NCBI GenBank assembly: GCA_963708605.1
Contig: CAVPTG010000015.1
Location: 51,218 to 115,217, forward strand
DNA length: 64,000 bases
Direction of reading: 5' to 3'
Origin: Candidatus Dormiibacterota bacterium
Lineage (GTDB): Bacteria > Chloroflexota > Dormibacteria > Aeolococcales > Aeolococcaceae
Part shown: piece after piece, positions 1 to 64,000 of the stretch
How positions within the stretch are numbered: position 1 is the stretch's first letter
Layout: the number at the start of each line of letters is the position of its first letter
The notes under the pieces: generated by a model
What the model saw: only the letters and a program-made list of their open reading frames with translations
Databases searched by the model: none
Told to the model about the DNA's origin: nothing
Made by a program: the position numbers and the translations under genes

Positions 1-506
1 CCCTCGCTGGTCGGAGATCCGTCAGGGCCGTCGAGTGTGAGGACCCCGCGAGCGCCGCCTGGGTTCAGGCGGATGACTCCGGCATCGGCACTTCTGACGG
101 CAGGCAGTACGGTCAGATGCCGGAGGGCTCGAAGCGGCGGCCGCCACGCAAGCTCCCCGCGTATGTGGGTTACCTGCATCGCATCTCCAGACGAACGGAC
201 TCGTGCCCGCCGTCCCTCACCCTCGAGGACGGCGGTGGGGAGAACGCGATTGGCCAGTCGATAGAGACACCAGGTGCCAATCCAGATGCCGTCCCGCATC
301 GGCGCGGCCAGCGTGAAGCCGAGCATCATCACCGCGACTGCGAGGCCGATCCGTGACCCAACGGATAAGCCGCCCCAGCTGAGGCACACCAGCGCGATCG
401 GTGCGGATGCGGTGAGCAGCGCCAAGGCGCGCAGCGGCACGAGCACCGGACCGAAGGGAACGCGCACCTGGGCGTCCACAGCGAGAGGGACGCGGATGCT
501 ACTCAT
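1..506 (-). CDS. Partial CDS running off the left edge: small membrane protein, PrgI/VirB3-like component of a Gram-positive-type conjugative T4SS
   Basis: Absent from the ORF track because it has no stop in the window. My translation from the ATG at 506..504 reads MSSIRVPLAVDAQVRVPFGPVLVPLRALALLTASAPIALVCLSWGG... with two hydrophobic segments. The ATG lies 5 nt after the upstream stop (512) and is preceded by GGAGTG. Its position after a VirB6-like gene fits the actinobacterial T4SS gene order. Confidence 0.45.
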   Translation of the reverse strand, partial: MSSIRVPLAVDAQVRVPFGPVLVPLRALALLTASAPIALVCLSWGGLSVGSRIGLAVAVMMLGFTLAAPMRDGIWIGTWCLYRLANRVLPTAVLEGEGRRARVRSSGDAMQVTHIRGELAWRPPLRALRHLTVLPAVRSADAGVIRLNPGGARGVLTLDGPDGSPTSE

Positions 507-511
507 CCGAT

Positions 512-2050
512 TCACTCCTCGAGGGCCGGAAGGCCGACACGTTGGCCGGACTCGCGCTTGGTGGCGGGACCGGCGCCGAGCCACTCCGACAGGAAATCGT
601 TTGTGAACGCCGCCTGTTGACGTGGCGACGTCCGGGCCCACGCGAGCTTTGCGCGATCGCCCGCGGAAATCGAGCCATAGGGTTGATCACGAGTTGATGC
701 ACCGATCAACTTCGCGTGTCCGGCACCGAATGCATTGAATGCCTGCTGCGAGAAGACCTCTTCGGCACCGGCGACAGCCGCCCTTCCATCGCCGCCGAGT
801 GCGCCGGCCATGTTCGGCGGTCCACTCGATGCGACGAGATCAGCGCCGCGACTGGTCGCGGCGATGACTCCCCTGGCGAGCGCGCCGGTGGCCGTCGTCG
901 GCGGCGGCGTCATACCTTGAGCGGCGAGTCCAAGGCGTTTCATGAAGTTGACGGCGGAGTTCCCGCCGTCCCGGTTGGCGCCCAGTGCCTCGGCCATGAA
1001 TCCAGCGGATGACAACCGGTGGACCGGCGCTGCCATTGTGGCCATGCCAGCCGCAAATCCGGCGAGTGCGCTGCCATGGCTGAAGCCGCGCCAGGTGAGG
1101 TGATGGATCATCTTTCCTGCAAACCAGAGCCCTCCGGCCATGATCACCACCGCCAGCAGGGGCCCCACCGCGAACGCGCTCACGACGTGAGACGCAAGAG
1201 TCAGGCTCAGCGCGATTGCGATCCCGAGCACCAGTGGGGTCAACAGCACGCTGCCAAACAGGTCGAGCCACCAGTGGAAGAAGCGGTTGTTGGAGTCGAA
1301 AACCGCCGTGGCGAAACACAGCGGCGCGGTCACCACGCAGAAGCCCAGCATCACGGTTCGAACAATCATCAGGAAGGCTGCGTAGAGCACCAGGATCAGG
1401 AGAGGGATCCCGCCCACGACAACCGCCACCATGTCGTGACTGGCGGCCGTGAGCACGCCATAGATGTGGGTGAACCACCCCTGGCCTGCCTGGAAGCCGC
1501 TCAGCAGCGAGGCGTGCAGGATAAGACCGACGATCGCTCCCGCCACGGCGATTGATGCATCGACTCCCCAGACCATGACGGTGTAGCCGACGCTGACGGC
1601 GGTCCCGGGTATGCCGATCACCGCGACCGCGAGAAGAAACCGCGGCAAAACCGACAGAATGGTGTCCATCGAGCCTGTCCGATGGTCGGCGAGCGCCCGG
1701 ATGATGCGCCCGGCTGCGGCCACGGCGGCGATCATCAACGCGGCCGGCATCATGTCGCGATACAACGACTCGTAAATCTGCGTGGAGTTCCACTGCTGTC
1801 CCGGCTGACCGATGGTCCCAAGAAACCATGTCTGCAATTCAGGTGGAAACAGGGTCTGCGTAACCCAGTTGACCGCGTCGGCGATGAACGGACCGGTGTC
1901 AAGAAAGAACCGAAAGAATTGCGTTAGGATCGTCAGCGCACCGCCGAGCACGTTGAGTACGGCGCCCCCGGCGTCGTATGCGCCATGAAAGAAGCCACCG
2001 ACGCTCTTCAGCCAGGTGACCGGATCCCACCAATCGCCAGCGATGACCAT
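512..2050 (-). CDS. TrbL/VirB6-like polytopic membrane protein of a conjugative type IV secretion system
   Basis: 512-aa ORF. The N-terminal two-thirds is multi-pass membrane (e.g. AALMIAAVAAAGRII, LLAVAVIGIPGTAV, IPLLILVLYAAFLMIV, LLTPLVLGIAIALSL) and the C-terminus is a Gly/Ala-rich soluble tail. It is tightly coupled to small membrane ORFs on both sides. The family call is by architectural resemblance only. Confidence 0.55.
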   Translation of the reverse strand: MVIAGDWWDPVTWLKSVGGFFHGAYDAGGAVLNVLGGALTILTQFFRFFLDTGPFIADAVNWVTQTLFPPELQTWFLGTIGQPGQQWNSTQIYESLYRDMMPAALMIAAVAAAGRIIRALADHRTGSMDTILSVLPRFLLAVAVIGIPGTAVSVGYTVMVWGVDASIAVAGAIVGLILHASLLSGFQAGQGWFTHIYGVLTAASHDMVAVVVGGIPLLILVLYAAFLMIVRTVMLGFCVVTAPLCFATAVFDSNNRFFHWWLDLFGSVLLTPLVLGIAIALSLTLASHVVSAFAVGPLLAVVIMAGGLWFAGKMIHHLTWRGFSHGSALAGFAAGMATMAAPVHRLSSAGFMAEALGANRDGGNSAVNFMKRLGLAAQGMTPPPTTATGALARGVIAATSRGADLVASSGPPNMAGALGGDGRAAVAGAEEVFSQQAFNAFGAGHAKLIGASTRDQPYGSISAGDRAKLAWARTSPRQQAAFTNDFLSEWLGAGPATKRESGQRVGLPALEE

Positions 2051-2071
2051 TACTTGGTGTGACCGTAGGGA

Positions 2072-2266
2072 TCAGTCGCGGTCGAGACGTTGCTGCGCAC
2101 TTGGCGCGCTTGAAGGCTCAACCATGCTGCCGGTCACCACGCGGGTGCGGTGCTCGGGTGTATGCATCGCAGGATCCTCCACGAAGATGCGAGTGCCACG
2201 ACGGCTGGGGACGATGGTCCGGTGCCGCGCCAGTGGTATCGACAGCAGATACACCTCGCGGCTCAT
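2072..2266 (-). CDS. Small hypothetical protein (64 aa), possibly translationally coupled to the upstream pilin-like ORF
   Basis: Internal ATG of track ORF 2072..2560(-). The ATG at 2266 overlaps the TGA of ORF 2266..2544 by 1 nt (TGATG). Sequence MSREVYLLSIPLARHRTIVPSRRG... has no recognisable family. Confidence 0.3.
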   Translation of the reverse strand: MSREVYLLSIPLARHRTIVPSRRGTRIFVEDPAMHTPEHRTRVVTGSMVEPSSAPSAQQRLDRD

Positions 2267-2544
2267 CAGCCCACACCCGATATGGATTTGACGAGCTGCA
2301 ATACAAGGATGGCCCCGCCTCCCTTGGTGACCATGTCCACCATGAATGAACCACCGCTTTCCCGGTGCTCCATCATCTTGTGGATACCCGAGATAGCCAC
2401 GGCCGCAGGGATGAGAAATTGCGCCGATGTGAGCAGCGGATTGGCCACTCGTGCAAGCACCTGCTGCGATAGCGGATCGACCGTCGCAACTTGACTGAGT
2501 GCGCTGAGCCAATGAATCGCTGCGGTGGCGGCCAGTATCAGCAT
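2266..2544 (-). CDS. Small two-TM membrane protein, VirB2/TrbC pilin-like
   Basis: 92 aa. It has an N-terminal hydrophobic signal-like segment (MLILAATAAIHWLSAL) and two further hydrophobic stretches (LLTSAQFLIPAAVAISGI; GGGAILVLQLV). It sits immediately upstream of the TrbL-like gene, as T4SS pilin genes do. Confidence 0.45.
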   Translation of the reverse strand: MLILAATAAIHWLSALSQVATVDPLSQQVLARVANPLLTSAQFLIPAAVAISGIHKMMEHRESGGSFMVDMVTKGGGAILVLQLVKSISGVG

Positions 2545-2768
2545 GGCGAATGCTCCTCAACCCTCGAGTTCTCGACTAGCCCGCTTCTGGGCTGGAACCC
2601 GAACTCTGGTATCGCCGCGCGGACCAGCACGGGACAGTTGCGGCTGGGCGGGCGAGCGGAGTCCGTGGCTACAACCGGCGCATGCCCAGACGGAAGGCTG
2701 CTACCGATGCGGCATGGGCCACAATCGGGAGATCCTCGCGCTCGCATTGGAAACTCAGGAGATAGGCC

Positions 2769-3230
2769 GTGTTCACGAAGATCCTCGTCGGCGTTGACCG
2801 TTCAGAGCACGCGCGGGTGGCACTCAGCCAGGCGATCGACATCGCGCGCACGCAGAGGGCGTCGCTGACCGTTCTCGTCGCGTACAGCACGATCATGCCC
2901 TGGGGGCCGGTCGCCCCACTGCCCCAGACTGCCGTGGATGAATTTATCGAAGGTGTTCGGAATGACGCTCAGGCGATCGCCGACGAAGCGAAGCAAGGTA
3001 TCCCGGCCGAGGTGAGGTCCGAGGTCCTCGTCGTCGACGCCTCCCCCGCGGATGCGATTCTGGATCAAGCGACGCGCGGCGGCCACGATCTCATCGTCGT
3101 CGGCTCGCGCGGCCGGGGAGATGCCGGCTCCATCCTTCTCGGCAGCGTCAGCCACGCGGTCCTGCAGCACAGCCGGGTTCCGGTGCTCATCGTGCATGTG
3201 CCGTCCGCGGAGGCTGCCAGCTCGACGTAG
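2769..3230 (+). CDS. Universal stress protein (UspA family)
   Basis: 153 aa. The N-terminus is ILVGVDRSEHARVAL and the C-terminus carries the ATP-binding motif VVGSRGRGDAGSILLGSVSHAVLQHSRVPVLIV. Confidence 0.9.
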   Translation: MFTKILVGVDRSEHARVALSQAIDIARTQRASLTVLVAYSTIMPWGPVAPLPQTAVDEFIEGVRNDAQAIADEAKQGIPAEVRSEVLVVDASPADAILDQATRGGHDLIVVGSRGRGDAGSILLGSVSHAVLQHSRVPVLIVHVPSAEAASST

Positions 3231-3355
3231 CGAACGCGACCGCCCTGGCAACCCATGTCGCGCCTCGAAACATCACCGAAATGTTCGTGTCCAACCCTGG
3301 TGCCCGGTGTCCACTCATGGCTCTCCCTGAGCCAGGCACTAGGAGGCGCGGAGCA

Positions 3356-4501
3356 ATGGCAGACCTTTCCATCAAGAATCTCAGCATCGGGCTGGCCGGC
3401 TCGTTGCTGGCAGGGGCTGTAGCGGTGACGTCCGCGACCGGGGTGGGGGCGAGCGCTGCGCGCTCAGGCGCCTCGGCAGGCTGGTACGTCTACACCGAGA
3501 GCAATCAGACGTCGGCGGGTGGCGGCAACGCCGTCCTCGCGTATTGGGTCGCAAGTGGCGGCAGCCTCACATCAGTTGGCAGCTTTGCCACGGGGGGCGA
3601 CGGTGCTGGAGCGGGTCTCGGGTCGCAGGGCGCGATCACCATCGCCGACGGCGGGCGAGCGCTCCTCGCGGTGAACGCGGCCTCGAACACGGTCTCGTAC
3701 TTCCGGATCCTCGACGGCGGACAGCTTCGGCTCGTCGACGCCGCGCCCTCTGGCGGGACTGGCCCGGTGAGCGTCACCGCGCATGGCGGCTGGGTCGAGG
3801 TCCTCAACCAGGGCAACGACACTGTCGGCTCGCTGGTGCTGACGGATCACGCGCTCGTCCCCTCGTCGCACCCCGCGGTGTCGCTCTCGACGCTTGCGGC
3901 ATCGCCCGAGCAGATCGGCTTTACGCCGTCGGGAACGCACGTCATCGTCACTGAGAAGGTCAGCAGCAGCATCGACACGTTCAACGTGACCGCCGGCGGC
4001 GGGCTCACCGGGCTGCGGCACACCGTCTCGACCGGAACCGCGCCGTACGGCTTCGGGTTCAGCGCCGGCGGCGAGGCCATCATCTCTGACGCGGGCGGCG
4101 GTGCCGGCGGTGTCAGCGCCACAACCTCTTATCGCGTCGGTGCGGCAGGTGCGCTGCATCCCGTCAGCGAGGTCGGTGAATCCCAGGCGGCAGCGTGCTG
4201 GCTCACCGTCAACGCGATCGGGACTCGCGCTTACGTGGCCAACGCGGGCTCAGGGACGATTTCCACGTACAACATCGGCCCTGGCGGCCGGCTCCACCTT
4301 CGGTCGGACATCGCGGCGACGGTCGGTGGCCACCCGATCGATGAGGTCCTCGGGGGCGGCTGGTTCTTCGTCCTCACCGGCACCGACATCGCGTCGGCAC
4401 CGGTCACGTCGTCGGGAGATCTCGGCACCGTCAACGCGGCGGCGGCCGGCGGGCTCCCCGCAGCGGTGAGCGGCCTCGCCATCGTCTCGGTCCCCGCATA
4501 G
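3356..4501 (+). CDS. Secreted beta-propeller protein, lactonase-like (7-bladed propeller family)
   Basis: Track ORF 3281..4501. I prefer the ATG at 3356 (MADLSIKNLSIGLAGSLLAGAVAV... signal peptide), which is preceded by AGGAGG. Blade-like segments repeat (AVNAASNTVSYF, VLNQGNDTVGSLVL, TEKVSSSIDTFNV, ANAGSGTISTYNI). Confidence 0.6.
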   Translation: MADLSIKNLSIGLAGSLLAGAVAVTSATGVGASAARSGASAGWYVYTESNQTSAGGGNAVLAYWVASGGSLTSVGSFATGGDGAGAGLGSQGAITIADGGRALLAVNAASNTVSYFRILDGGQLRLVDAAPSGGTGPVSVTAHGGWVEVLNQGNDTVGSLVLTDHALVPSSHPAVSLSTLAASPEQIGFTPSGTHVIVTEKVSSSIDTFNVTAGGGLTGLRHTVSTGTAPYGFGFSAGGEAIISDAGGGAGGVSATTSYRVGAAGALHPVSEVGESQAAACWLTVNAIGTRAYVANAGSGTISTYNIGPGGRLHLRSDIAATVGGHPIDEVLGGGWFFVLTGTDIASAPVTSSGDLGTVNAAAAGGLPAAVSGLAIVSVPA

Positions 4502-4513
4502 GGAAGACCAGCA

Positions 4514-4544
4514 GGAGCCGGACGGCAGCGCGCCGTCCGGCTCC
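4514..4544 (+). terminator. Intrinsic-terminator-like hairpin after the propeller gene
   Basis: Perfect 12-bp stem GGAGCCGGACGG / CCGTCCGGCTCC with a 7-nt loop, 13 nt after the stop. There is no strong U-tract, which is common in high-GC genomes. Confidence 0.5.
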
Positions 4545-4561
4545 TCGCCGACTTTCGCAGA

Positions 4562-5341
4562 ATGGGAGTTGTGACCACCGATAGGCAGAGCTCGAATGGC
4601 AATCCGGTCCAGTCGGATCCGGTCTCGACCGCATCCGCCCCGGCGTCGTTCGGCCCACCGATCCTCGTGGTCGAAGATGACCAGACCACCTGCGATGTCG
4701 TGCGCGCGTACCTGGAAAGCGCGGGACATCGCGTGGTCATCTGCCGCACCGGCAGTGAGGCGCTGAGCGTCGTACGTCAGACTCAACCGCGCTGCCTGAT
4801 CCTCGACGTCATGCTGCCCGGCAAGGACGGGTTCGAGATCTGTGCTGAGATCCGGCGCGCGGGGTCGATCGTGCCGATCCTCTTCCTGAGCGCGCGGGCC
4901 GACGAGGCCGATCGTGTCGGGGGGCTACGCGTCGGAGCCGACGACTACCTGGTGAAACCGTTCAGCCCGCGCGAGCTGCTCGCACGCGTGGATGCCCTGC
5001 TTCGACGCGCCGAGATCGGCCCCCAGCCGGCGATGGTCCTGCGGCTCGGCAACGTGGAACTGTCGCCGACTCGACACGACGTCGCCGTCGACGGTCGACA
5101 CATCGGGCTCACCCACGTCGAGTTCGGGTTGCTCGCCCTGATGTTGGAACGACCCGGCTGGGTGCTGACTCGCGGTCAGTTGATCGACCGTCTCTACACC
5201 GACGACCGCCTTCCCGCACTGGAGCGGACGGTCGACGTCCACGTCTTCCGGCTGCGCGAGAAGCTGCGCGACGCGCACGCGACCGCAGCCATCGTGACCA
5301 CTCGCGGCGTGGGCTACAAGATCATCGCCGAGGGCGCGTAA
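4562..5341 (+). CDS. OmpR/PhoB-family response regulator
   Basis: Receiver motifs ILVVEDDQ, LILDVMLPGKDG and VKPF, plus a winged-helix output domain (LTHVEFGLLALM, TRGVGYKI). Confidence 0.92.
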   Translation: MGVVTTDRQSSNGNPVQSDPVSTASAPASFGPPILVVEDDQTTCDVVRAYLESAGHRVVICRTGSEALSVVRQTQPRCLILDVMLPGKDGFEICAEIRRAGSIVPILFLSARADEADRVGGLRVGADDYLVKPFSPRELLARVDALLRRAEIGPQPAMVLRLGNVELSPTRHDVAVDGRHIGLTHVEFGLLALMLERPGWVLTRGQLIDRLYTDDRLPALERTVDVHVFRLREKLRDAHATAAIVTTRGVGYKIIAEGA

Positions 5342-5343
5342 CA

Positions 5344-6522
5344 GTGGGTGCCGCCCTCCTGCGCCGCTGGCGTGCGCTCGGCCTTCGCTGGCAGCTCGTG
5401 GTGCTCAACGTCGTCGTCATCGCGGTGACCGTCGTGCTGATCATCGTGCTGATGCACAACATCGCTCAGCAGCAATTCATGGTCATCATGCACGCGGCAG
5501 GACAGCCCGTGGATCCCGCCGCGGGCCAGCGCGCCTATGACGCCGCGGTGGAGTCGCAGATCTATCCCACCCTCGCTGTCGCCGCCCTTGTCGCCGTCGG
5601 GCTGAGCTTCGCGGCGGTGACTCTCGCGCTTCGGCCCCTGACGGCGGTGCGCGAGGCCACCCGGCAGATGGCGCAGGGCAATGCACCAGCTCCGATCGCG
5701 ACCAGCCGTCGCGACGAGATCGGCGGTGTCGCTGATTCCGTCAACGAGCTGGCCCAGTCACTGCAGCGCCTCGAGGAACTGCGCCGCCAGGTGACCAACG
5801 ATGTCGCTCATGAGCTGCGCACCCCGCTCCACAATCTCCTCGGGCTGATCGAGGGTATGCGCGACGGGGTGATCCCGGCGTCGCCGGCGCGACTCCAGCA
5901 GGCGCACATGGAGCTCGACCGACTGATCGCGCTGGTCGAGGATCTGCGTGGACTCGCGGACGCGCAGCTGGCTTCCGACCGGATGTCGCGCGAGCCATTG
6001 AATCTCGAAGCCCTGGTGCGGAACGTGATCCTCGGGTTCGATGCCGCCCTGCGGCAGCGCGATTTGTCCTGGCGGATCGAGGCCGATGACGACAGTCTGG
6101 TGGTTGTCGGCGACGCTGGCAGGCTGGGTCAGGTCATTGGCAACATCGTCGACAATGCCATTCGCTATGCGCAAGCCGGCAGTGCGATCAGCCTGACGCT
6201 CGCCCGCAGCGGCGCCACGGCGCGCCTGGCTGTGCACAACGTCGGCGAGAGCATTGACGATGTCTCACTCCCGCATATCTTCGAGCGCTTCTACCGGGCT
6301 GATCCCAGTCGCGCGCGCGGAAGTGGGGGCGCCGGGATCGGCCTGGCGATCGTCAAGGAGTTGGTCGGGGCTCATGGCGGCAGCGTCGGCGCCGAAAGCG
6401 AGGCCGATGGCGCGACCATCTGGTTCGAGCTACCGCTTCACACAGCCGACCCGCACACGGCCGCGCATACAGTGCCGAGGCGATCCATCGGGACGTTCGA
6501 CGACGCCGCCACCCAGGTATAG
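5344..6522 (+). CDS. Sensor histidine kinase (TM-HAMP-HisKA-HATPase_c)
   Basis: GTG start 3 nt after the RR stop. It has two TM helices, an H-box VAHELRTPLHNL, an N-box DNAIRYA and a G-box GSGGAGIGLAIVKELV. Confidence 0.92.
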   Translation: MGAALLRRWRALGLRWQLVVLNVVVIAVTVVLIIVLMHNIAQQQFMVIMHAAGQPVDPAAGQRAYDAAVESQIYPTLAVAALVAVGLSFAAVTLALRPLTAVREATRQMAQGNAPAPIATSRRDEIGGVADSVNELAQSLQRLEELRRQVTNDVAHELRTPLHNLLGLIEGMRDGVIPASPARLQQAHMELDRLIALVEDLRGLADAQLASDRMSREPLNLEALVRNVILGFDAALRQRDLSWRIEADDDSLVVVGDAGRLGQVIGNIVDNAIRYAQAGSAISLTLARSGATARLAVHNVGESIDDVSLPHIFERFYRADPSRARGSGGAGIGLAIVKELVGAHGGSVGAESEADGATIWFELPLHTADPHTAAHTVPRRSIGTFDDAATQV

Positions 6523-6787
6523 GGGCAGGGGAAGCGGGAGCGTCTGGGCCGACCGGCCGATGCGAGCCTGCAGTCGATCGCCAAGCGCCGCGGTGCGATC
6601 GCCGGACAGATGCTCGATGCGCTTGATGCGACAGCATTCTCCGGGAATCGACTGAGCGACGCGACGAGCAATCACCTCTCGGCGTCCGCTCGGCGCCTGC
6701 TGAGCTGCCTCGCAGCAGAGGCGCCGAATCCCTCGCACGTGTGCTAGAAATTCCGGAATCGCGTTGAGAACGAAGGAGGTGTGCGCT

Positions 6788-7537
6788 ATGCCTGAGGTGA
6801 CCAGTCACGAAGTCGGTGTGCCGTCCTGGGTCGACATCGGGACCCAGGATCCGCAGGCCAGCCTCGCCTTCTACAGCGAGCTGTTCGGTTGGGAGGGCCA
6901 GGACATGGGCGAGGAGTCTGGCCATTACACGATCGTCTCCAAGGATGGCAAGCAGGTTGCCGCGATCAGCCCCGCCGAGGATCCGCCACCGCCACGCTGG
7001 ACCACCTACGTCAATGTCGACGATGTCGACGCGGTTGCGAAGAGGGCGGAGTCCGCAGGCGGAACCGTCGTCATGGGTCCCATGGACGTGATGGACGCCG
7101 GCCGCATGGCCATCTTCGCCGACACGACCGGAGCGGTGATCGCCGCATGGCAACCCGGCAGCCACATCGGCGCCCAGCTGGTCAACGAACCCGGGGCCTT
7201 CATCTGGAGCGAGCTGTCCACCAAGGACGTCGCCAAGTCGAAGGCGTTCTATTCGGTGGTCTTCGGCTGGGAGTGGGGCGGGAGCGACGACTACGCCGAG
7301 GCCACGGTGCAGGGACGCGTGATCGGCGGAGTGACGCCACGCCGTCCCGACATGCCTGCGGAGGCGCCGGACATGTGGCTCGTCTACTTCGGCTCGGCCG
7401 ACGTGGATGCGGACTTTGAGAAGGCAAAGCGTCTCGGAGCAACCAGCGTGGCCGAGCCCATGGATATTCCGGGGACCGGTCGGTTCGCCATGCTCCTCGA
7501 CCCGCAGGGCGCAGCGTTTGCTCTCTTCAAGGGATAG
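6788..7537 (+). CDS. VOC (glyoxalase/bleomycin-resistance/dioxygenase fold) family protein, two-domain
   Basis: Track ORF 6764..7537. The ATG at 6788 is preceded by GAAGGAGG. The VOC-type pattern is duplicated ([25 protein letters not shown]... and [26 protein letters not shown]...). Confidence 0.85.
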
Positions 7538-7558
7538 CGGCCGGCGGCGACCCGCGAA

Positions 7559-9305
7559 CTAAGCGGCCTCGATCTGCGTCGTCACGCGCGTCGTGGCCGC
7601 GGGCCGAGCCGGGCTCCCGCCCCGCAGCCACGACGCCGTCGCCCCGACCAGCATCATGACCACCGAGAACGCGAAGGTGATGTGCATCCCGACGATGAAC
7701 GGGTTGCTGATCAGGTTCGGGAAGAAGGTTTGGCCCGACAGGTAGGCGGCCTGCGGAGCCGAAAGGGTGTGCAGTGACGGACCGAGCAACGTGGTCATCG
7801 GGTTGTATCCGAGGAACGCCGCAAATAACGAGCCGACCGGCGGCAGGTTCGCCACCTGGTGCGCCACGGTGGTCGACACGCCGTGCGCGGTCAACCCAGC
7901 GAACATCGTCGACGGCAGCGTGGAGCTGAGCCCCGCAATCATCAACGAGAAGAAGATGCCGATCGACAAAGTCATGCCGCTGTTCTGGAACGTGGCCAGC
8001 ATGCCCGAGGCGACGCCGCGGCGATCCGCCGGCACCGCATTCATGACGCCCGCAGTATTCGGGGCGACGAACATGCCCATCGACAAACCCACGAGGAACA
8101 GGAGGGCCGCAAACGGTAGGTAGGCGAAGTTCGCGGGCAGCAGCATGAGCAGCCCGAAGCCGACGGCGGAGCAGATCATCCCCGCCGTCGCAAATCCGCG
8201 CGACCCGAGCCGGTCCGAGAGAAACCCTGAGGACGGACCGCCGATGAGGAACCCGGCGGTCAGCGGCAGCATGAAGATGGCCGCCCAGAACGGCGTCGAT
8301 TCGAAACTGTAGCCATGCAGTGGCAACCAGATCCCTTGCAGCCAGATGATCACCATGAACATCAGCCCGCCGCGCCCGATGGAACTGAGCAGCGCCGCGA
8401 CGGTGCCAAAGGTAAAGCCGCGGAGGCGGAACAGGCTCACCCGGAACATGGGCTCTGCGACCCGGATCTCGACGACCACGAAGACGATCAACAACGCGAT
8501 GCCGCCGATGATCGCCGTGAGCACGGACGGATTCGTCCAGCCCATCGACTGTCCACCGTAGGGCTGGATGCCGTACGTGATCCCGACGAGCAATGAGATC
8601 AACCCGACGGCGAACAGCACGTTGCCCCACCAGTCGAACTCGCGACCGCTTCACGATGCCGGTCTCACGCAACTTGAGATATGCCCACGCGGTGCCGAAC
8701 AACCCGACCGGTACCGACACAAGGAAAACGAGGTGCCAGTCCGTCGTGCTCAGCAGCCCACCGACGATGAGCCCGATGAACGAACCGGACACCGCTGCCA
8801 CGGCGTTGATGCCCAGCGCCATCCCGCGCTCGCGCTGCGGAAAGGCGTCGGTGAGGATGGCCGTCGAACACGCGAAGATCATTGCTCCCCCAACTCCCTG
8901 GATCAGGCGGAAGAGGATCAGCTCCAGCGCGGCGCTGGGACCGGTGGTGAACACCAGCGAGAGCAGGATCGAGCCCACGGTGAAGACGAGAAATCCCAGG
9001 TTGTACAAGCGGACCCGGCCGAACATGTCCCCGATACGTCCGAGGCTCACCACCAGGACGGCGGTGACGACCATGTAGCCCATGATCATCCAGAGCAGGT
9101 AGCTGACATTGCTCGGGACGAGCGGATTCAGCTTGATGCCGCGGAAGATCGCCGGCAGCGAGATGAGGACGATCGACGAGTTGACCGTCGCCATGAGCAT
9201 GCCGATGGTGGTGTTGGAGAGCGCGACCCATTTGTAATGGGGACCGACCTCGCCATGCTTGCGCGAGGTCTTGGGGGTGGGGGCGGTGACACCCGTCGTG
9301 GTCAC
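7559..9305 (-). pseudogene. MFS transporter, DHA2/EmrB-like (14-TMS type), interrupted by a 1-nt frameshift near 8639 as sequenced
   Basis: The N-terminal half is in the frame of ORF 7527..9434 ([22 protein letters not shown]...[11 protein letters not shown]). The C-terminal half is in ORF 7559..8620 and extends upstream to [17 protein letters not shown].... The join needs one base skipped at CGA-G-TTC-GAC. The GTG start at 9305 overlaps the TGA of the upstream DsbA-like gene (GTGA). Confidence 0.85.
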
Positions 9306-9976
9306 GCCGCCGACTGTGCCTGCTTTTCCCGTTCCTGCTGCTCGCGTTCGCGTCGCCAGACGCGGATGCTCTCCAGGTCGAGCGGCAGCCGCTCTCGCTT
9401 GAGCTCGGCGACGTTCGGGTTGCGTGCCATCCACGTGAAGTGCCGCCAGAGATCAACCGCGGCCTCGTCGCCCGGGATGTCGCTGATGATGGGGCCGAAC
9501 ATGTGCGGTCCTTCGCCGCCGTCAAGGATGATCGTCGGAACACCGAAGGCCTTGTGTGCCGACACGGCCTCGTCGTGCTCGCGCTGCACGTCATCCCACG
9601 TCGACGGGTCGGCAAGCGCCCGCTCGAGCAACTCGGGCTCCAGACTCGCCTCGCGGAGCGATGCCTCGATCACGGCATGGTCCTCGAGCGGGAGTCCACG
9701 CTGATGGCGGGCGTCGCTCAGCGCCTTGTAGAACGCGCCGACGGCAGTGTTGCCGTGCGCGTTGCGCACCGCGATGGCGGTGCGGAGCGACGGCGCGGAC
9801 CCGGTGTCCGCGGCCGCGCGCCCCTCATCGCCACTGTTGACGATGGCGAGCGAGAAGACGCGCCACTCCACGTCGACCACGCCGAGTTCATCGAGACGTC
9901 GCGCCCAGCGAGACGTCTGATAGCACCATGGGCACAGCGGGTCGAAATAGAAACGAATCTTCTCAGCCATCGTCAT
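9302..9976 (-). CDS. DsbA-family thioredoxin-fold oxidoreductase, Rv2466c-like (mycothiol-dependent reductase type)
   Basis: [14 protein letters not shown] active site (CPWC). The central helical insert and the C-terminal GVPTIILDG...FGPIISDIP resemble the mycobacterial Rv2466c family. Confidence 0.85.
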
Positions 9977-9995
9977 GCAACCTCTTGCTCAGATG

Positions 9996-10571
9996 TTACG
10001 CGGTCGCGCCCGCTGCAGCCTCTGCTGTCGCCAACTCCTCAACCGCAGCCTTGTCCTGCGTGAGCTCGCCGTCGATCTCGAGTTTGACCTTCTCGCTGAC
10101 CAGCAGGCCACCACCACCAAGTGGAACGTTCCAGTTGAGGCCCCAGTCGGCGCGGGTCAGGGTCCCGGTCAGCGTACCGCCGACCTTCGTGTTGCCGAAC
10201 GGATCAACGACCATGCCGCTGTGCTCGTAATCGAGCGCAAGCTCGTGGGTGATGTCCTTGATCGTCAGGTCACCGATGACCTTGTAATGGTCGCCGGCGG
10301 GCTCGATCGACTTCAGCGTGAACACGATTTGCGGGTACTTCTCGACGTCGAGGAAGTCGGGGCCCTTGAGGTGGTTGTCGCGCATCTCGTTGTTGGTCGT
10401 GATGCTCGCGGCCTGGATGGTCACGGTCCCGCTGCCGGTCGTCGGATCATTCGGATCGTCCAGCTCGAGGTTGGCCTCCACCTGCGTGAAGCTGCCACGA
10501 ACTGTTGCGACACCGAGGTGCTTCGCGCTGAAGGTGACTGAGGTGTGATGCGGATCAAGACTCCACGTCAT
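9996..10571 (-). CDS. YceI-family polyisoprenoid-binding protein
   Basis: Track ORF 9996..10643. The ATG at 10571 is preceded by AAGGAG. Matching segments are WSLDPHHTSVTFSAKHLGVATVRGSF...NEMRDNHLKGPDFLDVEKYPQIVF...GDLTIKDITHEL. Confidence 0.9.
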   Translation of the reverse strand: MTWSLDPHHTSVTFSAKHLGVATVRGSFTQVEANLELDDPNDPTTGSGTVTIQAASITTNNEMRDNHLKGPDFLDVEKYPQIVFTLKSIEPAGDHYKVIGDLTIKDITHELALDYEHSGMVVDPFGNTKVGGTLTGTLTRADWGLNWNVPLGGGGLLVSEKVKLEIDGELTQDKAAVEELATAEAAAGATA

Positions 10572-10745
10572 GGCGTCTACTCCTTGAATGCGATTGCCGG
10601 GAGTGCCCCGGGCGGCTCCGGAGCTCATGTCGTTCCGGTCCACACATCATAAGATAAAGTGCTATAGTTTGTCAAGTGGCCACGGACGATAACTTCACCC
10701 GGTCCCAGGCTACTATTCGGGTCGGGATGGAGGACCCCTTCAACA

Positions 10746-11105
10746 ATGGATGCTGAGCGCGATTACTGCCCTGTCCACGAGGCGATCCAGGTGCTGCAGG
10801 AGAAGTGGACGATGCACATCGTCCGCGCCCTCCTCGACGGACCCCTCGGCTTCAATGAGCTGGGGCGCACCGTCGGAGGCTGCAACCCGGCGACGCTCAA
10901 GGTGCGCCTCGATCACCTCGAGGACCTCGGCCTCCTTCGCCGGACCGTCCACTCGCAGATGCCGCCCCGCACGTCGTACGAGCTCGCTCCCGCGGGTGTC
11001 GACCTCCAGCGGGTGATCGATGCGATTGACGCCTGGGCGCGCGAACACCTCGATATCGTCGCCATCGCGGAGGTCGACGAGGAGTCAAGCGCCGCTGTCG
11101 GCTGA
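10746..11105 (+). CDS. HxlR-family winged-helix transcriptional regulator
   Basis: CPVHEAIQVLQEKWTMHIVRALLDGPLGFNELGRTV...LEDLGLLRRTV. It is divergent from the YceI operon across a lower-GC 174-bp spacer. Confidence 0.9.
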   Translation: MDAERDYCPVHEAIQVLQEKWTMHIVRALLDGPLGFNELGRTVGGCNPATLKVRLDHLEDLGLLRRTVHSQMPPRTSYELAPAGVDLQRVIDAIDAWAREHLDIVAIAEVDEESSAAVG

Positions 11106-12276
11106 GCGGGCGCGAAGCCACGGCCGTCGGGCGGCGCTTGCCGGTCTGGCCTTGCTCGCGACCGCCTGCGGATCGACGTCGCGGCCGTCGCCGAGCCCCA
11201 CGGCCTCGCCTCAGGTCACGCCGACCGCCGTCGTCACCGGCACGCCGTCGCCCACCGCGGACGCGTGCGTCGCTCCGTCGCACGAGCGCGCGCCGGCCGG
11301 CACGATCGGAGCCAACTTCGCGACCGCACTCGCCTTCGCACCCGACGGCCGTCTCTTCTGGACCGAACGCTCAGGCACCGTGAGGGTCTGGCAGAACGGC
11401 GCGTCGCGGGTGTTCGCCAGGGTCAGGACGGTGACGGCCCAGCCGGACGGGAGTTATAGCGAACGCGGGCTGCTCGGTCTCGCCGTCAGCCCGACCTTCG
11501 CCAGGGATCGCTTCGTCTACGCGTTTTATTCCGACACGAGCTACCGCACCCAGCACGTGATTCGGTGGTACGACTGCGACGGGACGGGGATACACGCAAC
11601 CATCATCGCCACCTTCCCGGCGGGAAGTGACTGCTGCCACAAGGGTGGACGGATCGCCTTCGGCCCGGACGGCAAGCTCTACGTGACCCTGGGCGACGAG
11701 CATGACGCGCCGAGTGCGCAGAGCATCAGCGACGTTCGGGGCAAGGTCCTTCGCTACAACCCTGACGGCACGATCCCGCCGGACAATCCGTTCGGAGCGA
11801 CCAACCCCGTCTGGGCATACGGCTTTCGCAACCCGTTCGGCATCGCGTTCTCATCCACCGGCCAGCTCGCGATCACGATGAACGGTCCCTCCGGCGATGC
11901 CGGGAGCCCCGGGACCGGCTATGACACGCTGTATCTGAACGTGACCCGCGGCGCTCACTATCAGTGGCCCGATTGCTACGGCTATGGTCACCCGCTCGCA
12001 GCGTCGACGTGCGGCGGCGGTGCGTTGCCCAGCTGGAGCAGCGAGGCGAGCACCTACGTGCCGACCGGCGCGACGTTCGTCGATGCGAGCGGACCATCCG
12101 GCTACGCCGGACACCTCGTGTTCTGCTCCTACGACAAGGGCATGGCGATCGTCACTGCGGGCAGTCCCTATACCAGCGTGCGTCTCGGTCCGTCGGGATG
12201 CCGTCTCGACGTGGTCGAAGGGCCGAACCACGCGCTGTACTACTCGGACACGAGCCACATCTACGAGTTGGCCTGA
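11020..12276 (+). CDS. PQQ-dependent sugar dehydrogenase (soluble glucose/sorbosone dehydrogenase family), probable lipoprotein
   Basis: GLLGLAVSPTF, HKGGRIAFGPDGKLYVTLGDE, GKVLRYNPDGTIPPDNPF, YGFRNPFGIAF. The signal is lipobox-like (LALLATAC). The start is uncertain: ATG 11020 overlaps hxlR by 86 nt, and the only nearer in-frame candidate is CTG 11095. Confidence 0.8.
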   Translation: MRLTPGRANTSISSPSRRSTRSQAPLSAERARSHGRRAALAGLALLATACGSTSRPSPSPTASPQVTPTAVVTGTPSPTADACVAPSHERAPAGTIGANFATALAFAPDGRLFWTERSGTVRVWQNGASRVFARVRTVTAQPDGSYSERGLLGLAVSPTFARDRFVYAFYSDTSYRTQHVIRWYDCDGTGIHATIIATFPAGSDCCHKGGRIAFGPDGKLYVTLGDEHDAPSAQSISDVRGKVLRYNPDGTIPPDNPFGATNPVWAYGFRNPFGIAFSSTGQLAITMNGPSGDAGSPGTGYDTLYLNVTRGAHYQWPDCYGYGHPLAASTCGGGALPSWSSEASTYVPTGATFVDASGPSGYAGHLVFCSYDKGMAIVTAGSPYTSVRLGPSGCRLDVVEGPNHALYYSDTSHIYELA

Positions 12277-12472
12277 GGCATCGACGCTCGCCGCATGCGG
12301 CGATTCATGAGGTCACAGTGTCATTCCGTGCAAATGCAACGATTGCGCCGTTAGACCCTATTGAGCGCGTAGTGCAAAAGTGAAGCCGCAGCGCACCTGA
12401 GTGGACGACTGTCACCAAGTCGAAAGGTTGTCGCTCTTAATCTCAAACGCGAACGAACCCAGGAGGTTTGCG

Positions 12473-12709
12473 ATGGATCAGGACAACTTCACAGACGATT
12501 CCCCGTCCGAAACCCAGTCGCACCGGCGCAGCTTCGGCGGCCTCGGTCGCGGTCCGGCCGCGCTGCTCCTCGCCGCGGGTTTGCTGATCGGCGGTGGTAT
12601 CGGCGGGTTCGTCGCCGCAAATGCCGGCACCACCATCTCAACCCTGGCGTCGGCCACACCGGGCACGTCGCATCCGTGCCCACACACCGGTGGTTCGACA
12701 GCGACCTGA
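12473..12709 (+). CDS. Small membrane-anchored hypothetical protein (78 aa)
   Basis: Internal ATG of track ORF 12401..12709, preceded by AGGAGG. It has one TM helix (AALLLAAGLLIGGGIGGFVAA) after a basic RR-containing N-region. Confidence 0.45.
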   Translation: MDQDNFTDDSPSETQSHRRSFGGLGRGPAALLLAAGLLIGGGIGGFVAANAGTTISTLASATPGTSHPCPHTGGSTAT

Positions 12710-12810
12710 GTCGCGTTGACGGCGGGTGACCGCCTCCTACAGCCTCCCTCCCAAGACGGCTCGCCCCCAAGGCGAGCCGTCGCTGTATCTGCCGCGACTA
12801 CGATCCCCCG

Positions 12811-14328
12811 GTGAGCTCGCGTCTGCTGCCCGCGGTTGTATTCACCGCCGGTGCGTCCTCACTCGCGACGGAGATCTGCGCGACCCGACTGCTCGCCCCC
12901 TACTTCGGTCAATCGACCGTGGTCTGGGCGAACGTCATCGGTCTCATCCTCATCTACCTGTCTATGGGGTACTGGCTCGGCGGGCGCGTCGCCGACAGGC
13001 ATCCGACGCAGCGCGTCCTCGGCCTGATCCTCGTCATCGCGTCGCTCTGTACGGCGGCGCTCCCCTTTGTCGCGCGGCCCTTTCTCAACCTTGCGTTGCA
13101 GGGCTTCGCCGCCGTGAGCGTCGGCACGGTGGTGGGGTCATTCCTCTCGACGCTGCTCCTCTTCTCGGTGCCGGTGACCCTGCTTGGCATGGCCTCGCCC
13201 TTCGCGTTACGCCTGGCGCTCACCGACATCGACCGGGCCGGCCGAACCAGCGGGCGCCTCTCCTCGCTCGCGACAGTTGGTGCCATCATCGGCACATTCG
13301 GGTCGGCGCTGGTGCTCATCCCCGGGGTCGGGACCCAACGCACGCTGCTCAGCGCGGCATTGTCGGTGGCCCTTGTCTCGATCCCGCTGCTGCTGCGCCC
13401 GGCCGTGATCGCGAGCGCGGTGATCATCGTGCTCCTCGTCCTTCCTCCCGGCCTGGTCAAGGAGGCACAGGGAACCCTCGCCGAGCGTGAGACGACCTAT
13501 CAGTTCGTCCAGGTGGTGAGCGAGCCGGGCGGAAAGACCGTCATGCGCTTCGATGACGGCATCGCGGATCAATCCGTCTACCGCGCCGATACCGCGCTGA
13601 CCGGGGGCGAATGGGACATGCCACTCGTGGTGCCGCCACTTCTTGCGGGAGGCATGCATCGCGTGCTGGTGATCGGCAATGCCGGCGGAACGACGGCGCG
13701 TGCGCTGGCCGCGGAATATCCGGGCATCGACATCGACGGGGTGGAGCTCGATCCGGTGGTGACCCAGCTCGCACGCCAGTACATGGGCCTCGACTCGGTT
13801 CCCAACCTGCACGTGGCTACCGCGGACGGTCGCCAATACCTCGAGACCACCTCCCGGCGCTACGACCTCATCATCGTCGACGCATATCGAACGGAGTACA
13901 TCCCCTTCTATCTGGCAACCCAGGAGTTCTTCGCACTGCTGCGTGCGCACCTCACTCCTGGTGGCGGCATCGCGCTCAACGTCGAACGCGTTCCCGGAAA
14001 CAACGCGCTGGTGCAGGCGGTCGCCGGCACGGTGGCCACCGTGTTTCCCCAGGTGTGGGTGTGGCCCGCGCTGCATTTCAACGAGCTGGTCGTCGGGCTG
14101 TCCAACCCGATCCCACCTTCGTCACTCGATCAGCGACTGACGGCAATGCCCGAGAACATCCAGGTGCTCCGTCCGCTCGCGGTCGCAACGGCGTACGTTG
14201 CGCCGCCATCGCGGGATCCGCTCACCGACGATCGCGCGCCCGTGGAATGGCTCACCGATCGGGCCATCCTCGCGTACATCGCCGGTGGCGGCGTCCTCAA
14301 CGAGCGCCTGCTTCCCACCGCGCCGTGA
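12811..14328 (+). CDS. Fused membrane domain / spermidine-synthase-like methyltransferase-fold protein
   Basis: About 200 aa of polytopic N-terminus, then a Rossmann motif VLVIGNAGGTTARAL...DGVELDP...DLIIVDAY, typical of spermidine synthase-like proteins. Confidence 0.85.
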   Translation: MSSRLLPAVVFTAGASSLATEICATRLLAPYFGQSTVVWANVIGLILIYLSMGYWLGGRVADRHPTQRVLGLILVIASLCTAALPFVARPFLNLALQGFAAVSVGTVVGSFLSTLLLFSVPVTLLGMASPFALRLALTDIDRAGRTSGRLSSLATVGAIIGTFGSALVLIPGVGTQRTLLSAALSVALVSIPLLLRPAVIASAVIIVLLVLPPGLVKEAQGTLAERETTYQFVQVVSEPGGKTVMRFDDGIADQSVYRADTALTGGEWDMPLVVPPLLAGGMHRVLVIGNAGGTTARALAAEYPGIDIDGVELDPVVTQLARQYMGLDSVPNLHVATADGRQYLETTSRRYDLIIVDAYRTEYIPFYLATQEFFALLRAHLTPGGGIALNVERVPGNNALVQAVAGTVATVFPQVWVWPALHFNELVVGLSNPIPPSSLDQRLTAMPENIQVLRPLAVATAYVAPPSRDPLTDDRAPVEWLTDRAILAYIAGGGVLNERLLPTAP

Positions 14329-14663
14329 GTGTCCGATATCCAATGCAGCGTGCCGATTGTTGCGCCTGCGCAATCCACAGCGCTCGGATGTTGCGTTCGT
14401 GCATCGCATTGAACCACTGCTTGCAACGTGACGACGTGTTTGATAGTCTTACGACGTTCGGTGCTTTTGCACTGATCGCCGGGGGAAAGGCCTTGAGGGA
14501 TGGGGGACTGCGAGCGCTCCTGGGTTCAGCGTGAATCCGGGAGCGCTTTGCGAAACCGCCGCGGTCGAGACGATCGGACGTCCCCGCGTACTAAGGTGCC
14601 GCTTCAAGGCACACGTCAACTTGATTTGCCGAACGACCTGCTGAGGTTAGGGGAGAACACGAC

Positions 14664-14870
14664 ATGCGACAAAACAGCGGACTCGCCATCGTGCTGGCGA
14701 TCATCGGCATCGCCTGCGCGGTGGTTGCCGTTATCTATCTCACGCTGAAGACCAACCTCTTCGCGTCGGGCCATCCGATCCGGCATACCGATCGGGCGAT
14801 CGTCCTCATCATCGTTGCGGTCGTTTGCTTCGTGGCCGCCTACTTCGCAAGGCCACGACGGGTCGCCTGA
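14664..14870 (+). CDS. Small two-TM membrane protein (68 aa), hypothetical
   Basis: GGGGAG RBS-like sequence 7 nt upstream. It has two hydrophobic helices (LAIVLAIIGIACAVVAVIYL; IVLIIVAVVCFVAAYF). Confidence 0.5.
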   Translation: MRQNSGLAIVLAIIGIACAVVAVIYLTLKTNLFASGHPIRHTDRAIVLIIVAVVCFVAAYFARPRRVA

Positions 14871-14894
14871 TCGCACCACGCGACGGGCGGTAGC

Positions 14895-15092
14895 TCAGGA
14901 CTTCGGCGGCCGCCCCTTGTGGTTTCGTTCGAATGCCGCAAGGTCGCGTGTCGAGACGAGCCAGTCCCGGCCCGCCTTGGCCCCGGTCAGATCGCCACGC
15001 TGGCACAGCCGGCGCAGCCATGATTGCTCGAGACCAGTTCGCTGCGATACCTCGCGGAGGGTCAGGTAGCGATGGTTCGGCGAGCCACGCAT
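14895..15092 (-). CDS. Excisionase-family helix-turn-helix DNA-binding protein (HTH_17/MerR-like)
   Basis: Track ORF 14895..15176, using the internal ATG at 15092. The sequence MRGSPNHRYLTLREVSQRTGLEQSWLRRLCQRGDLTGAKAGRDWLVSTRDLAAFE matches the Xis-type HTH pattern. Confidence 0.7.
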   Translation of the reverse strand: MRGSPNHRYLTLREVSQRTGLEQSWLRRLCQRGDLTGAKAGRDWLVSTRDLAAFERNHKGRPPKS

Positions 15093-15440
15093 GCCAACGA
15101 GGGTAGCGGAGAGGCACTCGTGACACCGTGAAGCGTCCGTCGCCACCGGGTAACGAGAAAGCACGCATGCGTGCACACGCTACCGTGTGGATCTGCTAGT
15201 CTCCGCGGCCTAGCGGCCAGGATCTCCCGCCGGACGCCCCCTATCCCTTGAGCCGCCCGACGCCAAGGCTCCCTAACGCGGCGAATCGGGCGGCTCAGTT
15301 GTGTCTGTGGACCCCCGGGTGCCACAACGCAGCGGCCGGGGCTCACAACCCCGGTAACGCTTTGCTACCCTCCCGGCACGCTGAGGGACTGACGCTGCCC
15401 CCACGTCGCGGGGCACAGTCCGAGAGGCCAGGGGTTACGG

Positions 15441-16880
15441 ATGCACTGGAAGGCTGCTCGCATCGCGATTGTGCTCGGCGCGTGTGCGATGTTGACGTCG
15501 GCGGTCACGCTCGACGCGGGTAGAGGATTGCGGCCGGTCCCATCCGCGGTCCAACCAGGACTGGGCCTCTTGCAACCTACAGGGCTGGGTCCGATCAGCC
15601 CATCGCCGATCGGTGACCCCAGCGCCGCTCGTGGGCCGCGGCCCACGAGCGGCACGACCCCGAGTTCCACGCCCGCTGTGACGACCGCAACGCGGAAACC
15701 CGCCGGGACGCCGCCACCGGTGCCCACGGCTGCGGCGCCCCCCCCGCAGCCGATCACCAGTGTCACTGACTACGGTGCCGTCGGAAACGGGCACAGCGAC
15801 AGCACCGTAGCGATCGCCAAGGCACTGGCCTTCGCTTCAGCGCGAGGCGGCACGCTGTACTTTCCGGCTGGGCACTACGTGGTCCGCGGCGCCGGCATCG
15901 GCTCCGCAATCGAAGTGCACAGCGGGCGCGCCCTCACCATCGACGGCGCGGGGCGTGACCTCGTCACCATCACCAACACGAACACCTCGGGCGGCCTCCT
16001 CAGCATCAAGATCGACCACACAGTCGTCGAGAATCTGACGCTCGACGCGCAGACTGCGAACACACGGCAAGCGCTCGGGGTGGTCGCCAATGACGTCGTT
16101 GTCGAGGGCTGCCGAATCCTCGGAGGCAGGCAGTTCTTCGCGATCTACTATGCCGGTCCGGGCGGCAGCTCTTCTGCACCGACGTACAACACGGGCAACC
16201 AGCTCATCAACGACATCGTCAGCGACCTGGTCGACAACGACGGCATCTCCTGGTCGTTCCAGGAGAACAGCCTCATTGAGAACCTGCAGCACACCGGGTC
16301 ACGGCTCGCTCTCTACGTCGACAGGTATGTGACCGTCCAGAACGATGTCTACCACCCAGGCGCACAGGCGGGTGGCACTGCCGGCTTCTGGATCTCCGCG
16401 CCCTCGGACCACATCACCATCAACAACTTCACGAGCTATGGAATGGGCGGGATCATCTCCAATAATGGGAACTACATCAGCAGCAACATCACCATCTCCA
16501 ACGAGCGTTTGATGGTGCCCGGCAATACGCTGCGCGTCGATGCGGTGAACGGACTGACCATCCGAGGCTGCAACTTCGGCAGCGGCAGCACCCTGCTGTT
16601 CTCAGGCGCGCTGAGCACGACCGCGGTGGTGGTTGAGTATTGCGCCGCGCTCCCAATGATTCGCTTTCAGGGCAACGCCTCCGTGAGAGCGACGTTTCTC
16701 GCCGACGCGTACCCCGCAGTGGCGTCGCCCGGCGCGAGTCACCTGCAGACCTTTTACAACTTCAACACCGCGCACCCGCTGTTCAGCGTCAACGGTGGCA
16801 TCTGGGCGAACCGCAGCGGCGGATTCTTCGACGGGACATCCGCCTCGTACACAGTGACCAACCTCACCGGTTACCCCTGA
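15441..16880 (+). CDS. Secreted right-handed parallel beta-helix protein (pectate-lyase superfamily, Pectate_lyase_3-type N-terminus); candidate glycan hydrolase/lyase
   Basis: Signal peptide and Pro-rich linker, then VTDYGAVGNGHSDSTVAIAKALAFASARGGTLYFPAGHYVV and repetitive beta-helix turns. It is a clear paralogue of 39368..40498 (shared FAIYYAGP...APxYNTGN...SWSFQEN...HTGSRLALYVD). Confidence 0.75.
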   Translation: MHWKAARIAIVLGACAMLTSAVTLDAGRGLRPVPSAVQPGLGLLQPTGLGPISPSPIGDPSAARGPRPTSGTTPSSTPAVTTATRKPAGTPPPVPTAAAPPPQPITSVTDYGAVGNGHSDSTVAIAKALAFASARGGTLYFPAGHYVVRGAGIGSAIEVHSGRALTIDGAGRDLVTITNTNTSGGLLSIKIDHTVVENLTLDAQTANTRQALGVVANDVVVEGCRILGGRQFFAIYYAGPGGSSSAPTYNTGNQLINDIVSDLVDNDGISWSFQENSLIENLQHTGSRLALYVDRYVTVQNDVYHPGAQAGGTAGFWISAPSDHITINNFTSYGMGGIISNNGNYISSNITISNERLMVPGNTLRVDAVNGLTIRGCNFGSGSTLLFSGALSTTAVVVEYCAALPMIRFQGNASVRATFLADAYPAVASPGASHLQTFYNFNTAHPLFSVNGGIWANRSGGFFDGTSASYTVTNLTGYP

Positions 16881-16900
16881 GGCCTCATGACGGGGTGCGA

Positions 16901-16935
16901 GCCGTTTCGCCGGACCGGTTGCCCGGCGAAACGGC
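16901..16935. terminator. Bidirectional terminator-like hairpin between convergent genes
   Basis: Perfect 13-bp stem GCCGTTTCGCCGG / CCGGCGAAACGGC with a 9-nt loop. Confidence 0.55.
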
Positions 16936-16950
16936 GGCGCTAACTCGGAG

Positions 16951-18394
16951 CTACTGGAACCAGCCCTCGACATCAACGACCGCGTTGATGTTGCCCAGAG
17001 AGTTGAAGATTTTGAAGTCACCAGCCGGCGCGCCCGTCGAGAGCACGACCGCTGTCAGGTTGGGAAGCACCTCGCCGGCAAGGACGTTCACATCCGAAAC
17101 ATTCGGCGCCGATGTGAGATCAGCTGGATATGCGCTGAGGAAGGTGAATGACGAGCCGGCCACGGCGGTGAGGTTCGCGACGATCGCCTTTGCGCCGGCC
17201 GCGATTCCATCGAACTCCGGCCGCAGCCACGGTGATCGTTCCTCTCTGGCCCAGCAGGTGTCCGGAACACTGCGTGGTGTTGCCTACTCGAGTGTCGCAA
17301 ATCCGCGTCGGCGAGGTGGCGACGTATTGGAGGCCCAGCGGTGTGGGGGGAGGACCCTGGCCACCAAACCAGCCGTTGGCGTCGATGGCAAAGTTGGCCT
17401 TGCCCGCAGCGTTGTATACGCAGATGTAGAGGGGCAGCGTGCTTGGCCCGAGATTCACGAAGACTCGATTGGCCTGCGCTGTTCCAGCGTTGACGTTGAT
17501 GTTCGAGAACGACGGGCCTGGTTTGGATCCCCCGTACTGGCCGCATCCCCCGGTCGCCGTGTCCGGGAAGACGCTCAGGAAGGTGTTCACAGTGCCGGCG
17601 ATGGCAGTGAGGTTGATGATCGCGTTCTCCTCGGTCCCATCATTGGGGATGAAGTCGTTCGGGGCGCAGGTGGAGGGGGTGCACCAGGCGGGTTGCCCGG
17701 CGATCAACACCTTCACCGTGGAGTTCGGACCGAGCGCGTGCGGCTTCCCGTCATTGAGGTTGTTACACGCATTTGGCTCCTGGCCCGCGCGCGTGTCGCA
17801 GACGCGAATCGGCGCGATAGGATGGTATTCCCCGGCAGGAAGGGTCGCGGACGCAGGGGTGAAGTAGCCCTCGACGTCAGCGAGCACATTCACTGTGCCC
17901 AGTGCGTTGTAGATGGCGACCGCCCCTCCGGAGCTCAGTTGGACGGTGACCGCATTGGCCACGGCGGTGTGCGCCTGGAAGTTGAGATTGGAGGCCTGCG
18001 GCGGCTGGGAGAGGCTGGCAGGGTAAACGGTCAGCAGGCTGTACGACGTGCCGCCGACCGCGGTCACATTGAGAACGACGGCGGTGGCGCCGAGCGGGAC
18101 GGTATTCCCTGTGCCAGGGTCGACGTACCCGGTGACCTGGAGGTTGAGCTTTCCCTTCGGTCCGAGAGCGGCACAGTGGTTGGCACCACAGAAGTCCTTT
18201 CTCGTGTCCAGGATCCTGAACGTTGGTGAAATCGGCCGGTAGCTGCTCGCTGCCGAGGCTGTCGCGGTTTTGGGCGGAGCCCCAGCAGTCGCCTTCGCCG
18301 CAGCTGCGACCGGGACCTGCTGGGCACCGAAAATTGCCATCGTCGCCAGAATGCTGACCGCGGCGGTGACGCCGCTTCCCCTCTTGAAACTCAT
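16951..18394 (-). pseudogene. Secreted protein made of three ~130-aa 'DTR' repeats, interrupted by a 1-nt frameshift near 17215 as sequenced
   Basis: Signal peptide MSFKRGSGVTAAVSILATMAIFGAQQ from the ATG at 18394. Each repeat starts Y-x-P-x-x-P-x-R-[IV]-[LC]-DTR and ends D-[VA]-x-G-[YW]-F. The third repeat continues from ORF 17120..18550 (..TITVAAAG) into ORF 16951..17163 and its upstream extension (FDGIAAGAKAIVANLTAVAGSSFTF...VDVEGWFQ). Confidence 0.7.
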
Positions 18395-18520
18395 AGCGGC
18401 TGATACTACACGGCCGGGACACAGCGCGTCAATTGCAGCAAACACCCAGAACGGGCACCCGGTATCCGAACCAGGCACCTCGGACGACGCCGCCCCTGCC
18501 CGTCGAGCATAATTGAAGGT

Positions 18521-20554
18521 ATGGGGAGCCTGAGAAGGAGGGGCCGGCACAACCAGTCAGCCTCCAACGAGCGTGGCTTTACGCCACTCGGCGAGGTCGA
18601 ATCGGATGGGTCCGGCCTGCTGATTGCCGCTCGCTCGCAGGCGACGCACGCGCCCGTCGACATCCGTGTCCTCGCCGCGACGCTCAAGGGCGACCGCGCC
18701 CGCATGCGCCAGCTCGGCGGCGACATGGATGTCCTTCGTGAAGTCCGTCACACCAACCTCGTATCGGTCATGGACTTCGACAAACGCGCCGGGGCTGTCG
18801 TGTACGAATCGGTGCCAGGGAGCAGCCTGACCGAGTTGCTCGCAGGGCAAGGCCCGCTCGAGCTTGTGGCGGCCCTCGTCCTGCTCGAGGACTGCGTTTC
18901 GGGGCTCGAGGCGCTGCACAACGTCGGGGTCATCCATCGGAACGTCACGCCTGATTCCGTGGTGATCGAAAGCACCGGAGCGGTGCTGCTCCGCGACGCG
19001 GGGTTGGCCCCGACCGTGTCTCCCTCAGCAATGCCGGCGGAGGCCAACCGGTTCCTCGCTCCCGAGGTCCTCGCTGGAGGATCGTCGACCCGGTCGTCCG
19101 ATCTCTACGGGGCCACTGCGGTGTTCCTGGAATCGATCGGCGGGCGAGCCTCGAAACCTGGCATGAGGGTTGATCTCCGACCGCTCTTGGGCGAGGGGAT
19201 GGCGAAGGATGCGTCGGCGCGCAGCGCTACGCTTGGCGCCTTTCGGGGCGAGCTTGACGACTATGCGCGGGCCACATTTGGCGAGGGCTGGCGCAAGGAG
19301 GGCCGCACGCTTCTCGTCGACGCGGCCGCGAGGCAGGCGAGCAGATCGATCCGTGTCAGTTCGCCGGCAGAGCCGGCCAGAGAGGGGGCGGACGAAGCGT
19401 TGTCGGCGGTTGCGCTCCTGCGGTCACGCGGAACGCACAGCCTGCGGACCCTTCCCATGCTGGGCGCGTTCGGCCTTGTGGCGCTCGTGGGTGTCCTTGT
19501 CCTCGTGCGCGGCTTCTCGACACCCCAGGGCTTCGCGTCGAATTCCTTCCTCGGAATATTCAACGGGATACCGGTTCTCGGCGCACTGACCTCGCCCACC
19601 CCCACCGCCGCCACGGCCCCGGGCGTAGGACCGGCGACGAGTACCGGCCCGAACGCCAATCCAGCCGCGGGTGCGCCTATCACGAGCGCGAGTCCGAAGG
19701 CCACTGGCGCTGCAGGTCCAACCCCGACGCCCAAACCGGGTTCCAGTCCCCCGCCACCGAATCTCATACCCCAGACAATTAGCTTCACCTCCAGCCAGCC
19801 CGCAAACGAGACGTACGGCGGCACGTACTCGATCGCCGCCACCGGAGGCTCGTCTGGGAATCCTGTGCTGTTCACCAGTCAGACGCCCGCAACCTGCAAA
19901 CCTGGATTCAGCAACACGTTCAATTTTTTAGGGGTCGGAACCTGCACGATCCAGGCATCACAACAGGGCAACTCTCACTACAGCGCGGCCACCAACTCGA
20001 TGTCGTTCCCGGTGGGGCAGGCCTCGCAGACAATCAGCATCAGCACCTCACCGAGCAACCCCACATACAACGGTGCGCCGTACATCATTCATGCCACAGC
20101 GGCGGGCGGTCCCGTGGCATTCACAGCGGACTCTGCGAGCGTCGCCTGTGGTGTCAGCCCGACAGGGGTTGTGACTTTCACGGCAGCCGGTGAGTGCATC
20201 ATCGACGCCAACCAGGGTGGCAACGCAGACTACACGCCTGCGCAGACGCGGCAGCAGGCGTTCAGTGTGGCGCAGGCGTCGCAGACGGTGACCCCCACCT
20301 CGTCGCCGCCGTGCAGCATTTGCGCCACACAAATGACGTATACCTTGTCGGGAACCGCATCCTCTGGGCTGGCGGTCCAGTTCGGTATCGACACGAGTGC
20401 GAGCACCCCCGGGTCATGCTCCATCGCCGGCAACGTGGTCACCATCAATGGCGGGCTGGGATTTCCCGGCACCTGCGTGATCGACTTCTTCCAGGACGGT
20501 AACCAGGACTACTCCGCGGCTCCCGTCCAAACGCAAAGCGTCACCGTCACCTAA
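18521..20554 (+). CDS. Membrane-anchored Ser/Thr-kinase-like protein (predicted pseudokinase) with extracellular Ig-like repeats
   Basis: The Hanks-type fold is recognisable (LREVRHTNLV, VIHRNVTPDSV, LRDAG, LAPEV, SDLYG), but VAIK Lys is Arg (VDIRVL) and HRD is HRN. One TM helix (LPMLGAFGLVALVGVLVLV) and a Pro-rich linker are followed by about 3.5 repeats of QTISFTS...C...G.G.C.I.A.Q.GN..Y. Confidence 0.75.
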   Translation: MGSLRRRGRHNQSASNERGFTPLGEVESDGSGLLIAARSQATHAPVDIRVLAATLKGDRARMRQLGGDMDVLREVRHTNLVSVMDFDKRAGAVVYESVPGSSLTELLAGQGPLELVAALVLLEDCVSGLEALHNVGVIHRNVTPDSVVIESTGAVLLRDAGLAPTVSPSAMPAEANRFLAPEVLAGGSSTRSSDLYGATAVFLESIGGRASKPGMRVDLRPLLGEGMAKDASARSATLGAFRGELDDYARATFGEGWRKEGRTLLVDAAARQASRSIRVSSPAEPAREGADEALSAVALLRSRGTHSLRTLPMLGAFGLVALVGVLVLVRGFSTPQGFASNSFLGIFNGIPVLGALTSPTPTAATAPGVGPATSTGPNANPAAGAPITSASPKATGAAGPTPTPKPGSSPPPPNLIPQTISFTSSQPANETYGGTYSIAATGGSSGNPVLFTSQTPATCKPGFSNTFNFLGVGTCTIQASQQGNSHYSAATNSMSFPVGQASQTISISTSPSNPTYNGAPYIIHATAAGGPVAFTADSASVACGVSPTGVVTFTAAGECIIDANQGGNADYTPAQTRQQAFSVAQASQTVTPTSSPPCSICATQMTYTLSGTASSGLAVQFGIDTSASTPGSCSIAGNVVTINGGLGFPGTCVIDFFQDGNQDYSAAPVQTQSVTVT

Positions 20555-20593
20555 CTGATCCCCACGGGGAGCGGGCGACGCTGGTGCGAATGC

Positions 20594-23500
20594 TCATCCG
20601 AGCTTGAGATCGATAACGCTGGTCGCGCCAGTGAGCCCGGCGTTGAAGGTGTACTGGACAGTGGTGCTGGGGCTCGGGGCGGCTTCCCCGATCACCTTGC
20701 TGGTCGAGAAGATGAGCCCAATGTAGAAGGGGCCGCTGCCTGAACTGACTTTGACAGTAACCGCGTCGCTGGTCGTCGACTGAGTGATGCCGCCGCTGAC
20801 CTTTGTGCAGCTGCTTGCCGTCGCGTTGTCATACACGCCGCTACCGCTGCTCAGGAGGAGTTTCTTACTGGTCTCATTGGTCGACTGCGTGATCTTGTAA
20901 GTCCCGGTCGACGGGACCTTCACCCAGTATGTGAACGACGATGGGGTGACGGTAGCGACCTTGCTGCCGCCGAGCGTGTACTGATAGGACGGCAGGCTGG
21001 TCGCAAATCCCGAAGCGAACTGCGCGCAGGTCGCGGTGATCGGGGTGATCTCGCTGATCTGGGGACCAACAGTCACCGGATCCGCCCCGCACTTGCTCGT
21101 GACAGCCACGTTGTTCGCATCGCCACTGAAAGCCGCAGTCCACTGATAGGTGCCGACCGTCTTAACGGTGAACCCCATGGTGGTAGTGAAGGGTCCGTTC
21201 GTCTTCACCGCAGTCACGGTCTCGGTATGAATCGCAGAGGCGCAGCTGCCGTCGCCTGGGGCATACAGCCTGAAGGTGATCGAGGCGGTTCCAAGCAGAT
21301 TGCTGGTCCCCGACAGCGTGGCGCGATCCTGCAGGGTGGTGCCTGTGCCCGCAGATTTGGGGTTCGCCGTCGTTGAGATGGTCGGCTGTGCGGTGATCAC
21401 CACGGGCTCGCCGCACGTGCTGGCCACCGAGTTGTTGTTGCCGTCGCCGTTGTAGATGGCCTTCCAGTAGTACGTCCCCGCGGCCTTCGGCGTCCATGCG
21501 ACGGTGTAGCTCGCTGATGCACTCGCGACGGTGCCGCTTCCGCTCACGCCGGTCACCGCCGTCGTGCAGGTGCTATTCGAGTACAACGTAAATGTCACAG
21601 TTCCGGTGGGCGCTATCGGCGCCCCTGACACTGTCGCCGTGTCTTTCAAGGTCTTGATCGCCTTGCCGACCGTTCCCGTGGTCGGGCTCGCGACGGTGCT
21701 GATCGTCGGCGTCGCCTTGCCGATGACGATCTGCTCAGGGACTCCACCGCACGTGCTGACCGTGCTGTTGTTGGCGTCGCCGTTGTACACGGCTCCCCAG
21801 TAGTAGGTACTCACCGCCGCCGGCGTCCAATTGGTGTTGAACGAGGTCGTTCCTGCGACAAGCGTCCCGTTTCCGCCGACGCCGCTGACCGCTGTCGTGC
21901 ACGCGGCATTCGTATACAACGTGAAGGTCACCGTTCCGGTCGGAGCTGCTCCACCGGATATGGTTGCGCTGTCCTTGACGGTGATCTGCACCCCTACTGT
22001 TCCCGATGTCGGGCTCGCCTGCGTGGCGATCGTCGGGGACGCCTTGCCCACGGTCAGCGGCTCGCTGCTGCAGTTGCTCGTTGTGGTGTTGTTGTTGCCG
22101 TCCCCGGAGAACATCGCCTGCCAGTAGAAGGTGCCCACCGTCGGGAAGCTCAGTGTGTTCGAGTTCGGCACCGCCCCGGTGCTCTCATTCACCGGGAGGG
22201 TGCCCGCGCCTCGGGGGTTCTGCGTGCAGGTGTTGTTGCTGTACACCGTGTAGGTCACCGAAGACGAATTCCCTCCAGGGGCGAACCCGTTCAGCGTCGC
22301 GGTGTCGAAGTCCGTGCCCCCAGCCGCGATCGAGGTCGCATTCAACACCGTCGTGATCGTCGGCGATGCCTTGCCCACGGTCAGCGGCTCGCTGCTGCAG
22401 TTGCTCGTTGTGGTGTTGTTGTTGCCGTCCCCGGAGAACATCGCCTGCCAGTAGAAGGTGCCCACCGTCGGGAAGCTCAGTGTGTTCGAGTTCGGCACCG
22501 CCCCGGTGCTCTCATTCACCGGGAGGGTGCCCGCGCCTCGGGGGTTCTGCGTGCAGGTGTTGTTGCTGTACACCGTGTAGGTCACCGAAGACGAATTCCC
22601 TCCAGGGGCGAACCCGTTCAGCGTCGCGGTGTCGAAGTCCGTGCCCCCAGCCGCGATCGAGGTCGCATTCAACACCGTCGTGATCGTCGGCGACGCCTTG
22701 CCCACCAGCACCGGTTCATCGCCGCAGTTGGTGGTTGCGCCTGCATTGTTCGGATCCCCACTGAAGCTCGCCACCCATTCGTAGGTGCCCACGACCGTGG
22801 CCCCGTACCCGCCCGTGGTGCTGTAGGTCCCGTCACCCCCGATCCCGGTAACCGTCTCGGTATGGATCACGGCTCCGCAGTGCGCGTCCCCCGGGGCGTA
22901 CAGATTGAAAGTGATCGACCCGGAGCCGTCAGGATTGCTCGTGCCGCTCAGGGTCGCGCTGTCCTGCAGGGAGACCCCGACCGCTCCCGATCCCGGGTTC
23001 GCCGCCGTCGTGATCGTCGGCGACGCCTTGCCCACCAGCACCGGTTCATCGCCGCAGTTGGTGGTTGCGCCTGCATTGTTCGGATCCCCACTGAAGCTCG
23101 CCACCCATTCGTAGGTGCCCACGACCGTGGCCCCGTACCCGCCCGTGGTGCTGTAGGTCCCGTCACCCCCGATCCCGGTAACCGTCTCGGTATGGATCAC
23201 GGCTCCGCAGTGCGCGTCCCCCGGGGCGTACAGATTGAAAGTGATCGACCCGGAGCCGTCAGGATTGCTCGTGCCGCTCAGGGTCGCGCTGTCCTGCAGG
23301 GAGACCCCGACCGCTCCCGATCCCGGGTTCGCCGCCGTCGTGATCGTCGGCGACGCCTTGCCCACCAGCACCGGTTCATCGCCGCAGTTGGTGGTTGCGC
23401 CTGCATTGTTCGGATCCCCACTGAAGCTCGCCACCCATTCGTAGGTGCCCACGACCGTGGCCCCGTACCCGCCCGTGGTGCTGTAGGTCCCGTCACCCCC

Positions 23501-23845
23501 GATCCCGGTAACCGTCTCGGTATGGATCACGGCTCCGCAGTGCGCGTCCCCCGGGGCGTACAGATTGAAAGTGATCGACCCGGAGCCGTCAGGATTGCTC
23601 GTGCCGCTCAGGGTCGCGCTGTCCTGCAGGGAGACCCCGACCGCTCCCGATCCCGGGTTCGCCGCCGTCGTGATCTGCGTCGGATTCGACCCGGCCGCGA
23701 CCCCCGTCTGCGGCACCACCACATAGAAACCCATGGCGACGAGCCAACCCGACGCCACCGCCATCGCTCGCCGCGCACGCGAGACGCAACCTGGTCGCCT
23801 CTGATGACCCCTCAAGTTCCCCTGTCTCCCGCTCGCCCCGCTCAC
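20594..23845 (-). CDS. Large secreted Ig-like domain repeat protein (Big_3_5-like domains, about 9 copies) with a distinct C-terminal domain
   Basis: 1083 aa made of ~110-aa modules with the conserved pattern ATLSG...ITF.LY....C......T....G.Y........GTY.W.A.(Y/F)(S/N)GD.NN.....CG.EPV.V.KA.PTI.T. The start is uncertain (GTG 23845, or ATG 23764 before the hydrophobic AVASGWLVAMGFYVVV). Confidence 0.85.
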   Translation of the reverse strand: MSGASGRQGNLRGHQRRPGCVSRARRAMAVASGWLVAMGFYVVVPQTGVAAGSNPTQITTAANPGSGAVGVSLQDSATLSGTSNPDGSGSITFNLYAPGDAHCGAVIHTETVTGIGGDGTYSTTGGYGATVVGTYEWVASFSGDPNNAGATTNCGDEPVLVGKASPTITTAANPGSGAVGVSLQDSATLSGTSNPDGSGSITFNLYAPGDAHCGAVIHTETVTGIGGDGTYSTTGGYGATVVGTYEWVASFSGDPNNAGATTNCGDEPVLVGKASPTITTAANPGSGAVGVSLQDSATLSGTSNPDGSGSITFNLYAPGDAHCGAVIHTETVTGIGGDGTYSTTGGYGATVVGTYEWVASFSGDPNNAGATTNCGDEPVLVGKASPTITTVLNATSIAAGGTDFDTATLNGFAPGGNSSSVTYTVYSNNTCTQNPRGAGTLPVNESTGAVPNSNTLSFPTVGTFYWQAMFSGDGNNNTTTSNCSSEPLTVGKASPTITTVLNATSIAAGGTDFDTATLNGFAPGGNSSSVTYTVYSNNTCTQNPRGAGTLPVNESTGAVPNSNTLSFPTVGTFYWQAMFSGDGNNNTTTSNCSSEPLTVGKASPTIATQASPTSGTVGVQITVKDSATISGGAAPTGTVTFTLYTNAACTTAVSGVGGNGTLVAGTTSFNTNWTPAAVSTYYWGAVYNGDANNSTVSTCGGVPEQIVIGKATPTISTVASPTTGTVGKAIKTLKDTATVSGAPIAPTGTVTFTLYSNSTCTTAVTGVSGSGTVASASASYTVAWTPKAAGTYYWKAIYNGDGNNNSVASTCGEPVVITAQPTISTTANPKSAGTGTTLQDRATLSGTSNLLGTASITFRLYAPGDGSCASAIHTETVTAVKTNGPFTTTMGFTVKTVGTYQWTAAFSGDANNVAVTSKCGADPVTVGPQISEITPITATCAQFASGFATSLPSYQYTLGGSKVATVTPSSFTYWVKVPSTGTYKITQSTNETSKKLLLSSGSGVYDNATASSCTKVSGGITQSTTSDAVTVKVSSGSGPFYIGLIFSTSKVIGEAAPSPSTTVQYTFNAGLTGATSVIDLKLG
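22027..22680. repeat. Tandem direct repeat, 2 x 327 bp, near-perfect (coding; Ig-like module B)
   Basis: Line-by-line comparison found copies 22027-22353 and 22354-22680 identical except about 3 mismatches in the first ~15 bp (cgatcgtcggggacgcc vs tgatcgtcggcgatgcc). Confidence 0.9.
22681..23670. repeat. Tandem direct repeat, 3 x 330 bp, perfect (coding; Ig-like module A)
   Basis: Copies 22681-23010, 23011-23340 and 23341-23670 are identical base for base by eye. The sequence diverges 5 bp into what would be a fourth unit (23671 tgatctgcgt). Confidence 0.92.
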
Positions 23846-24086
23846 CGGGCGGCCCCACTAGCCCGACGGCAACTGGAGTGTGTCCGGCCAATCCCTTCTA
23901 GCCCCAAGCCTCGCCGATGCGAGGCGCCGCAAATAATGCGCCGCACGGCCATGGGATTGCCAGCGGCAGAATTGACGTCGCCAGCAGCCCCTTCCGGTGT
24001 CGACGTCCCCCGGAACGACGAAGCTCCCACCGCCGAGGGGATCCCTCGGCGGCAGGAGCTCAAGTGTCCTTAGATCGCTGTCGGTT

Positions 24087-25124
24087 CTAGCAGTGCAGCG
24101 TGGACGCATACCTCTGGTTGGTGACGACGATCCCGGTTGCGGCACCGTGGCGCGAGGCGTGGATCGTGCCTTCGCCGGAGTAGGTCATCACGTTCTCGAT
24201 GAGGATGTTGCTGGCCGGACCGGTCACGAACCAGGCCGGCTGGCACCGGTTGACTTCGTAGTAGGTCTCGTTGTCGAGGATCGTGTTGGTGTCATTGAAG
24301 AGCGCCAGGATGCCGCCATGAATGGTGATGTTGGTCAGACGCGCTCCGTTCTGGCAGTCGATGTCGACTGCCGCGAACCCGCCCGTGCCGTGGTTCACCA
24401 TGACCACGTTGGACACGACGCTGCCGGTGATCGGGAAGGCGTAGCACGGGTTCGAGCCAGTGAGCCGCATGCCGAAACCGGTTCCGGTCTCAGCGGTGAT
24501 GTTCATCACCGTGGTGTTGCTCGCGTCGCTGAACAGGACGGCGGGTACCGGGCTGCCCGGGATCGGGACTGTTCCCGGGTTGAACGTTCCGGTATTGAGG
24601 TTCAGGTTCTCGACCGTGTTGCCGGGCGAGGTGATCTGAAAGATATTGCTGGCGCCGTGCTGCACAAGGAACGTACGGGTTGCGCCGGCGCCGTCGATGG
24701 TGACCCCGAAGTGCCCGCTGACATGGATCCTGCCGGTGAGAACGCACACGCCCGCGGGGATCGTGACCACCCCGCCGGGTTGCTTGCCTGCAGCGTCAAC
24801 GGCCGCCTGAAGTGCGGCGGTGTTGTCCGTGATGCCGTTGCAGCTGCCTACAGACGTGGTCGTGGCGGTGTGCTTCACCAACCCCGCTGTGCGGCCCGTC
24901 TGGCCAACGGTGGATCCGGACGAGCCCTTGGATGTCCTCGACTTGCCGGTGGGCGCCGCCGCGAGTGGGACGCTGCGATGCACGCTGAGGTGGGAGATCG
25001 AAGAGGTCGCCGACAGCGCCGCAGGACGAACTGCGGCTGCGGTTGGTGTCATGCCGGCCTGTGCCGCCAGTGCAACGGTTCCAACAGTGGCGACGACGGC
25101 CAGACGAGCGAAGGGAACTTTCAT
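24087..25124 (-). CDS. Secreted right-handed beta-helix protein (pectate-lyase superfamily-like), second paralogue type
   Basis: Track ORF 24087..25163, using the ATG at 25124 (MKVPFARLAVVATVGTVALAAQAG signal). The motif ITDNTAALQAAVDAAGKQPGGVVTIPAGVCVL is followed by repeated N.T..N..-type turns (NTVENLNLN, NTTVMNITA, ARLTNITIHG). Confidence 0.7.
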   Translation of the reverse strand: MKVPFARLAVVATVGTVALAAQAGMTPTAAAVRPAALSATSSISHLSVHRSVPLAAAPTGKSRTSKGSSGSTVGQTGRTAGLVKHTATTTSVGSCNGITDNTAALQAAVDAAGKQPGGVVTIPAGVCVLTGRIHVSGHFGVTIDGAGATRTFLVQHGASNIFQITSPGNTVENLNLNTGTFNPGTVPIPGSPVPAVLFSDASNTTVMNITAETGTGFGMRLTGSNPCYAFPITGSVVSNVVMVNHGTGGFAAVDIDCQNGARLTNITIHGGILALFNDTNTILDNETYYEVNRCQPAWFVTGPASNILIENVMTYSGEGTIHASRHGAATGIVVTNQRYASTLHC

Positions 25125-25443
25125 ATCCCGACCGTGGCATCGGAAGGGAGTTCCCGATCTCACCTTCGGAAACCGGAATGTGACGGTTCAGCAACTCCCG
25201 AGCCGCCGATCACCACAACCCCGCCACAGGCATCGCGCCGACGTGGAGATTGAGGCCCATAGCGGGCGTTTGGACCCGGAGCCGTTGCATGCCTCGGTAA
25301 CGACGCCGTCTCGGGCCGATGGGAACCGGCTTGGTGAGAGCCGGTTCAGAATGACGCGATTGCGCCGATTAGCCCGTACCCCCCAATGCGGCCGTGTATG
25401 ATCAGGCGGACGAACGGGGCGGAATCGTAGGGAAGGTTATCGA

Positions 25444-27433
25444 GTGGTAAAGGTGCAGGTGGGCCGAGGCATGGGACGACGGCTACTCGGACTGGTGGGC
25501 GGGGCGTCGGTCGCCGTCGGATTGCTGGTGGCGCAGGGAGTCAATCCCCTGTCGCCTGTCAGGGCCTCGACTGTCGGGGCGGCGACCTCCAGGTCCGCTG
25601 CGCCACCCGCCCCAACCCAGACCGCCTGTCTCCAGTCGACCGGATCGTACTCACCGCCCGCCACGGCGCCGCACATCATGATGATCGTGGACGAGAACAC
25701 GTCGTACGGCGCCAGTGACGGCAGCCCGTATGTCATCGGGAATTCGAAAGCACCGTACATCAACAACACGCTGATCAAGAAGGACGGCTATACCTCTCTC
25801 CCGAGTTGGTACTCCGTCGAACACAACAGTCCACTCGACTACATGGACCTCATCTCCGGGTGCGACCACAACGGCCTCTCGAAGCCCTACACGGATCCAA
25901 CGCTGGTCAACGAGCTCGACACGGCCCACTTCACGTGGAAGGCCTATATGGACGGACTGGCGCCGGGCCAGACCTGCTACACGGGCACCGGAGCCGGGAC
26001 CAACCATTACTCGCAGACGCACAACCCGTTCATCTACTTCGGCCAGATCACCAGCAACACGGCTGAGTGCAACGCCAACGTGGTCCCTTACCAGCAGTCA
26101 CAGCTGTCGACCGATCTGAACAGCACTACGCCACCTGACTTCGTCTGGATCACGCCGAACGAGTGCAACGACATGCACAGCCTCTGTCCTCCGCTGAACA
26201 ACCACGTTGGCCAGGGAGATGCGTGGCTTGCGGCCAATCTGCCCACGGTGCTCAGCTCGGACTGGTACACGAAGGGCAACGGCATCGTGATCATCACCTT
26301 TGATGAGGGTGGGAGTGGCGATAACCAGCCGGGCCTTCCTGAAGGCACGGGTGGTCATATCGCGACGCTCGTCATCAGCCAGAACTCGTGCGGCTCTTTC
26401 ACCGGTACCGGCAACAACTTCGCCACGCTCCGCGGGATCGAGGAGGCGTACGGCGTCCCGCTGTTGAACAACTCGGGCAACGCGACATATGGCGATATCA
26501 CGCCTGCGTTTGCCGACGGCGCCTGCAAGGGGAGTGTTGGGACCGGCACCATCAGCGGAGTGGTCACCAACAGCCAGACCACCCTCCCGATCCAGGGCGC
26601 CACCGTCACGTGCACCTGCAACAACACCCCGACCGGCACCGATGGCAGCGGCAAGTACGCCTTCACGAACGTTGCCGTCGGCACCTACTCGGTCACGTTC
26701 TCGGACCCGGGGTTCGTCACCCAGACTGCGGACAACGTCGGCGTCACATCGGGAAATACCACAACGGTTAATGCGGCGTTGGTGCCGGCGAGTGGCTCAC
26801 CGCCCACCGTCGTCCAGGACGTCGGTGTGGCTGCCCAGACCACCACCACGTCATTTTCCGTGACCACGAGCTCGACTGCCACCGGCGACCTCCTCGCCAT
26901 CTCGACCGAGAGCGACGCCGGCAGTGGTAAGGCGTCAGCCACGGTGACCGGCGTCACCGACAATCAGGGTGACGTGTGGATGAAGGCGGTGGCGGCGAAT
27001 CCCTCGACACGTGACGGCGCGGAGATCTGGTACTCACCAGGCGCCAAGCCCGGGGTGACCACGGTGACGGTGACGTACTCGAGGTCGGTGAACCCGGTCG
27101 TCCGTTTCTATGAGATCGCCAACGCGAGCGCGCTGGATGCGACCTCAGCGGGGTCGGCGAAGAACACCACCCCGAATACCGGGATCACCGTGATGACCAC
27201 GACGGCGAACGAGATGGTCATCGGCGTGATCGGCTTCGCGCCCAACTCGGGGACCATCAGCGGGCTCACCACGGGCTTCACCAACGACCCGCTCGTGCTC
27301 AACAACCTCACCAATTTCAACAACGCCGAGCAATCCGGTCACGAGTTCGGTCTCCGCCACCGGCACCTTCTCGTATTCGGGGACGCTCTCGAGCTCGGCG
27401 TCCTGGGCCGCGGTCCTCGCAACCTTCAGCTAG
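25444..27433 (+). pseudogene. Secreted phosphoesterase-family protein (PLC/acid-phosphatase AcpA type) + CarboxypepD_reg-like domain + C-terminal beta domain; 1-nt frameshift about 27300-27365 as sequenced
   Basis: HIMMIVDENTSYG...DFVWITPNECNDMHS...VIITFDEGG..GGHIATLVIS is the phosphoesterase part. GTISGVVTNSQT..GATVTC...TDGSGKYAFTNVAVGTYSV is CarboxypepD_reg-like. The track ORF runs on to 27570 as Arg/Pro-rich nonsense overlapping the convergent gene by 110 nt. The +1 frame gives ..SVSATGTFSYSGTLSSSASWAAVLATFS-stop at 27431-27433. Confidence 0.75.
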
Positions 27434-27460
27434 CCCTCGGGTGCATTCCGGTGGCATGCG

Positions 27461-28444
27461 TCAGCGGGCGTCGCCCGCCATCTCGGGGAGGCGTTCGGGT
27501 TGGCGAATCCACCCTCGCGATGGGTACCGGGCGAGAACCTCGTCGATCTCGACCACCTGCTCCTCGCTGAGGCGCTTGCGCCACCGACCGGGCTGCTCAC
27601 GCGTGACGCGGATGTTGCTGAATCCCTCGCCGGGGCGATTCGATTCACTGAGAAAACGCTCGATCCCCTCGCTCCACGTCAGGCCAACCTGATCGCAGAC
27701 CTCTCGGATGCGTACTTGGGAATCGACGCACAGGTCCTCATGGGTGACGACCAGCCACTCGGGGTGATGGTCAACGTGATCGCTGAGGACCGTGGTCAGA
27801 AGGCCGACCCAGGCGGCGGTGCGCTGGGTCACGCTGGCGTTCGGCTCGGGCGCGCTGATGCCGAGAGGCTCCAGGTAGCGCTCCCGCACGGCGGGGCGAT
27901 CGAAGAGGTCGAACCCGTGCACTCCAAGCTCGATCCACGAGGAGATGGTGTTGAGCGGGTGCCGTTGGATCACCACCACCCTGGGGTCGTAGTGACTGAT
28001 GAGCCACTCGGCATAGAAGTGCGCATAGATCGACTTGACGATCACGTGCGGCGAGCGTCCCGGTAGCGATGACATCGCCTGCGCGGTCCGACGGAGGAGC
28101 GGGTCGCGTATCCCGCGTGGAAGGCGAAGTGCGGCACGCGCTGCGCTGCGGCCCAGGCCAGGCTTGTTGGGGATGCGATTCGTGAAGGAGAGATCCCAGA
28201 GCGCTCGAAACTGAGGAGCGGGATCATCGCGGTCGATGATCGGATACGGCCCGAAGCCCAGCCGGCTCACTCCGGTGCCCGTTGGGTCAGCATCCACGTT
28301 GTCCGGCTCCTTGACCATGCGTGTGCCCTCGGCGTGCCCAAGAGCGGTCGCCAGCCAGCGAGTGCCGGAGCGCGCGACTCCGAGGAGGAGCAGGCGGTCG
28401 GAGCGGCCCCGTACCGGTGGCGGGTTCTTGTCGGTGCTGGTCAC
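27461..28444 (-). CDS. Sulfotransferase-fold protein, paralogue 1 (subfamily A)
   Basis: 5'-PSB-like loop LLLLGVARSGTRWL and 3'-PB-like VVIQRHPLNTISSW. Also EPDNVD, WDLSF, VIVKS and THEDL. It is the last gene of the minus-strand operon. Confidence 0.75.
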   Translation of the reverse strand: MTSTDKNPPPVRGRSDRLLLLGVARSGTRWLATALGHAEGTRMVKEPDNVDADPTGTGVSRLGFGPYPIIDRDDPAPQFRALWDLSFTNRIPNKPGLGRSAARAALRLPRGIRDPLLRRTAQAMSSLPGRSPHVIVKSIYAHFYAEWLISHYDPRVVVIQRHPLNTISSWIELGVHGFDLFDRPAVRERYLEPLGISAPEPNASVTQRTAAWVGLLTTVLSDHVDHHPEWLVVTHEDLCVDSQVRIREVCDQVGLTWSEGIERFLSESNRPGEGFSNIRVTREQPGRWRKRLSEEQVVEIDEVLARYPSRGWIRQPERLPEMAGDAR

Positions 28445-28465
28445 GCCATCTCCTCGATCATGTCG

Positions 28466-31400
28466 CTAGTCCTTCTTGGCCGTCTCGATGTATGCCTTGA
28501 TGCGCGCGCGCGTGTCCGGAGCGCTGCTCGGGAGTGAGGAGAGCGCGGTGTTGAAATCGACCACGGCCTGCCGCTGAGCGCCTTGCTGGATTTCGATCCA
28601 TCCGCGCGCCGCGTAGAGCTTCGCGAGCCCAAAACCATCCACCCCGGCGGGCTGAGCATATGGACCCACATTGCCGACGAAGGTGCTGATCGCCTGGTCG
28701 ATGGCCTTCAGGGCCGCACTCAGATTGCCCAGCGAGAGGTTGGCCTCAGCAAGGTCGTCATACGCTCCCGAGCCCGACGAGGACAGCTGGGCGGCGCTCG
28801 CGCAATCGGTCAGCGCGTGGGAGTAGTTGTGCTGCAGCACCTCGGCATGGCACTCGTGCGCCAGCACAGAGCCGACCCGTGCCCCAGGAAGCGCCAGCGC
28901 GTTCGCATAGTCGATGGCGGCACGCTGGTCGCTGCCGAGGGCGGTCGCCAGGTCCCCGCCGGCGACATACAGCAGTGACGACTGGGGGTCGATGACGAGC
29001 GCTCGGTTGTACACGGCCTGCGCATCCTGGTAGTCGGACACTGCCACCAGCCCGTCGATCGCGGTAAGGAGCTCGCCCGCCGTCGCCGACGGGTTCAGCG
29101 CCGCGGTTCGATAGTCTGCGATCGCCGCCGTGATGTTGCCGATCACGCGATAGGCAACTGCGCGCCGCAGATAGAGGTCCGCCTGCAGCGGAGACAGTTG
29201 GATCGCCGCGGTGTAGTCGTGCACGGCCGCGGCGCCGTTCTGTCCACCATTGAGGTAGCAGTCCCCGCGGCCAACGTATGCGGTGAGCAGCCCGGGGAAT
29301 TGCTGGAGTGCCGTCGTGTAGTCGGAGATGCACAGGTCGGGCTGCCGGGCGGCCCGCTGCAGCCGCGCGTCGTCGAGGGAGGACCCAACGATGGTCGGCG
29401 CCACCGAGCCCGCCTGCGCAGCCTCCGACAGGAGGCCGGGCGACACGCTGCCCGCACTCCCGCACGAGGCAAACACCAGGGCAAGCGCGAGCAGCCCCAC
29501 GCCTGCGCCCACTGCGATGGCCGACTTGGCCTTTGGCGATGCGCTGGGCGCCGGTGGCGCCGGCTCTTCCCGCTGCCGGGCTCGGGCACTGAATGCTCCA
29601 GTGACGAATCGAATCGTGATCGAGAGGAGGAGCAATCCGATGGCAAGACCTCCATAGCCGACGTCGATGGCATAGGGATCTCCCGCGAGTGGCACCTCAG
29701 GAAGGAGCGACGGGATGCCGAACCACTCCAGGGTCACCGCCCCCGCGGTGACCGCGAGCATCGCCAGGCCGATGCCCGCCACCCATGTCGCAGCGCGGGA
29801 TGGCGGGAACGTCGAGTCCGGCACCGTCAGGGGCTTGAACGCCGCCTCGAATCGCAATCGGCGCGGCACTCGAATCGCGAGCCACACCGCCGCGATGAGC
29901 ACCAGGACCGCTATGCCGTCCCCGATGCGCTCGTAGGGCAGCGTCGAGTAGGCGAACGCCAGTGTCGAGCTTGAGCTCTGTGAGGCCTTGAGGTGATAGA
30001 GATTGAAGAGCCCGTCGCCAAGCGTGAGCGGCTTGTGGGTGTCGAGCCGCCACCCAGGGTCGTAGTAGCGACGCAGCTCCACCCAGGTCCCGTTGTCAGC
30101 GTTGGTCGTCACGGCGATCTGCTCCGACGAGTCGAGTCGTATTGTTGTGACAGCATTCGTGCGCGCACCAAGCGCCGTGGCCGTCAGGGGCGACCAACTC
30201 ACGCACGGGCCGGGCGTCAGCGAGGCGGTCGACGTGCCAGTGATGGTCACCGTCGTGTTGCCGGATGCCACCGAGAAGGGTCCGTAGACGCCCCAGCCCG
30301 CAGCTCGCGGCAGGCCGCCGGGCGTCAGCAGCTGCAGCGTCTGGGCATCACGGCCGACGGTCGTCTGAATCGACGACGGCAGTGAGCCAGACTGCGACTG
30401 CACCATGACCGCAGCCGTCCCCGAGGCATCGCTCTGGCAGGCATTGTCGAAACGCGGCATCACGGCGACCGCATCAGGAAGATTTGCGGGGGCAACCGGA
30501 TACTGATTGTTGTCGAAGCTCTCCCGATACGCCGCGGGGAGTCCCAGAGCCTCGAGTGCTGGAAGTAATTCGGTCGTCGCCCACGTGCCGGAATCCACCA
30601 CCGCGATAGCCGGCGCAGTCGTCACCGCGGGATCGGTGGAGCTCAGCCGCCAGACCAGCAGCGTGGTCGAGCCGCTGCCGAGCACCGTCGGTGCGCCGAA
30701 CATCGCGGACACCTGTTGCTCTAGCCACTGGCGAGTGATCCCGGGCGGGATCGATCCGACAGCCTGGCCGCCCGGAACCACGATGTATCCCGCACCGGCC
30801 ATCCGGGCGAGGTACGGGAACAAAGGCGAATCGACGTAGCAGTATGCGATCAGGTTGTCGGCGCAATACAGCTGGAACGGATCACGTTGATTCACACGCG
30901 TTCCGGCGAACTTCCCCGTGAGATTCACGGCCGGGTGCGTCGGCGACGCGACGAGGAAATGGTGGTTGCGAACGTTGTCGCCGATGAGGGGCTGGCCGAA
31001 CCAGAGCACGGGTCCGGGGCGACTGTCTGCGGCCAGGAGCTGCGAAAGGGCCGAGAATGACGTGGGTTCTGGTGTGGGGCTTGTGGTGGAACCGAGGCTC
31101 CCTGACTGCAGCACCACCACCGACCATGCACTCAGCGCGACCACACCGACAAGTCCCAAGGCGGCTCCGCGGCGGACCAGCCGAGCATGAAGATGGATGA
31201 GGTTCGCCGACGCCCATTCGAAGGCGCTGGCCAGCGCGATGGGGATGAGGATCGCGTAGGCGAGCGTGACGATGTAGAGAAACTTCGATCCCTCGCGAAA
31301 GAGCTTCCAACCCGGCACGTGCAGGTACATCCAATCGTAGATCTGACCCAGAGGCGCGTTGTCGGTCTTGGCGAAAAAGGCGAACAGGAGTGCCGCCACG

Positions 31401-32401
31401 AGCAACCAAAGCACCTCCGGTCGGAGCCGTCGCATCAGCATCGGTGTAAATGCCAGAAGCGGCAGTATCATGTAGGCTGGATTCAATGGCGCCTGGACGA
31501 GTTGAGCGGGAGAGCCCCCCGTCCAGAAGGGGTCGAGCGCAGCAAGGCCATGACCGAGGGAGATCACGTTGAAGTTCGGTGCCTGGGGTATGGGCAGACC
31601 GGCGCTCCCGTGATAGGTCAGCAGGGGTACCAGCCAGAACGCCTGCGTCCCGATGAACACCGCCCCCGCTGCCACGGCCAGCAGCGTCCGTCGCAGCAAC
31701 AGGCGCAAGCCGCGGTTGCTCACGGCGATGATGACGAAGTACATCGCCATGAGGAGCACGCAGAGATAGGCGGGTCGCACGTCGTACGCCGCAACGACCG
31801 CAAGCAGCAGTCCGGTGACCAATGCCCAACGGAGCGAGAGCGTCCGCACCGTGCGCAGGAAGGCGACCAGAACGAACATTGAAATGACTTCGCCAAGAGC
31901 CAGCGGGACCTCGCCGTCGGACTCGAGCATGAAATAGGTCGCGCCCAGAAGGATCACCGGGGTCAACAGCGCCCACTTCGTTCTGCCCATGATCTCGCGC
32001 GCCAGAAGCCAGCCGCCAACCGGTAGCAGCACCGCGAACGGCACGAAGTAGAGGAACTTCTCAGTGAAGGCCCATCCAGCGCCGACGGCGGCGAGCAAGC
32101 CTGAGGCTGCAAGGACAGGAAACCGGAACGCGGCCGAAAACCGGCTCTCGCCGCCGAGCCCGAGTGAGCCATCCCATACTGACGGCCAGGGGCTGTAGCT
32201 GGTGAGCACCTGGTTGTCAGGCCAGTGCCAGTCTCCGGCCGATAGGGGCGATGGCGACAGCCAAGCGTGTCTGATGCCAATCCCGACGAGCGCGAGCAGC
32301 GCGACCGTCGCCCACGGGCGATCGGTGATCCAACGTCCCTTCCCGCTCAGCCATGTGTAGGCACGCGTCCAATGATCGGACATGCTTCGACCCGCGGTCA
32401 T
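28466..32401 (-). CDS. Giant polytopic membrane protein: GT-C-like (AftD/DUF3367-like) N-terminal domain + periplasmic domain + TM segments + C-terminal TPR domain
   Basis: 1311 aa with at least 12 predicted TM helices in aa 30-440. The first loop SAGDWHWPDNQ...WPSVWDGSLGLGGE resembles the acidic loop of GT-C arabinofuranosyl/mannosyltransferases. The soluble beta-rich middle is followed by extra TM helices at about aa 830-960. TPR-like repeats span about aa 975-1311 (nt 28466-29480; e.g. AVHDYTAAIQLSPLQADLYLRRAVAY). Its ATG is 3 nt after the flippase stop. Confidence 0.65.
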   Translation of the reverse strand: MTAGRSMSDHWTRAYTWLSGKGRWITDRPWATVALLALVGIGIRHAWLSPSPLSAGDWHWPDNQVLTSYSPWPSVWDGSLGLGGESRFSAAFRFPVLAASGLLAAVGAGWAFTEKFLYFVPFAVLLPVGGWLLAREIMGRTKWALLTPVILLGATYFMLESDGEVPLALGEVISMFVLVAFLRTVRTLSLRWALVTGLLLAVVAAYDVRPAYLCVLLMAMYFVIIAVSNRGLRLLLRRTLLAVAAGAVFIGTQAFWLVPLLTYHGSAGLPIPQAPNFNVISLGHGLAALDPFWTGGSPAQLVQAPLNPAYMILPLLAFTPMLMRRLRPEVLWLLVAALLFAFFAKTDNAPLGQIYDWMYLHVPGWKLFREGSKFLYIVTLAYAILIPIALASAFEWASANLIHLHARLVRRGAALGLVGVVALSAWSVVVLQSGSLGSTTSPTPEPTSFSALSQLLAADSRPGPVLWFGQPLIGDNVRNHHFLVASPTHPAVNLTGKFAGTRVNQRDPFQLYCADNLIAYCYVDSPLFPYLARMAGAGYIVVPGGQAVGSIPPGITRQWLEQQVSAMFGAPTVLGSGSTTLLVWRLSSTDPAVTTAPAIAVVDSGTWATTELLPALEALGLPAAYRESFDNNQYPVAPANLPDAVAVMPRFDNACQSDASGTAAVMVQSQSGSLPSSIQTTVGRDAQTLQLLTPGGLPRAAGWGVYGPFSVASGNTTVTITGTSTASLTPGPCVSWSPLTATALGARTNAVTTIRLDSSEQIAVTTNADNGTWVELRRYYDPGWRLDTHKPLTLGDGLFNLYHLKASQSSSSTLAFAYSTLPYERIGDGIAVLVLIAAVWLAIRVPRRLRFEAAFKPLTVPDSTFPPSRAATWVAGIGLAMLAVTAGAVTLEWFGIPSLLPEVPLAGDPYAIDVGYGGLAIGLLLLSITIRFVTGAFSARARQREEPAPPAPSASPKAKSAIAVGAGVGLLALALVFASCGSAGSVSPGLLSEAAQAGSVAPTIVGSSLDDARLQRAARQPDLCISDYTTALQQFPGLLTAYVGRGDCYLNGGQNGAAAVHDYTAAIQLSPLQADLYLRRAVAYRVIGNITAAIADYRTAALNPSATAGELLTAIDGLVAVSDYQDAQAVYNRALVIDPQSSLLYVAGGDLATALGSDQRAAIDYANALALPGARVGSVLAHECHAEVLQHNYSHALTDCASAAQLSSSGSGAYDDLAEANLSLGNLSAALKAIDQAISTFVGNVGPYAQPAGVDGFGLAKLYAARGWIEIQQGAQRQAVVDFNTALSSLPSSAPDTRARIKAYIETAKKD

Positions 32402-32404
32402 CGT

Positions 32405-33838
32405 CTAGCCGGATGCTTCGGCGACGGCCACGGTCATTCCATCCGGCAACGCTGCGTCCGGCTCGGATCGCCGTAGCCTTCGCTCCGTCAGCAGGTACTG
32501 GACCGCAAGCGCTAACAGCACCGCTGCGATCGAGACATCGCTCATGAGCGAGACCACCAGCAACGAACTATGGAAGAAGTAGATGAGGAGCGGTTTGATC
32601 GCAATTCCGGGAATGAGCACCCAGAGCAGTTTCAGATCGGCGAGAGACTGTTGTGTATTGCTGAGCATGACCACGGCTGCGAGAAGTGGCATTCCGAGGG
32701 CGTACCACCCGATATAGCTTGCGCCGCCTTCGTAGGACTTGCCGGAGAACTCGTGGAGGATGGTGTGGCTGAGCGCCGAGAACACCACCAGCCCGAGCAG
32801 CCCTCCGACCAAGGCGATGCCGACCGAGCTGAACACGACTGACCGGGTGCCCCGTCGCGTAGCCTGACGTGCCGCGGCTTTGGGGAACAGCACGCTGGTG
32901 ACGCTGCCCATCGCAAAGAAGAGCGCCCTGGCCGTGACCGTGACGGCACTGAACTGGCCTGGTGCCTTGCCCGAGTAGAAGTGCTGGACGAGGATCACAT
33001 CACTGCCCAGCAACACCGAAACAGTCACAGTCGACGTGATCGAAACCAGCAGGAAGCGCCACAGCGGTCGCCACCCAGCAGGCCCGCTACCGCGGCGAAG
33101 GCGGGGCCAGACCATCACCAGCGCGACCAGATAGATCGCCGCCGCTGCGACGCTGATCCCAACCAGCACGCCGTATTTGCCGAGCCACAACGTGAAGATC
33201 AGCACGAAGATCACCCGGCTGAGCGCGATGCCGATGCTCAGCGCGCTCCACGGCAGCCACCGCTGTTCGCCCTGCAATGAAGCCAACAACGGCGATGTCG
33301 CGAACATGAAGGGTACGCCGAGTGCGCCGACCACGATATATGAGGTGGGGACTACGAGAAAGTGAGCGAGCGGCGCCGCTCCGATCACGAACGCGAGACC
33401 GATGAGGGCACCGCCCCAGGTGAGGCGCGTGACCGTCAGCCGCAGCATTGCGCTGCTCGCGACGTCGCTACCGTGGGTGGTGGCGAGCTCCCGGCTCGTT
33501 GTCCACGCGACCAGCCGGCTGAAACCGGCGGAGGGTTGTGTCAGCACTGTGAAGAAGCTGAAGACCGCGAACACCTGGCCGTACAGGCCCGGTGCGAAGC
33601 GATGGCTGACCATCGCCTGCAGCAACAAACCCAGCAGCCCCGCGACGATTGTTCCGATCGCCGCCATCGCGTTGTGCGTGATGAACTGACGGCGCTCGCG
33701 CTTGGCCTGGTCGCGCGTTCCCGCGTGGGTGTCATCCAGCCCGTCGGACACGCTCGTCGCTCCGTCCGCGGCGTCGGACCTGGTCGCGGCGTCCTCAACC
33801 GCAACGGGCACCGACGTCACGGGATTATCGATAGACAC
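32405..33838 (-). CDS. Polysaccharide/oligosaccharide flippase (MOP superfamily, Wzx-like)
   Basis: 477 aa with about 12-14 TM helices and a charged N-terminal tail. GGAGGTGG RBS before the GTG start. Helix spacing and motifs are typical of 'polysaccharide biosynthesis protein' families. Confidence 0.8.
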   Translation of the reverse strand: MSIDNPVTSVPVAVEDAATRSDAADGATSVSDGLDDTHAGTRDQAKRERRQFITHNAMAAIGTIVAGLLGLLLQAMVSHRFAPGLYGQVFAVFSFFTVLTQPSAGFSRLVAWTTSRELATTHGSDVASSAMLRLTVTRLTWGGALIGLAFVIGAAPLAHFLVVPTSYIVVGALGVPFMFATSPLLASLQGEQRWLPWSALSIGIALSRVIFVLIFTLWLGKYGVLVGISVAAAAIYLVALVMVWPRLRRGSGPAGWRPLWRFLLVSITSTVTVSVLLGSDVILVQHFYSGKAPGQFSAVTVTARALFFAMGSVTSVLFPKAAARQATRRGTRSVVFSSVGIALVGGLLGLVVFSALSHTILHEFSGKSYEGGASYIGWYALGMPLLAAVVMLSNTQQSLADLKLLWVLIPGIAIKPLLIYFFHSSLLVVSLMSDVSIAAVLLALAVQYLLTERRLRRSEPDAALPDGMTVAVAEASG

Positions 33839-33952
33839 GCCACCTCCAATCCTGCCACTGCTGGTCCGGCATTGATCCCTACCCGCTCACAGTCTACAAG
33901 AAAGTCTTCAGACGCCCCAAACGGTGCCACGGGAAGCGCGCACCAACTGCTG

Positions 33953-34928
33953 TTACGACGCGGTAACAGGAGGGCGCACCCACCCACGCGTGGGAAACTG
34001 CCGCAGGACTTCTTCGATCTCGTTGACCTCGGGATCGGTGAGGCGCTGTCGCCACCTGGTCGGCTCCTCGGTGGCAATGCGCACCGGAGCCAGACCCTCG
34101 CCGTGACGATTGTTGTCATTGAGGAATCGAGCGACGTCGTCGGTCCACACCAGTCCGACCTGATCGCACACCGACCGGATGGTGGTCGCCGGGTCGTCGC
34201 ACAGATCCTCGTGCGTGACGAAGACCCATTCCGGGTGCTTGTCCACAGCCTCAGCGATGACGTGCGTCAGAAGTCCCACGTGCCACGCGATTCGCGCGAC
34301 ATCAGATGCGCGAGCATCCGGCGGCTCGATCCCGAGGGGCTCGATGTAGCGCGTTCGAATGATTGGGCGAGTTGCGAGATCGAAGAGCGGGATGCGGAGC
34401 TCCCTCCAACTCGACACCACGTTCAGGGGGTTGCGCTGCATGGCGATGACTTGCGGCTGGTAGCGGGTGACCAGCCACTCGAGGCTGAAGGTTGCGTAGA
34501 TCGTCTTGACGACAATGCATTCCGCCCGGCCGGGCATGCGGGCGGAGAGCCTCGCCGCTCGACGCACGAGCGGATCACGCATCGCGCGCGGCAGTCGCAG
34601 TGCGATCTGCGCGGCGGGCCGGAGCTTGCTCTGCCCGCGGTGCGCGAAGGGCAGCCGGCCCGAGAAAACAAGGTCCCAGAGCGGAAGGAACTGTCCGGCG
34701 TCCTGGTCGGTGTCGATCACCGGATATGGTCCGAATCCACGACGACCCGCGACGTCTTCCGCCTTTGGATCAGCGTCGACGTTGTCGGGCTCGTAATAGA
34801 AACGGACGCCACTGGCCTTGCCGAGCGCATGGCCGAGCCAGGAAGTGCCGGAGCGGGCAACGCCGATCAGCGCCAGCCGATCGCTTCTCGACCGAGGCGG
34901 TCGCGGCTTTCAGTTTTGGTTCAGACAT
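33953..34928 (-). CDS. Sulfotransferase-fold protein, paralogue 2 (subfamily A); no canonical in-frame start, apparent 1-nt frameshift at codon 7/8
   Basis: The track gives only 33953..34720 (GTG), which would delete the PAPS loop. The same frame continues upstream as KPRPPRSRSDRLALIGVARSGTSWLGHALG... to the TGA of the upstream GT4 gene (34912-34910). The ATG at 34928 (MSEPKLK) is in the +1 frame. Its length and sequence then align with paralogue 1 (MTSTDKN-PPPVRGRSDRLLLLGVARSGTRW). Confidence 0.7.
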
Positions 34929-36103
34929 GCCAGCACGTTCCTCCACTGGTCGACGATGAGCGGCCGGCCGTGACGCTCAGCCAGCCAAGCGAGTTGCGCA
35001 GTCACCCGAGACTGCGCCGCCTCAGCACTCTCCGGCGTTGCGATGATACGAGCCACGAGTTCCGAGAGGCCGTCGAGCGGCGCCTCGAGCAGCCCCGGGG
35101 CGCCGCTGAGGCCCTCGAAGGCAATGGGCGTTCCGGCGATCCGCTTGCCATGCGCAAGATAATGCAGCACCTTGGTCTTGACGCCCGCCCCGGTCGCGAG
35201 CGGGGCGAGGCACAGATCGGCGGAATCGATGATCGAATCGATCTCATCCACCGCGCCGAGCAGCACGAGGCGGGCACCAGGCTTGCCATACCCCACAAGC
35301 TGATCACTGCCCGGGCCGCAGATCACGATCGTGGCCGTGTCCGGCAGGGTTGGCGCGAGCACATCGATGAGCCATCGGGCGGCAACTGCGTTGTGTTTCG
35401 CCGCAATGGTGCCCACGAACAGAAGGATCGGCCGGTGCAGTGACCCGCCCACCTGCGCTTCGAGTGCGGCGTCGCCGTTGTGCTCGTGATCGCGGGGAAC
35501 GTACGCGGCGTGATCCACGGTCATCAGCTTGTCGCGCAGCGGGGGGTGGATGCGCTTCCACTCTGAAGCCTCGGATTCACCGATCGCCACCGCGACGCTG
35601 CATCTCGTGGCCGTCCAGCGCTCGAGCCCCCACCAGATGACCTGCTTGGTGATATTCGACGCAGTCCGATCGAGCCGCTCGTAGTGCAGGGTCTGACACT
35701 CGTTTGTGTCCCAGATCATCGGCAGACGTGCACCCGACATTTCGACTGCGGGCATGAACATCGCGTTGGACACGATCATCACGTCCGCACTCCGGGCATG
35801 GTGCCGAATCAACCGCGCCCACTCCCTGGAGAAACCTCGCCAGGGCCGCCGGTTGGGGACGTGAACCGCCCGAGCCCAGGCCGGGGGTGGATCGAGCGGG
35901 CTACTCTCGCGCGTGCTCAGGATCGTTGCCGGGATGCCGAGCGAGGCCAGACTCTCAGCGAGGATCCGTGATCGAACCTGAAGGCCGCCGTCGGGCTCGA
36001 TGATCGAGCCAAAAGTCACGATCAGCGGGCGGATCGCGCCCACTCGGTCATCACCGGTGCTTCGCGACGGTGGTTGCAGCCCGGCTGCCCCGTTCTCTTT
36101 CAT
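34910..36103 (-). CDS. Glycosyltransferase, GT-B fold (GT4/GT1 family)
   Basis: LLFVGTIAAKHN...VICGPG...LLGAVDEIDSIIDSADLCLAPLATGAGVKTKVLHYLAHGKRIAGT is an E/K-x7-E-like C-terminal GT4 pattern. An alternative GTG start at 36043 would remove the 53-nt overlap with the upstream GT2. Confidence 0.85.
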   Translation of the reverse strand: MKENGAAGLQPPSRSTGDDRVGAIRPLIVTFGSIIEPDGGLQVRSRILAESLASLGIPATILSTRESSPLDPPPAWARAVHVPNRRPWRGFSREWARLIRHHARSADVMIVSNAMFMPAVEMSGARLPMIWDTNECQTLHYERLDRTASNITKQVIWWGLERWTATRCSVAVAIGESEASEWKRIHPPLRDKLMTVDHAAYVPRDHEHNGDAALEAQVGGSLHRPILLFVGTIAAKHNAVAARWLIDVLAPTLPDTATIVICGPGSDQLVGYGKPGARLVLLGAVDEIDSIIDSADLCLAPLATGAGVKTKVLHYLAHGKRIAGTPIAFEGLSGAPGLLEAPLDGLSELVARIIATPESAEAAQSRVTAQLAWLAERHGRPLIVDQWRNVLACLNQN

Positions 36104-36962
36104 TGACTACTGGATAGACCTCACTACTGCGATCGCGGACGGTCCCGCGAAGTTTCGTGTCAACGGCGACCTCGAGGACGGCCGCCAACTCGACTGCCTT
36201 GAGGGTGAACATGCCCGCCGTGAGCAGAGGATGGCGCCCCAAAGTGCGCCAGTTGCGAACGTAGGCCGCACGGAAGATCGGGTTGCCCTGCGCCAACGCG
36301 CCACGACCGTGCTTGCGAACGAACGCGAGGTAACCGGGAGCATAATACCGCCGCTTCGTGAATACGGTGCGAAGCCGGGTGCGACCCTCATCGTGATGGA
36401 TCATCGCGCGAGTCCGTGGGAGCCGGCGTCGATTGGCCACCCTTCGTGACAGGTCCCAGTCCTCGCCGCCGTTCAGGTCGGTGTCGAAGCCGCCTGCGGC
36501 GACGAACGCCGAGCGCGTGTACATGCGGGCGGCTTCGATCGTGTCGTCGCCGGTGTAGCAGCCCCGCTCCAGAGCCCGGCACGCGGTCCAGAATCCCGCC
36601 CCGATGGTTTCCTCCGGGATCATCACGGCGGGGAGGCCGGTACTGTGGAGCAGGTCGACGCCTTCGGCAACGACCGCGGGATCAAGCACCATGTCGGCAT
36701 CGACAAAGAGGAGGACGCTGCCCGTCGTCAGCGAGGCGCCGTGATTACGCTGGGCGCTGCGCTCCGGGCCGATCGTCACCACCTGATCGGCGTAGCGGCC
36801 CGCGATGGTCAGGGTGTCGTCGGTCGAATGGTTGTCGACCACGACGAGCTCAACCGCCGGGTAATTCTGCCCTCGGATGCTGGCCAGACACGCCCCCAGC
36901 ATGTGACCCGAGTTCCGTGTGGTTACGACGACCGACACACCGTCCTGGTGGTCAGCCGACAT
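36051..36962 (-). CDS. Glycosyltransferase family 2 (GT-A fold)
   Basis: Track ORF 36051..37130, using the ATG at 36962 (MSADHQDGVSVVVTTRNSGHML...VVDNHSTDDT...LFVDADM DxD motif). It overlaps the stop of the upstream gene by 11 nt. Confidence 0.85.
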   Translation of the reverse strand: MSADHQDGVSVVVTTRNSGHMLGACLASIRGQNYPAVELVVVDNHSTDDTLTIAGRYADQVVTIGPERSAQRNHGASLTTGSVLLFVDADMVLDPAVVAEGVDLLHSTGLPAVMIPEETIGAGFWTACRALERGCYTGDDTIEAARMYTRSAFVAAGGFDTDLNGGEDWDLSRRVANRRRLPRTRAMIHHDEGRTRLRTVFTKRRYYAPGYLAFVRKHGRGALAQGNPIFRAAYVRNWRTLGRHPLLTAGMFTLKAVELAAVLEVAVDTKLRGTVRDRSSEVYPVVNERERGSRAATTVAKHR

Positions 36963-39237
36963 TGGAGATCGGGACTTCCTCCGCCGCCTCGGGTTCGACG
37001 ATGGGTTTGGGAGCGACCACCAGGGCGTTGCCCCGGCGACCGGCGTCGATCGCGTTGCCCAGCACGACCCGAAGCTCGGTGGTACTCCGCTCCCAGGAAT
37101 GCGCCGCCGCCCACTCGATGCCCGCGGCACTCATCGCATCACGACGCTCCGGATCGCCCAGGAGGCCCACGAGCGCCTCAGCCAGGGCGTGCGGTTCCCC
37201 GTGGGGCACGAGGAGCCCGGTGATGCCGTCGCGCACCGAATCGCGAAGACCGTTGACGTTGGATGCGATTACCGGCAATCCCCGGGCGCCGGCTTCAACG
37301 CATGAAACGCCCCATCCCTCGAATGCCGAAGGACACACGGCCACCCACGCCTGCGCGGCCAGCTGGTCGCGTGCCGCGCCTGGCAGATAGCCGTGGAAGC
37401 GCACGTGGGTTGCCAGCTTGAGAGACCAGGCCAGCCGCTCGAGGCGGGTGCGATCAGGTCCCTGACCGACAATGTCGAGCAGTGCGTTCGGGAACGAGCG
37501 GAGGACGATGGGCATGGCCCGGATGATCACGTCCACGCCCTTCTGAGGCGTCAGCCGGCCCGCGCAGAGAATTCGCGGCTGCGTCGCAGGCTTGCGGTCC
37601 AGCAGCGTGACTTCAACGACCCCGTTGTGGACGATGTGGATCTGGTCCGACCTGAAGCCGAGGCTGACGAGGTCGTCGCGGGTGCTTGCGGATACGGCGA
37701 CGATCGGTGTCTTCCTGTAGACCCTCGGCATCAGGCCGCCCTCGAGCCAGTAGCCGAGCCAGCGAAGGGGCGGGTGTGTCTCGCGACGGAAGATCTCGCG
37801 GTGCACGTGGTGGACCAGGAGCACCTTGGGAATCCGTGCGAAGAGCGGAGTGAAGAACGGGATCCCGTTTTCGCAGTCGACGATAACGTCGTACCGGCCA
37901 CGAAGCCTGAACAGATATGAGATTGCCACGCGCGGGTAGAGGGTGAACCGGCCCCCGACCCGGTGGACTCGTATGCCGTCCAGGAGTTCGTTCCGGCTGC
38001 TCCCCCGGTGCCGCTGGCAGAGCCAGCCGACGTCCATGCCGTTCTCCGCCAGACGGCGTCCGATCTCATGCATGTAGATCTCGGCACCGCCGGACCACGG
38101 ATGACTGATGTCGCGCCAGTTGATGATGAGCACGCGAAGCGGGCGTTGCCGCCCGCGCAGGGGCGAGATCTCACCGAGGCTGGGCCCAAAGAAACCCCGC
38201 ACGAAGGCAACACCGTACGTCAGAGACACGAGCGGCAGCCCGAGCGTGGCCAGGAGCCGATCGCCGAATCGCGCTGGGCCCTTCGCAAACAGGACGCCGA
38301 CCGCCTGCACCACGTAGAGGACGAACAGCAGCGATGCGCCGATGAATTCCGCCAACCGCAGGTGCCGGTAGGGCGTGGCGACAAGGACGATCTCGACAAG
38401 GAGGAAGAGCGTCACGAGGGTAGGAAGCGCGTACGGATAAAAGGGCGCGACCTCTCGGAATCTGCGAGCCATATCGCCTCTCGCACGGCCGTATGCGGCT
38501 GTGTCGGCCAGGAACGGTCCCGGGAACCGCCGCGTGGTGGCGGCAACCGCGAGTTTGGGCTCGTAGTTGATGTCGCAGCCGAGGATCGAGCGAACCTTGT
38601 AGCAGAGGCGAACGGCTTCGCCCCCGACGCTCGGTGACTGGAATCCACCGACATCGCGGAAGACGTCTTCGCGGATCAGCAGGTTGGAGCCGGCAAGCTC
38701 AGAAACCGTACGCGGCTTCTCAGCTCGCGATACGTGCCCCGATGGCGTCGTACCGAGGTGGCTGTTCAGGATCAGCGCGCTGATCCGCTCGGGCCGCCAG
38801 CGGCTTCGTGGAAGAACCGGACCCCCCGCAACCGAGACGGATGGATTGTCGAAGTAGTCGATCACCCGCTCCGCCCATCCGTTCGGAAGCCGGACGCGAT
38901 CATCAACGAAGGCGAGAATCCCGCCGTGTGCCTCGGCGGCGGCACGGTCGAATCGGTCACCCCGCGACGCCGCGTTGTATGCGACCACAGTTATGCCATC
39001 TGGAGCATCGGGCCAGGCCTCACGCGAAGCCACGATGATCTCGCACGACGCATCGCCGATGACAGCCATCATGTCGCGCAGGGATCGAGTCGCGCCGTCG
39101 TGCACCGCATCGACGGCGACGATCAGGCTGAGCGCCGGCGCGTATGAAGCTTGGTGCTCCTCACCGCCCGAATTGGACGATTCCCCGACGTCGATTGATC
39201 CCATTCCCGGCACGCGCGTCTCCCCAGGGACATTCAT
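36952..39237 (-). CDS. Bifunctional membrane glycosyltransferase: N-terminal GT2-like + 4-6 TM helices + C-terminal GT4 domain
   Basis: 761 aa. The GT2-like part is LSLIVAVDAV...ILAFVDDRV. The hydrophobic core is aa ~270-360 (FYPYALPTLVTLFLLVEIVLV, LLFVLYVVQAVGVLF). The GT4 part is LRVLIINWRD..GGAEIY...GRLTPQKGVD...FEGWGVSCVEAGARGLPVIASNVNGLRDSV. Confidence 0.85.
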   Translation of the reverse strand: MNVPGETRVPGMGSIDVGESSNSGGEEHQASYAPALSLIVAVDAVHDGATRSLRDMMAVIGDASCEIIVASREAWPDAPDGITVVAYNAASRGDRFDRAAAEAHGGILAFVDDRVRLPNGWAERVIDYFDNPSVSVAGGPVLPRSRWRPERISALILNSHLGTTPSGHVSRAEKPRTVSELAGSNLLIREDVFRDVGGFQSPSVGGEAVRLCYKVRSILGCDINYEPKLAVAATTRRFPGPFLADTAAYGRARGDMARRFREVAPFYPYALPTLVTLFLLVEIVLVATPYRHLRLAEFIGASLLFVLYVVQAVGVLFAKGPARFGDRLLATLGLPLVSLTYGVAFVRGFFGPSLGEISPLRGRQRPLRVLIINWRDISHPWSGGAEIYMHEIGRRLAENGMDVGWLCQRHRGSSRNELLDGIRVHRVGGRFTLYPRVAISYLFRLRGRYDVIVDCENGIPFFTPLFARIPKVLLVHHVHREIFRRETHPPLRWLGYWLEGGLMPRVYRKTPIVAVSASTRDDLVSLGFRSDQIHIVHNGVVEVTLLDRKPATQPRILCAGRLTPQKGVDVIIRAMPIVLRSFPNALLDIVGQGPDRTRLERLAWSLKLATHVRFHGYLPGAARDQLAAQAWVAVCPSAFEGWGVSCVEAGARGLPVIASNVNGLRDSVRDGITGLLVPHGEPHALAEALVGLLGDPERRDAMSAAGIEWAAAHSWERSTTELRVVLGNAIDAGRRGNALVVAPKPIVEPEAAEEVPISNVG

Positions 39238-39367
39238 GTCCGCCCGCCAGACCCCCGTCTACTGCGGCCCCCTCCCTAATGGAGGACGCATTAAGAGTGC
39301 ATTATGGCGGCCGTGACTTAGGCCGTCAAGCGCGTCGAACAAACCGAACCTGGTAACCGTCTGGCGG

Positions 39368-40498
39368 CTATCGAGTCACCGCCAAGTGTACTGAAGCTGA
39401 GGCGGAACCGCTCCGGACCAGCTGTCCGAACGTGCAATGCGAAACCGCCCCCTGAGCCACCGCCTGTGCATTGATCACGATGTCGTTGTGGCCCAGGTTG
39501 CAGCCGGAGAGCACGAGGTTGGTCACGTCTCCGATGGTCAAGCTGTACCCGCTTGCGGTCATCGTGAGACCCTCGATGGTTACGTTCCGCGCCACCTTGC
39601 CGACGCCCGCGGGACCGATGATGCCAACCTTGCCGCCCTGGCCGCTGCTCGTGAAGTCGACGATGGTGATGTTGTCCGCCGGCGGCGTCAGCCAGAAGCC
39701 ATTTCGCGCGCCGCATTGCTGGGCGCCCGGAGTGTAGTGGTAGTTTGTGACAGTCGTCGACTGATCGACGTAGAGCGCGAGCCGCGACCCCGTGTGCGTG
39801 ACATTTGTGATCGAGCCGTTCTCCTGGAAGCTCCACGAGAATCCGTCGTTACAGTCCAGCTCGTTCAGGTTGAGATCATTCACGACGTTGCCGGTGTTAT
39901 ACAGCGGCGCTGAGGGCTTGGCGCCCTTGGGACCCGCGTAATAGATGGCGAAATGATCAGGGCCGCCCAGTATCGCGGTCCTCAGAAGGCTGGTGTCGTT
40001 GGCCCTCACGAAGAGCGCGGCACCGCCGCCGAACGTCTTCGTGTCGAGGGTCAAATCCTCGACGATCGAGTGGTCGACCTGAACGCCGAGGAGACCCTTG
40101 TTCGCCTTCCCCTCGATCAACGATGTTTGATCCCGACCGGCCCCCTGCAACGTGATCGGGGCCGTCCCCGCAATGACGACCGATCCACCCGTCCCGGTCT
40201 TCGCAGCATTGAAGAGGTATTTCCCCGCTGGGACGTAGACGACACCACCCCCTGACGCTTCGGCCGCCTGGATCGCGTTCGCGAAGGCCTTGGTGTTGTC
40301 GCTCTGGTTGTCCCCGCGCGCGCCATAGGAGGCGACGTTGAAGGTGTGTCCGCTGAGTGTCGGGCTCGGCGGTGGCGGCGTTGGCACCACCGATGTCGAT
40401 CCGCATCCCGCCACCACCGCAACGCTCAGAAGCGCCACGGCTCTGACGCCGGCGGTCCTGGGGCGGCACCGCGACAGCGGGCAGGTTCTGGTGGTCAC
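39368..40498 (-). CDS. Beta-helix (pectate-lyase superfamily) lipoprotein, paralogue of 15441..16880; candidate glycan hydrolase/lyase/epimerase
   Basis: Track ORF 39368..40606. I prefer the GTG at 40498 after AAGGA, which gives the lipobox LLSVAVVAGC. The motif FNVASYGARGDNQSDNTKAFANAIQAAEASGGGVVYVPAGKYLF is followed by beta-helix turns. Confidence 0.7.
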   Translation of the reverse strand: MTTRTCPLSRCRPRTAGVRAVALLSVAVVAGCGSTSVVPTPPPPSPTLSGHTFNVASYGARGDNQSDNTKAFANAIQAAEASGGGVVYVPAGKYLFNAAKTGTGGSVVIAGTAPITLQGAGRDQTSLIEGKANKGLLGVQVDHSIVEDLTLDTKTFGGGAALFVRANDTSLLRTAILGGPDHFAIYYAGPKGAKPSAPLYNTGNVVNDLNLNELDCNDGFSWSFQENGSITNVTHTGSRLALYVDQSTTVTNYHYTPGAQQCGARNGFWLTPPADNITIVDFTSSGQGGKVGIIGPAGVGKVARNVTIEGLTMTASGYSLTIGDVTNLVLSGCNLGHNDIVINAQAVAQGAVSHCTFGQLVRSGSASASVHLAVTR

Positions 40499-40655
40499 CC
40501 GGTCCTTGCTTTCGTAAGATGGATTCGAAGCGCCACGTCTATGCCCTCTTCGGTCGTTGCGCACTCCCCAAGGCCCATGCTGACGACTGCGTCGGGTCGG
40601 ATCCATGAGAGATCACTGAGAGGAGCCGTCCCCTCGACGATCGGTCTCGACTAGC

Positions 40656-41630
40656 ATGGAATCCAGTATGCGGATCCTTATCGCTGGCACGCACCGTTGC
40701 GGTTCGACCTGGGTGGCAAACGTGCTCGGTCAGTCACCCGGCATCCACAACGTATACGAACCTGACAGTCCGTACACGGACATTCTGGGCACGGTCGTAC
40801 GCAACCGCTTGGGTGAGTACCCGTCGCTCGAGCCGGGCCAGCGGTCGTCCTGGTATTCGATGGTATGGGATCTCGCCTTCGCCGGAGGCTGGCCGTGGAG
40901 CCGGTCGCCATCCGCTCGGAAGCTCGGCCGCGGACTCTCGAGGTCACCCGCAGCCCTTCGTGACCATGGTGTCGCGGTCCTGGCGCGAAGCGTCTCGGCG
41001 GCAGCGCCGCGACACGACCCGCACGTCATCGTCAAGTCCGCGAACTGCGGTTTCTCGGTCGAGTGGATCGAGCGTCGCTACCACCCGCGGGTGGTGATCC
41101 AGCGTCGCAACCCACTGAACGTCGTCTCGAGTTGGATGGCGCTCAACATCGAGCCGTATCGTTTCGACGATGCCGCGCTGCAACACCGGTGGCTTGACCC
41201 CCATGGATTGACTCGGCGAACGACATTCCCGTCACGGGTCGCTGAAGTCGCGTGGACGGTCGGGGTGCTCAGCGTTGCGCTCAAGGATGCGGCGGCTCGT
41301 CACCCAAACTGGATCGTGGTCTCACACGACGATCTGTCGCTCGATCCCTATGAAGGCTTCACATCGCTGTTCGCTCGTCTTGGTCTGCCGTGGACACCTC
41401 GGGTGAAGGCGTACCTCGAGGCCGCGGATGACCCGGCGTTCGTCGTCACCGGCGCGAACCCGCGCGGACACCCCAACGCGCAGACCGCAGCCGCGGATGG
41501 TACAAGCCGACGTGTTCAGCAGGCGACCCAGTATCGGCGCCGGCTGACCCCGACCCAGGTTGCAGAGGCGCGAGCGGTCCTGGGCGACCTGCCACTCGGT
41601 GAGTGGGGCGTCCCAAGCGGCGCAGCGTAA
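40656..41630 (+). CDS. Sulfotransferase-fold protein, paralogue 3 (subfamily B)
   Basis: MRILIAGTHRCGSTWVANVLG (5'-PSB-like) and VVIQRRNPLNVVSSW (3'-PB-like), plus YEPD, WDLAFAGGWPW, VIVKS and SHDDL. It is divergent from the GT operon. Confidence 0.75.
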   Translation: MESSMRILIAGTHRCGSTWVANVLGQSPGIHNVYEPDSPYTDILGTVVRNRLGEYPSLEPGQRSSWYSMVWDLAFAGGWPWSRSPSARKLGRGLSRSPAALRDHGVAVLARSVSAAAPRHDPHVIVKSANCGFSVEWIERRYHPRVVIQRRNPLNVVSSWMALNIEPYRFDDAALQHRWLDPHGLTRRTTFPSRVAEVAWTVGVLSVALKDAAARHPNWIVVSHDDLSLDPYEGFTSLFARLGLPWTPRVKAYLEAADDPAFVVTGANPRGHPNAQTAAADGTSRRVQQATQYRRRLTPTQVAEARAVLGDLPLGEWGVPSGAA

Positions 41631-41825
41631 CGCTTGCCAAGGCGCTGTCGCCGCGGTATGCTCGGCCTCCGAAGAGAGTGGAAGGGCGGCGAGGGGGATC
41701 AAGGGGGCGAATGACGTGGCGCAGCACCTACCAGTGACGTCAACATCCGTGCCAGTCTCAAGTGCGTTGCTGATCAACGCATTCGGGTGTTTTGGTCATG
41801 ACTGAGGAACCGCGACTTCCGTCCG

Positions 41826-42518
41826 GTGAACGAGTCGCATTGCCCCGAACTCCACGGCGAAACTCAGCCATGCCTGCTGTACCTGGTTCGTCACGGCACC
41901 ACCACGATGAACAAGGAGAACCGCTATCGCGGGCGGCGCGACATCCCGCTCGACGCGCAGGGATACCAGGACGCGGTTGATGCGGCGCGGTTCCTTGGCC
42001 GTTGTGGAATCTCCTCCGTGTACACGGGTCCCCTTCGCCGGACCATCGCCACAGCGCAGATCATTGCCGACGAGGCGGGGGTACCGGACATCCGCATCCT
42101 CCACGGCCTCGTCAACCTTGACTACGGTGCGTGGGAGGGGATGACCGCGGAAGAGGCGGCCATGTACGACCCGGCTGCATTCGGTCTCTATCGATCGTCG
42201 CCTCTGGCATGCATCTGCCCGAACGGCGAGCGACTCAATCAGGCGCAGGATCGCATGCTCGAAGCCCTCAGGCTGATGGGCGCTCGCCATCAGGGCGAGA
42301 GAGTCGCCGCCGTGACGCATGCGGTGATGATTCGCCTGGTGCTGTCGTCGATCCTCGATCTCCCCGGTGAGGACTGGCGGGTTCCGCTCGGCAGAGGTTC
42401 GATCACCGAGATGATCATCGACGGCGGCAACATCACCCTTGGGCCGGGTCCCGGATACGGTGGCTCGGCAGACGAGAAGCCAGAGGTCCCGTCGTTGCGA
42501 GCTGCCACCTCGAACTGA
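41826..42518 (+). CDS. Histidine phosphatase family protein (phosphoglycerate-mutase-like)
   Basis: The catalytic RHG motif LYLVRHGTTTMN is followed by GRRDIPLDAQG, TGPLRRTIATAQ and VTHAVMIR. Confidence 0.85.
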   Translation: MNESHCPELHGETQPCLLYLVRHGTTTMNKENRYRGRRDIPLDAQGYQDAVDAARFLGRCGISSVYTGPLRRTIATAQIIADEAGVPDIRILHGLVNLDYGAWEGMTAEEAAMYDPAAFGLYRSSPLACICPNGERLNQAQDRMLEALRLMGARHQGERVAAVTHAVMIRLVLSSILDLPGEDWRVPLGRGSITEMIIDGGNITLGPGPGYGGSADEKPEVPSLRAATSN

Positions 42519-42529
42519 TCCCTCTGGGA

Positions 42530-42564
42530 ATCACGATCACCTCGGGCTCCGGGGTGATCGTGAT
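42530..42564. terminator. Bidirectional terminator-like hairpin between convergent genes
   Basis: Perfect 12-bp stem ATCACGATCACC / GGTGATCGTGAT with an 11-nt loop. Confidence 0.55.
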
Positions 42565-42592
42565 GCTCTCGGTTCGGCGTTGACTCCAGTCG

Positions 42593-43432
42593 CTACGGCG
42601 TTGGTGGGGTTGGCCGCCGACGAGCGCTTCGGGCGATCGCCGTAATCCCGACCAGGATGAGGAGGGCTCCGGTGATCGGCAGCGTCAGGCCTCCAGACCC
42701 GGTCCCCGGCGTCGTGATGCCCTGGACGCCACCGACTGGCGTCGGACTGGAGGTCGCCGGCGAAACAGACCCCGTCGGTGTCGGCAACGGCGTCGGCGTG
42801 GCGGTCGGGGTCGGAGTTGGGGTCGGCGGGGTGCACGCCGCCGAGCGGTTGCCGACCTGCCCGTCGACCCAACGATGCTCGGTACGGTACTGGCCGATCA
42901 TCATCGTCGCGAGCGGTTCCCCATAAACAAGATCGACCTGGAAGGCGCAGTCAGGGACATGAACGGTCAGTACCTGCGATGCGGCGGCCAGGCACGGATC
43001 GTTCGCCGAATCAGGATCTGCCCCCGGACTGAAGCTCGAGCAATCGAACAGGTTCTGCTGGGAACTGGTGCTGGAAGCGGTATTGCTGACGAGGGTGATC
43101 TCTGCGTCCGCGTTTCCAGGAGCCGTCGGTGCGAGGGTGAAATGCGCCGTTACGATATCGCCAGATGAAACGTTGCCGAACAGCGTGCAGACTGTTGTGG
43201 TCTGACCGGCGTGCTCAATGGAGAACCAGTAGCTCTCCAACACCTTGTTGGTGGAGTTCGTCGGATCGTTGAGGTTGGGCTGGTGCTCGCACGTGGGAGC
43301 GGTGGTCACTTGCTTGGGATGACGCGCTGCGGCTTGCACCGGCAACATGCCAACCGTGAATAGAAAAACGCCGGCTACCAGAATCGAGACCGCGCCGGCT
43401 CGACGCAGCAGTCCTCCCGCCCGGAGCACCAT
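42593..43432 (-). CDS. Secreted Cys-containing hypothetical protein with PT-rich linker and C-terminal cell-surface sorting-type signal (VQGITTPGTG + TM + RRR)
   Basis: Track ORF 42593..43465. The ATG at 43432 is preceded by GGAGG. It has a signal anchor, a PT linker TPPTPTPTPTATPTPLPTPTG, and a tripartite C-terminus GVQGITTPGTGSGGLTLPITGALLILVGITAIARSARRR. Confidence 0.6.
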   Translation of the reverse strand: MVLRAGGLLRRAGAVSILVAGVFLFTVGMLPVQAAARHPKQVTTAPTCEHQPNLNDPTNSTNKVLESYWFSIEHAGQTTTVCTLFGNVSSGDIVTAHFTLAPTAPGNADAEITLVSNTASSTSSQQNLFDCSSFSPGADPDSANDPCLAAASQVLTVHVPDCAFQVDLVYGEPLATMMIGQYRTEHRWVDGQVGNRSAACTPPTPTPTPTATPTPLPTPTGSVSPATSSPTPVGGVQGITTPGTGSGGLTLPITGALLILVGITAIARSARRRPTPPTP

Positions 43433-43543
43433 GTATTTGCCTCCAGTGCCTTTCCGCCACGCCATGAAACTTTCGGGGCGTATGGAGCGTGATCATATGC
43501 TAGGCGGACCCGAGAACTCAACAACGATCTCACGAGGAGACGA

Positions 43544-44356
43544 GTGAAGACTGTCGCAGACGAGACAACGCCCGAAGAGGCCACATGGACCGACCACGAG
43601 GTGGCCCGCCAGATCGCCGAAGAAGCCGGCCGTCTGCTGATCGACCTGCGTCGCTCCGTCCCTCTGTCAGCTGATGACCGCTGGCTGCGCGACCAAGGCG
43701 ACGCGCGCTCGCACAGGTTGATCATGGGCCGCCTCGCCCAGCTGCGACCCGATGACGCGATCCTTTCTGAGGAAGGCAAGGACGATCAGGAGCGCCTCCA
43801 GCATCGGCGCGTCTGGGTCGTCGATCCGCTGGATGGCACCCGGGAGTACGGAGAGCCTCCTCGCGACGACTGGGCTGTTCATGTCGCCCTGTGCATCGAT
43901 GGCATGCCGGTTGCGGGCTCGGTCGCTCTCCCGGCGCAGGGACGGCTTCTCACCACCGCGAACTCCTTCCCGGACGCTCCTCCGGACGGCGTCCCCCTGC
44001 GGATGGTGGCGAGCCGCACGCGCGCACCGGCAATCGTGACCGAGATCGCAGCCGCGCTCGGCGCTGAGCTCATCTACATGGGTTCGGCAGGAGCCAAGGC
44101 GATGACGGTGGTCTCCGGCGGGGCCGACGTATATCTGCATGCGGGTGGACAATACGAGTGGGATTCAGCCGCGCCGGTGGCTGTGGCGCTGGCCGCGGGA
44201 CTGCACTGCTCACGCATCGACGGATCGTCGCTCGTCTACAACCAACCGAATCCGTATTTGCCCGATCTCCTTATCTGCAAACGATCAATTGCCCGAGAGG
44301 TGCTGGCTTTGGTGGCCGCGCATACCGGGTCGGATACACTCGCGCAGGGTTCTTGA
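43544..44356 (+). CDS. cysQ: 3'(2'),5'-bisphosphate nucleotidase (PAP phosphatase), inositol-monophosphatase superfamily
   Basis: GTG start after GAGGAGA. IMPase motifs are ILSEEG and WVVDPLDGTREY, plus the C-terminal WDSAAPVAVALAAG. Size and motif spacing resemble actinobacterial CysQ. Confidence 0.8.
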   Translation: MKTVADETTPEEATWTDHEVARQIAEEAGRLLIDLRRSVPLSADDRWLRDQGDARSHRLIMGRLAQLRPDDAILSEEGKDDQERLQHRRVWVVDPLDGTREYGEPPRDDWAVHVALCIDGMPVAGSVALPAQGRLLTTANSFPDAPPDGVPLRMVASRTRAPAIVTEIAAALGAELIYMGSAGAKAMTVVSGGADVYLHAGGQYEWDSAAPVAVALAAGLHCSRIDGSSLVYNQPNPYLPDLLICKRSIAREVLALVAAHTGSDTLAQGS

Positions 44357-44499
44357 TTTGGCGCCGATGGTGTATGATCGGGGTCTCCGGGGCGCTGCCG
44401 CGGAGCGACGGGCGTGGGGTGTCGGTGACCTCCGGGGAGGCATCGGAATCGCGGTGAAACACAGATGACGTGGTCTATGGAAGGGAAGGACGCAGAGAG

Positions 44500-45588
44500 A
44501 TGAAAACGCAAACACTGCTACGCAGACTCCTTATCGCGACCGGCGTGGTCGTGGTGCTCTTTGCTATTGCGTTCGGACCCACGGTCATCGCCCATTTCAC
44601 AAAGAGACAGCTGCCGCCGGCACTGGCGACAGCGGCCGATCAAAGCTTCCCGGTGTTGGCGACCGCGTCCGGTGTGCTCCAACCTGGTCAGCTTGAGAAC
44701 GTCAACTTTCCGATCGCGGGTCAGGTCCAGTCCGTCGACGTACAGGTGGGGAGCAAGGTCACCGCTCGTCAGCTTCTCGCGGCGCTCAACGACAGCACTC
44801 AGCAAGCGGAGTTGAATGCAGCCAACTACGCGGTGAGCGCTGCCCAGGCGGCCATCGCGCAGGCGCAGGCGAGCGGATCGAGCGCACAGGTGTCTCAGGC
44901 GGAGGCGCAGCTGGCCCAGGCACAGGTTGAAGTGATACGAGCAAGGAATGATGATGCCGCCACTCGACTGCTCGCGCCCGAAACCGGGACCGTTCTCCAA
45001 GTGAACGGCGTCCCGGGCGACAGCGTGAGCGCCGGGAACTCGGGCCCCACCAACCCGTCGACCAATGGTGGGTCCGCGATAGCCAACGGTTTCATCGTCA
45101 TCGGCAACAATTCGAGCTTCGAGTTCTGGGCGCCATTCAGCCAGTCTGAGGATGTGTTCCTTGCGCCCAACCAGACCGCGACTGTGACCGTTGATGCGTT
45201 GCCAGGGCTTTCCCTTCCGGCCGTTGTCAAACTAATTGAACCGAGCGCGATTCAGGTGGGCGGTGTTCCCGAGTACTACGCCGACATCGCGCTCACCGCC
45301 ACGGATCCCAAGCTGAGAAGTGGTCAGACGGGATCCGTGAACGTCGTTATCGCCAAGGCGGTCAACGTCCTCTCGGTTCCATCGACAGCGTTGTTCACCG
45401 GGGCGAACGGCGCGCTGCAGGTCGACGTCTGGTCCGGAGGTCAGGCGTATCCGACGACGGTCACCATCGGCGACGTCGGGATCAAGTGGACGCAGATCCT
45501 CTCAGGGTTGGTCCCGGGCGAGCAGGTCGTCCTCTCGCCGGCGGGCCAGACCTTGCTGCCGACGGCCTCATCGCCTTCTCCATCGTGA
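44500..45588 (+). CDS. HlyD/MacA-type periplasmic adaptor (membrane fusion protein)
   Basis: Track ORF 44470..45588. The ATG at 44500 is preceded by GGAAGGA. It has an N-terminal TM anchor, a lipoyl-like segment (GQVQSVDVQVGSKVTARQLLA), a coiled coil (QQAELNAANYAVSAAQAAIAQAQ...) and the motif LLAPETGTVLQVNG. Confidence 0.8.
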   Translation: MKTQTLLRRLLIATGVVVVLFAIAFGPTVIAHFTKRQLPPALATAADQSFPVLATASGVLQPGQLENVNFPIAGQVQSVDVQVGSKVTARQLLAALNDSTQQAELNAANYAVSAAQAAIAQAQASGSSAQVSQAEAQLAQAQVEVIRARNDDAATRLLAPETGTVLQVNGVPGDSVSAGNSGPTNPSTNGGSAIANGFIVIGNNSSFEFWAPFSQSEDVFLAPNQTATVTVDALPGLSLPAVVKLIEPSAIQVGGVPEYYADIALTATDPKLRSGQTGSVNVVIAKAVNVLSVPSTALFTGANGALQVDVWSGGQAYPTTVTIGDVGIKWTQILSGLVPGEQVVLSPAGQTLLPTASSPSPS

Positions 45589-45619
45589 CCAACCAGGCAC
45601 CCTGAGACGCCACGCATAC

Positions 45620-46363
45620 ATGATTGAGCTTGCATCGGTCGGCAAGATATACGGCAGCGCTTCTGCTCCGGTCACCGCGCTGAGAGATGTGAATCTGATC
45701 ATCCAGCGGGGTGAGTTCGTCGCCATCGTTGGCCCGTCCGGCTCCGGAAAATCGACGTTGCTCAACCTCATCGGCTGCCTCGACCAGCCGTCATCGGGCC
45801 GCCTTCTCTTCCTCGGCGAGGATACGAGTTTGCTGAACGACACCAAGTTGTCTCGCATCCGCAATCGCTCGATCGGGTTTGTGTTCCAGATGTTCAACCT
45901 GGTACCGGAGCTGACGGTCTTCGAGAACATTGAACTGCCTCTCGTCTATGCCGGCATCACCCGACATCGTCGGGCGCTGACGACAAAGGCCCTTGAGCGA
46001 GTTGGCATGGCACATCGAGCCGGGCATCGAGCAAGCCTGCTCTCGGGCGGGGAGCAGCAGCGGGTTGCGATCGCAAGGGCGATCGTCAACGACCCAGCGC
46101 TCATCCTCGCGGACGAGCCCACCGGCAGCATCGACCCGGAGAGTGCGGAGGGGGTGATGCAGCTCCTCGGAGAGCTGCACGACCAAGCGCGAACCATTGT
46201 GCTCGTAACCCACAACATGTCTGTCGCAGCCTTGGCGCAGCGAGTGGTGCGGATCGAGTCCGGCACCATCAGCGAGATCAGCCACAGCATTTCGCCGGCT
46301 GTCGCCAATGGCACCGCGATGCCGAGCGCCCCGCTCGCGAGCTCGGTCCGCGCGGTCGAATGA
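45620..46363 (+). CDS. ABC transporter ATP-binding protein (MacB/LolD-type)
   Basis: Walker A GPSGSGKST, Q-loop, signature LSGGEQQRVAIARA, Walker B LILADEPTG. Confidence 0.92.
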   Translation: MIELASVGKIYGSASAPVTALRDVNLIIQRGEFVAIVGPSGSGKSTLLNLIGCLDQPSSGRLLFLGEDTSLLNDTKLSRIRNRSIGFVFQMFNLVPELTVFENIELPLVYAGITRHRRALTTKALERVGMAHRAGHRASLLSGGEQQRVAIARAIVNDPALILADEPTGSIDPESAEGVMQLLGELHDQARTIVLVTHNMSVAALAQRVVRIESGTISEISHSISPAVANGTAMPSAPLASSVRAVE

Positions 46364-47592
46364 AGTTCCGCGACGCGATCCTGGTTGCGTACCGCGGTCT
46401 CACCCGCCACTGGGTGCGGGCAACGCTCAACGTGCTTGGGATCGTCGCGGGCGTCGCATCGGTGATCATGCTCGTCTCGGTCGCGCACTCGGTGAGCAGC
46501 AGCGCGAAGTCGGCAGTGGAAGGCTTGGGGGCCAACCTCGTGGTGGTGTACCCATCCGGCACCCCGTCGTCAGGCGTTCAAATCGGCATCGGGACCACAT
46601 CAAGTTTGACCTCGAACGACGTGACGGCGCTCAGCAACATTGCGAACGTCCCCGATGCGGTGCAAGCCGTCCCGAGCGCAGGCATCAGCACAAACGTCAA
46701 CGCCGGTGCCCACACCTGGCAGACCGATGTGATCGGCACCACGCCGGGATTCGGGATCGCTCGCGGATACACCCTCAGCGATGGCGTGTCCTACGGCTAT
46801 TCCGCCGTCAAGGCCGCCCAGAACGTAGTCATCATCGGACAGACCGTCGCACGGCAACTGTTTCCCACCGTCGACGCGATCGGACAGCACGTTCTCATCA
46901 ACCAGCAGGATTTCACAGTCATCGGCGAGTACGCCGCACGGGGCTACTCCGGCCTGTACAACCAGGATGATCTTGTGGTCATGCCGATCACGACACTCTG
47001 GGACTTCGTGCTTCCAACCACGGTACCCAGAATCCAGCAGATCCTGGTACAGGCAACCAGCCCGAGCACGACGGCGAAGGCCGCGGCCGAAGTGACGAAT
47101 ACACTGCTGCATGGTCACGGCATCACCAATCCGGCGCTTGCCGACTTCCGCGTGGTGACGCAGCAGGACCTGGTCGCCGGCGCGGAGCGCGTGGGCACGG
47201 TCATGCAGTGGATGCTCGGCGCGGTGGCACTCATCGCGCTCCTCACCGGCGGTATCGGCATCATGAGCCTCATGCTGGCCACCGTCGGCGAGCGAGCCTA
47301 CGAGATCGGTGTACGTCGCGCTGTCGGCGCAAGCCGTGAGGACATCCTCGGCCAGTTCCTCATCGAAGCGCTTCTGCTGTCGATCCTTGGTGGCATCGCA
47401 GGGATCGCGCTCGGTTTCGGTGGGGCGACCTTCACCGGAGACGTATTCACGGATCTCCCGGCACCGGTGGTCACCGGCTTCGCGGTGCTCATCGCCGCCG
47501 GCGTGGCGCTGGCGATTGGAGTTGGGGCGGGCCTCTATCCGGCCGTGCGCGCCTCTCTGCTGCAGCCCGTTGAAGCCGTGCACCGACAATAA
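46360..47592 (+). CDS. ABC transporter permease (MacB_PCD + FtsX domain)
   Basis: ATGA overlap with the ATPase gene. The topology is one N-terminal TM helix, a ~230-aa periplasmic domain and three C-terminal TM helices, with the FtsX-type motif ERAYEIGVRRAVGASREDI. Confidence 0.9.
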   Translation: MKFRDAILVAYRGLTRHWVRATLNVLGIVAGVASVIMLVSVAHSVSSSAKSAVEGLGANLVVVYPSGTPSSGVQIGIGTTSSLTSNDVTALSNIANVPDAVQAVPSAGISTNVNAGAHTWQTDVIGTTPGFGIARGYTLSDGVSYGYSAVKAAQNVVIIGQTVARQLFPTVDAIGQHVLINQQDFTVIGEYAARGYSGLYNQDDLVVMPITTLWDFVLPTTVPRIQQILVQATSPSTTAKAAAEVTNTLLHGHGITNPALADFRVVTQQDLVAGAERVGTVMQWMLGAVALIALLTGGIGIMSLMLATVGERAYEIGVRRAVGASREDILGQFLIEALLLSILGGIAGIALGFGGATFTGDVFTDLPAPVVTGFAVLIAAGVALAIGVGAGLYPAVRASLLQPVEAVHRQ

Positions 47593-47603
47593 GCAGGAAG
47601 TCG

Positions 47604-47927
47604 ATGATCAAGATTCCCACGCTTTCGCGCTCGCCTGCCACGGCTGCGACCGGGTCAGCGGTGCTCATCGTCGCGGCGCTGGCTGGGGTCGTTCTCGCGG
47701 CCGGCGCTGATTCGGGGTCTTCCGCCACGGCGGGCCAATATGTCTCGGCGCCGGCGGCCAACGTTGCCCCGCTCGTGCTCCCGAAGCCTTGTGTCGTGAC
47801 CAAACATCGCCGGTCATGCAGCACGGCTGCGTCGGCGTCGCATCGCGCGAAGCAGGTCAAGAAGCAGCCCGTCCAGAGCGCAGCGTTACCGGCCCAGACT
47901 GTCGCTCCCACCCCGGTCGGCCCGTGA
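47604..47927 (+). CDS. Small signal-anchored hypothetical protein (107 aa)
   Basis: It starts 9 nt after the permease stop and has a TM helix AVLIVAALAGVVLAAG. Its TGA overlaps the GTG of the next gene (GTGA). Confidence 0.5.
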   Translation: MIKIPTLSRSPATAATGSAVLIVAALAGVVLAAGADSGSSATAGQYVSAPAANVAPLVLPKPCVVTKHRRSCSTAASASHRAKQVKKQPVQSAALPAQTVAPTPVGP

Positions 47928-48880
47928 GGGTATTGGTCGCCGGGGCAGCGCGCTGTGGGAGCACATGGGCCGCGAACGTTCTCGGGCATGCCGTCGGGTC
48001 GCGAACCGTGTACGAGCCGGACGGGCACAACTCCGACGTTCTCGGGGCTGTCGCTGCGGCGCGACTGGGCGAGTACCCTGTGCTGGAGGCGGCAGACTCG
48101 AGCTATTGGTATCGGCTGATCTGGGATCTCGCGTTCGCCGGCGGCTGGCCGTGGGACAAGGTCGAGTCCGCGCGAGCGGCCGGCCGAGGGCTGGTGCGGA
48201 TACCTCCGGTGCTGCGCGACTACCTCGTCGCCGGACTCGCCGAGGGGACCCGAACTGTTCGGCGGCGACCAGACAACGTCGTCGTGAAATCGGTCAACTC
48301 GATCTTCTCGCTGGACTGGATCGTCGAGCGGTATTCGCCGACTGTGGTGATCCTTCGGCGCAATCCCCTCAACATCGTGTCCAGCTGGCTTGTGCTTGGA
48401 ATGTGGAGCGACCACACGATTGGCAACCATCCGATGGTGCGGGAACGGTATCTGACATCGCTCGGCCTCCAATCGCCCAACGGCACGTCGTCGCCTGTGA
48501 GGATTGCCGCGTGGAATGTCGGGCTGCTTACCCGCGCCCTCAAGGATGCGGCCGAGCGTCATCCCTCATGGATTGTCGCATCACACGATGACCTCTGCAT
48601 CGATCCGATGCGGAAGTTTCAGGCGTTGACTACCCGCATCGGCCTGCAGTGGTCAGACGCCATGGAGCGATATCTCACGGAGTCCGAGGACCCGGCCTTC
48701 ACAGTCCACCACGGGACAGTGAAGGTGCATCCCAACGCGGTGACGGCCACCACGTCAGGCAGCAGGCGTGAGCAGCAAGGTACCCAGTTCACGCGACGCC
48801 TCACTCCTCAGCAGACAGCCGAGGCCCTGGCTGTCCTCGAGAGCTTCGACCTCGGCGACTGGGGACCTCGGACCGTCTGA
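47924..48880 (+). CDS. Sulfotransferase-fold protein, paralogue 4 (subfamily B)
   Basis: Track ORF 47789..48880. The GTG at 47924 gives VRVLVAGAARCGSTWAANVLG, co-linear with paralogue 3. Also VVILRRNPLNIVSSW, YEPD, WDLAFAGGWPW, VVVKS and SHDDL. Confidence 0.75.
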   Translation: MRVLVAGAARCGSTWAANVLGHAVGSRTVYEPDGHNSDVLGAVAAARLGEYPVLEAADSSYWYRLIWDLAFAGGWPWDKVESARAAGRGLVRIPPVLRDYLVAGLAEGTRTVRRRPDNVVVKSVNSIFSLDWIVERYSPTVVILRRNPLNIVSSWLVLGMWSDHTIGNHPMVRERYLTSLGLQSPNGTSSPVRIAAWNVGLLTRALKDAAERHPSWIVASHDDLCIDPMRKFQALTTRIGLQWSDAMERYLTESEDPAFTVHHGTVKVHPNAVTATTSGSRREQQGTQFTRRLTPQQTAEALAVLESFDLGDWGPRTV

Positions 48881-49051
48881 GGACTTATCCCCAGCGTGGT
48901 TTCCCGCAACGGGTTGTGCGTCGTCTGTCGCGCTCCCGCCACAAATGGCGAGGGACCCCGCCGCATCACTGGAACAGAGTGTGCGGCGAGATCCCCCTGG
49001 TGTCGGCCGGGCGACACAGACGTCGCCGGCCTCCCTTCCTGTGACGACGGC

Positions 49052-50671
49052 CTAGCCCAGGCGGCGCGCCCTCCGGATCTCGGCCGATGCGATGCCTGTC
49101 ACCCCGAGACCACCGAGCAGGAGCCCCAGGGCAGGAGCCGCCAGGAGCCCGACACCGGTGCCTGGCGTCGTGATGCCTTGCACGCCACTGGTCACAGAAG
49201 TGATGTGCACGGGCTCATCTCCGCACTTGTCGCTGGAGCCTGCGTTCCTGACATCGCCGTTGTAGACAGCGATCCACTGGTACGTCCCAGCGGTTTTCGT
49301 GCCACTGAAGTTGGCTGACCTAGCGGTTCCGTCCGCCAGCATCGCGACGGTGCTGGTGAAGATCGCTGGGCCGGCGCACGACCCATCGCTCGGGCTGTAC
49401 AGCGAGAATGTGACCGTGCCGCTGGGGTGGACGCCTTCGGAAACCCGCACGGTGTCCCAGACCACGGTTCCGGTGACGCCACCCGCCGACGGTGTCGACT
49501 TGAGCGAGGTGGAGTCCTTGCCGATGGTGACGGGCTCCTTACCGCAGACGCTGAGTGCCTCGGTGTTGTTCGCATCGCCACCATAGTCGACCACCCACTG
49601 GTAGACGCCGGGCTCCGTGGTGATGTAGCCAGGTGCCGGAACGCTGGCCTTGCCATCAACGAGCGCGAATGGTCCCGCCATGAAGATCCAGCCATGGACC
49701 GTCCCACCGTCAGTCGTCAGCTTCATCTGGCAGGTTGCATTGCCCGGTCCGAATAGATAGAAGCGCATGTTCCCCGTCGGATCACTCCCGATCACCGTTG
49801 CCGAGTCGGTGAGTGCTGTGCCGACCGGGGCACCGCGAGCGCTCGAAGGCACACTGGTGATGCTCGTCGGCATCTTGCCGATGGTGACGGGTTCCTTGCC
49901 GCACACACCCAGCGCCTCGGTGTTGTTGACATCCCCGCCGTAGTCGGCAACCCATTGATAGACGCCGGCTTGGGTGGCAGTGAAGCCGGGCGCCGGGACG
50001 CTGGCTTTGCCGTTCACGAGCGCGATCGGGCCGGCCATGAAGATCCAGCCGTGTGGTTCATTCTGCGAGGTCTGGTTGAAGTTGCACGTCGAGTTGTCCG
50101 GCCCGAACAGGTAGAACCGAATGTTGCCGGTCGCATTGAAGCCGTCGACTGTCGCCGAGTCCATCAGCTTGCTGCCGACATGCGAGCCGTGAGATGTCGA
50201 GGGCGTCGTATCGATGCTCGTCGGCAGCTTGTTGACGGTCACCGGCTCGTCGCCACACGTGGTCGGCCCCGATTCGATCGCACCACCGCTGGTGATCACG
50301 ATCTCGGCGGTCCATTCGAAGGTCCCCGTCGACTGGGCGACATACGAGGCCGAGGTCACCGTGCTGTCGGTCAGCGATGCGGTTGTGACCGGCTCGTTGT
50401 CGGTGAAGACCGGGCTTGCGCCCGGAACGCCGCAGGTCCCAGGCGCCCAAAGGAAGAAGGTCACGTGCCGGGAGCTGTCCGCATAGACGACCGCCTGGTC
50501 GGCTAGGGCAGTCTTGTCGACCACCCCAACGGACGGTTGTGGCGTTGTGCCAATGATGTAGTGCGCCGACGCGGACATCGTGGTGGCGATGCCGGCGACC
50601 GCCACCCCGAGTACAGCGCCGCCGCCGATGGCCAAGGTGCGAGCTTTTCTCGCCCAGCCGTGTTGCCGCAT
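49052..50671 (-). CDS. Secreted Ig-like domain repeat protein (4 Big_3_5-like modules) with C-terminal VQGITTPGTG sorting-type signal
   Basis: Signal peptide MRQHGWARKARTLAIGGGAVLGVAVAGIA. Modules end Y.W.A.YGGD.NN.E....CG.EPV.I.K. The C-terminus is SGVQGITTPGTGVGLLAAPALGLLLGGLGVTGIASAEIRRARRLG. Confidence 0.8.
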   Translation of the reverse strand: MRQHGWARKARTLAIGGGAVLGVAVAGIATTMSASAHYIIGTTPQPSVGVVDKTALADQAVVYADSSRHVTFFLWAPGTCGVPGASPVFTDNEPVTTASLTDSTVTSASYVAQSTGTFEWTAEIVITSGGAIESGPTTCGDEPVTVNKLPTSIDTTPSTSHGSHVGSKLMDSATVDGFNATGNIRFYLFGPDNSTCNFNQTSQNEPHGWIFMAGPIALVNGKASVPAPGFTATQAGVYQWVADYGGDVNNTEALGVCGKEPVTIGKMPTSITSVPSSARGAPVGTALTDSATVIGSDPTGNMRFYLFGPGNATCQMKLTTDGGTVHGWIFMAGPFALVDGKASVPAPGYITTEPGVYQWVVDYGGDANNTEALSVCGKEPVTIGKDSTSLKSTPSAGGVTGTVVWDTVRVSEGVHPSGTVTFSLYSPSDGSCAGPAIFTSTVAMLADGTARSANFSGTKTAGTYQWIAVYNGDVRNAGSSDKCGDEPVHITSVTSGVQGITTPGTGVGLLAAPALGLLLGGLGVTGIASAEIRRARRLG

Positions 50672-50949
50672 GGGTAACCCTCCTGACGCGGCGCCTCCCA
50701 GCGCCCCCTGCTAACCCTGACCCGCCCACTACACCAATGTCACGAACGCTTCGAACACGTCGTTCCAATCGAACGGCGTTATTGTAACAAACGCTCTGCT
50801 AGGCCGCAAGGTCTGAGATTGAAACTTGCGAGAACGGGGGTTGCGCTACGTGATCGAGGCGCCACGAGGCCCGCCATATGCCGTCGATGCCTGCCTTCAA
50901 GACACCCCGAGCTTGGGCCCGCACCTGGACCTCGGTTCTTCCCCCGGGG

Positions 50950-50983
50950 GCGGAGGTGCGGCCCCGTGGGCCGCACCCCCCGC
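50950..50983 (-). terminator. Terminator-like GC hairpin downstream of the acetate-transporter gene
   Basis: Core 9-bp stem GGTGCGGCC / GGCCGCACC with extendable imperfect flanks, about 20 nt after the stop at 51002. Confidence 0.4.
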
Positions 50984-51001
50984 ACTCACCGGGTCGTACC
51001 T

Positions 51002-51631
51002 TCAAACGGGAAGGACGATTCGCTTGAAGTTGGCGTTGGTCACGAACGCGAACGAGCAGTAGATCGCCGCAACCGCGGTGAGCAGGGCAAGGATGCCCGA
51101 GATCTGGTTCCAACCAGCACTCGGCATGCTCTTTGCCCAGAAGGCAATCGCCAGCGTGATGAACGTGAGAGCGAGCAGGAAGAACACCAGCGACACGCCG
51201 CGTGACGCCCCGCCCAGCGATGCGACGAACATGTAGGCCGTGAAGATGCCCCATGCAAGGGCGTACAGGCCGAGGATCGGGGTCGGGTCCTTGGGAAGCA
51301 GCGGCGCGAAGGTCGTGTTGATCAGCACGAAGCTGAGCCAGAACAACCCGTAACTCGTGAATGCAGTTGCCCCGAAGGTGTTGCCCACCCTGAACTCCCA
51401 CATCCCGGCCAGGATCTGTCCGAGGCCACCGAACGCAACTGCCATTGCCAGCACCACTGCCGCCGAGCCCGCGGTCAGCGTTCCCGGCGCCGCCGAGATG
51501 AACCCCGCGTTGATGGCCCCGAGCAGCAGCGTTGTCATGCCGAATCCGATCAGCCCCAGCGGGGCTGGGTTTGCGACCGGTGCCACCAACTCCGCCACAT
51601 AGGGCGCGCCGGGTGTAACTACGGTTGCCAT
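51002..51631 (-). CDS. Acetate uptake transporter family protein (GPR1/FUN34/YaaH, SatP-like)
   Basis: The signature NPAPLGLIGFGMTTLLL, six TM helices and FGATAFTSYGLFWLSF. Confidence 0.9.
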   Translation of the reverse strand: MATVVTPGAPYVAELVAPVANPAPLGLIGFGMTTLLLGAINAGFISAAPGTLTAGSAAVVLAMAVAFGGLGQILAGMWEFRVGNTFGATAFTSYGLFWLSFVLINTTFAPLLPKDPTPILGLYALAWGIFTAYMFVASLGGASRGVSLVFFLLALTFITLAIAFWAKSMPSAGWNQISGILALLTAVAAIYCSFAFVTNANFKRIVLPV

Positions 51632-51715
51632 AAGTTGGTAGCCCTCCTAATGAGACCGGGGTACCTGGCACCCCGGAGCGTGTTCGTAATCGAACTGTCC
51701 CCCATCGCGATGGAT

Positions 51716-53680
<1,965 letters not shown>

Positions 53681-53990
53681 CACGACCTCCTGGACGGCGC
53701 CTTGACGGAATTGATTTCCGCGCATTAATTGCACTAGTGCGGTCGCTTAGGCAAGCACTTCCTCAGTATCCGATCCGGAGGTTGGCCCTTGTCCGGCTGC
53801 CAGTCAACCTGGTTGGATGACCGACCAGGCGGTTCGAGGGCGCCTCACCTGGTGTGCCCAGTAGCCGTAGCTCGGGTTGTCACCCGCCAGCCGCAGGATG
53901 GTCGGCACCCGAAGGGTCGCGCGGCATCCATACTTGCAACGCAACTCGCCGCCCCGATGTTGAGTCTCGAGACGCGACTTCTCTACGGCC

Positions 53991-55943
53991 CTACGTGAGA
54001 TGGACCGGCGTGCTCGCGTAGTTGACGACCACCGTGAAGGTGTCGGTCGCCGTGCCGTTGACGGTGTAGTGCAGGTTCCACCACCCACCATTGCCTGCCG
54101 CGTAGTTCGAGGGGATCTGCAATTGGAACAGCACCCAACGTGAATTGAAGATGTTGGGCGACGAGTGGCCCGCGCAGCTGTTTGTTTCGTCCGTGTTGAT
54201 GAGCGCTTGGGTGGCGACGGGCTGAACCGGCGTGCTGGCGCAAGAGTCAGCTGTGTTGACCGCCAGGCTCGGTGTTGGAGTTGTGTTCCTGTTGATCCCC
54301 AGGTCGAAGACAGGGACCCCCGACGAGGCCGTGAGCAGGCACGGTGCTGGGTTGGGATTGCAGCTCTGCGTGTCGGGATTGAGGATGGAGATCTGGTTGC
54401 TGCCGCCGACGTCGCCGACATCAAAGATGTAGAAGTTGATCGTCTGGCCGGCGTAGTCGTTGGGAAGGTTGAACAAGGGTACGGAGAAGCCCGACCCAGA
54501 CGATGAGATCGGCGTGTATACGGCGAGCTCATCGAGCGCCGAAACCTGGCAGCCGGGGTCTGCGCACTGCGCGCCGCCCGCTACCGCCAGCTGGACGGCG
54601 TACCCCTTGTGAGCGCGGGAGCAGGGCGACGCGCCCGCATCATCCCCGGGGCGCAGACCCTGCCAATCGAGCATGTCGACACGGAGACGGTAGGCCCCAG
54701 GGGCAAGCGAGCCCGCTACAAGCGACTTGGTGACGTGGAGGACGTTGTAGGTAGTCGCCCCCACCGTCCACTTGGTCGAGTTAACAGGCGGCGTTCCGGC
54801 GTCCATCCATCCGTGGTAGATGTTGTTGAGCACGTAGTTGAAGACTGGCCCCGCGGGGATGGTCTGGCCGTTGCGGACATCTTTAATGGAAGTGACCGTG
54901 CTACCTGAGGTCGTGACGTTCAGCGGATCAACGATGACCTGGCTGAGCGGCGTGTCCTTGGTGTGGTCAAAGATGTCATTGACCTTGAACACGGTGTACT
55001 CCATCGCGGAGTACTGGTCTGTGTAGGCGTTCCCGCTGAAGCTCGTGTCCTGCTCGTGCAAGTTGTAGCTGCCGCCCAACGGGTTGAACCCGTTGTCGGG
55101 AGCAAAGGCCGGGTTGTAGACTTGGACGTAGGCCGCAGCGATAGTGCCTGGCACCGCGACCGAGAAGTTGTACCCACCGCGCTCGGGGAGGACGTTCACG
55201 CCGGCGCCGGTCAGCGTGGCGTCAGTAACGTCGCTTCCAAGGTTTGCGCTCAGCGAGTGGACGTCGGTCGACGTCCCGTATCCCGCCGTGTTCTCGTTGC
55301 CAATGGTGCATGAGCCGAAGGTGGTTTTGACATTGTAGGGGTCATACGCATCGCCTTCTGAGCGATCGTTGCCATAACCCTCCGAACGAAGAAAATAGTA
55401 GTTTCCGCCGGTGCCGAGTGCGCTTTCCGTGCTTCCGAGCTGCGCTCCAGGCTGGCCGAGAGCGATCGGGGGGAGATAGAACGCGGTGTCAGTCGCCATG
55501 ACTGGGTGGGCCCCGAATCCGAGAACACGCAGAAAGGTGGGCTGGACATATGCCTTGACCGTCACGGTGAGCTTGTTGGCCGAGCACGCGGATCCTGTGC
55601 AACCGAGAGGGAACCGGGAGACCGTCACGCTGACCGGGTAGCCGTTAATGGTGCTCCCGTCGGCGAACCCGTTGCGGGCCGTTGCCGCGCACACCGCCGC
55701 ATCAGCCGCGCCGCTCGCGCAACCGGTCCCACCAAATCCGCCGGGCATGTATGGGACGCCCGCGAGTGCGCCTGCCGCGGCCGCTCGTTCAGCGCCGTTG
55801 TACGAAAGGTACGAGAGCCCGGCGTCGACCGCGAGGCCCGTGACCGCGAAAAGGAGCACAGCGATCAACGCGAAGATCGCCATGACCTGGCCCTTGGCGT
55901 CACGGCGCCCTCTGCGTACCACGCCGGCGTTCTTTACGCTCAT
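53991..55943 (-). CDS. TadG-like (Flp pilus assembly, pilin-like N-terminus) large secreted protein
   Basis: Track ORF 53991..55976. The ATG at 55943 is preceded by GGAGGG. The N-terminus GQVMAIFALIAVLLFAVTGLAVDAGLSY matches the TadG/TadE-type prepilin-like anchor, and a ~600-aa uncharacterised domain follows. Confidence 0.7.
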   Translation of the reverse strand: MSVKNAGVVRRGRRDAKGQVMAIFALIAVLLFAVTGLAVDAGLSYLSYNGAERAAAAGALAGVPYMPGGFGGTGCASGAADAAVCAATARNGFADGSTINGYPVSVTVSRFPLGCTGSACSANKLTVTVKAYVQPTFLRVLGFGAHPVMATDTAFYLPPIALGQPGAQLGSTESALGTGGNYYFLRSEGYGNDRSEGDAYDPYNVKTTFGSCTIGNENTAGYGTSTDVHSLSANLGSDVTDATLTGAGVNVLPERGGYNFSVAVPGTIAAAYVQVYNPAFAPDNGFNPLGGSYNLHEQDTSFSGNAYTDQYSAMEYTVFKVNDIFDHTKDTPLSQVIVDPLNVTTSGSTVTSIKDVRNGQTIPAGPVFNYVLNNIYHGWMDAGTPPVNSTKWTVGATTYNVLHVTKSLVAGSLAPGAYRLRVDMLDWQGLRPGDDAGASPCSRAHKGYAVQLAVAGGAQCADPGCQVSALDELAVYTPISSSGSGFSVPLFNLPNDYAGQTINFYIFDVGDVGGSNQISILNPDTQSCNPNPAPCLLTASSGVPVFDLGINRNTTPTPSLAVNTADSCASTPVQPVATQALINTDETNSCAGHSSPNIFNSRWVLFQLQIPSNYAAGNGGWWNLHYTVNGTATDTFTVVVNYASTPVHLT

Positions 55944-55945
55944 CG

Positions 55946-56584
55946 CTACCCTCCTGACTCGTACGGCGCGAAGCACATGGTCTCGTACTGCGCAGCCTGC
56001 ACGTTGAAGAAATTGATGGGCGCAGCGGCCTGGTAGTGAAAGAGCAGACGCACGCCGATTGCCAGCTCGTTTGGATGATTTTGAGTGCGCTTATCGAGCG
56101 TATATCCCGCGGTCCCAACTAACGTCCAGACCCCACCGCTCAGCTTGTACACGTCGACCGGATCAACGCCCGCCACGTAAGCGCCGCTTATGTCAGTCGG
56201 GTCGCTGCAGACGCTCGTCGAGCTGGTGCAGGACCCTGCGGATGCGCAGGGATCGTAGATGTCGATCTCGTCAAACGACGCGACGTTGGTCATTCCTTTG
56301 GCGATCGTCACCACACTGGTGACGATGTTCTGGTCAACCGCGCAGGGGTCGGTCGTACTCGCGCCCATGCAGGCTGCGGTCTGTGCTGCCGCGGTCCCAT
56401 ACCCGTAGTTGGCCACCTCGGCGCCAAGCCGAGCACCCGCTCTCGTCGCCTGACCCGCAATGTCCATGTCAGAGATGAACGAGCCGGTGGTGTATACGCC
56501 GGCGAACATCACGAGCAGGATCGGCAGGATAAAGCAGAACTCCACCAAGGACTGGCCGCGCTGACGACGCTGTACCCGATTCAT
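55946..56584 (-). CDS. TadE/TadF-like pseudopilin
   Basis: RRQRGQSLVEFCFILPILLVMFAGVYTTG is a TadE-like N-terminal motif. The start overlaps the upstream stop (TGATG). Confidence 0.75.
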   Translation of the reverse strand: MNRVQRRQRGQSLVEFCFILPILLVMFAGVYTTGSFISDMDIAGQATRAGARLGAEVANYGYGTAAAQTAACMGASTTDPCAVDQNIVTSVVTIAKGMTNVASFDEIDIYDPCASAGSCTSSTSVCSDPTDISGAYVAGVDPVDVYKLSGGVWTLVGTAGYTLDKRTQNHPNELAIGVRLLFHYQAAAPINFFNVQAAQYETMCFAPYESGG

Positions 56585-57252
56585 CAGCTGGCATTGGTCT
56601 CTGGTTCGAGCCGGAACGTCTTGAGCGCCGTCAGGTTGAAGTTTCCTCCGACGTCAGTGAAGAATCGATACGAATAGGAAATCTTCAACGCAACGAAAGA
56701 ACTCAGCCCGTTCACCACGTTGCGAACCGATGGCGGCCATGGCGGACACTGGGACGGATCGCCCGAGGAGGATGCGCAGCTGCTCCATGCGTCCGTAGCG
56801 ACGACTGCCGACCCGCTGAACGTGTACCGGTCAACGCATTCATTCGCTCCGTCGACGCCCGTTGGGCCGCCCGCACATCCCGTCTGAATCTTCGGCGTGC
56901 CGTCGGCGTGCACGGAGAACCCGTCTTGGGTGGCATTGGTTACCAACTCCTCGACGTCTATCTCGGTGACCTTGACGAGAGAGGTTGTCTGCAAGCCTGC
57001 TGTGGCCATCTTCTGGATCGAGGCGATGTCAGCATTCGAAGCAAGGCCGAGTCCTGCGATCGAGTTGCTGCCGACGGTCGTGGACTGGTCCACCGCGTTG
57101 ATGCTGTAGAGCAGCAGGCCTCCGTCTATCATCGCGAAGATGGCAAAGAAGAAGACGGGCGCGACGATCATGAACTCGACCAGTCCTTGGCCGTGTTTCC
57201 TTCGCCGACGCCTTGGCGACGCGTCCGGATAGCGGACGGGTACGACCCTCAT
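56584..57252 (-). CDS. TadE/TadF-like pseudopilin
   Basis: RRKHGQGLVEFMIVAPVFFFAIFAMIDGGLLLY is a TadE-like N-terminal motif. Confidence 0.75.
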   Translation of the reverse strand: MRVVPVRYPDASPRRRRRKHGQGLVEFMIVAPVFFFAIFAMIDGGLLLYSINAVDQSTTVGSNSIAGLGLASNADIASIQKMATAGLQTTSLVKVTEIDVEELVTNATQDGFSVHADGTPKIQTGCAGGPTGVDGANECVDRYTFSGSAVVATDAWSSCASSSGDPSQCPPWPPSVRNVVNGLSSFVALKISYSYRFFTDVGGNFNLTALKTFRLEPETNAS

Positions 57253-57510
57253 GCCGAGATCATCCCTAGGACTCGCGGCGCCAGAGTGATGGTCGGCGAT
57301 TCGTCACAAGGCGCAAACCGCGTCGTAGCCTTGCGTCTGAGGATGGAGCCGTACTTTCACGGCTTGGCCTACCCCCACGCCAGAGAGGCAGGCATGCTCG
57401 CCGCTCGCCGTCGATGACGCCGGACCACCTGCTTCCCTAGTCCAATCGCTCACAGCGAACTCTGAGCTTCCGCTCAGATCGCCGTGAGCGACGGGTGACA
57501 CAGTGAGGCC

Positions 57511-59595
57511 ATGGCTTCCCGCCCGTTCTTCGACGATCCCCCGCCGGTGCTGCCGGCCGCCCCGCCGGCGCCACCTCGGATCCGGGATGCGGGAACCACC
57601 GGCGCGCTGCCCATCCGCTGGGCGAGGTTGCTCGTGCGCGGCCGCCAGGAGGACGCGGCGTGGGTGCGCCCGTCACTGATCGGGCTGCTCGGCCTCGCCG
57701 CACTCCTCTATATCTGGGACCTCGGCGCCTCGGGGTGGGCGAACGCCTTCTACTCAGCGGCGGTCCAGGCCGGGTCGACAAGCTGGAAGGCCTTCTTCTT
57801 CGGATCGTTCGACGCATCGAACTTCATCACTGTCGATAAATCGCCTGCCGCGCTGTGGGTGATGGACCTCTCGGCTCGCCTGTTCGGCGTCAATGCGTGG
57901 AGCATCCTCGTGCCCCAGGCACTCGAGGGTGTGGCCACCGTGGGCTTCACCTATCTCACTGTCCGACGATGGTTCTCACCCGCCGCGGCGTTGATCGCCG
58001 GCGCGACGGTTGCGCTGACACCGGTCGCGGCGTTGATGTTCCGGTTCGACAACCCCGATGCCCTGCTCGTGCTCCTGCTCACCATCGCCACATACGCGAC
58101 GGTTCGCGCTGTCGAAGCGGGCAAGACCAAGTGGCTCGTACTCGCCGCAACCCTGGTCGGATTCGCGTTCCTGACCAAGATGCTCCAGGCGTTTCTCGTC
58201 GTGCCTGCGTTCGGCGTCGTCTACCTCCTCGCCGCACCGGTATCGCTCCGACGCCGCATCACGCAGCTCGGGATCGCCGCCGCTGCGATGGTCGTCGCCT
58301 CGGGCTGGTGGGTGGCGATCGTCCAGCTCACGCCCGCCGCGGACCGCCCCTACATCGGCGGATCGCAGAACAACAGCATCCTCAACCTGATCTTTGGCTA
58401 CAACGGATTCGGCCGGCTCACCGGCAACGAGACGGGAAGCGTCGGCGGGGCCGGCACCACCGGATCGATGTGGGGCCCAACAGGCCTCACCCGCCTGTTC
58501 AATGCCAGCTTCGGCGGTCAGGTCTCCTGGCTCCTGCCCGCGGCGCTGATCCTGCTGGTCGCCGGCCTCGTGTTCACAATGCGGCGAGGCCGCACGGACC
58601 GCACGCGCGCGGGCCTCATCCTCTGGGGCGGCTCACTGCTCGTGACCGCATTGGTCTTCAGCCTGGCCGCCGGCATCATCCATCCCTATTACACAGTTGC
58701 GCTCGCCCCGGCGATCGGCGCGCTGGTCGGCATCGGCAGCGTGCTGCTGTGGCGCGAACGGTTCCACGTCTGGGCACGCGTGGTGCTCGCCGGAACCGTC
58801 GCGGTGACGAGCGTCTGGTCGGTCGTCCTGCTCGAGCGCAGCCCCGAGTTCGCTCCCGCGCTCGCCCCGACCGTCGCCATTCTCGGCGTCGGTGCCGCGA
58901 TCGCAATACTCGGCGTGCCGCTGCTGCATCGAGGCGTCGTGGCCGGGGTGCTCGCCGTCGCCATGGCAGCGGCCTTCGCGGGGCCTGCCGCCTACACGAT
59001 CGACACCGTCCTGACGGCGCACTCCGGGGCCATCCCGTCGGCCGGGCCGGCGGTCACGGCGGCGACGACCGGCGGTCGTCCCGCCGGCGGACCCGGTGGT
59101 TTCGCCGGGCGCGGCGCGCCGCGGGCCTTTCCTGGCAGCTTCGGTGGCGGCTTCGCTCCTGGGGCGGGCTTCGGAAACCCGGGCGGGTTCGCCGGCAGAG
59201 GCGGTTTCCCAGGCGGTGGCGGCGGCGGAGGCGGGTTCCTGAACGCGAGCACACCGGGCGCGGCGCTGGTCAGGCTGCTGCAGACCAATGCCGGCCGTTA
59301 CGGCTGGGTTGCAGCCACAATCGACGCTAACTCAGCAGCCGGGTACCAGCTGGCGACCGACGATCCGATCATGGCCATCGGCGGATTCAACGGCACCGAT
59401 CCCGCACCGAGCCTCGCACAGTTCGAGCAGTACGTCGCCCAGGGGCGCATCCACTATTTCATCGGCTCGGGGCGAACAGCCGGCGCCACAGGCAATGCCA
59501 CCTCCGGCCGGATCGCACAGTGGGTCGAGCAACATTTCACCGCCACCACTGTGGATGGTGTGACCGTGTACGACCTGACCCAGCCTGCCGCCTGA
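57511..59595 (+). CDS. Glycosyltransferase family 39 (ArnT/PMT-like GT-C) membrane protein with Gly-rich low-complexity segment
   Basis: The N-terminal GT-C pattern is IWDLGASGWANAFYSAAVQAGSTSWKAFFFGSFDASNFITVDKSPAALW. There are more than 10 TM helices, a GGFAGRG/GGGGGGGG tract at about 59040-59250, and a conserved C-terminal soluble domain. Confidence 0.85.
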   Translation: MASRPFFDDPPPVLPAAPPAPPRIRDAGTTGALPIRWARLLVRGRQEDAAWVRPSLIGLLGLAALLYIWDLGASGWANAFYSAAVQAGSTSWKAFFFGSFDASNFITVDKSPAALWVMDLSARLFGVNAWSILVPQALEGVATVGFTYLTVRRWFSPAAALIAGATVALTPVAALMFRFDNPDALLVLLLTIATYATVRAVEAGKTKWLVLAATLVGFAFLTKMLQAFLVVPAFGVVYLLAAPVSLRRRITQLGIAAAAMVVASGWWVAIVQLTPAADRPYIGGSQNNSILNLIFGYNGFGRLTGNETGSVGGAGTTGSMWGPTGLTRLFNASFGGQVSWLLPAALILLVAGLVFTMRRGRTDRTRAGLILWGGSLLVTALVFSLAAGIIHPYYTVALAPAIGALVGIGSVLLWRERFHVWARVVLAGTVAVTSVWSVVLLERSPEFAPALAPTVAILGVGAAIAILGVPLLHRGVVAGVLAVAMAAAFAGPAAYTIDTVLTAHSGAIPSAGPAVTAATTGGRPAGGPGGFAGRGAPRAFPGSFGGGFAPGAGFGNPGGFAGRGGFPGGGGGGGGFLNASTPGAALVRLLQTNAGRYGWVAATIDANSAAGYQLATDDPIMAIGGFNGTDPAPSLAQFEQYVAQGRIHYFIGSGRTAGATGNATSGRIAQWVEQHFTATTVDGVTVYDLTQPAA

Positions 59596-59599
59596 TCGT

Positions 59600-60652
59600 C
59601 TAGCGGGGCGACCAGGCGGCGGCCGACGTCGCGTCCAGGTCGACACGAGAATCGGTCACCCGGCGAGGCGCGCCGGGATGAGCGCCACCCGCGCCGGCGA
59701 TGTACCAGAGGCCGAAGTTTCCATCCGGGTCTGAGGCATTCATATAGAGAAGGCTGTCGCCGCTCGACGACCACGATGGTGAGTTGCAGAGGCAATTCGC
59801 GACCACCACTCGCAATGGGCCGAGTGCGTTGCCCGCGAGCGTCGCGACCTCCAGGTCCGCCATCTGGCCGGAGTTGGTGCACACCATCGCCACGGTCACA
59901 CCGTCCGCCGCGACCGCGGGCGCCCCGCAATCCTGGTGCGGGGTGGTCAGCGCTCGCATCGGGCTGTTCGGGGTGGTCTGCAGGCCCAGCACCGTCACCA
60001 CGGTTCCCTTGCCGGTGTTCGCAAAGCTTGAATAGAGCACGCTGCCGTCCGGCAACGGCACCGGCTGGATGTCACCACCCGTGTAGAGATCGGGCACCGA
60101 CCAGCGGGTTGCGCCACCGACCCCGGCGTCGCCGATGCTCAAGGCCGTGCCCAGCGGCGCCGACCACAGCGAGAAATCCACCTCGTAGCCCTGCCTGGGT
60201 GCCGGCTTCGGCGAATCGGTTGCAAAGTACACGCTGGTTCCGTCGGGGCCGATCGCCGGCCAGAGGATCCAGTGGTTCACCTGCAGCGTCCCGTTGGTGG
60301 TCGCCTGGCCGTCGGAGGTCATCTGGCCGAGGACGCGACCCGAAGCGCTCACGTGATAAAGATCGGAGTAGTCGTCGAACCGGCGTATCACGAGCAGCGA
60401 GCCGTCCGGCAGGACGCGCGGTTGCGTCCAATCGCCGCCCTGCGGGAGCACCAGACGGCGGACCGTCGAACCGGAGATCGCGTAGATCGAGCCCTGCTGA
60501 CTGACATAGATGGTGCCCGGCAGGCGCACCTGCGGGCTCGTGGTGGTGATGAGTGACGCGGTGGTCGCGTGCGTCTGGAGCACCGCAAGCGTTCGGTTGG
60601 CAACCAGCCCGCTGGCCATCATCAGGCAGATGAGCAGCGCGGCCCGCCTCAT
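59600..60652 (-). CDS. Secreted TolB-like beta-propeller (PD40/WD40-like repeat) protein
   Basis: Signal peptide MRRAALLICLMMASGLVA. PD40-like blades repeat (PRVLPDGSLLV, WPAIGPDGTSVYF, PVPLPDGSVLYS, SPSWSSSGDSLLY). Confidence 0.7.
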   Translation of the reverse strand: MRRAALLICLMMASGLVANRTLAVLQTHATTASLITTTSPQVRLPGTIYVSQQGSIYAISGSTVRRLVLPQGGDWTQPRVLPDGSLLVIRRFDDYSDLYHVSASGRVLGQMTSDGQATTNGTLQVNHWILWPAIGPDGTSVYFATDSPKPAPRQGYEVDFSLWSAPLGTALSIGDAGVGGATRWSVPDLYTGGDIQPVPLPDGSVLYSSFANTGKGTVVTVLGLQTTPNSPMRALTTPHQDCGAPAVAADGVTVAMVCTNSGQMADLEVATLAGNALGPLRVVVANCLCNSPSWSSSGDSLLYMNASDPDGNFGLWYIAGAGGAHPGAPRRVTDSRVDLDATSAAAWSPR

Positions 60653-60653
60653 C

Positions 60654-61691
60654 TCACGCCGCCACCGGGAAGTATTTCGCGACCTCGGGCCGGATCAATG
60701 CCCAGTTGGGCATCAGCGCGTCCTGGCCGCCGACATATGTGGTGGTCGTGTAGGGAGGGAGCAGGACAACCTGGGTGATCGAGGCAAGCGGCACCGATCC
60801 CGCGATCGGCAGCAGGCCACTCACTTGCCCGATGCTCATGTCGGTCTGAAAATTCGAGCCCAGCGACGTCGCCAGACCCGGGATGTCGGCGATCGACACG
60901 TGCTTCGTCTTGGCACGCAGTGCGATCAGGATCTGCTGCTGCCGCTGCGACCGCGCGAAATCGCCGTAGGCGTCATCGTGCCGCGCGCGCACGTACTCGA
61001 GCGCGAGGGTCCCGCTCATGTGCTGCGCACCGGGAAGCACCAGGATCCGCTGGTAGTCGTACGGGTTGCCGCCCGAGAGGTCCGCAGGGTAGTAGTCGTC
61101 CATCACCGGGTTGTTGGCGATGACGTTGACGCCCCCAAGCTCGTTGAGCACGGACACCAGCCCCTGGAGCCCGATCCACGCGTAATAGTCGATGTGGACG
61201 CGGAGGTCGCGCTCCACGGTTTGGATCGCGCACTGGGCACCGCCGTGCAGGAACGCCTGGTCGATCTTGCCGTTGCCCCCCGTGCAGAGGCGGACCCAGA
61301 GGTCGCGCGGGATCGAGAGCATGGTCACGTGATGGGTCGCCGGGTCGACCCGGGTCAGGATCATCGACTGGGTCAGGAAGTCCCCATTGAACTTCGAATC
61401 GCTGTCCGATCCCAGGAGCAGCAGCGTGAAGGGCGACCTCGACGAGAGGTTCTCGCTCGCCGACACCGGTTTGAGCTGGGCGGTTCCACCAAGCGAGGTG
61501 TTCACCTGGCCGGTATCGCGAAGTGCTACCTGGATCGCGGGGAGGAAGTAGAGAGCCACGCCGGCGACGATCGAGACGAGGAAGCCCGCCGCAACGAACG
61601 ATCCCCGGGTGAACCGCTGACGGCCGGTCTTCAGGGATGCGCGGCGGCGGCGGACGGTGCGGCGACCTGAAAGATCGTATGAACGAGACAA
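60654..61691 (-). CDS. LCP family (LytR-CpsA-Psr) cell-wall glycopolymer ligase
   Basis: TTG start in the track. An N-terminal TM anchor is followed by FTLLLLGSDS...SMILTRVDP....MLSIPRDLWV...IDYYAWIGLQGLVSVLNELGGVNV. Confidence 0.85.
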   Translation of the reverse strand: MSRSYDLSGRRTVRRRRASLKTGRQRFTRGSFVAAGFLVSIVAGVALYFLPAIQVALRDTGQVNTSLGGTAQLKPVSASENLSSRSPFTLLLLGSDSDSKFNGDFLTQSMILTRVDPATHHVTMLSIPRDLWVRLCTGGNGKIDQAFLHGGAQCAIQTVERDLRVHIDYYAWIGLQGLVSVLNELGGVNVIANNPVMDDYYPADLSGGNPYDYQRILVLPGAQHMSGTLALEYVRARHDDAYGDFARSQRQQQILIALRAKTKHVSIADIPGLATSLGSNFQTDMSIGQVSGLLPIAGSVPLASITQVVLLPPYTTTTYVGGQDALMPNWALIRPEVAKYFPVAA

Positions 61692-61825
61692 CCTCGAACC
61701 TCAGGTGAGACGTGGAGGAGGACGCGAGTTCAAGGACGGGCTGCGGCGACGAGCGCTGCGGCCGTCAGATGGTACCCCGAGGTCGCGCCTCGCGACCATG
61801 AACTGCATGTACGCTCTCCTCGGAC

Positions 61826-62458
61826 ATGAGCAAGGCGCGGCTGGAAGCCTTCAGCGACGGCGTCATCGCCGTGGCCATCACCCTCCTGGCGCTCGACCTC
61901 ACCGTTCCCCAACCGGGACACGGAGAGCTGCTCACCCAGCTCGGCGACCACTGGCCGCAGTTCGCGGCATACGTCGTGAGCTTCTTCACCATCGGGATCA
62001 TCTGGGTGAACCACCACGCGCGGGTCAGCCTCATCGTCGTGGTCGATCGCACGCTGCTCTTTCTCAATCTCGTGTTGCTGCTGTTCGTCGTGCTCATCCC
62101 GTTCGCCACCGCGACCATGGCCACGTATCTGACCAGCGGCAGCGGCGAGTCGCACATCGCGATGGCGGTCTACGCGGTAGTGCTCGAGGGCATGGCGCTG
62201 AGCTTCACCGCAATGTTCGAGTGGTCGCTCGGCGAGGGGCGCACGCTGCTCGTTGTGCCGGTCGATCAGCGCCGCACCGAGCGGGTGCGCGGATCGATCG
62301 GAACGCTGGTCTATGCAGCCGTCTTTGCCGTAGCGTTCATCAACGCTCCGCTGGCGCTGGCGCTCGCAGGGGTCACCGCGGTCTACTACGTGTTCGCGCC
62401 GGTGCCCCATACCGGCATCGAAGCCGAGGTCGAGGAGCTGACGTCCGGACCCGTGTGA
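61826..62458 (+). CDS. TMEM175/DUF1211 family potassium-channel-like membrane protein
   Basis: The signature RLEAFSDGVIAVAITLLALDL and six TM helices. Confidence 0.85.
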   Translation: MSKARLEAFSDGVIAVAITLLALDLTVPQPGHGELLTQLGDHWPQFAAYVVSFFTIGIIWVNHHARVSLIVVVDRTLLFLNLVLLLFVVLIPFATATMATYLTSGSGESHIAMAVYAVVLEGMALSFTAMFEWSLGEGRTLLVVPVDQRRTERVRGSIGTLVYAAVFAVAFINAPLALALAGVTAVYYVFAPVPHTGIEAEVEELTSGPV

Positions 62459-62570
62459 TGAACACCCGCGCCATCATGGGTCTCAGCAATGTCACAGACA
62501 TGGCTCAGGCCACGCTGAGCTACGGGCCTCATGCTGCGAAGTGTCACCAAACTGAAAACCTCGGAGCCTG

Positions 62571-63890
62571 ATGATGACTAGCGAGATGCAGGATTACCCC
62601 CCGTACACCCCACCCCCACCCCCCGGCGAGCCGGCCGGCGCCTCGTATGGTCATTGGTCGTCCGACCCCCAGTGGGGTCCTCCCAGCTGGCCGCAGACCC
62701 CACAGGGTCGGCGCGGAGGCGGAGGCTCCGGCCTGCGTCGCACCGCGCTCGCGGCCTTCGCGATCGCCTGTGTCGGCGCCGGCGGCGGCACAGCCTGGGC
62801 GCTGACCACGACGTCGATCACCTCCCACACGCCGAGCGCATCGTCTCCTTCGGGAGGCTCGACCGGCACCGGCAGCACCCCAAGCACGGGCAGTCAGGAT
62901 CCCTCGGCCGGTGGTGCGCTCTCCGCAGCCACCATCGCAAGAATCGATGCGTCGGTGGTGGACATCAACGCCGACGTGGCGGGCGGCAGCGGCCAGGTCG
63001 CCGGCACCGGCATGATCATCAGCTCGAACGGCTTGGTGCTCACCAATAACCACGTCATCGATCACACCGTGAACATCACAGCGCAGATCGACGGCACCGG
63101 CACCACGTACAAGGTGAAGGTCATCGGGTACGACGCGAAGGACGACGTCGGGCTCGTTCAGCTTCAGAATGCCTCCAACCTTCCGACCATACCGCTGGGC
63201 GATTCGTCGACAGTCTCGGTCGGTGACGCGATCACCGTGCTCGGCAATGCCCAGGGCAGGGGCGGCACACCGGCAGAGGTCACCGGCACCATCGCCGGGC
63301 TCGGCGCCCAGATCACCGCGAGCGACGACAATGGCAACACCGAGACCCTGACCGGCATGCTCCAGGTCAGCGCCCCGATTCAACCCGGTGACTCGGGTGG
63401 TCCGGAGGTCAACTCGGCTGGTCAGGTCATCGGCATGACGACTGCGGGTCAGACCTCAGGGAATCCGGGCCAGGAGGCCGCATCGACCACGGGGTTCGCG
63501 ATCCCGGTCAACAAGGCGATGACGATCATCTCTGAGATCCGCGCCGGCAGCGGTACGAACATCCACATCGGAAACGCGGCCCTGCTCGGCGTGGCGATCG
63601 CCCCCGCCCAGCCAGGACTCAACGGCCTCGCGCCCAACTGCACAGCCTCGCTTGCCACGGCAGGTGCCTGGGTCAGCGGGGTCAACGCGAACCCCGCGGA
63701 AAGCGCGGGCGTGTCAGTCTGCAGCCGTATCACCAGCATCGGAGGGACCGCGGTTTCTAACCAGAACGACCTGTCCAACGCGATGGAGGGATTCCAGGTT
63801 GGACAGACCGTGGCCCTCACCTGGATGGACGCTTCGGGCGCGACCCACAGCGCCAACGTCACCCTCGGCCAGGCCAGCTTCCCCGACTGA
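62571..63890 (+). CDS. HtrA/DegP-type trypsin-like serine protease with C-terminal PDZ domain
   Basis: A Pro-rich cytoplasmic N-terminus and one TM helix. The catalytic triad context is TNNHVI (His), KDDVGLVQL (Asp) and QPGDSGGPEV (Ser). The PDZ-like C-terminus is GAWVSGV...ITSIGGTAV. Confidence 0.88.
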   Translation: MMTSEMQDYPPYTPPPPPGEPAGASYGHWSSDPQWGPPSWPQTPQGRRGGGGSGLRRTALAAFAIACVGAGGGTAWALTTTSITSHTPSASSPSGGSTGTGSTPSTGSQDPSAGGALSAATIARIDASVVDINADVAGGSGQVAGTGMIISSNGLVLTNNHVIDHTVNITAQIDGTGTTYKVKVIGYDAKDDVGLVQLQNASNLPTIPLGDSSTVSVGDAITVLGNAQGRGGTPAEVTGTIAGLGAQITASDDNGNTETLTGMLQVSAPIQPGDSGGPEVNSAGQVIGMTTAGQTSGNPGQEAASTTGFAIPVNKAMTIISEIRAGSGTNIHIGNAALLGVAIAPAQPGLNGLAPNCTASLATAGAWVSGVNANPAESAGVSVCSRITSIGGTAVSNQNDLSNAMEGFQVGQTVALTWMDASGATHSANVTLGQASFPD

Positions 63891-64000
63891 CGCCGGGGCG
63901 TCTGCGCCTCGGACCGCGTTCTTTGGATCCGGAGCCGGGTCTCCTCCGGCGATATCGCATCGCCCGTAACTACAGCGATTCCGGGGCGTGATGACGCGTT

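Follow-up and report, generated by a model that had tools for sequence, protein, structure and literature searches.

One-base frame disruptions in a soil metagenome-assembled genome are very probably consensus errors at GAGTC/GACTC sites

In a metagenome-assembled genome (MAG), well over a hundred GAGTC sites were found to be spelled GAGTTC, which breaks the reading frames of the genes concerned. These frame disruptions are very probably errors of the MAG consensus at GAGTC/GACTC, likely made during long-read base-calling, with a genus-specific DNA modification as the likely trigger. The evidence comes from a window of 64,000 nucleotides (the whole stretch of DNA that was analysed), from the remainder of the genome to which it belongs (G000; 19 contigs, 80% estimated completeness), from contigs of independent metagenome runs, and from related and unrelated genomes. 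Judging from its contiguity, completeness, and error spectrum, G000 most probably derives from long Nanopore reads that were not polished with short ones.

Results

Four genes in the window are restored by removal of one base

The gene of a DHA2-like MFS transporter (7559-~9250, minus strand) is divided into two frames by an extra base within the motif GAGTTCGA, which lies on the coding strand at 8634-8641. The spurious A is one of the two at 8637/8638 (plus strand), and its removal yields the true sequence of the site, GAGTCGA. Without 8637, the gene forms one open frame of 630 codons, and the Pfam MFS_1 match, at residues 3-265 of the repaired protein, spans the junction. The same motif GAGTTCGA is found at 17210-17217 on the coding strand of a secreted DTR-repeat protein (16951-18394, minus strand), which carries the repeat DTR...D-x-x-G-[YW]-F three times. 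The extra A/T at 17213/17214 throws the final copy out of frame; upon one-base removal, the gene has 534 codons and reads ...TITVAAAGVDGIAAGAKAIVANLTAVAG.... In the plus-strand gene of a phosphoesterase-family protein with a CarboxypepD_reg domain (25471-27433; PF04185, PF13620), the motif GAGTTCGG at 27343-27350 contains an extra T (27346/27347) that shifts the C-terminal ~30 residues. The repaired phosphoesterase has 676 codons and ends in ...AEQSGHESVSATGTFSYSGTLSSSASWAAVLATFS before the stop codon, with a continuous Pfam Phosphoesterase match.

A sequence-only reading of the window had proposed that these three genes, together with one termed sulfotransferase 2, each need one skipped base. 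This was right for the MFS, DTR-repeat, and phosphoesterase genes, each of which is off by +1 and is restored, as predicted, by deleting one base of the A/T doublet. The disruption of sulfotransferase 2, on the other hand, could not be reproduced: In tblastn with an intact paralogue, the four sulfotransferase paralogues (27509-28357 and 33971-34843 on the minus strand, 40707-41627 and 47963-48865 on the plus strand) each aligned with one another over ~300 residues in a single frame. We also confirmed that the window contains exactly two copies of GAGTTCGA, both on the minus strand, and that the ambiguity interval of the phosphoesterase holds the motif, as GAGTTCG at 27343-27349. The two GAGTTCGA sites had been called sharply localisable, but frames alone leave an ambiguity of 12-20 nt, and it is the orthologues and reads that fix the position of the extra base.

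The fourth site of the window, which was absent from that reading, is a GAACTC, i.e., the motif in reverse-complement orientation (41847-41852, plus strand; context ccccg[A]actcc), with the extra A at 41848/41849. The extra base puts the first ~17 codons of a histidine phosphatase (His_Phos_1, PF00300, E = 6e-46; 41798-42518, plus strand) out of frame, and after removal of 41848 the frame reads MTEEPRLPSGERVALPRLHGETQPCLLYLVRHG.... The open reading frame at 42596-43492 encodes an LPxTG-type surface protein.

Raw counts of GAGTTCGA and of GAGTTCG (n = 15 in the window, including 27343-27349) were in neither case above chance, and the signal lies in the association of the motif with frame breaks and not in its abundance. 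As had been pointed out, the GAGTTCG copies at 5120, 45713, and 58846 are read normally in frame, and the codon phase varies between the disrupted sites (xGA-GUU-CGA or GAG-UUC-G, with the fourth site being in reverse complement).

Contigs from an orthogonal platform lack the extra base

We compared the genome with contigs from independent soil metagenome runs (X1, X2, X3, X4, and X21), which matched it with 0-1 mismatches over 150-650 nt and lacked exactly one A/T at window positions 8637, 17213, 27346, and 41848. One base was missing at 8637 in contigs of X1 (4.54/4.54) and X4; at 17213 in a contig of X2 (260 nt, one mismatch; 3.4/3.4); at 27346 in contigs of X1 (2.9/2.9), X2 (3.19/3.19), and X4 (7.59/7.59); and at 41848 in contigs of X2, X3, and X21. 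Elsewhere in the genome, the extra base was absent from the run contigs at seven sites in C8:58-78 kb (four GAGTTC/GAACTC and three GAAGTC) and at five of five indel differences in C4:239-259 kb. All 16 sites checked (4 in the window and 12 elsewhere) therefore lacked the extra base, and GAGTC or GACTC was restored each time, at an Illumina contig depth that was low (2.5-10x). In three of the four strictly compared regions, the indel differences were unidirectional, with the MAG being the longer sequence.

The loose ends of X3 contigs were Nextera adapter (CTGTCTCTTATACACATCT, AGATGTGTATAAGAGACAG), and many contigs were exactly 151 nt long, which identifies the runs as Illumina and hence as an orthogonal platform; among the runs listed, no Nanopore run matched the window. 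The suspicion of systematic base-calling or assembly insertions was thereby borne out at every site examined. The expectation that the corrected sequence would contain GANTC proved right insofar as GAGTC/GACTC was restored at these sites, yet the error is limited to the GASTC half of GANTC.

GAGTTC/GAACTC leads all 6-mers in association with +1 breaks

The association between motif and broken frames extends to the entire genome. In a site-centric test of all 2,080 6-mers over the whole 3.0 Mb, using a codon-usage frame-break detector, GAGTTC/GAACTC ranked first, with 184 of its 1,922 sites flagged as +1 (9.6%, against a baseline of 2.0%; p = 6e-66). This corresponds to an excess of ~145 flagged sites genome-wide, and no enrichment of -1 breaks at GAGTTC/GAACTC was seen in the same scan. 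Relative to the coding strand, the motif was found 43 times in the same orientation and 49 times as the reverse complement, while most GAGTTC copies (1,114) are in frame as Glu-Phe. The flanks had an effect: a preceding C and a following G(A) were enriched, and GAGTTCG was flagged at 13.7%. GAAGTC was flagged at 3.5%, and GAAATC/GATTTC (1.3%) and GAATTC (2.3%) stayed at baseline, where it should be kept in mind that such rates reflect error and not methylation itself.

An independent ORF-segment detector gave a consistent result, with the motif lying within ~14 nt of 69 of the 172 strong +1 junctions (background 1.6%) as compared to 1 of 41 -1 junctions. About 70 strong +1 junctions carry neither GAGTTC/GAACTC nor GAAGTC/GACTTC, and a search of these did not find a secondary motif, with G/C runs, GATC, and TCGA not being enriched. 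The classical homopolymer form of error is also present in G000: G/C runs of at least 5 are overrepresented at its -1 breaks (17% vs 3%), a typical long-read deletion signature. Two further detectors were set aside, as a position-wise one with 30-codon arms and separate thresholds overlooked known sites, and a looser event-level one produced thousands of flags and was too noisy for absolute counts. Our results accordingly rest on the ORF-segment detector and the site-centric 6-mer test.

The effect is confined to few-contig assemblies of one genus

Among the genomes compared, the effect was confined to few-contig assemblies of the genus. It recurred in two further few-contig MAGs, G006 (9.2% vs 3.6%, p = 2e-5) and G018 (5.5% vs 1.3%, p = 3e-6), for which we infer a long-read platform from contiguity, completeness, and error spectrum. 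It was absent from G001 (1.7% vs 1.1%), a member of the same genus in 173 contigs that served as the one negative control (n = 1) from the fragmented, presumably short-read members, and from a single-contig genome of the same order (G037). Three Microflora Danica Nanopore MAGs from other phyla (G041, G043, and G044), with 180-432 GAGTTC sites each, showed no +1 excess either. Such a restriction to few-contig MAGs of this genus speaks for a DNA modification that is specific to the lineage, probably N6-methyladenine. Estimated completeness was 72-89% for few-contig members of the genus versus ~88-90% for fragmented ones, a reduction that is expected from frameshift errors.

The MFS site illustrates this pattern at the level of a single gene. 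Its orthologues read K-R-S-R-V-D-W-W, with Val encoded by GTC, GTT, or GTG and no extra base, and GAGTTCGAC, with the extra base, was seen only in G000, G010, and G019, all of them few-contig MAGs. These three are exactly the genomes whose Val codon, following CGA, creates GAGTC.

Two neighbouring genes for PF01555 beta-class amino-methyltransferases (G000 C12:106902-107729 and 109667-110638) are candidate writers of such a modification. They are conserved 2.2 kb apart in 25 of 25 genomes of the genus, and one of the two proteins carries a DPPF motif. Their best PDB relatives are M.RsrI (5.5e-27) and CcrM (3e-16).

Discussion

Our data suggest a route to the disrupted frames. At ~5-10% of true GAGTC/GACTC sites, the A of GA (or its T partner on the other strand) would be doubled, giving GAACTC (= GAGTTC) and less often GAAGTC (= GACTTC), and each such doubling would add one base and produce an apparent +1 shift in any gene that it hits. 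The trigger may be a genus-specific modification that affects both strands of GAGTC, N6-methyladenine being the simplest candidate, and the two neighbouring beta-class amino-methyltransferases, core genes of the genus, are its putative writers. A modified A would distort the pore signal such that base-caller and polisher emit AA for one A. Lineage-specific modification motifs are known to cause systematic Nanopore errors, although the published modification-mediated errors are mainly substitutions and not insertions (PMC10687267), and native DNA was found to yield more insertions than amplified DNA (bioRxiv 10.64898/2026.01.14.699587). MFD-LR MAGs were assembled from Nanopore reads only, using Flye followed by a single Medaka round (PMC12313526). 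The penetrance of ~5-10%, taken together with the unaffected GAATC/GATTC, indicates that the modification is either specific to GASTC or that context is as important as modification. A GANTC-wide pattern of the CcrM/HinfI type is not supported at the level of the errors, as the four GANTC sequences do not behave alike in error rate.

The sites would be artefacts all the same if base-caller, assembler, or polisher mis-sized the A/T in GAGTC purely from its context, with no modification being involved. Such an explanation draws on the finding that just ~5-10% of GAGTC sites are hit, on the indirect nature of the case for methylation, on the influence of the flanks (C before, G(A) after; 13.7% for GAGTTCG), and on the unaffected GAWTC sites. 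However, a context-only error should show up in any genome that was sequenced alike, and its absence from three unrelated Nanopore MAGs and from the same-order single-contig genome counts against it, so that we consider it unlikely. Far less probable still is that the insertions are real, with GAGTC acting as a mutational hotspot (e.g., by slippage at, or repair of, a modified site) that has left more than 100 genuine frameshifted pseudogenes, an alternative that the sequence-only reading had also put forward and that our data do not support. Three species-level genomes share the extra base at the orthologous MFS site, which inheritance or recurrent mutation could explain, but these are exactly the genomes whose Val codon creates GAGTC. 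Moreover, at 16 of 16 sites the base is missing from Illumina contigs that otherwise match, the indels are one-directional (MAG longer) in three of four regions, and the fragmented G001 is free of the effect. Genuine pseudogenes or genome decay were rejected in the same vein, since the +1 lesions run in one direction, cluster on a single motif, and do not occur in other runs.

Programmed +1 ribosomal frameshifting or four-base decoding of GAGUUC, with the genes being expressed as written, deserves virtually no credence. All four window genes do need exactly +1, and two of the sites have an octamer in common. Yet the coding-strand motif is GAACUC in 49 cases versus GAGUUC in 43, the codon phase is not fixed between sites, the 1,114 in-frame Glu-Phe copies make up most of GAGTTC, and the population DNA is devoid of the extra base. 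Occurrence in either orientation and the varying codon phase exclude a ribosomal mechanism, and the DNA evidence refutes it. The occurrence of the motif on either strand and the Illumina-derived contigs without the extra base bear out the DNA-level cause for which the sequence-only reading had argued.

With consensus error as the preferred explanation, the MFS transporter, the DTR-repeat protein, the phosphoesterase, and the histidine phosphatase are intact genes, and their frameshifts are biologically meaningless. G000 and no fewer than two further few-contig MAGs of the genus would contain some 150-400 spurious one-base insertions. These divide genes, give rise to false fusions and pseudogenes, and depress the completeness estimates to 72-89%, as compared to ~90% for fragmented relatives. 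A rule-based correction is possible, in which GAGTTC/GAACTC and GAAGTC/GACTTC sites that coincide with a +1 break are checked against short reads or orthologues, and the motif should be masked whenever such MAGs are scanned for recoding, pseudogenes, or novel gene fusions. The error pattern also offers an indirect read-out of the putative genus-wide modification motif. A broader picture, which in our judgement could equally well prove right or wrong, is that of an uncultured soil actinomycete-like genus with a conserved and undescribed GASTC adenine modification, two adjacent core beta-class writers, and insertion-type Nanopore errors that silently frameshift hundreds of genes in public long-read MAGs, including species representatives.

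The phenomenon can be compared with several known systems. Like prfB-type programmed +1 frameshifting, it presents as a one-base skip in an otherwise intact gene, but it has no fixed codon phase, occurs with the motif on either strand, and involves a base that is absent from the population DNA. With homopolymer indel errors (Homopolish, PMC8011154; Wick et al. 2019, PMC6591954), it shares that the changes are single-base, split genes, and lower completeness. Unlike those errors, the true site contains no homopolymer, and it is only within GAGTC that one A/T is read as two. Closer are the Nanopore errors at GCAGC/GCTGG in Listeria described for Modpolish (PMC10687267), which likewise affect a short fixed motif in a lineage-specific rather than platform-specific manner, persist after read-based polishing, do not appear in Illumina data, and are correctable from homologues. 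Those cases are overwhelmingly mismatches, whereas here a one-base insertion doubles an A/T and breaks the frame, and the modification is here inferred and not measured. Finally, the corrected site falls within GANTC, at which CcrM of Alphaproteobacteria and M.HinfI methylate adenine (with narrowed variants GAWTC/GADTC, PMC8919816). The doubled base is the position that enzymes of the CcrM/M.HinfI type methylate on each strand, and the genome encodes beta-class PF01555 enzymes that are related to CcrM and M.RsrI. However, the host lies outside the Alphaproteobacteria, the errors affect GAGTC/GACTC but not GAATC/GATTC, and there are two separate candidate enzymes, as for an asymmetric site.

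Results

Single-base frame breaks in four genes of the window

The sequence-only reading had tied +1 frame breaks, each requiring one base to be skipped, to the octamer GAGTTCGA, which it found at two sites; an exact search of the window indeed returned only two copies (8634-8641 and 17210-17217, both on the minus strand), along with 15 copies of GAGTTCG, 27343-27349 among them. Neither raw count in the window was above chance, so any signal has to be sought in the features with which the motif co-occurs. Translation in all three frames revealed +1 changes in the MFS transporter (ten residues not shown / (R)EFDWWGN...), the DTR-repeat protein (...TITVAAAG / DGIAAGAKAIV...), and the phosphoesterase (...NAEQSGHE / SVSATGTFSYS...). 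Frames alone left an uncertainty of 12-20 nt for each break, and the sharp placement claimed for the first two was thus not borne out. An additional site, a GAACTC copy at 41848, separates the first 17 codons from the rest of a histidine phosphatase gene. Once these four bases were taken out, single open frames were obtained, as had been stated earlier for the first three genes, and the MFS and phosphoesterase products gave continuous Pfam matches. Two further GAGTTCG copies, at 22161-22167 and 22488-22494, read in frame within a 1,083-codon minus-strand ORF (20594-23845); their identical 22-nt contexts, 327 nt apart, indicate an internal tandem repeat of ~109 residues.

A break in sulfotransferase 2, the fourth gene originally listed, could not be confirmed: the window holds four Sulfotransfer_3-type paralogues (27509-28357, 33971-34843, 40707-41627, and 47963-48865; 32-52% identity), each aligning in a single frame over ~300 residues. 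This region also holds GT2 glycosyltransferases, the histidine phosphatase, and an inositol-monophosphatase-like gene, which points to a gene cluster devoted to a sulfated glycan or lipid of the envelope. The secreted protein encoded at 42596-43492 (minus strand) has no Pfam match and carries a Thr/Pro-rich linker, TPTPTPTATPTPLPTPTG; with an LPITG motif, a hydrophobic helix, and an Arg-rich tail in succession at its C terminus, it is probably a sortase-anchored surface protein.

The motif is associated with +1 breaks genome-wide

We extended the analysis to the whole genome (3.02 Mb in 19 contigs, 67% G+C, estimated completeness 80%; the window is C15:51218-115217), calling coding segments with a codon log-odds model trained on long ORFs and defining junctions as pairs of neighboring segments on one strand that differ in frame and have overlapping stop-to-stop ORFs. 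Among junctions with >100 nt to the next stop, which excludes ordinary gene ends, 151 were +1 and 22 were -1 (base missing); GAGTTC/GAACTC lay within 15 nt of 71 of the former versus 1 of the latter. In a site-centric test, which asked at every occurrence of every 6-mer whether the coding score improved after skipping one base, GAGTTC/GAACTC ranked first of 2,080 canonical 6-mers (184 of 1,922 sites flagged, 9.6% vs 2.0% baseline, p = 6e-66; an excess of ~145 sites), followed by its own sub-words or by stop-codon-containing words, i.e., gene-junction noise. Longer words were flagged more often (GAGTTCG 13.7%, AGTTCGA 14.3%), and the octamer is thus the most error-prone flank rather than a separate motif. 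A second, weaker motif was GAAGTC/GACTTC (3.5% flagged).

Programmed ribosomal frameshifting, against which the sequence-only reading had argued from variable codon phase, can be judged from these data. The phase did vary, and the 92 motif copies at +1 junctions were split between 43 GAGTTC and 49 GAACTC on the coding strand; a ribosomal signal could not also act as its reverse complement, which places the cause in the DNA sequence itself or in the way it was read. Two frameshifts inside CGACGAGTTCGA in the same genome are mended by deleting one A, although they are not independent evidence.

The extra base is absent from Illumina contigs and most orthologues

Alignment of the MFS region with nine same-genus genomes showed the protein K-R-S-R-V-D-W-W at the site, and in seven genomes the Val codon was GTC, GTT, or GTG with no extra base. 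CGAGTTCGAC was present in the window's own genome, G010, and G019, all few-contig assemblies (19, 20, and 3 contigs) and exactly those genomes where CGA + GTC would make GAGTC.

The metagenome runs sharing most window 31-mers were from soil, from one 2024 study (X1, X2, X3, and X21) and a 2017 one (X4), and their contigs aligned to the window over 150-650 nt with at most 1 mismatch. Nextera adapter sequence made up the loose ends of X3 contigs, and many contigs measured exactly 151 nt, which identifies the libraries as Illumina and hence as an orthogonal platform. One base was left out at 8637 (X1, X4), 17213 (X2), 27346 (X1, X2, X4), and 41848 (X2, X3, X21); depth at the sites was low, 2.5-10x, yet consistent across runs. 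Elsewhere, all 13 indel differences in C8:58-78 kb were one base left out in the run contigs, with 7 of the twelve listed falling in motifs (4 GAGTTC/GAACTC, 3 GAAGTC), and all 5 in C4:239-259 kb lay in GAACTC/GAGTTC. At motif sites the shorter form was GAGTC or GACTC in every case, in agreement with the earlier expectation of GANTC. On the 5'-GA strand, the A was doubled in both forms, frequently as GACTC to GAACTC and more rarely as GAGTC to GAAGTC, and GAATC and GATTC displayed no such effect in the site-centric test. With ~3,525 unaltered GAGTC/GACTC copies in the genome, only ~5-10% of true sites were affected, more often those preceded by C and followed by G(A).

Other errors were present as well. 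Some 70 strong +1 junctions carried neither motif, and several such insertions were likewise missing from Illumina contigs, so the assembly also has other, unsystematic insertions. Five of these, within ~1.6 kb at C8:73600-75300 (L217 15653, 16368, 16780, 17264, and 17276), were absent from X1 or X4 contigs, three matching predicted +1 breaks; this looks like locally poor consensus, not a motif effect. The -1 breaks were enriched at G/C runs of at least 5 (7 of 41 strong cases vs 3% background, whole genome), and at 53830 an X21 contig had one G more than the assembly, both of which are classical long-read homopolymer deletion. In the spacer after sulfotransferase 1, X2 contigs lacked one G of a G5 run at 41693 that X1 and X3 retained, which reflects polymorphism or else a miscalled homopolymer.

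The effect requires both the genus and long-read-type assembly

We applied the same +1 test to 400-kb samples of other genomes. In the same genus, GAGTTC was flagged at 9.2% versus 3.6% baseline in G006 (2 contigs, p = 2e-5) and 5.5% versus 1.3% in G018 (1 contig, p = 3e-6), ranking first or second among all 6-mers in both; G001 (173 contigs), the one fragmented member sampled, gave 1.7% against 1.1%, not significant. A single-contig genome of the same order, G037, gave 2.0% against 1.5%, and Microflora Danica Nanopore MAGs from other phyla (G041, G043, and G044) gave 1.6-2.2%, at or below baseline. By this comparison, the error arises only where an assembly of long-read type is combined with this genus, as is characteristic of base-calling disturbed by a DNA modification specific to a lineage.

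Discussion

The association of frame breaks with the motif is real and highly non-random, and its original interpretation as a DNA-level base-calling or assembly insertion proves correct: the breaks are artefacts of sequencing and assembly, and the genes concerned are intact. We infer a long-read, Nanopore platform for this genome; none of the runs listed was a Nanopore run holding the window. Few-contig genus members had lower estimated completeness than fragmented ones (only 72-80% for the 2-16-contig assemblies G006, G022, and G008, below those of 170-280 contigs), which, like the -1 breaks at G/C runs, fits a long-read origin; completeness of the clade's long-read MAGs is probably underestimated owing to frameshift errors.

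The sole biology in the feature is a hint of genus-wide GAGTC modification, which would disturb base-calling such that the A is doubled in the consensus. Candidate writers are two beta-class PF01555 (N6/N4 amino-methyltransferase) genes, 2.2 kb apart in 25 of 25 genus genomes (here C12:106902-107729 and 109667-110638). Being so conserved, among housekeeping neighbors (acyl-CoA dehydrogenase, MaoC dehydratase, and folP), the two genes resemble orphan methylases of the core genome, not a mobile restriction system. A DPPF catalytic motif is present in one of them, and the nearest solved relatives of the pair are M.RsrI and CcrM; a set of two enzymes would be well matched to an asymmetric site like GAGTC, which we regard as a lead.

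Nanopore artefacts of this class, in which modification disturbs base-calling, are already known (PMC10687267, PMC6591954), and insertions as well as substitutions have been reported to be more frequent with native than with amplified DNA (bioRxiv 10.64898/2026.01.14.699587). The MFD-LR catalogue was built from Nanopore reads only, with Flye and one Medaka round, its shallow Illumina metagenomes serving for binning only (PMC12313526), a design that fits the pattern of runs observed here.

Follow-up and report, generated by a model that had tools for sequence, protein, structure and literature searches.

The window analyzed here, a 64,000-nucleotide stretch of contig C15 (C15:51218-115217), comes from an assembly of 3.02 Mb that has a G+C content of 67% and is 80% complete. 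Homologues of its genes and matching genome records are Candidatus Dormibacterota MAGs from palsa, peat and Danish soils, a group that the genome classification used here places as a class within a large phylum. Two genes in the window, lying 6 kb apart on the minus strand, encode what look like surface proteins of an ordinary kind. A search of RNA runs gave none that contains the two genes; the sequence occurs exclusively in DNA metagenomes of soil, peat and permafrost.

The first gene (42593..43432, minus strand) encodes a putative secreted protein of 279 aa counted from the second ATG, or 290 aa from the first, in which a signal peptide is followed by a Cys-rich, Ig-like beta-sandwich, a Pro/Thr linker and a putative sorting tail. 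Its predicted Sec signal peptide (43325..43432, minus strand; approximately residues 1-36, with a putative cleavage site at MVLRAGGLLRRAGAVSILVAGVFLFTVGMLPVQA/AA) was recognized by inspection and by a helix at residues 9-28 of the structure model. In this AlphaFold model, residues 60-195 form the beta-sandwich with a pLDDT of 85-94, and residues 207-252 are disordered. A fold search against the PDB gave no significant match (best E=0.096), the structures returned being Ig-like sandwiches of a generic type, and no Pfam family is matched by the protein. The C-terminus reads ...PTPVGGVQGITTPGTG-SGGLTLPITGALLILVGITAIA-RSARRRPTPPTP, up to the stop codon. It contains the candidate sorting motif GGVQGITTPGTG (42698..42733, minus strand; residues 234-245), composed of a VQGIT box and a TPGTG pentapeptide, and then a hydrophobic membrane segment, modeled as a helix at residues 254-271, with an Arg-rich tail, RSARRRPTPPTP (42596..42697, minus strand).

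The second gene (49052..50671, minus strand) encodes a 539-aa Ig-repeat surface protein that is Big_3_5-like, on the basis of a weak match to that domain. Inspection suggests a signal peptide here too (50564..50671, minus strand; approximately residues 1-36), which would be cleaved at ...AGIATTMSASA/HY. The protein ends ...VTSGVQGITTPGTG-VGLLAAPALGLLLGGLGVTGIA-SAEIRRARRLG; its candidate sorting motif is SGVQGITTPGTG (49154..49189, minus strand), kept across its family, and sequence and hydropathy indicate a Gly/Leu-rich hydrophobic segment with a basic tail, VGLLAAPALGLLLGGLGVTGIASAEIRRARRLG (49055..49153, minus strand). By inspection, the N-termini of the two proteins are organized alike, with basic residues first, then a hydrophobic run and a site resembling AxA (VQA/AA and SASA/HY). 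At the other end, the hydropathy window averages 1.9-2.3 over both C-terminal segments, which give way to RSARRR or RRARR.

Both genes belong to a glycan/sulfation locus with four sulfotransferase paralogues, and each is convergent to a sulfotransferase gene, these two being paralogous at 52% identity. We considered this adjacency as a functional link and set it aside: because it is not conserved in L002, and because there are four such paralogues in the locus, we regard it as locus context only.

Eleven residues, GVQGITTPGTG, are identical in the C-terminal tails of the two proteins. A sequence-only reading of this DNA had placed such tails at both genes and described them as shared by otherwise unrelated proteins and conserved also in the DNA, and on each count our analysis agrees. 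The V of VQGIT starts at 42727 and 49183, as it had been located; when the whole proteins are compared by BLASTP, the alignment is limited to 39 aa of tail (E=1e-3); and 30 of 34 bases match in the DNA of the shared tail, with the four mismatches all at synonymous third positions. Judged from the sequences, the probability that two unrelated proteins would come by an identical 11-mer at the same position through chance is far too small. That the shared tail is a real motif follows from its recurrence in more than 100 other tails.

Conservation of the tail peptide

We collected 147 homologues of the 539-aa Ig-repeat protein, and nearly every complete member of this family, down to about 35% identity, has the motif at its end. 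The tail variants include GVQGITTSVPGTG, GVQGITDVPTPSTG, VQGIGSAGVPATG, GVLGITTPPTG and VQALTTPSTG. In this family the hydrophobic segment is weak and Gly-rich, with a Glu inside it in many members. The family of the 279-aa protein is smaller (54 homologues) and has the motif after the Pro/Thr linker; across 26 homologues, with identities as low as 40%, P242, T244 and G245 do not vary. In the 279-aa protein, TPGTG is followed by an LPITG. This one did not hold up as the true sortase site, as homologues vary at that place (LPLTG, LPLVG, LPFAG, VPFTG and others) and the Ig-repeat protein lacks it. Since LPITG is unconserved among homologues of the 279-aa protein, it is not the functional site.

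Distant homologues of the 279-aa protein have, at the position of the motif, SGVLGASVGLPNTGAG or SGVLGASVGLPNTG (LPNTG), TPGLPSTGAG, SVSTPDTGAG or TTLPNTGST. One of them, P0155, which carries SGVLGASVGLPNTGAG, bears the JGI name LPXTG-motif cell wall-anchored protein. Thus, a canonical LPXTG sequence stands at the homologous position. When isolated tails were scanned against NCBIfam, the LPNTG tail of P0155 scored 21.6 bits on the LPXTG model TIGR01167, above its cut-off of 15.9 bits, as did a VPSTG tail of this genome (18.0 bits); a VPETG tail of this genome scored 14.8 bits, under the cut-off. The two window tails matched no NCBIfam or Pfam sorting-signal model, TIGR01167 included, whether we scanned the whole proteins or the isolated tails. 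Over the class, matches to the canonical LPXTG model were few and weak, with zero in this genome.

Four further proteins of this genome end in an xPxTG tail: a 1,496-aa Big_3_5/He_PIG/NIDO protein (VPGTG), a 619-aa protein with six Big_3_5 domains (VPETG), an ice-binding-like protein (VPSTG) and a small protein (HPATG). A tail profile built from 33 tails (A1) and run over 151 genomes of the class found between 1 and 11 tails in a genome, the ORFs that carry them being about 90 to 2,500 aa long; in related genomes, unrelated carriers of about 40-1,900 aa have the tail. The carriers of 34 extracted tails were unrelated, and the tail was usually preceded by a Pro/Thr linker. The tail is thus portable among unrelated proteins. 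A global profile search of 1.84 billion representative proteins returned 186 matches at E<=1e-3. Among the best 150 of these 186, approximately 105 are true C-terminal tails; the other 45 or so, with multiple matching stretches and ISTHAPRTGSD repeats, are translated repeat DNA and were discarded. The matches of this search come almost without source names, and the sole organism label among them is Dormibacteraeota.

The tails conform to the consensus G-[GS]-V-[QL]-[GA]-[IVA]-[ST]-T, a gap of 0-4 residues, [T>V>L]-P-x-T-G, a TM segment and a basic tail. In 105 unique tails the P, T and G of PxTG are fixed, with Pro at position 2 in all. The residue before this Pro is T in 87 (83%), V in 10 (10%) and L in 4, in keeping with the earlier remark that TPGTG fits xPxTG and deviates at position 1. 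The x position is held by G in 62 tails, S in 23, N in 6 and A in 5, and TG is followed by A in 51 and S in 21. Between the five-residue box and the Pro lies one residue in 67 tails, three in 20 and four in 6; seven of the 105 have PxTG with no recognizable box.

To see on which level the motif is kept, it helps to look at the codons of its exact copies. Among eleven independent copies of GVQGITTPGTG, 4.7 of the 11 codons on average show synonymous differences, and in the flanks about 8 of 11 show non-synonymous ones; because the copies were chosen by peptide identity, only the synonymous figure is informative. Selection acts on the peptide of GVQGITTPGTG and not on its DNA.

The sortase of the genome and its association with the tail

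The genome encodes a single sortase, and it does so outside the window (C13:137052-137762), in line with the earlier statement that no sortase-like gene was recognized in the window itself. This protein of 237 aa has an N-terminal membrane helix and matches PF04203 with 69.2 bits (C13:137361-137699). Of the class-specific models, class E fits best, although the 56.7 bits obtained on NF033747 are below the cut-off of 160; class D gave 38.8 bits, class C 30.4 and class F 19.9. The closest solved structures are likewise of class E, namely 5GO5/5GO6 (E=6e-8), 5UUS and 5CUW. Across 22 orthologues, H142, C200, R209 and R213 hardly vary, and the same is true of a Cys84/Cys166 pair. An AlphaFold model made with 13 orthologues had a mean pLDDT of 47, too poor for use. 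By these sequence criteria, the C13 sortase is a divergent, class-E-like enzyme with an intact predicted His142/Cys200/Arg209 triad. No substrate gene is linked to its locus in this genome.

We then asked how far the occurrence of this enzyme follows that of the tail. A sortase of any kind is found in 179 of 251 genomes sampled across the phylum and in 146 of the 151 genomes of the class; as nearly all of the latter have one, the any-sortase profile is uninformative, and an orthologue search was used instead. Orthologues of the C13 sortase are present in 34 of 35 genomes of the own family (f1; 47-85% identity), in 13 of 14 of a family of the same order (f54; 45-51%) and in 8 of 11 of a third family (f24; 33-38%), and in families f15 and f20 the resemblance to it is no more than generic (approximately 30%). 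Strong tail matches among the 151 class genomes are confined to the same three families, f1, f54 and f24. In the phylum-wide sample, too, the 14 genomes with a tail match at E<=1e-4 all belong to these families, and tail matches outside the class were zero among the 251 genomes, 179 of them sortase-bearing. The pattern [SG]GVQGITTP, derived from 7 closer tails and scanned over 185,579 species genomes, was confirmed at 13 loci, of which 12 are in Dormibacterota MAGs. The shared distribution of sortase and tail is mostly not independent evidence, because both track phylogeny.

Individual genomes are more telling in their gene content. G004, a reduced genome of the same family (1.45 Mb, 98.8% complete), is without sortase, without tails and without homologues of the Ig carrier. 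In G295, a single contig, one sortase occurs together with 8 tail matches, and exosortase is absent; the four tails that we read are GGVQGITTPGTG, GGVQGITTTTPDTG, AASVNTPETG and AATTVPSTG. In two relatives, a tail gene and a sortase gene are neighbors: a gene ending GGVEAAQLPFTG-TM-RR adjoins a sortase homologue on the same strand (G267:C116), and a sortase paralogue comes directly after a gene ending AVSAVTTPSTG (G346:C137). In a further genome (G280:C3), the sortase orthologue lies 1.9 kb from a gene ending GAVSAATTPSTG, in convergent orientation. An exception is G370 (89% complete), which has 3 tails and no detected sortase.

Collectively, the single sortase of the genome, the co-distribution of its orthologues, the joint absence in G004, the gene adjacency in two relatives and the LPNTG at the homologous position lead us to consider it quite probable that the shared tail is a sortase (LPXTG)-type cell-wall sorting signal, and that this version of it is peculiar to part of the class Dormibacteria. 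In this model, the N-terminal signal peptides would direct Sec export of the carriers, and the C-terminal hydrophobic segment with its Arg-rich tail would hold the precursor in the membrane. The membrane-anchored C13 sortase would then cut [T/V/L]-P-x-T-G between T and G and transfer the protein to an amine of a peptidoglycan precursor. The G-V-Q-G-I-T-T box just upstream would be a companion element typical of the lineage.

Alternative readings and the role of the upstream box

Some of these observations would also fit a plain, permanent C-terminal membrane anchor, with GVQGITTPGTG as an uncut juxtamembrane stalk motif, for example a site of glycosylation or wall contact. The window tails fail every curated sortase-signal model, the tails of G370 occur with no detected sortase, and a related motif is found in proteins that lack PxTG altogether: a box-like sequence (GSVLGITATP, ASVQGVTATP) is present in 41 of 102 surface proteins of a prenyltransferase-repeat family without PxTG, where it lies approximately 55 residues ahead of the TM anchor. 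An uncut anchor would, however, have to accommodate a P, T and G that are invariant right before the hydrophobic segment over unrelated carriers, and a canonical LPNTG in the homologous place. It would also have to accommodate a sortase with an intact triad in the genome, the substrate genes that adjoin sortase genes in two relatives, and the common absence of sortase, tails and one carrier family from G004. We thus think a plain anchor unlikely.

The box itself raises a different question. Written as G-V-[QL]-[GA]-[IVA]-[ST]-T, it is about as conserved as PxTG, yet its spacing from PxTG varies and it can be duplicated, with two copies in P0069, P0092, P0161 and L071. In the AlphaFold model of the 279-aa protein, it falls in the disordered stretch past the linker, and so is not part of a folded domain. 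These properties, together with the box-like motif found without PxTG and the position of the two genes within a glycan/sulfation locus, would suit a two-part signal, in which a second factor (a protease, a glycosyl- or sulfotransferase or a wall-binding partner) reads the VQGIT box and sortase acts on PxTG only or not at all. However, no candidate enzyme was found to co-occur specifically with the box, and the sulfotransferase adjacency is not kept in L002. The box is, moreover, only moderately conserved in the family that lacks PxTG, where Val alone reaches at least 70% conservation and the other positions are lower, and seven of the 105 tails have PxTG and no recognizable box. A signal of this kind is in our judgment rather improbable.

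As the spacing between box and PxTG varies, and as a box-like motif occurs without PxTG, the box may lie outside what the sortase recognizes. Most likely, it either extends sortase recognition on the non-primed side or has a separate function in the stalk. A further reading, which we put forward tentatively and consider possible rather than probable, treats the box as a short linear motif in its own right, found in the stalks of surface proteins and recognized by a reader of its own, and common to sortase substrates and to anchored proteins that lack PxTG. In that case, the sorting signal of Dormibacteria would have two elements and be of a type undescribed for sortase systems. Candidates for such a reader include an exosite of the sortase, an enzyme that adds glycans or sulfate, a protease that sheds the proteins, and a polymer of the wall.

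The tripartite layout of the tail is common to the substrates of several processing systems, and the sequence-only reading had accordingly named sortase, exosortase and rhombosortase side by side. Of these, the sortase part stands, and the other two are rejected on gene absences and model scores. The genome does have an exosortase-family gene (C1:42223-43908; TIGR04178, 41-46 bits), for which no named exosortase subtype was matched, and one rhomboid. The exosortase-family gene is present in this genome (G000) and in G316, but it is absent from G295, G368 and G310, which are of the same genus and have 6-9 tails each. It also adjoins a protein with a different type of tail (PVPEVP, a TM segment and RRR). 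On TIGR03902, the model for rhombosortases, the rhomboid reaches 18.7 bits against a cut-off of 84, and the motif is PxTG, neither PEP nor Gly-Gly. A substrate signal of an exosortase, archaeosortase or rhombosortase is therefore very improbable. Finally, the 6 kb separation of the two neighbors and their paralogous convergent sulfotransferase genes might suggest that a functionless motif was recently copied from one to the other by duplication or gene conversion. This can be dismissed, as the match is just 34 nt with four synonymous differences and unrelated flanks, and as the tail recurs on many unrelated proteins from dozens of genomes, where synonymous variation is saturated.

We therefore return to the sortase-type signal. 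The sequence-only reading had named two findings that would count against it: a motif confined to the two proteins, and a genome with no matching transpeptidase. What we find is a tail carried by many unrelated proteins in dozens of genomes, a genome with a matching sortase, and orthologues of this sortase in the same families as the tail, with both absent together from G004.

Relation to known sorting systems

If the model is right, these tails give the uncultured, phylum-level lineage Dormibacterota a predicted means of anchoring proteins at its cell surface, and they argue for a sortase-competent, monoderm-like envelope in these organisms. They also offer a searchable signature of a wall-anchored surface proteome that current annotation models miss; an HMM dedicated to the Dormibacteria tail would better annotate metagenomes of peat, permafrost and soil. 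Our literature searches found no mention of the motif, nor of a sortase in Dormibacterota.

The LPXTG signal is the means by which Gram-positive bacteria fasten proteins to the cell wall. The Dormibacteria tail resembles this signal (TIGR01167/PF00746; sortases PF04203, MEROPS C60) in the predicted signal peptide of its carriers, in an x-P-x-T-G that leads directly into a hydrophobic segment with a basic tail behind it, and in its portability among unrelated surface proteins. The genome encodes a sortase with the His-Cys-Arg residues, and homologues have a true LPNTG at the same position. Unlike the LPXTG signal, position 1 in the Dormibacteria tail is Thr (83%) or Val (10%) rather than Leu, x is mostly Gly or Ser, and the pentapeptide comes after a near-invariant box, G-V-[QL]-[GA]-[IVA]-[ST]-T; the curated models miss the window tails.

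Class E sortases (Streptomyces SrtE1/SrtE2, PDB 5CUW and 5GO5; Corynebacterium diphtheriae SrtF, 5UUS), whose substrates carry LAXTG, provide the closest enzymes. The likeness lies in a single, N-terminally anchored sortase of the housekeeping type in a high-G+C organism, in the best PDB and NCBIfam matches of the C13 sortase, and in a pentapeptide that deviates from Leu/Pro. In contrast, the C13 sortase reaches 56.7 of the 160 bits of the class E model and PDB E-values only to 6e-8, and class E substrates have Ala at position 2, whereas the Dormibacteria tails keep Pro and vary position 1.

Another parallel, on the substrate side, is SrtB of Clostridioides difficile, reportedly the single sortase of its genome, with (S/P)PXTG substrates. 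There, as here, position 1 is not Leu, P-x-T-G is kept and one sortase serves the genome, although SrtB belongs to class B and its host to another phylum. To our knowledge, no conserved upstream box has been described for its substrates. Overall, the Dormibacteria tail is most likely a lineage-restricted variant of the sortase sorting signal, used in part of the class and presumably cleaved as such signals are. Under the sortase reading, known sortase specificity would extend to [T/V]PxTG, and, if the sortase also reads the box, it would be among the rare enzymes of its kind whose recognition of the substrate reaches further, with possible use in sortase-based protein ligation.

Genes surrounding the two motif proteins

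Four sulfotransferase paralogues (PF13469) that share 31-52% identity lie in the window, at 27509-28444 and 33971-34885 on the minus strand and at 40656-41630 and 47789-48880 on the plus strand. Together with a CysQ-like PAP phosphatase and a HlyD/ABC/MacB-type exporter (window 43544-44356 and 44470-47592), they make up what looks like a locus for cell-envelope sulfation and export. Each of the two motif-protein genes, encoding the 279-aa and the 539-aa protein, is convergent with one sulfotransferase gene; this adjacency is not conserved at L002, a locus from a distant genome. The 279-aa protein has a beta-sandwich core (window 42848-43255, minus strand) with five invariant cysteines (C48, C82, C131, C147 and C162), for which we found neither a Pfam family nor a significant fold neighbor in the PDB.

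The sortase and other possible sorting signals

Among orthologues of the genome's single sortase (C13:137052-137762), a segment of 60 residues lying between membrane helix and catalytic core is conserved, as is a pair of cysteines outside the active site, Cys84 and Cys166, which possibly form an extracytoplasmic disulfide.

Elsewhere in the genome, a gene for an unclassified 560-aa protein of the exosortase/archaeosortase family, which bears an additional C-terminal domain (C1:42223-43908, outside the window), immediately follows one for a secreted protein ending in GAGPPVPEVP, a transmembrane segment and RRR (C1:41463-42203, likewise outside). The exosortase-family gene was found in only two of the five genomes of the genus. 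This pair possibly constitutes a second C-terminal sorting system, distinct from the TPGTG tail. The surface protein L082 (C11:17583-20093, outside the window) has two prenyltransferase/squalene-cyclase-like repeats followed by a Pro/Thr linker containing GSVLGITATP; its C-terminus lacks PxTG and shows a conserved A-S-G-F-P motif, then a transmembrane segment and RRRRGA. The G-F-P element preceding the helix is kept in 66 homologues and might serve as a further anchor signal.

Outlying matches and variation within the tails

In one case, a motif-bearing contig (L118, DATLRX010000067.1) has been assigned by binning to Candidatus Acidiferrales and not to Dormibacterota, which could reflect misbinning or lateral transfer. 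In the global search, the tail profile also matched P0180-P0311, in 4-11 stretches each; these proteins are built of ISTHAPRTGSD, FNPRSPHGER and FQPTLPARGAT units and look like translated interspersed repeat DNA called as genes in public data.

Among the tails, the box preceding PxTG is duplicated in P0069, P0092, P0161/P0162, L071 and L077, as in SSVQAATTTPTPTSTPTSVVQAATTPSTG and GGVQGITTPTGSVQGISDVPTPSTG. In a large subfamily of homologues of the 539-aa protein, the putative membrane segment following TPGTG carries conserved Glu residues (GLGIELLLGGLALGLTSELVRERRRA), as read in the tails of P0023-P0061, L016, L017 and L020. Glu residues are unusual in the stop-transfer helices of sortase substrates.
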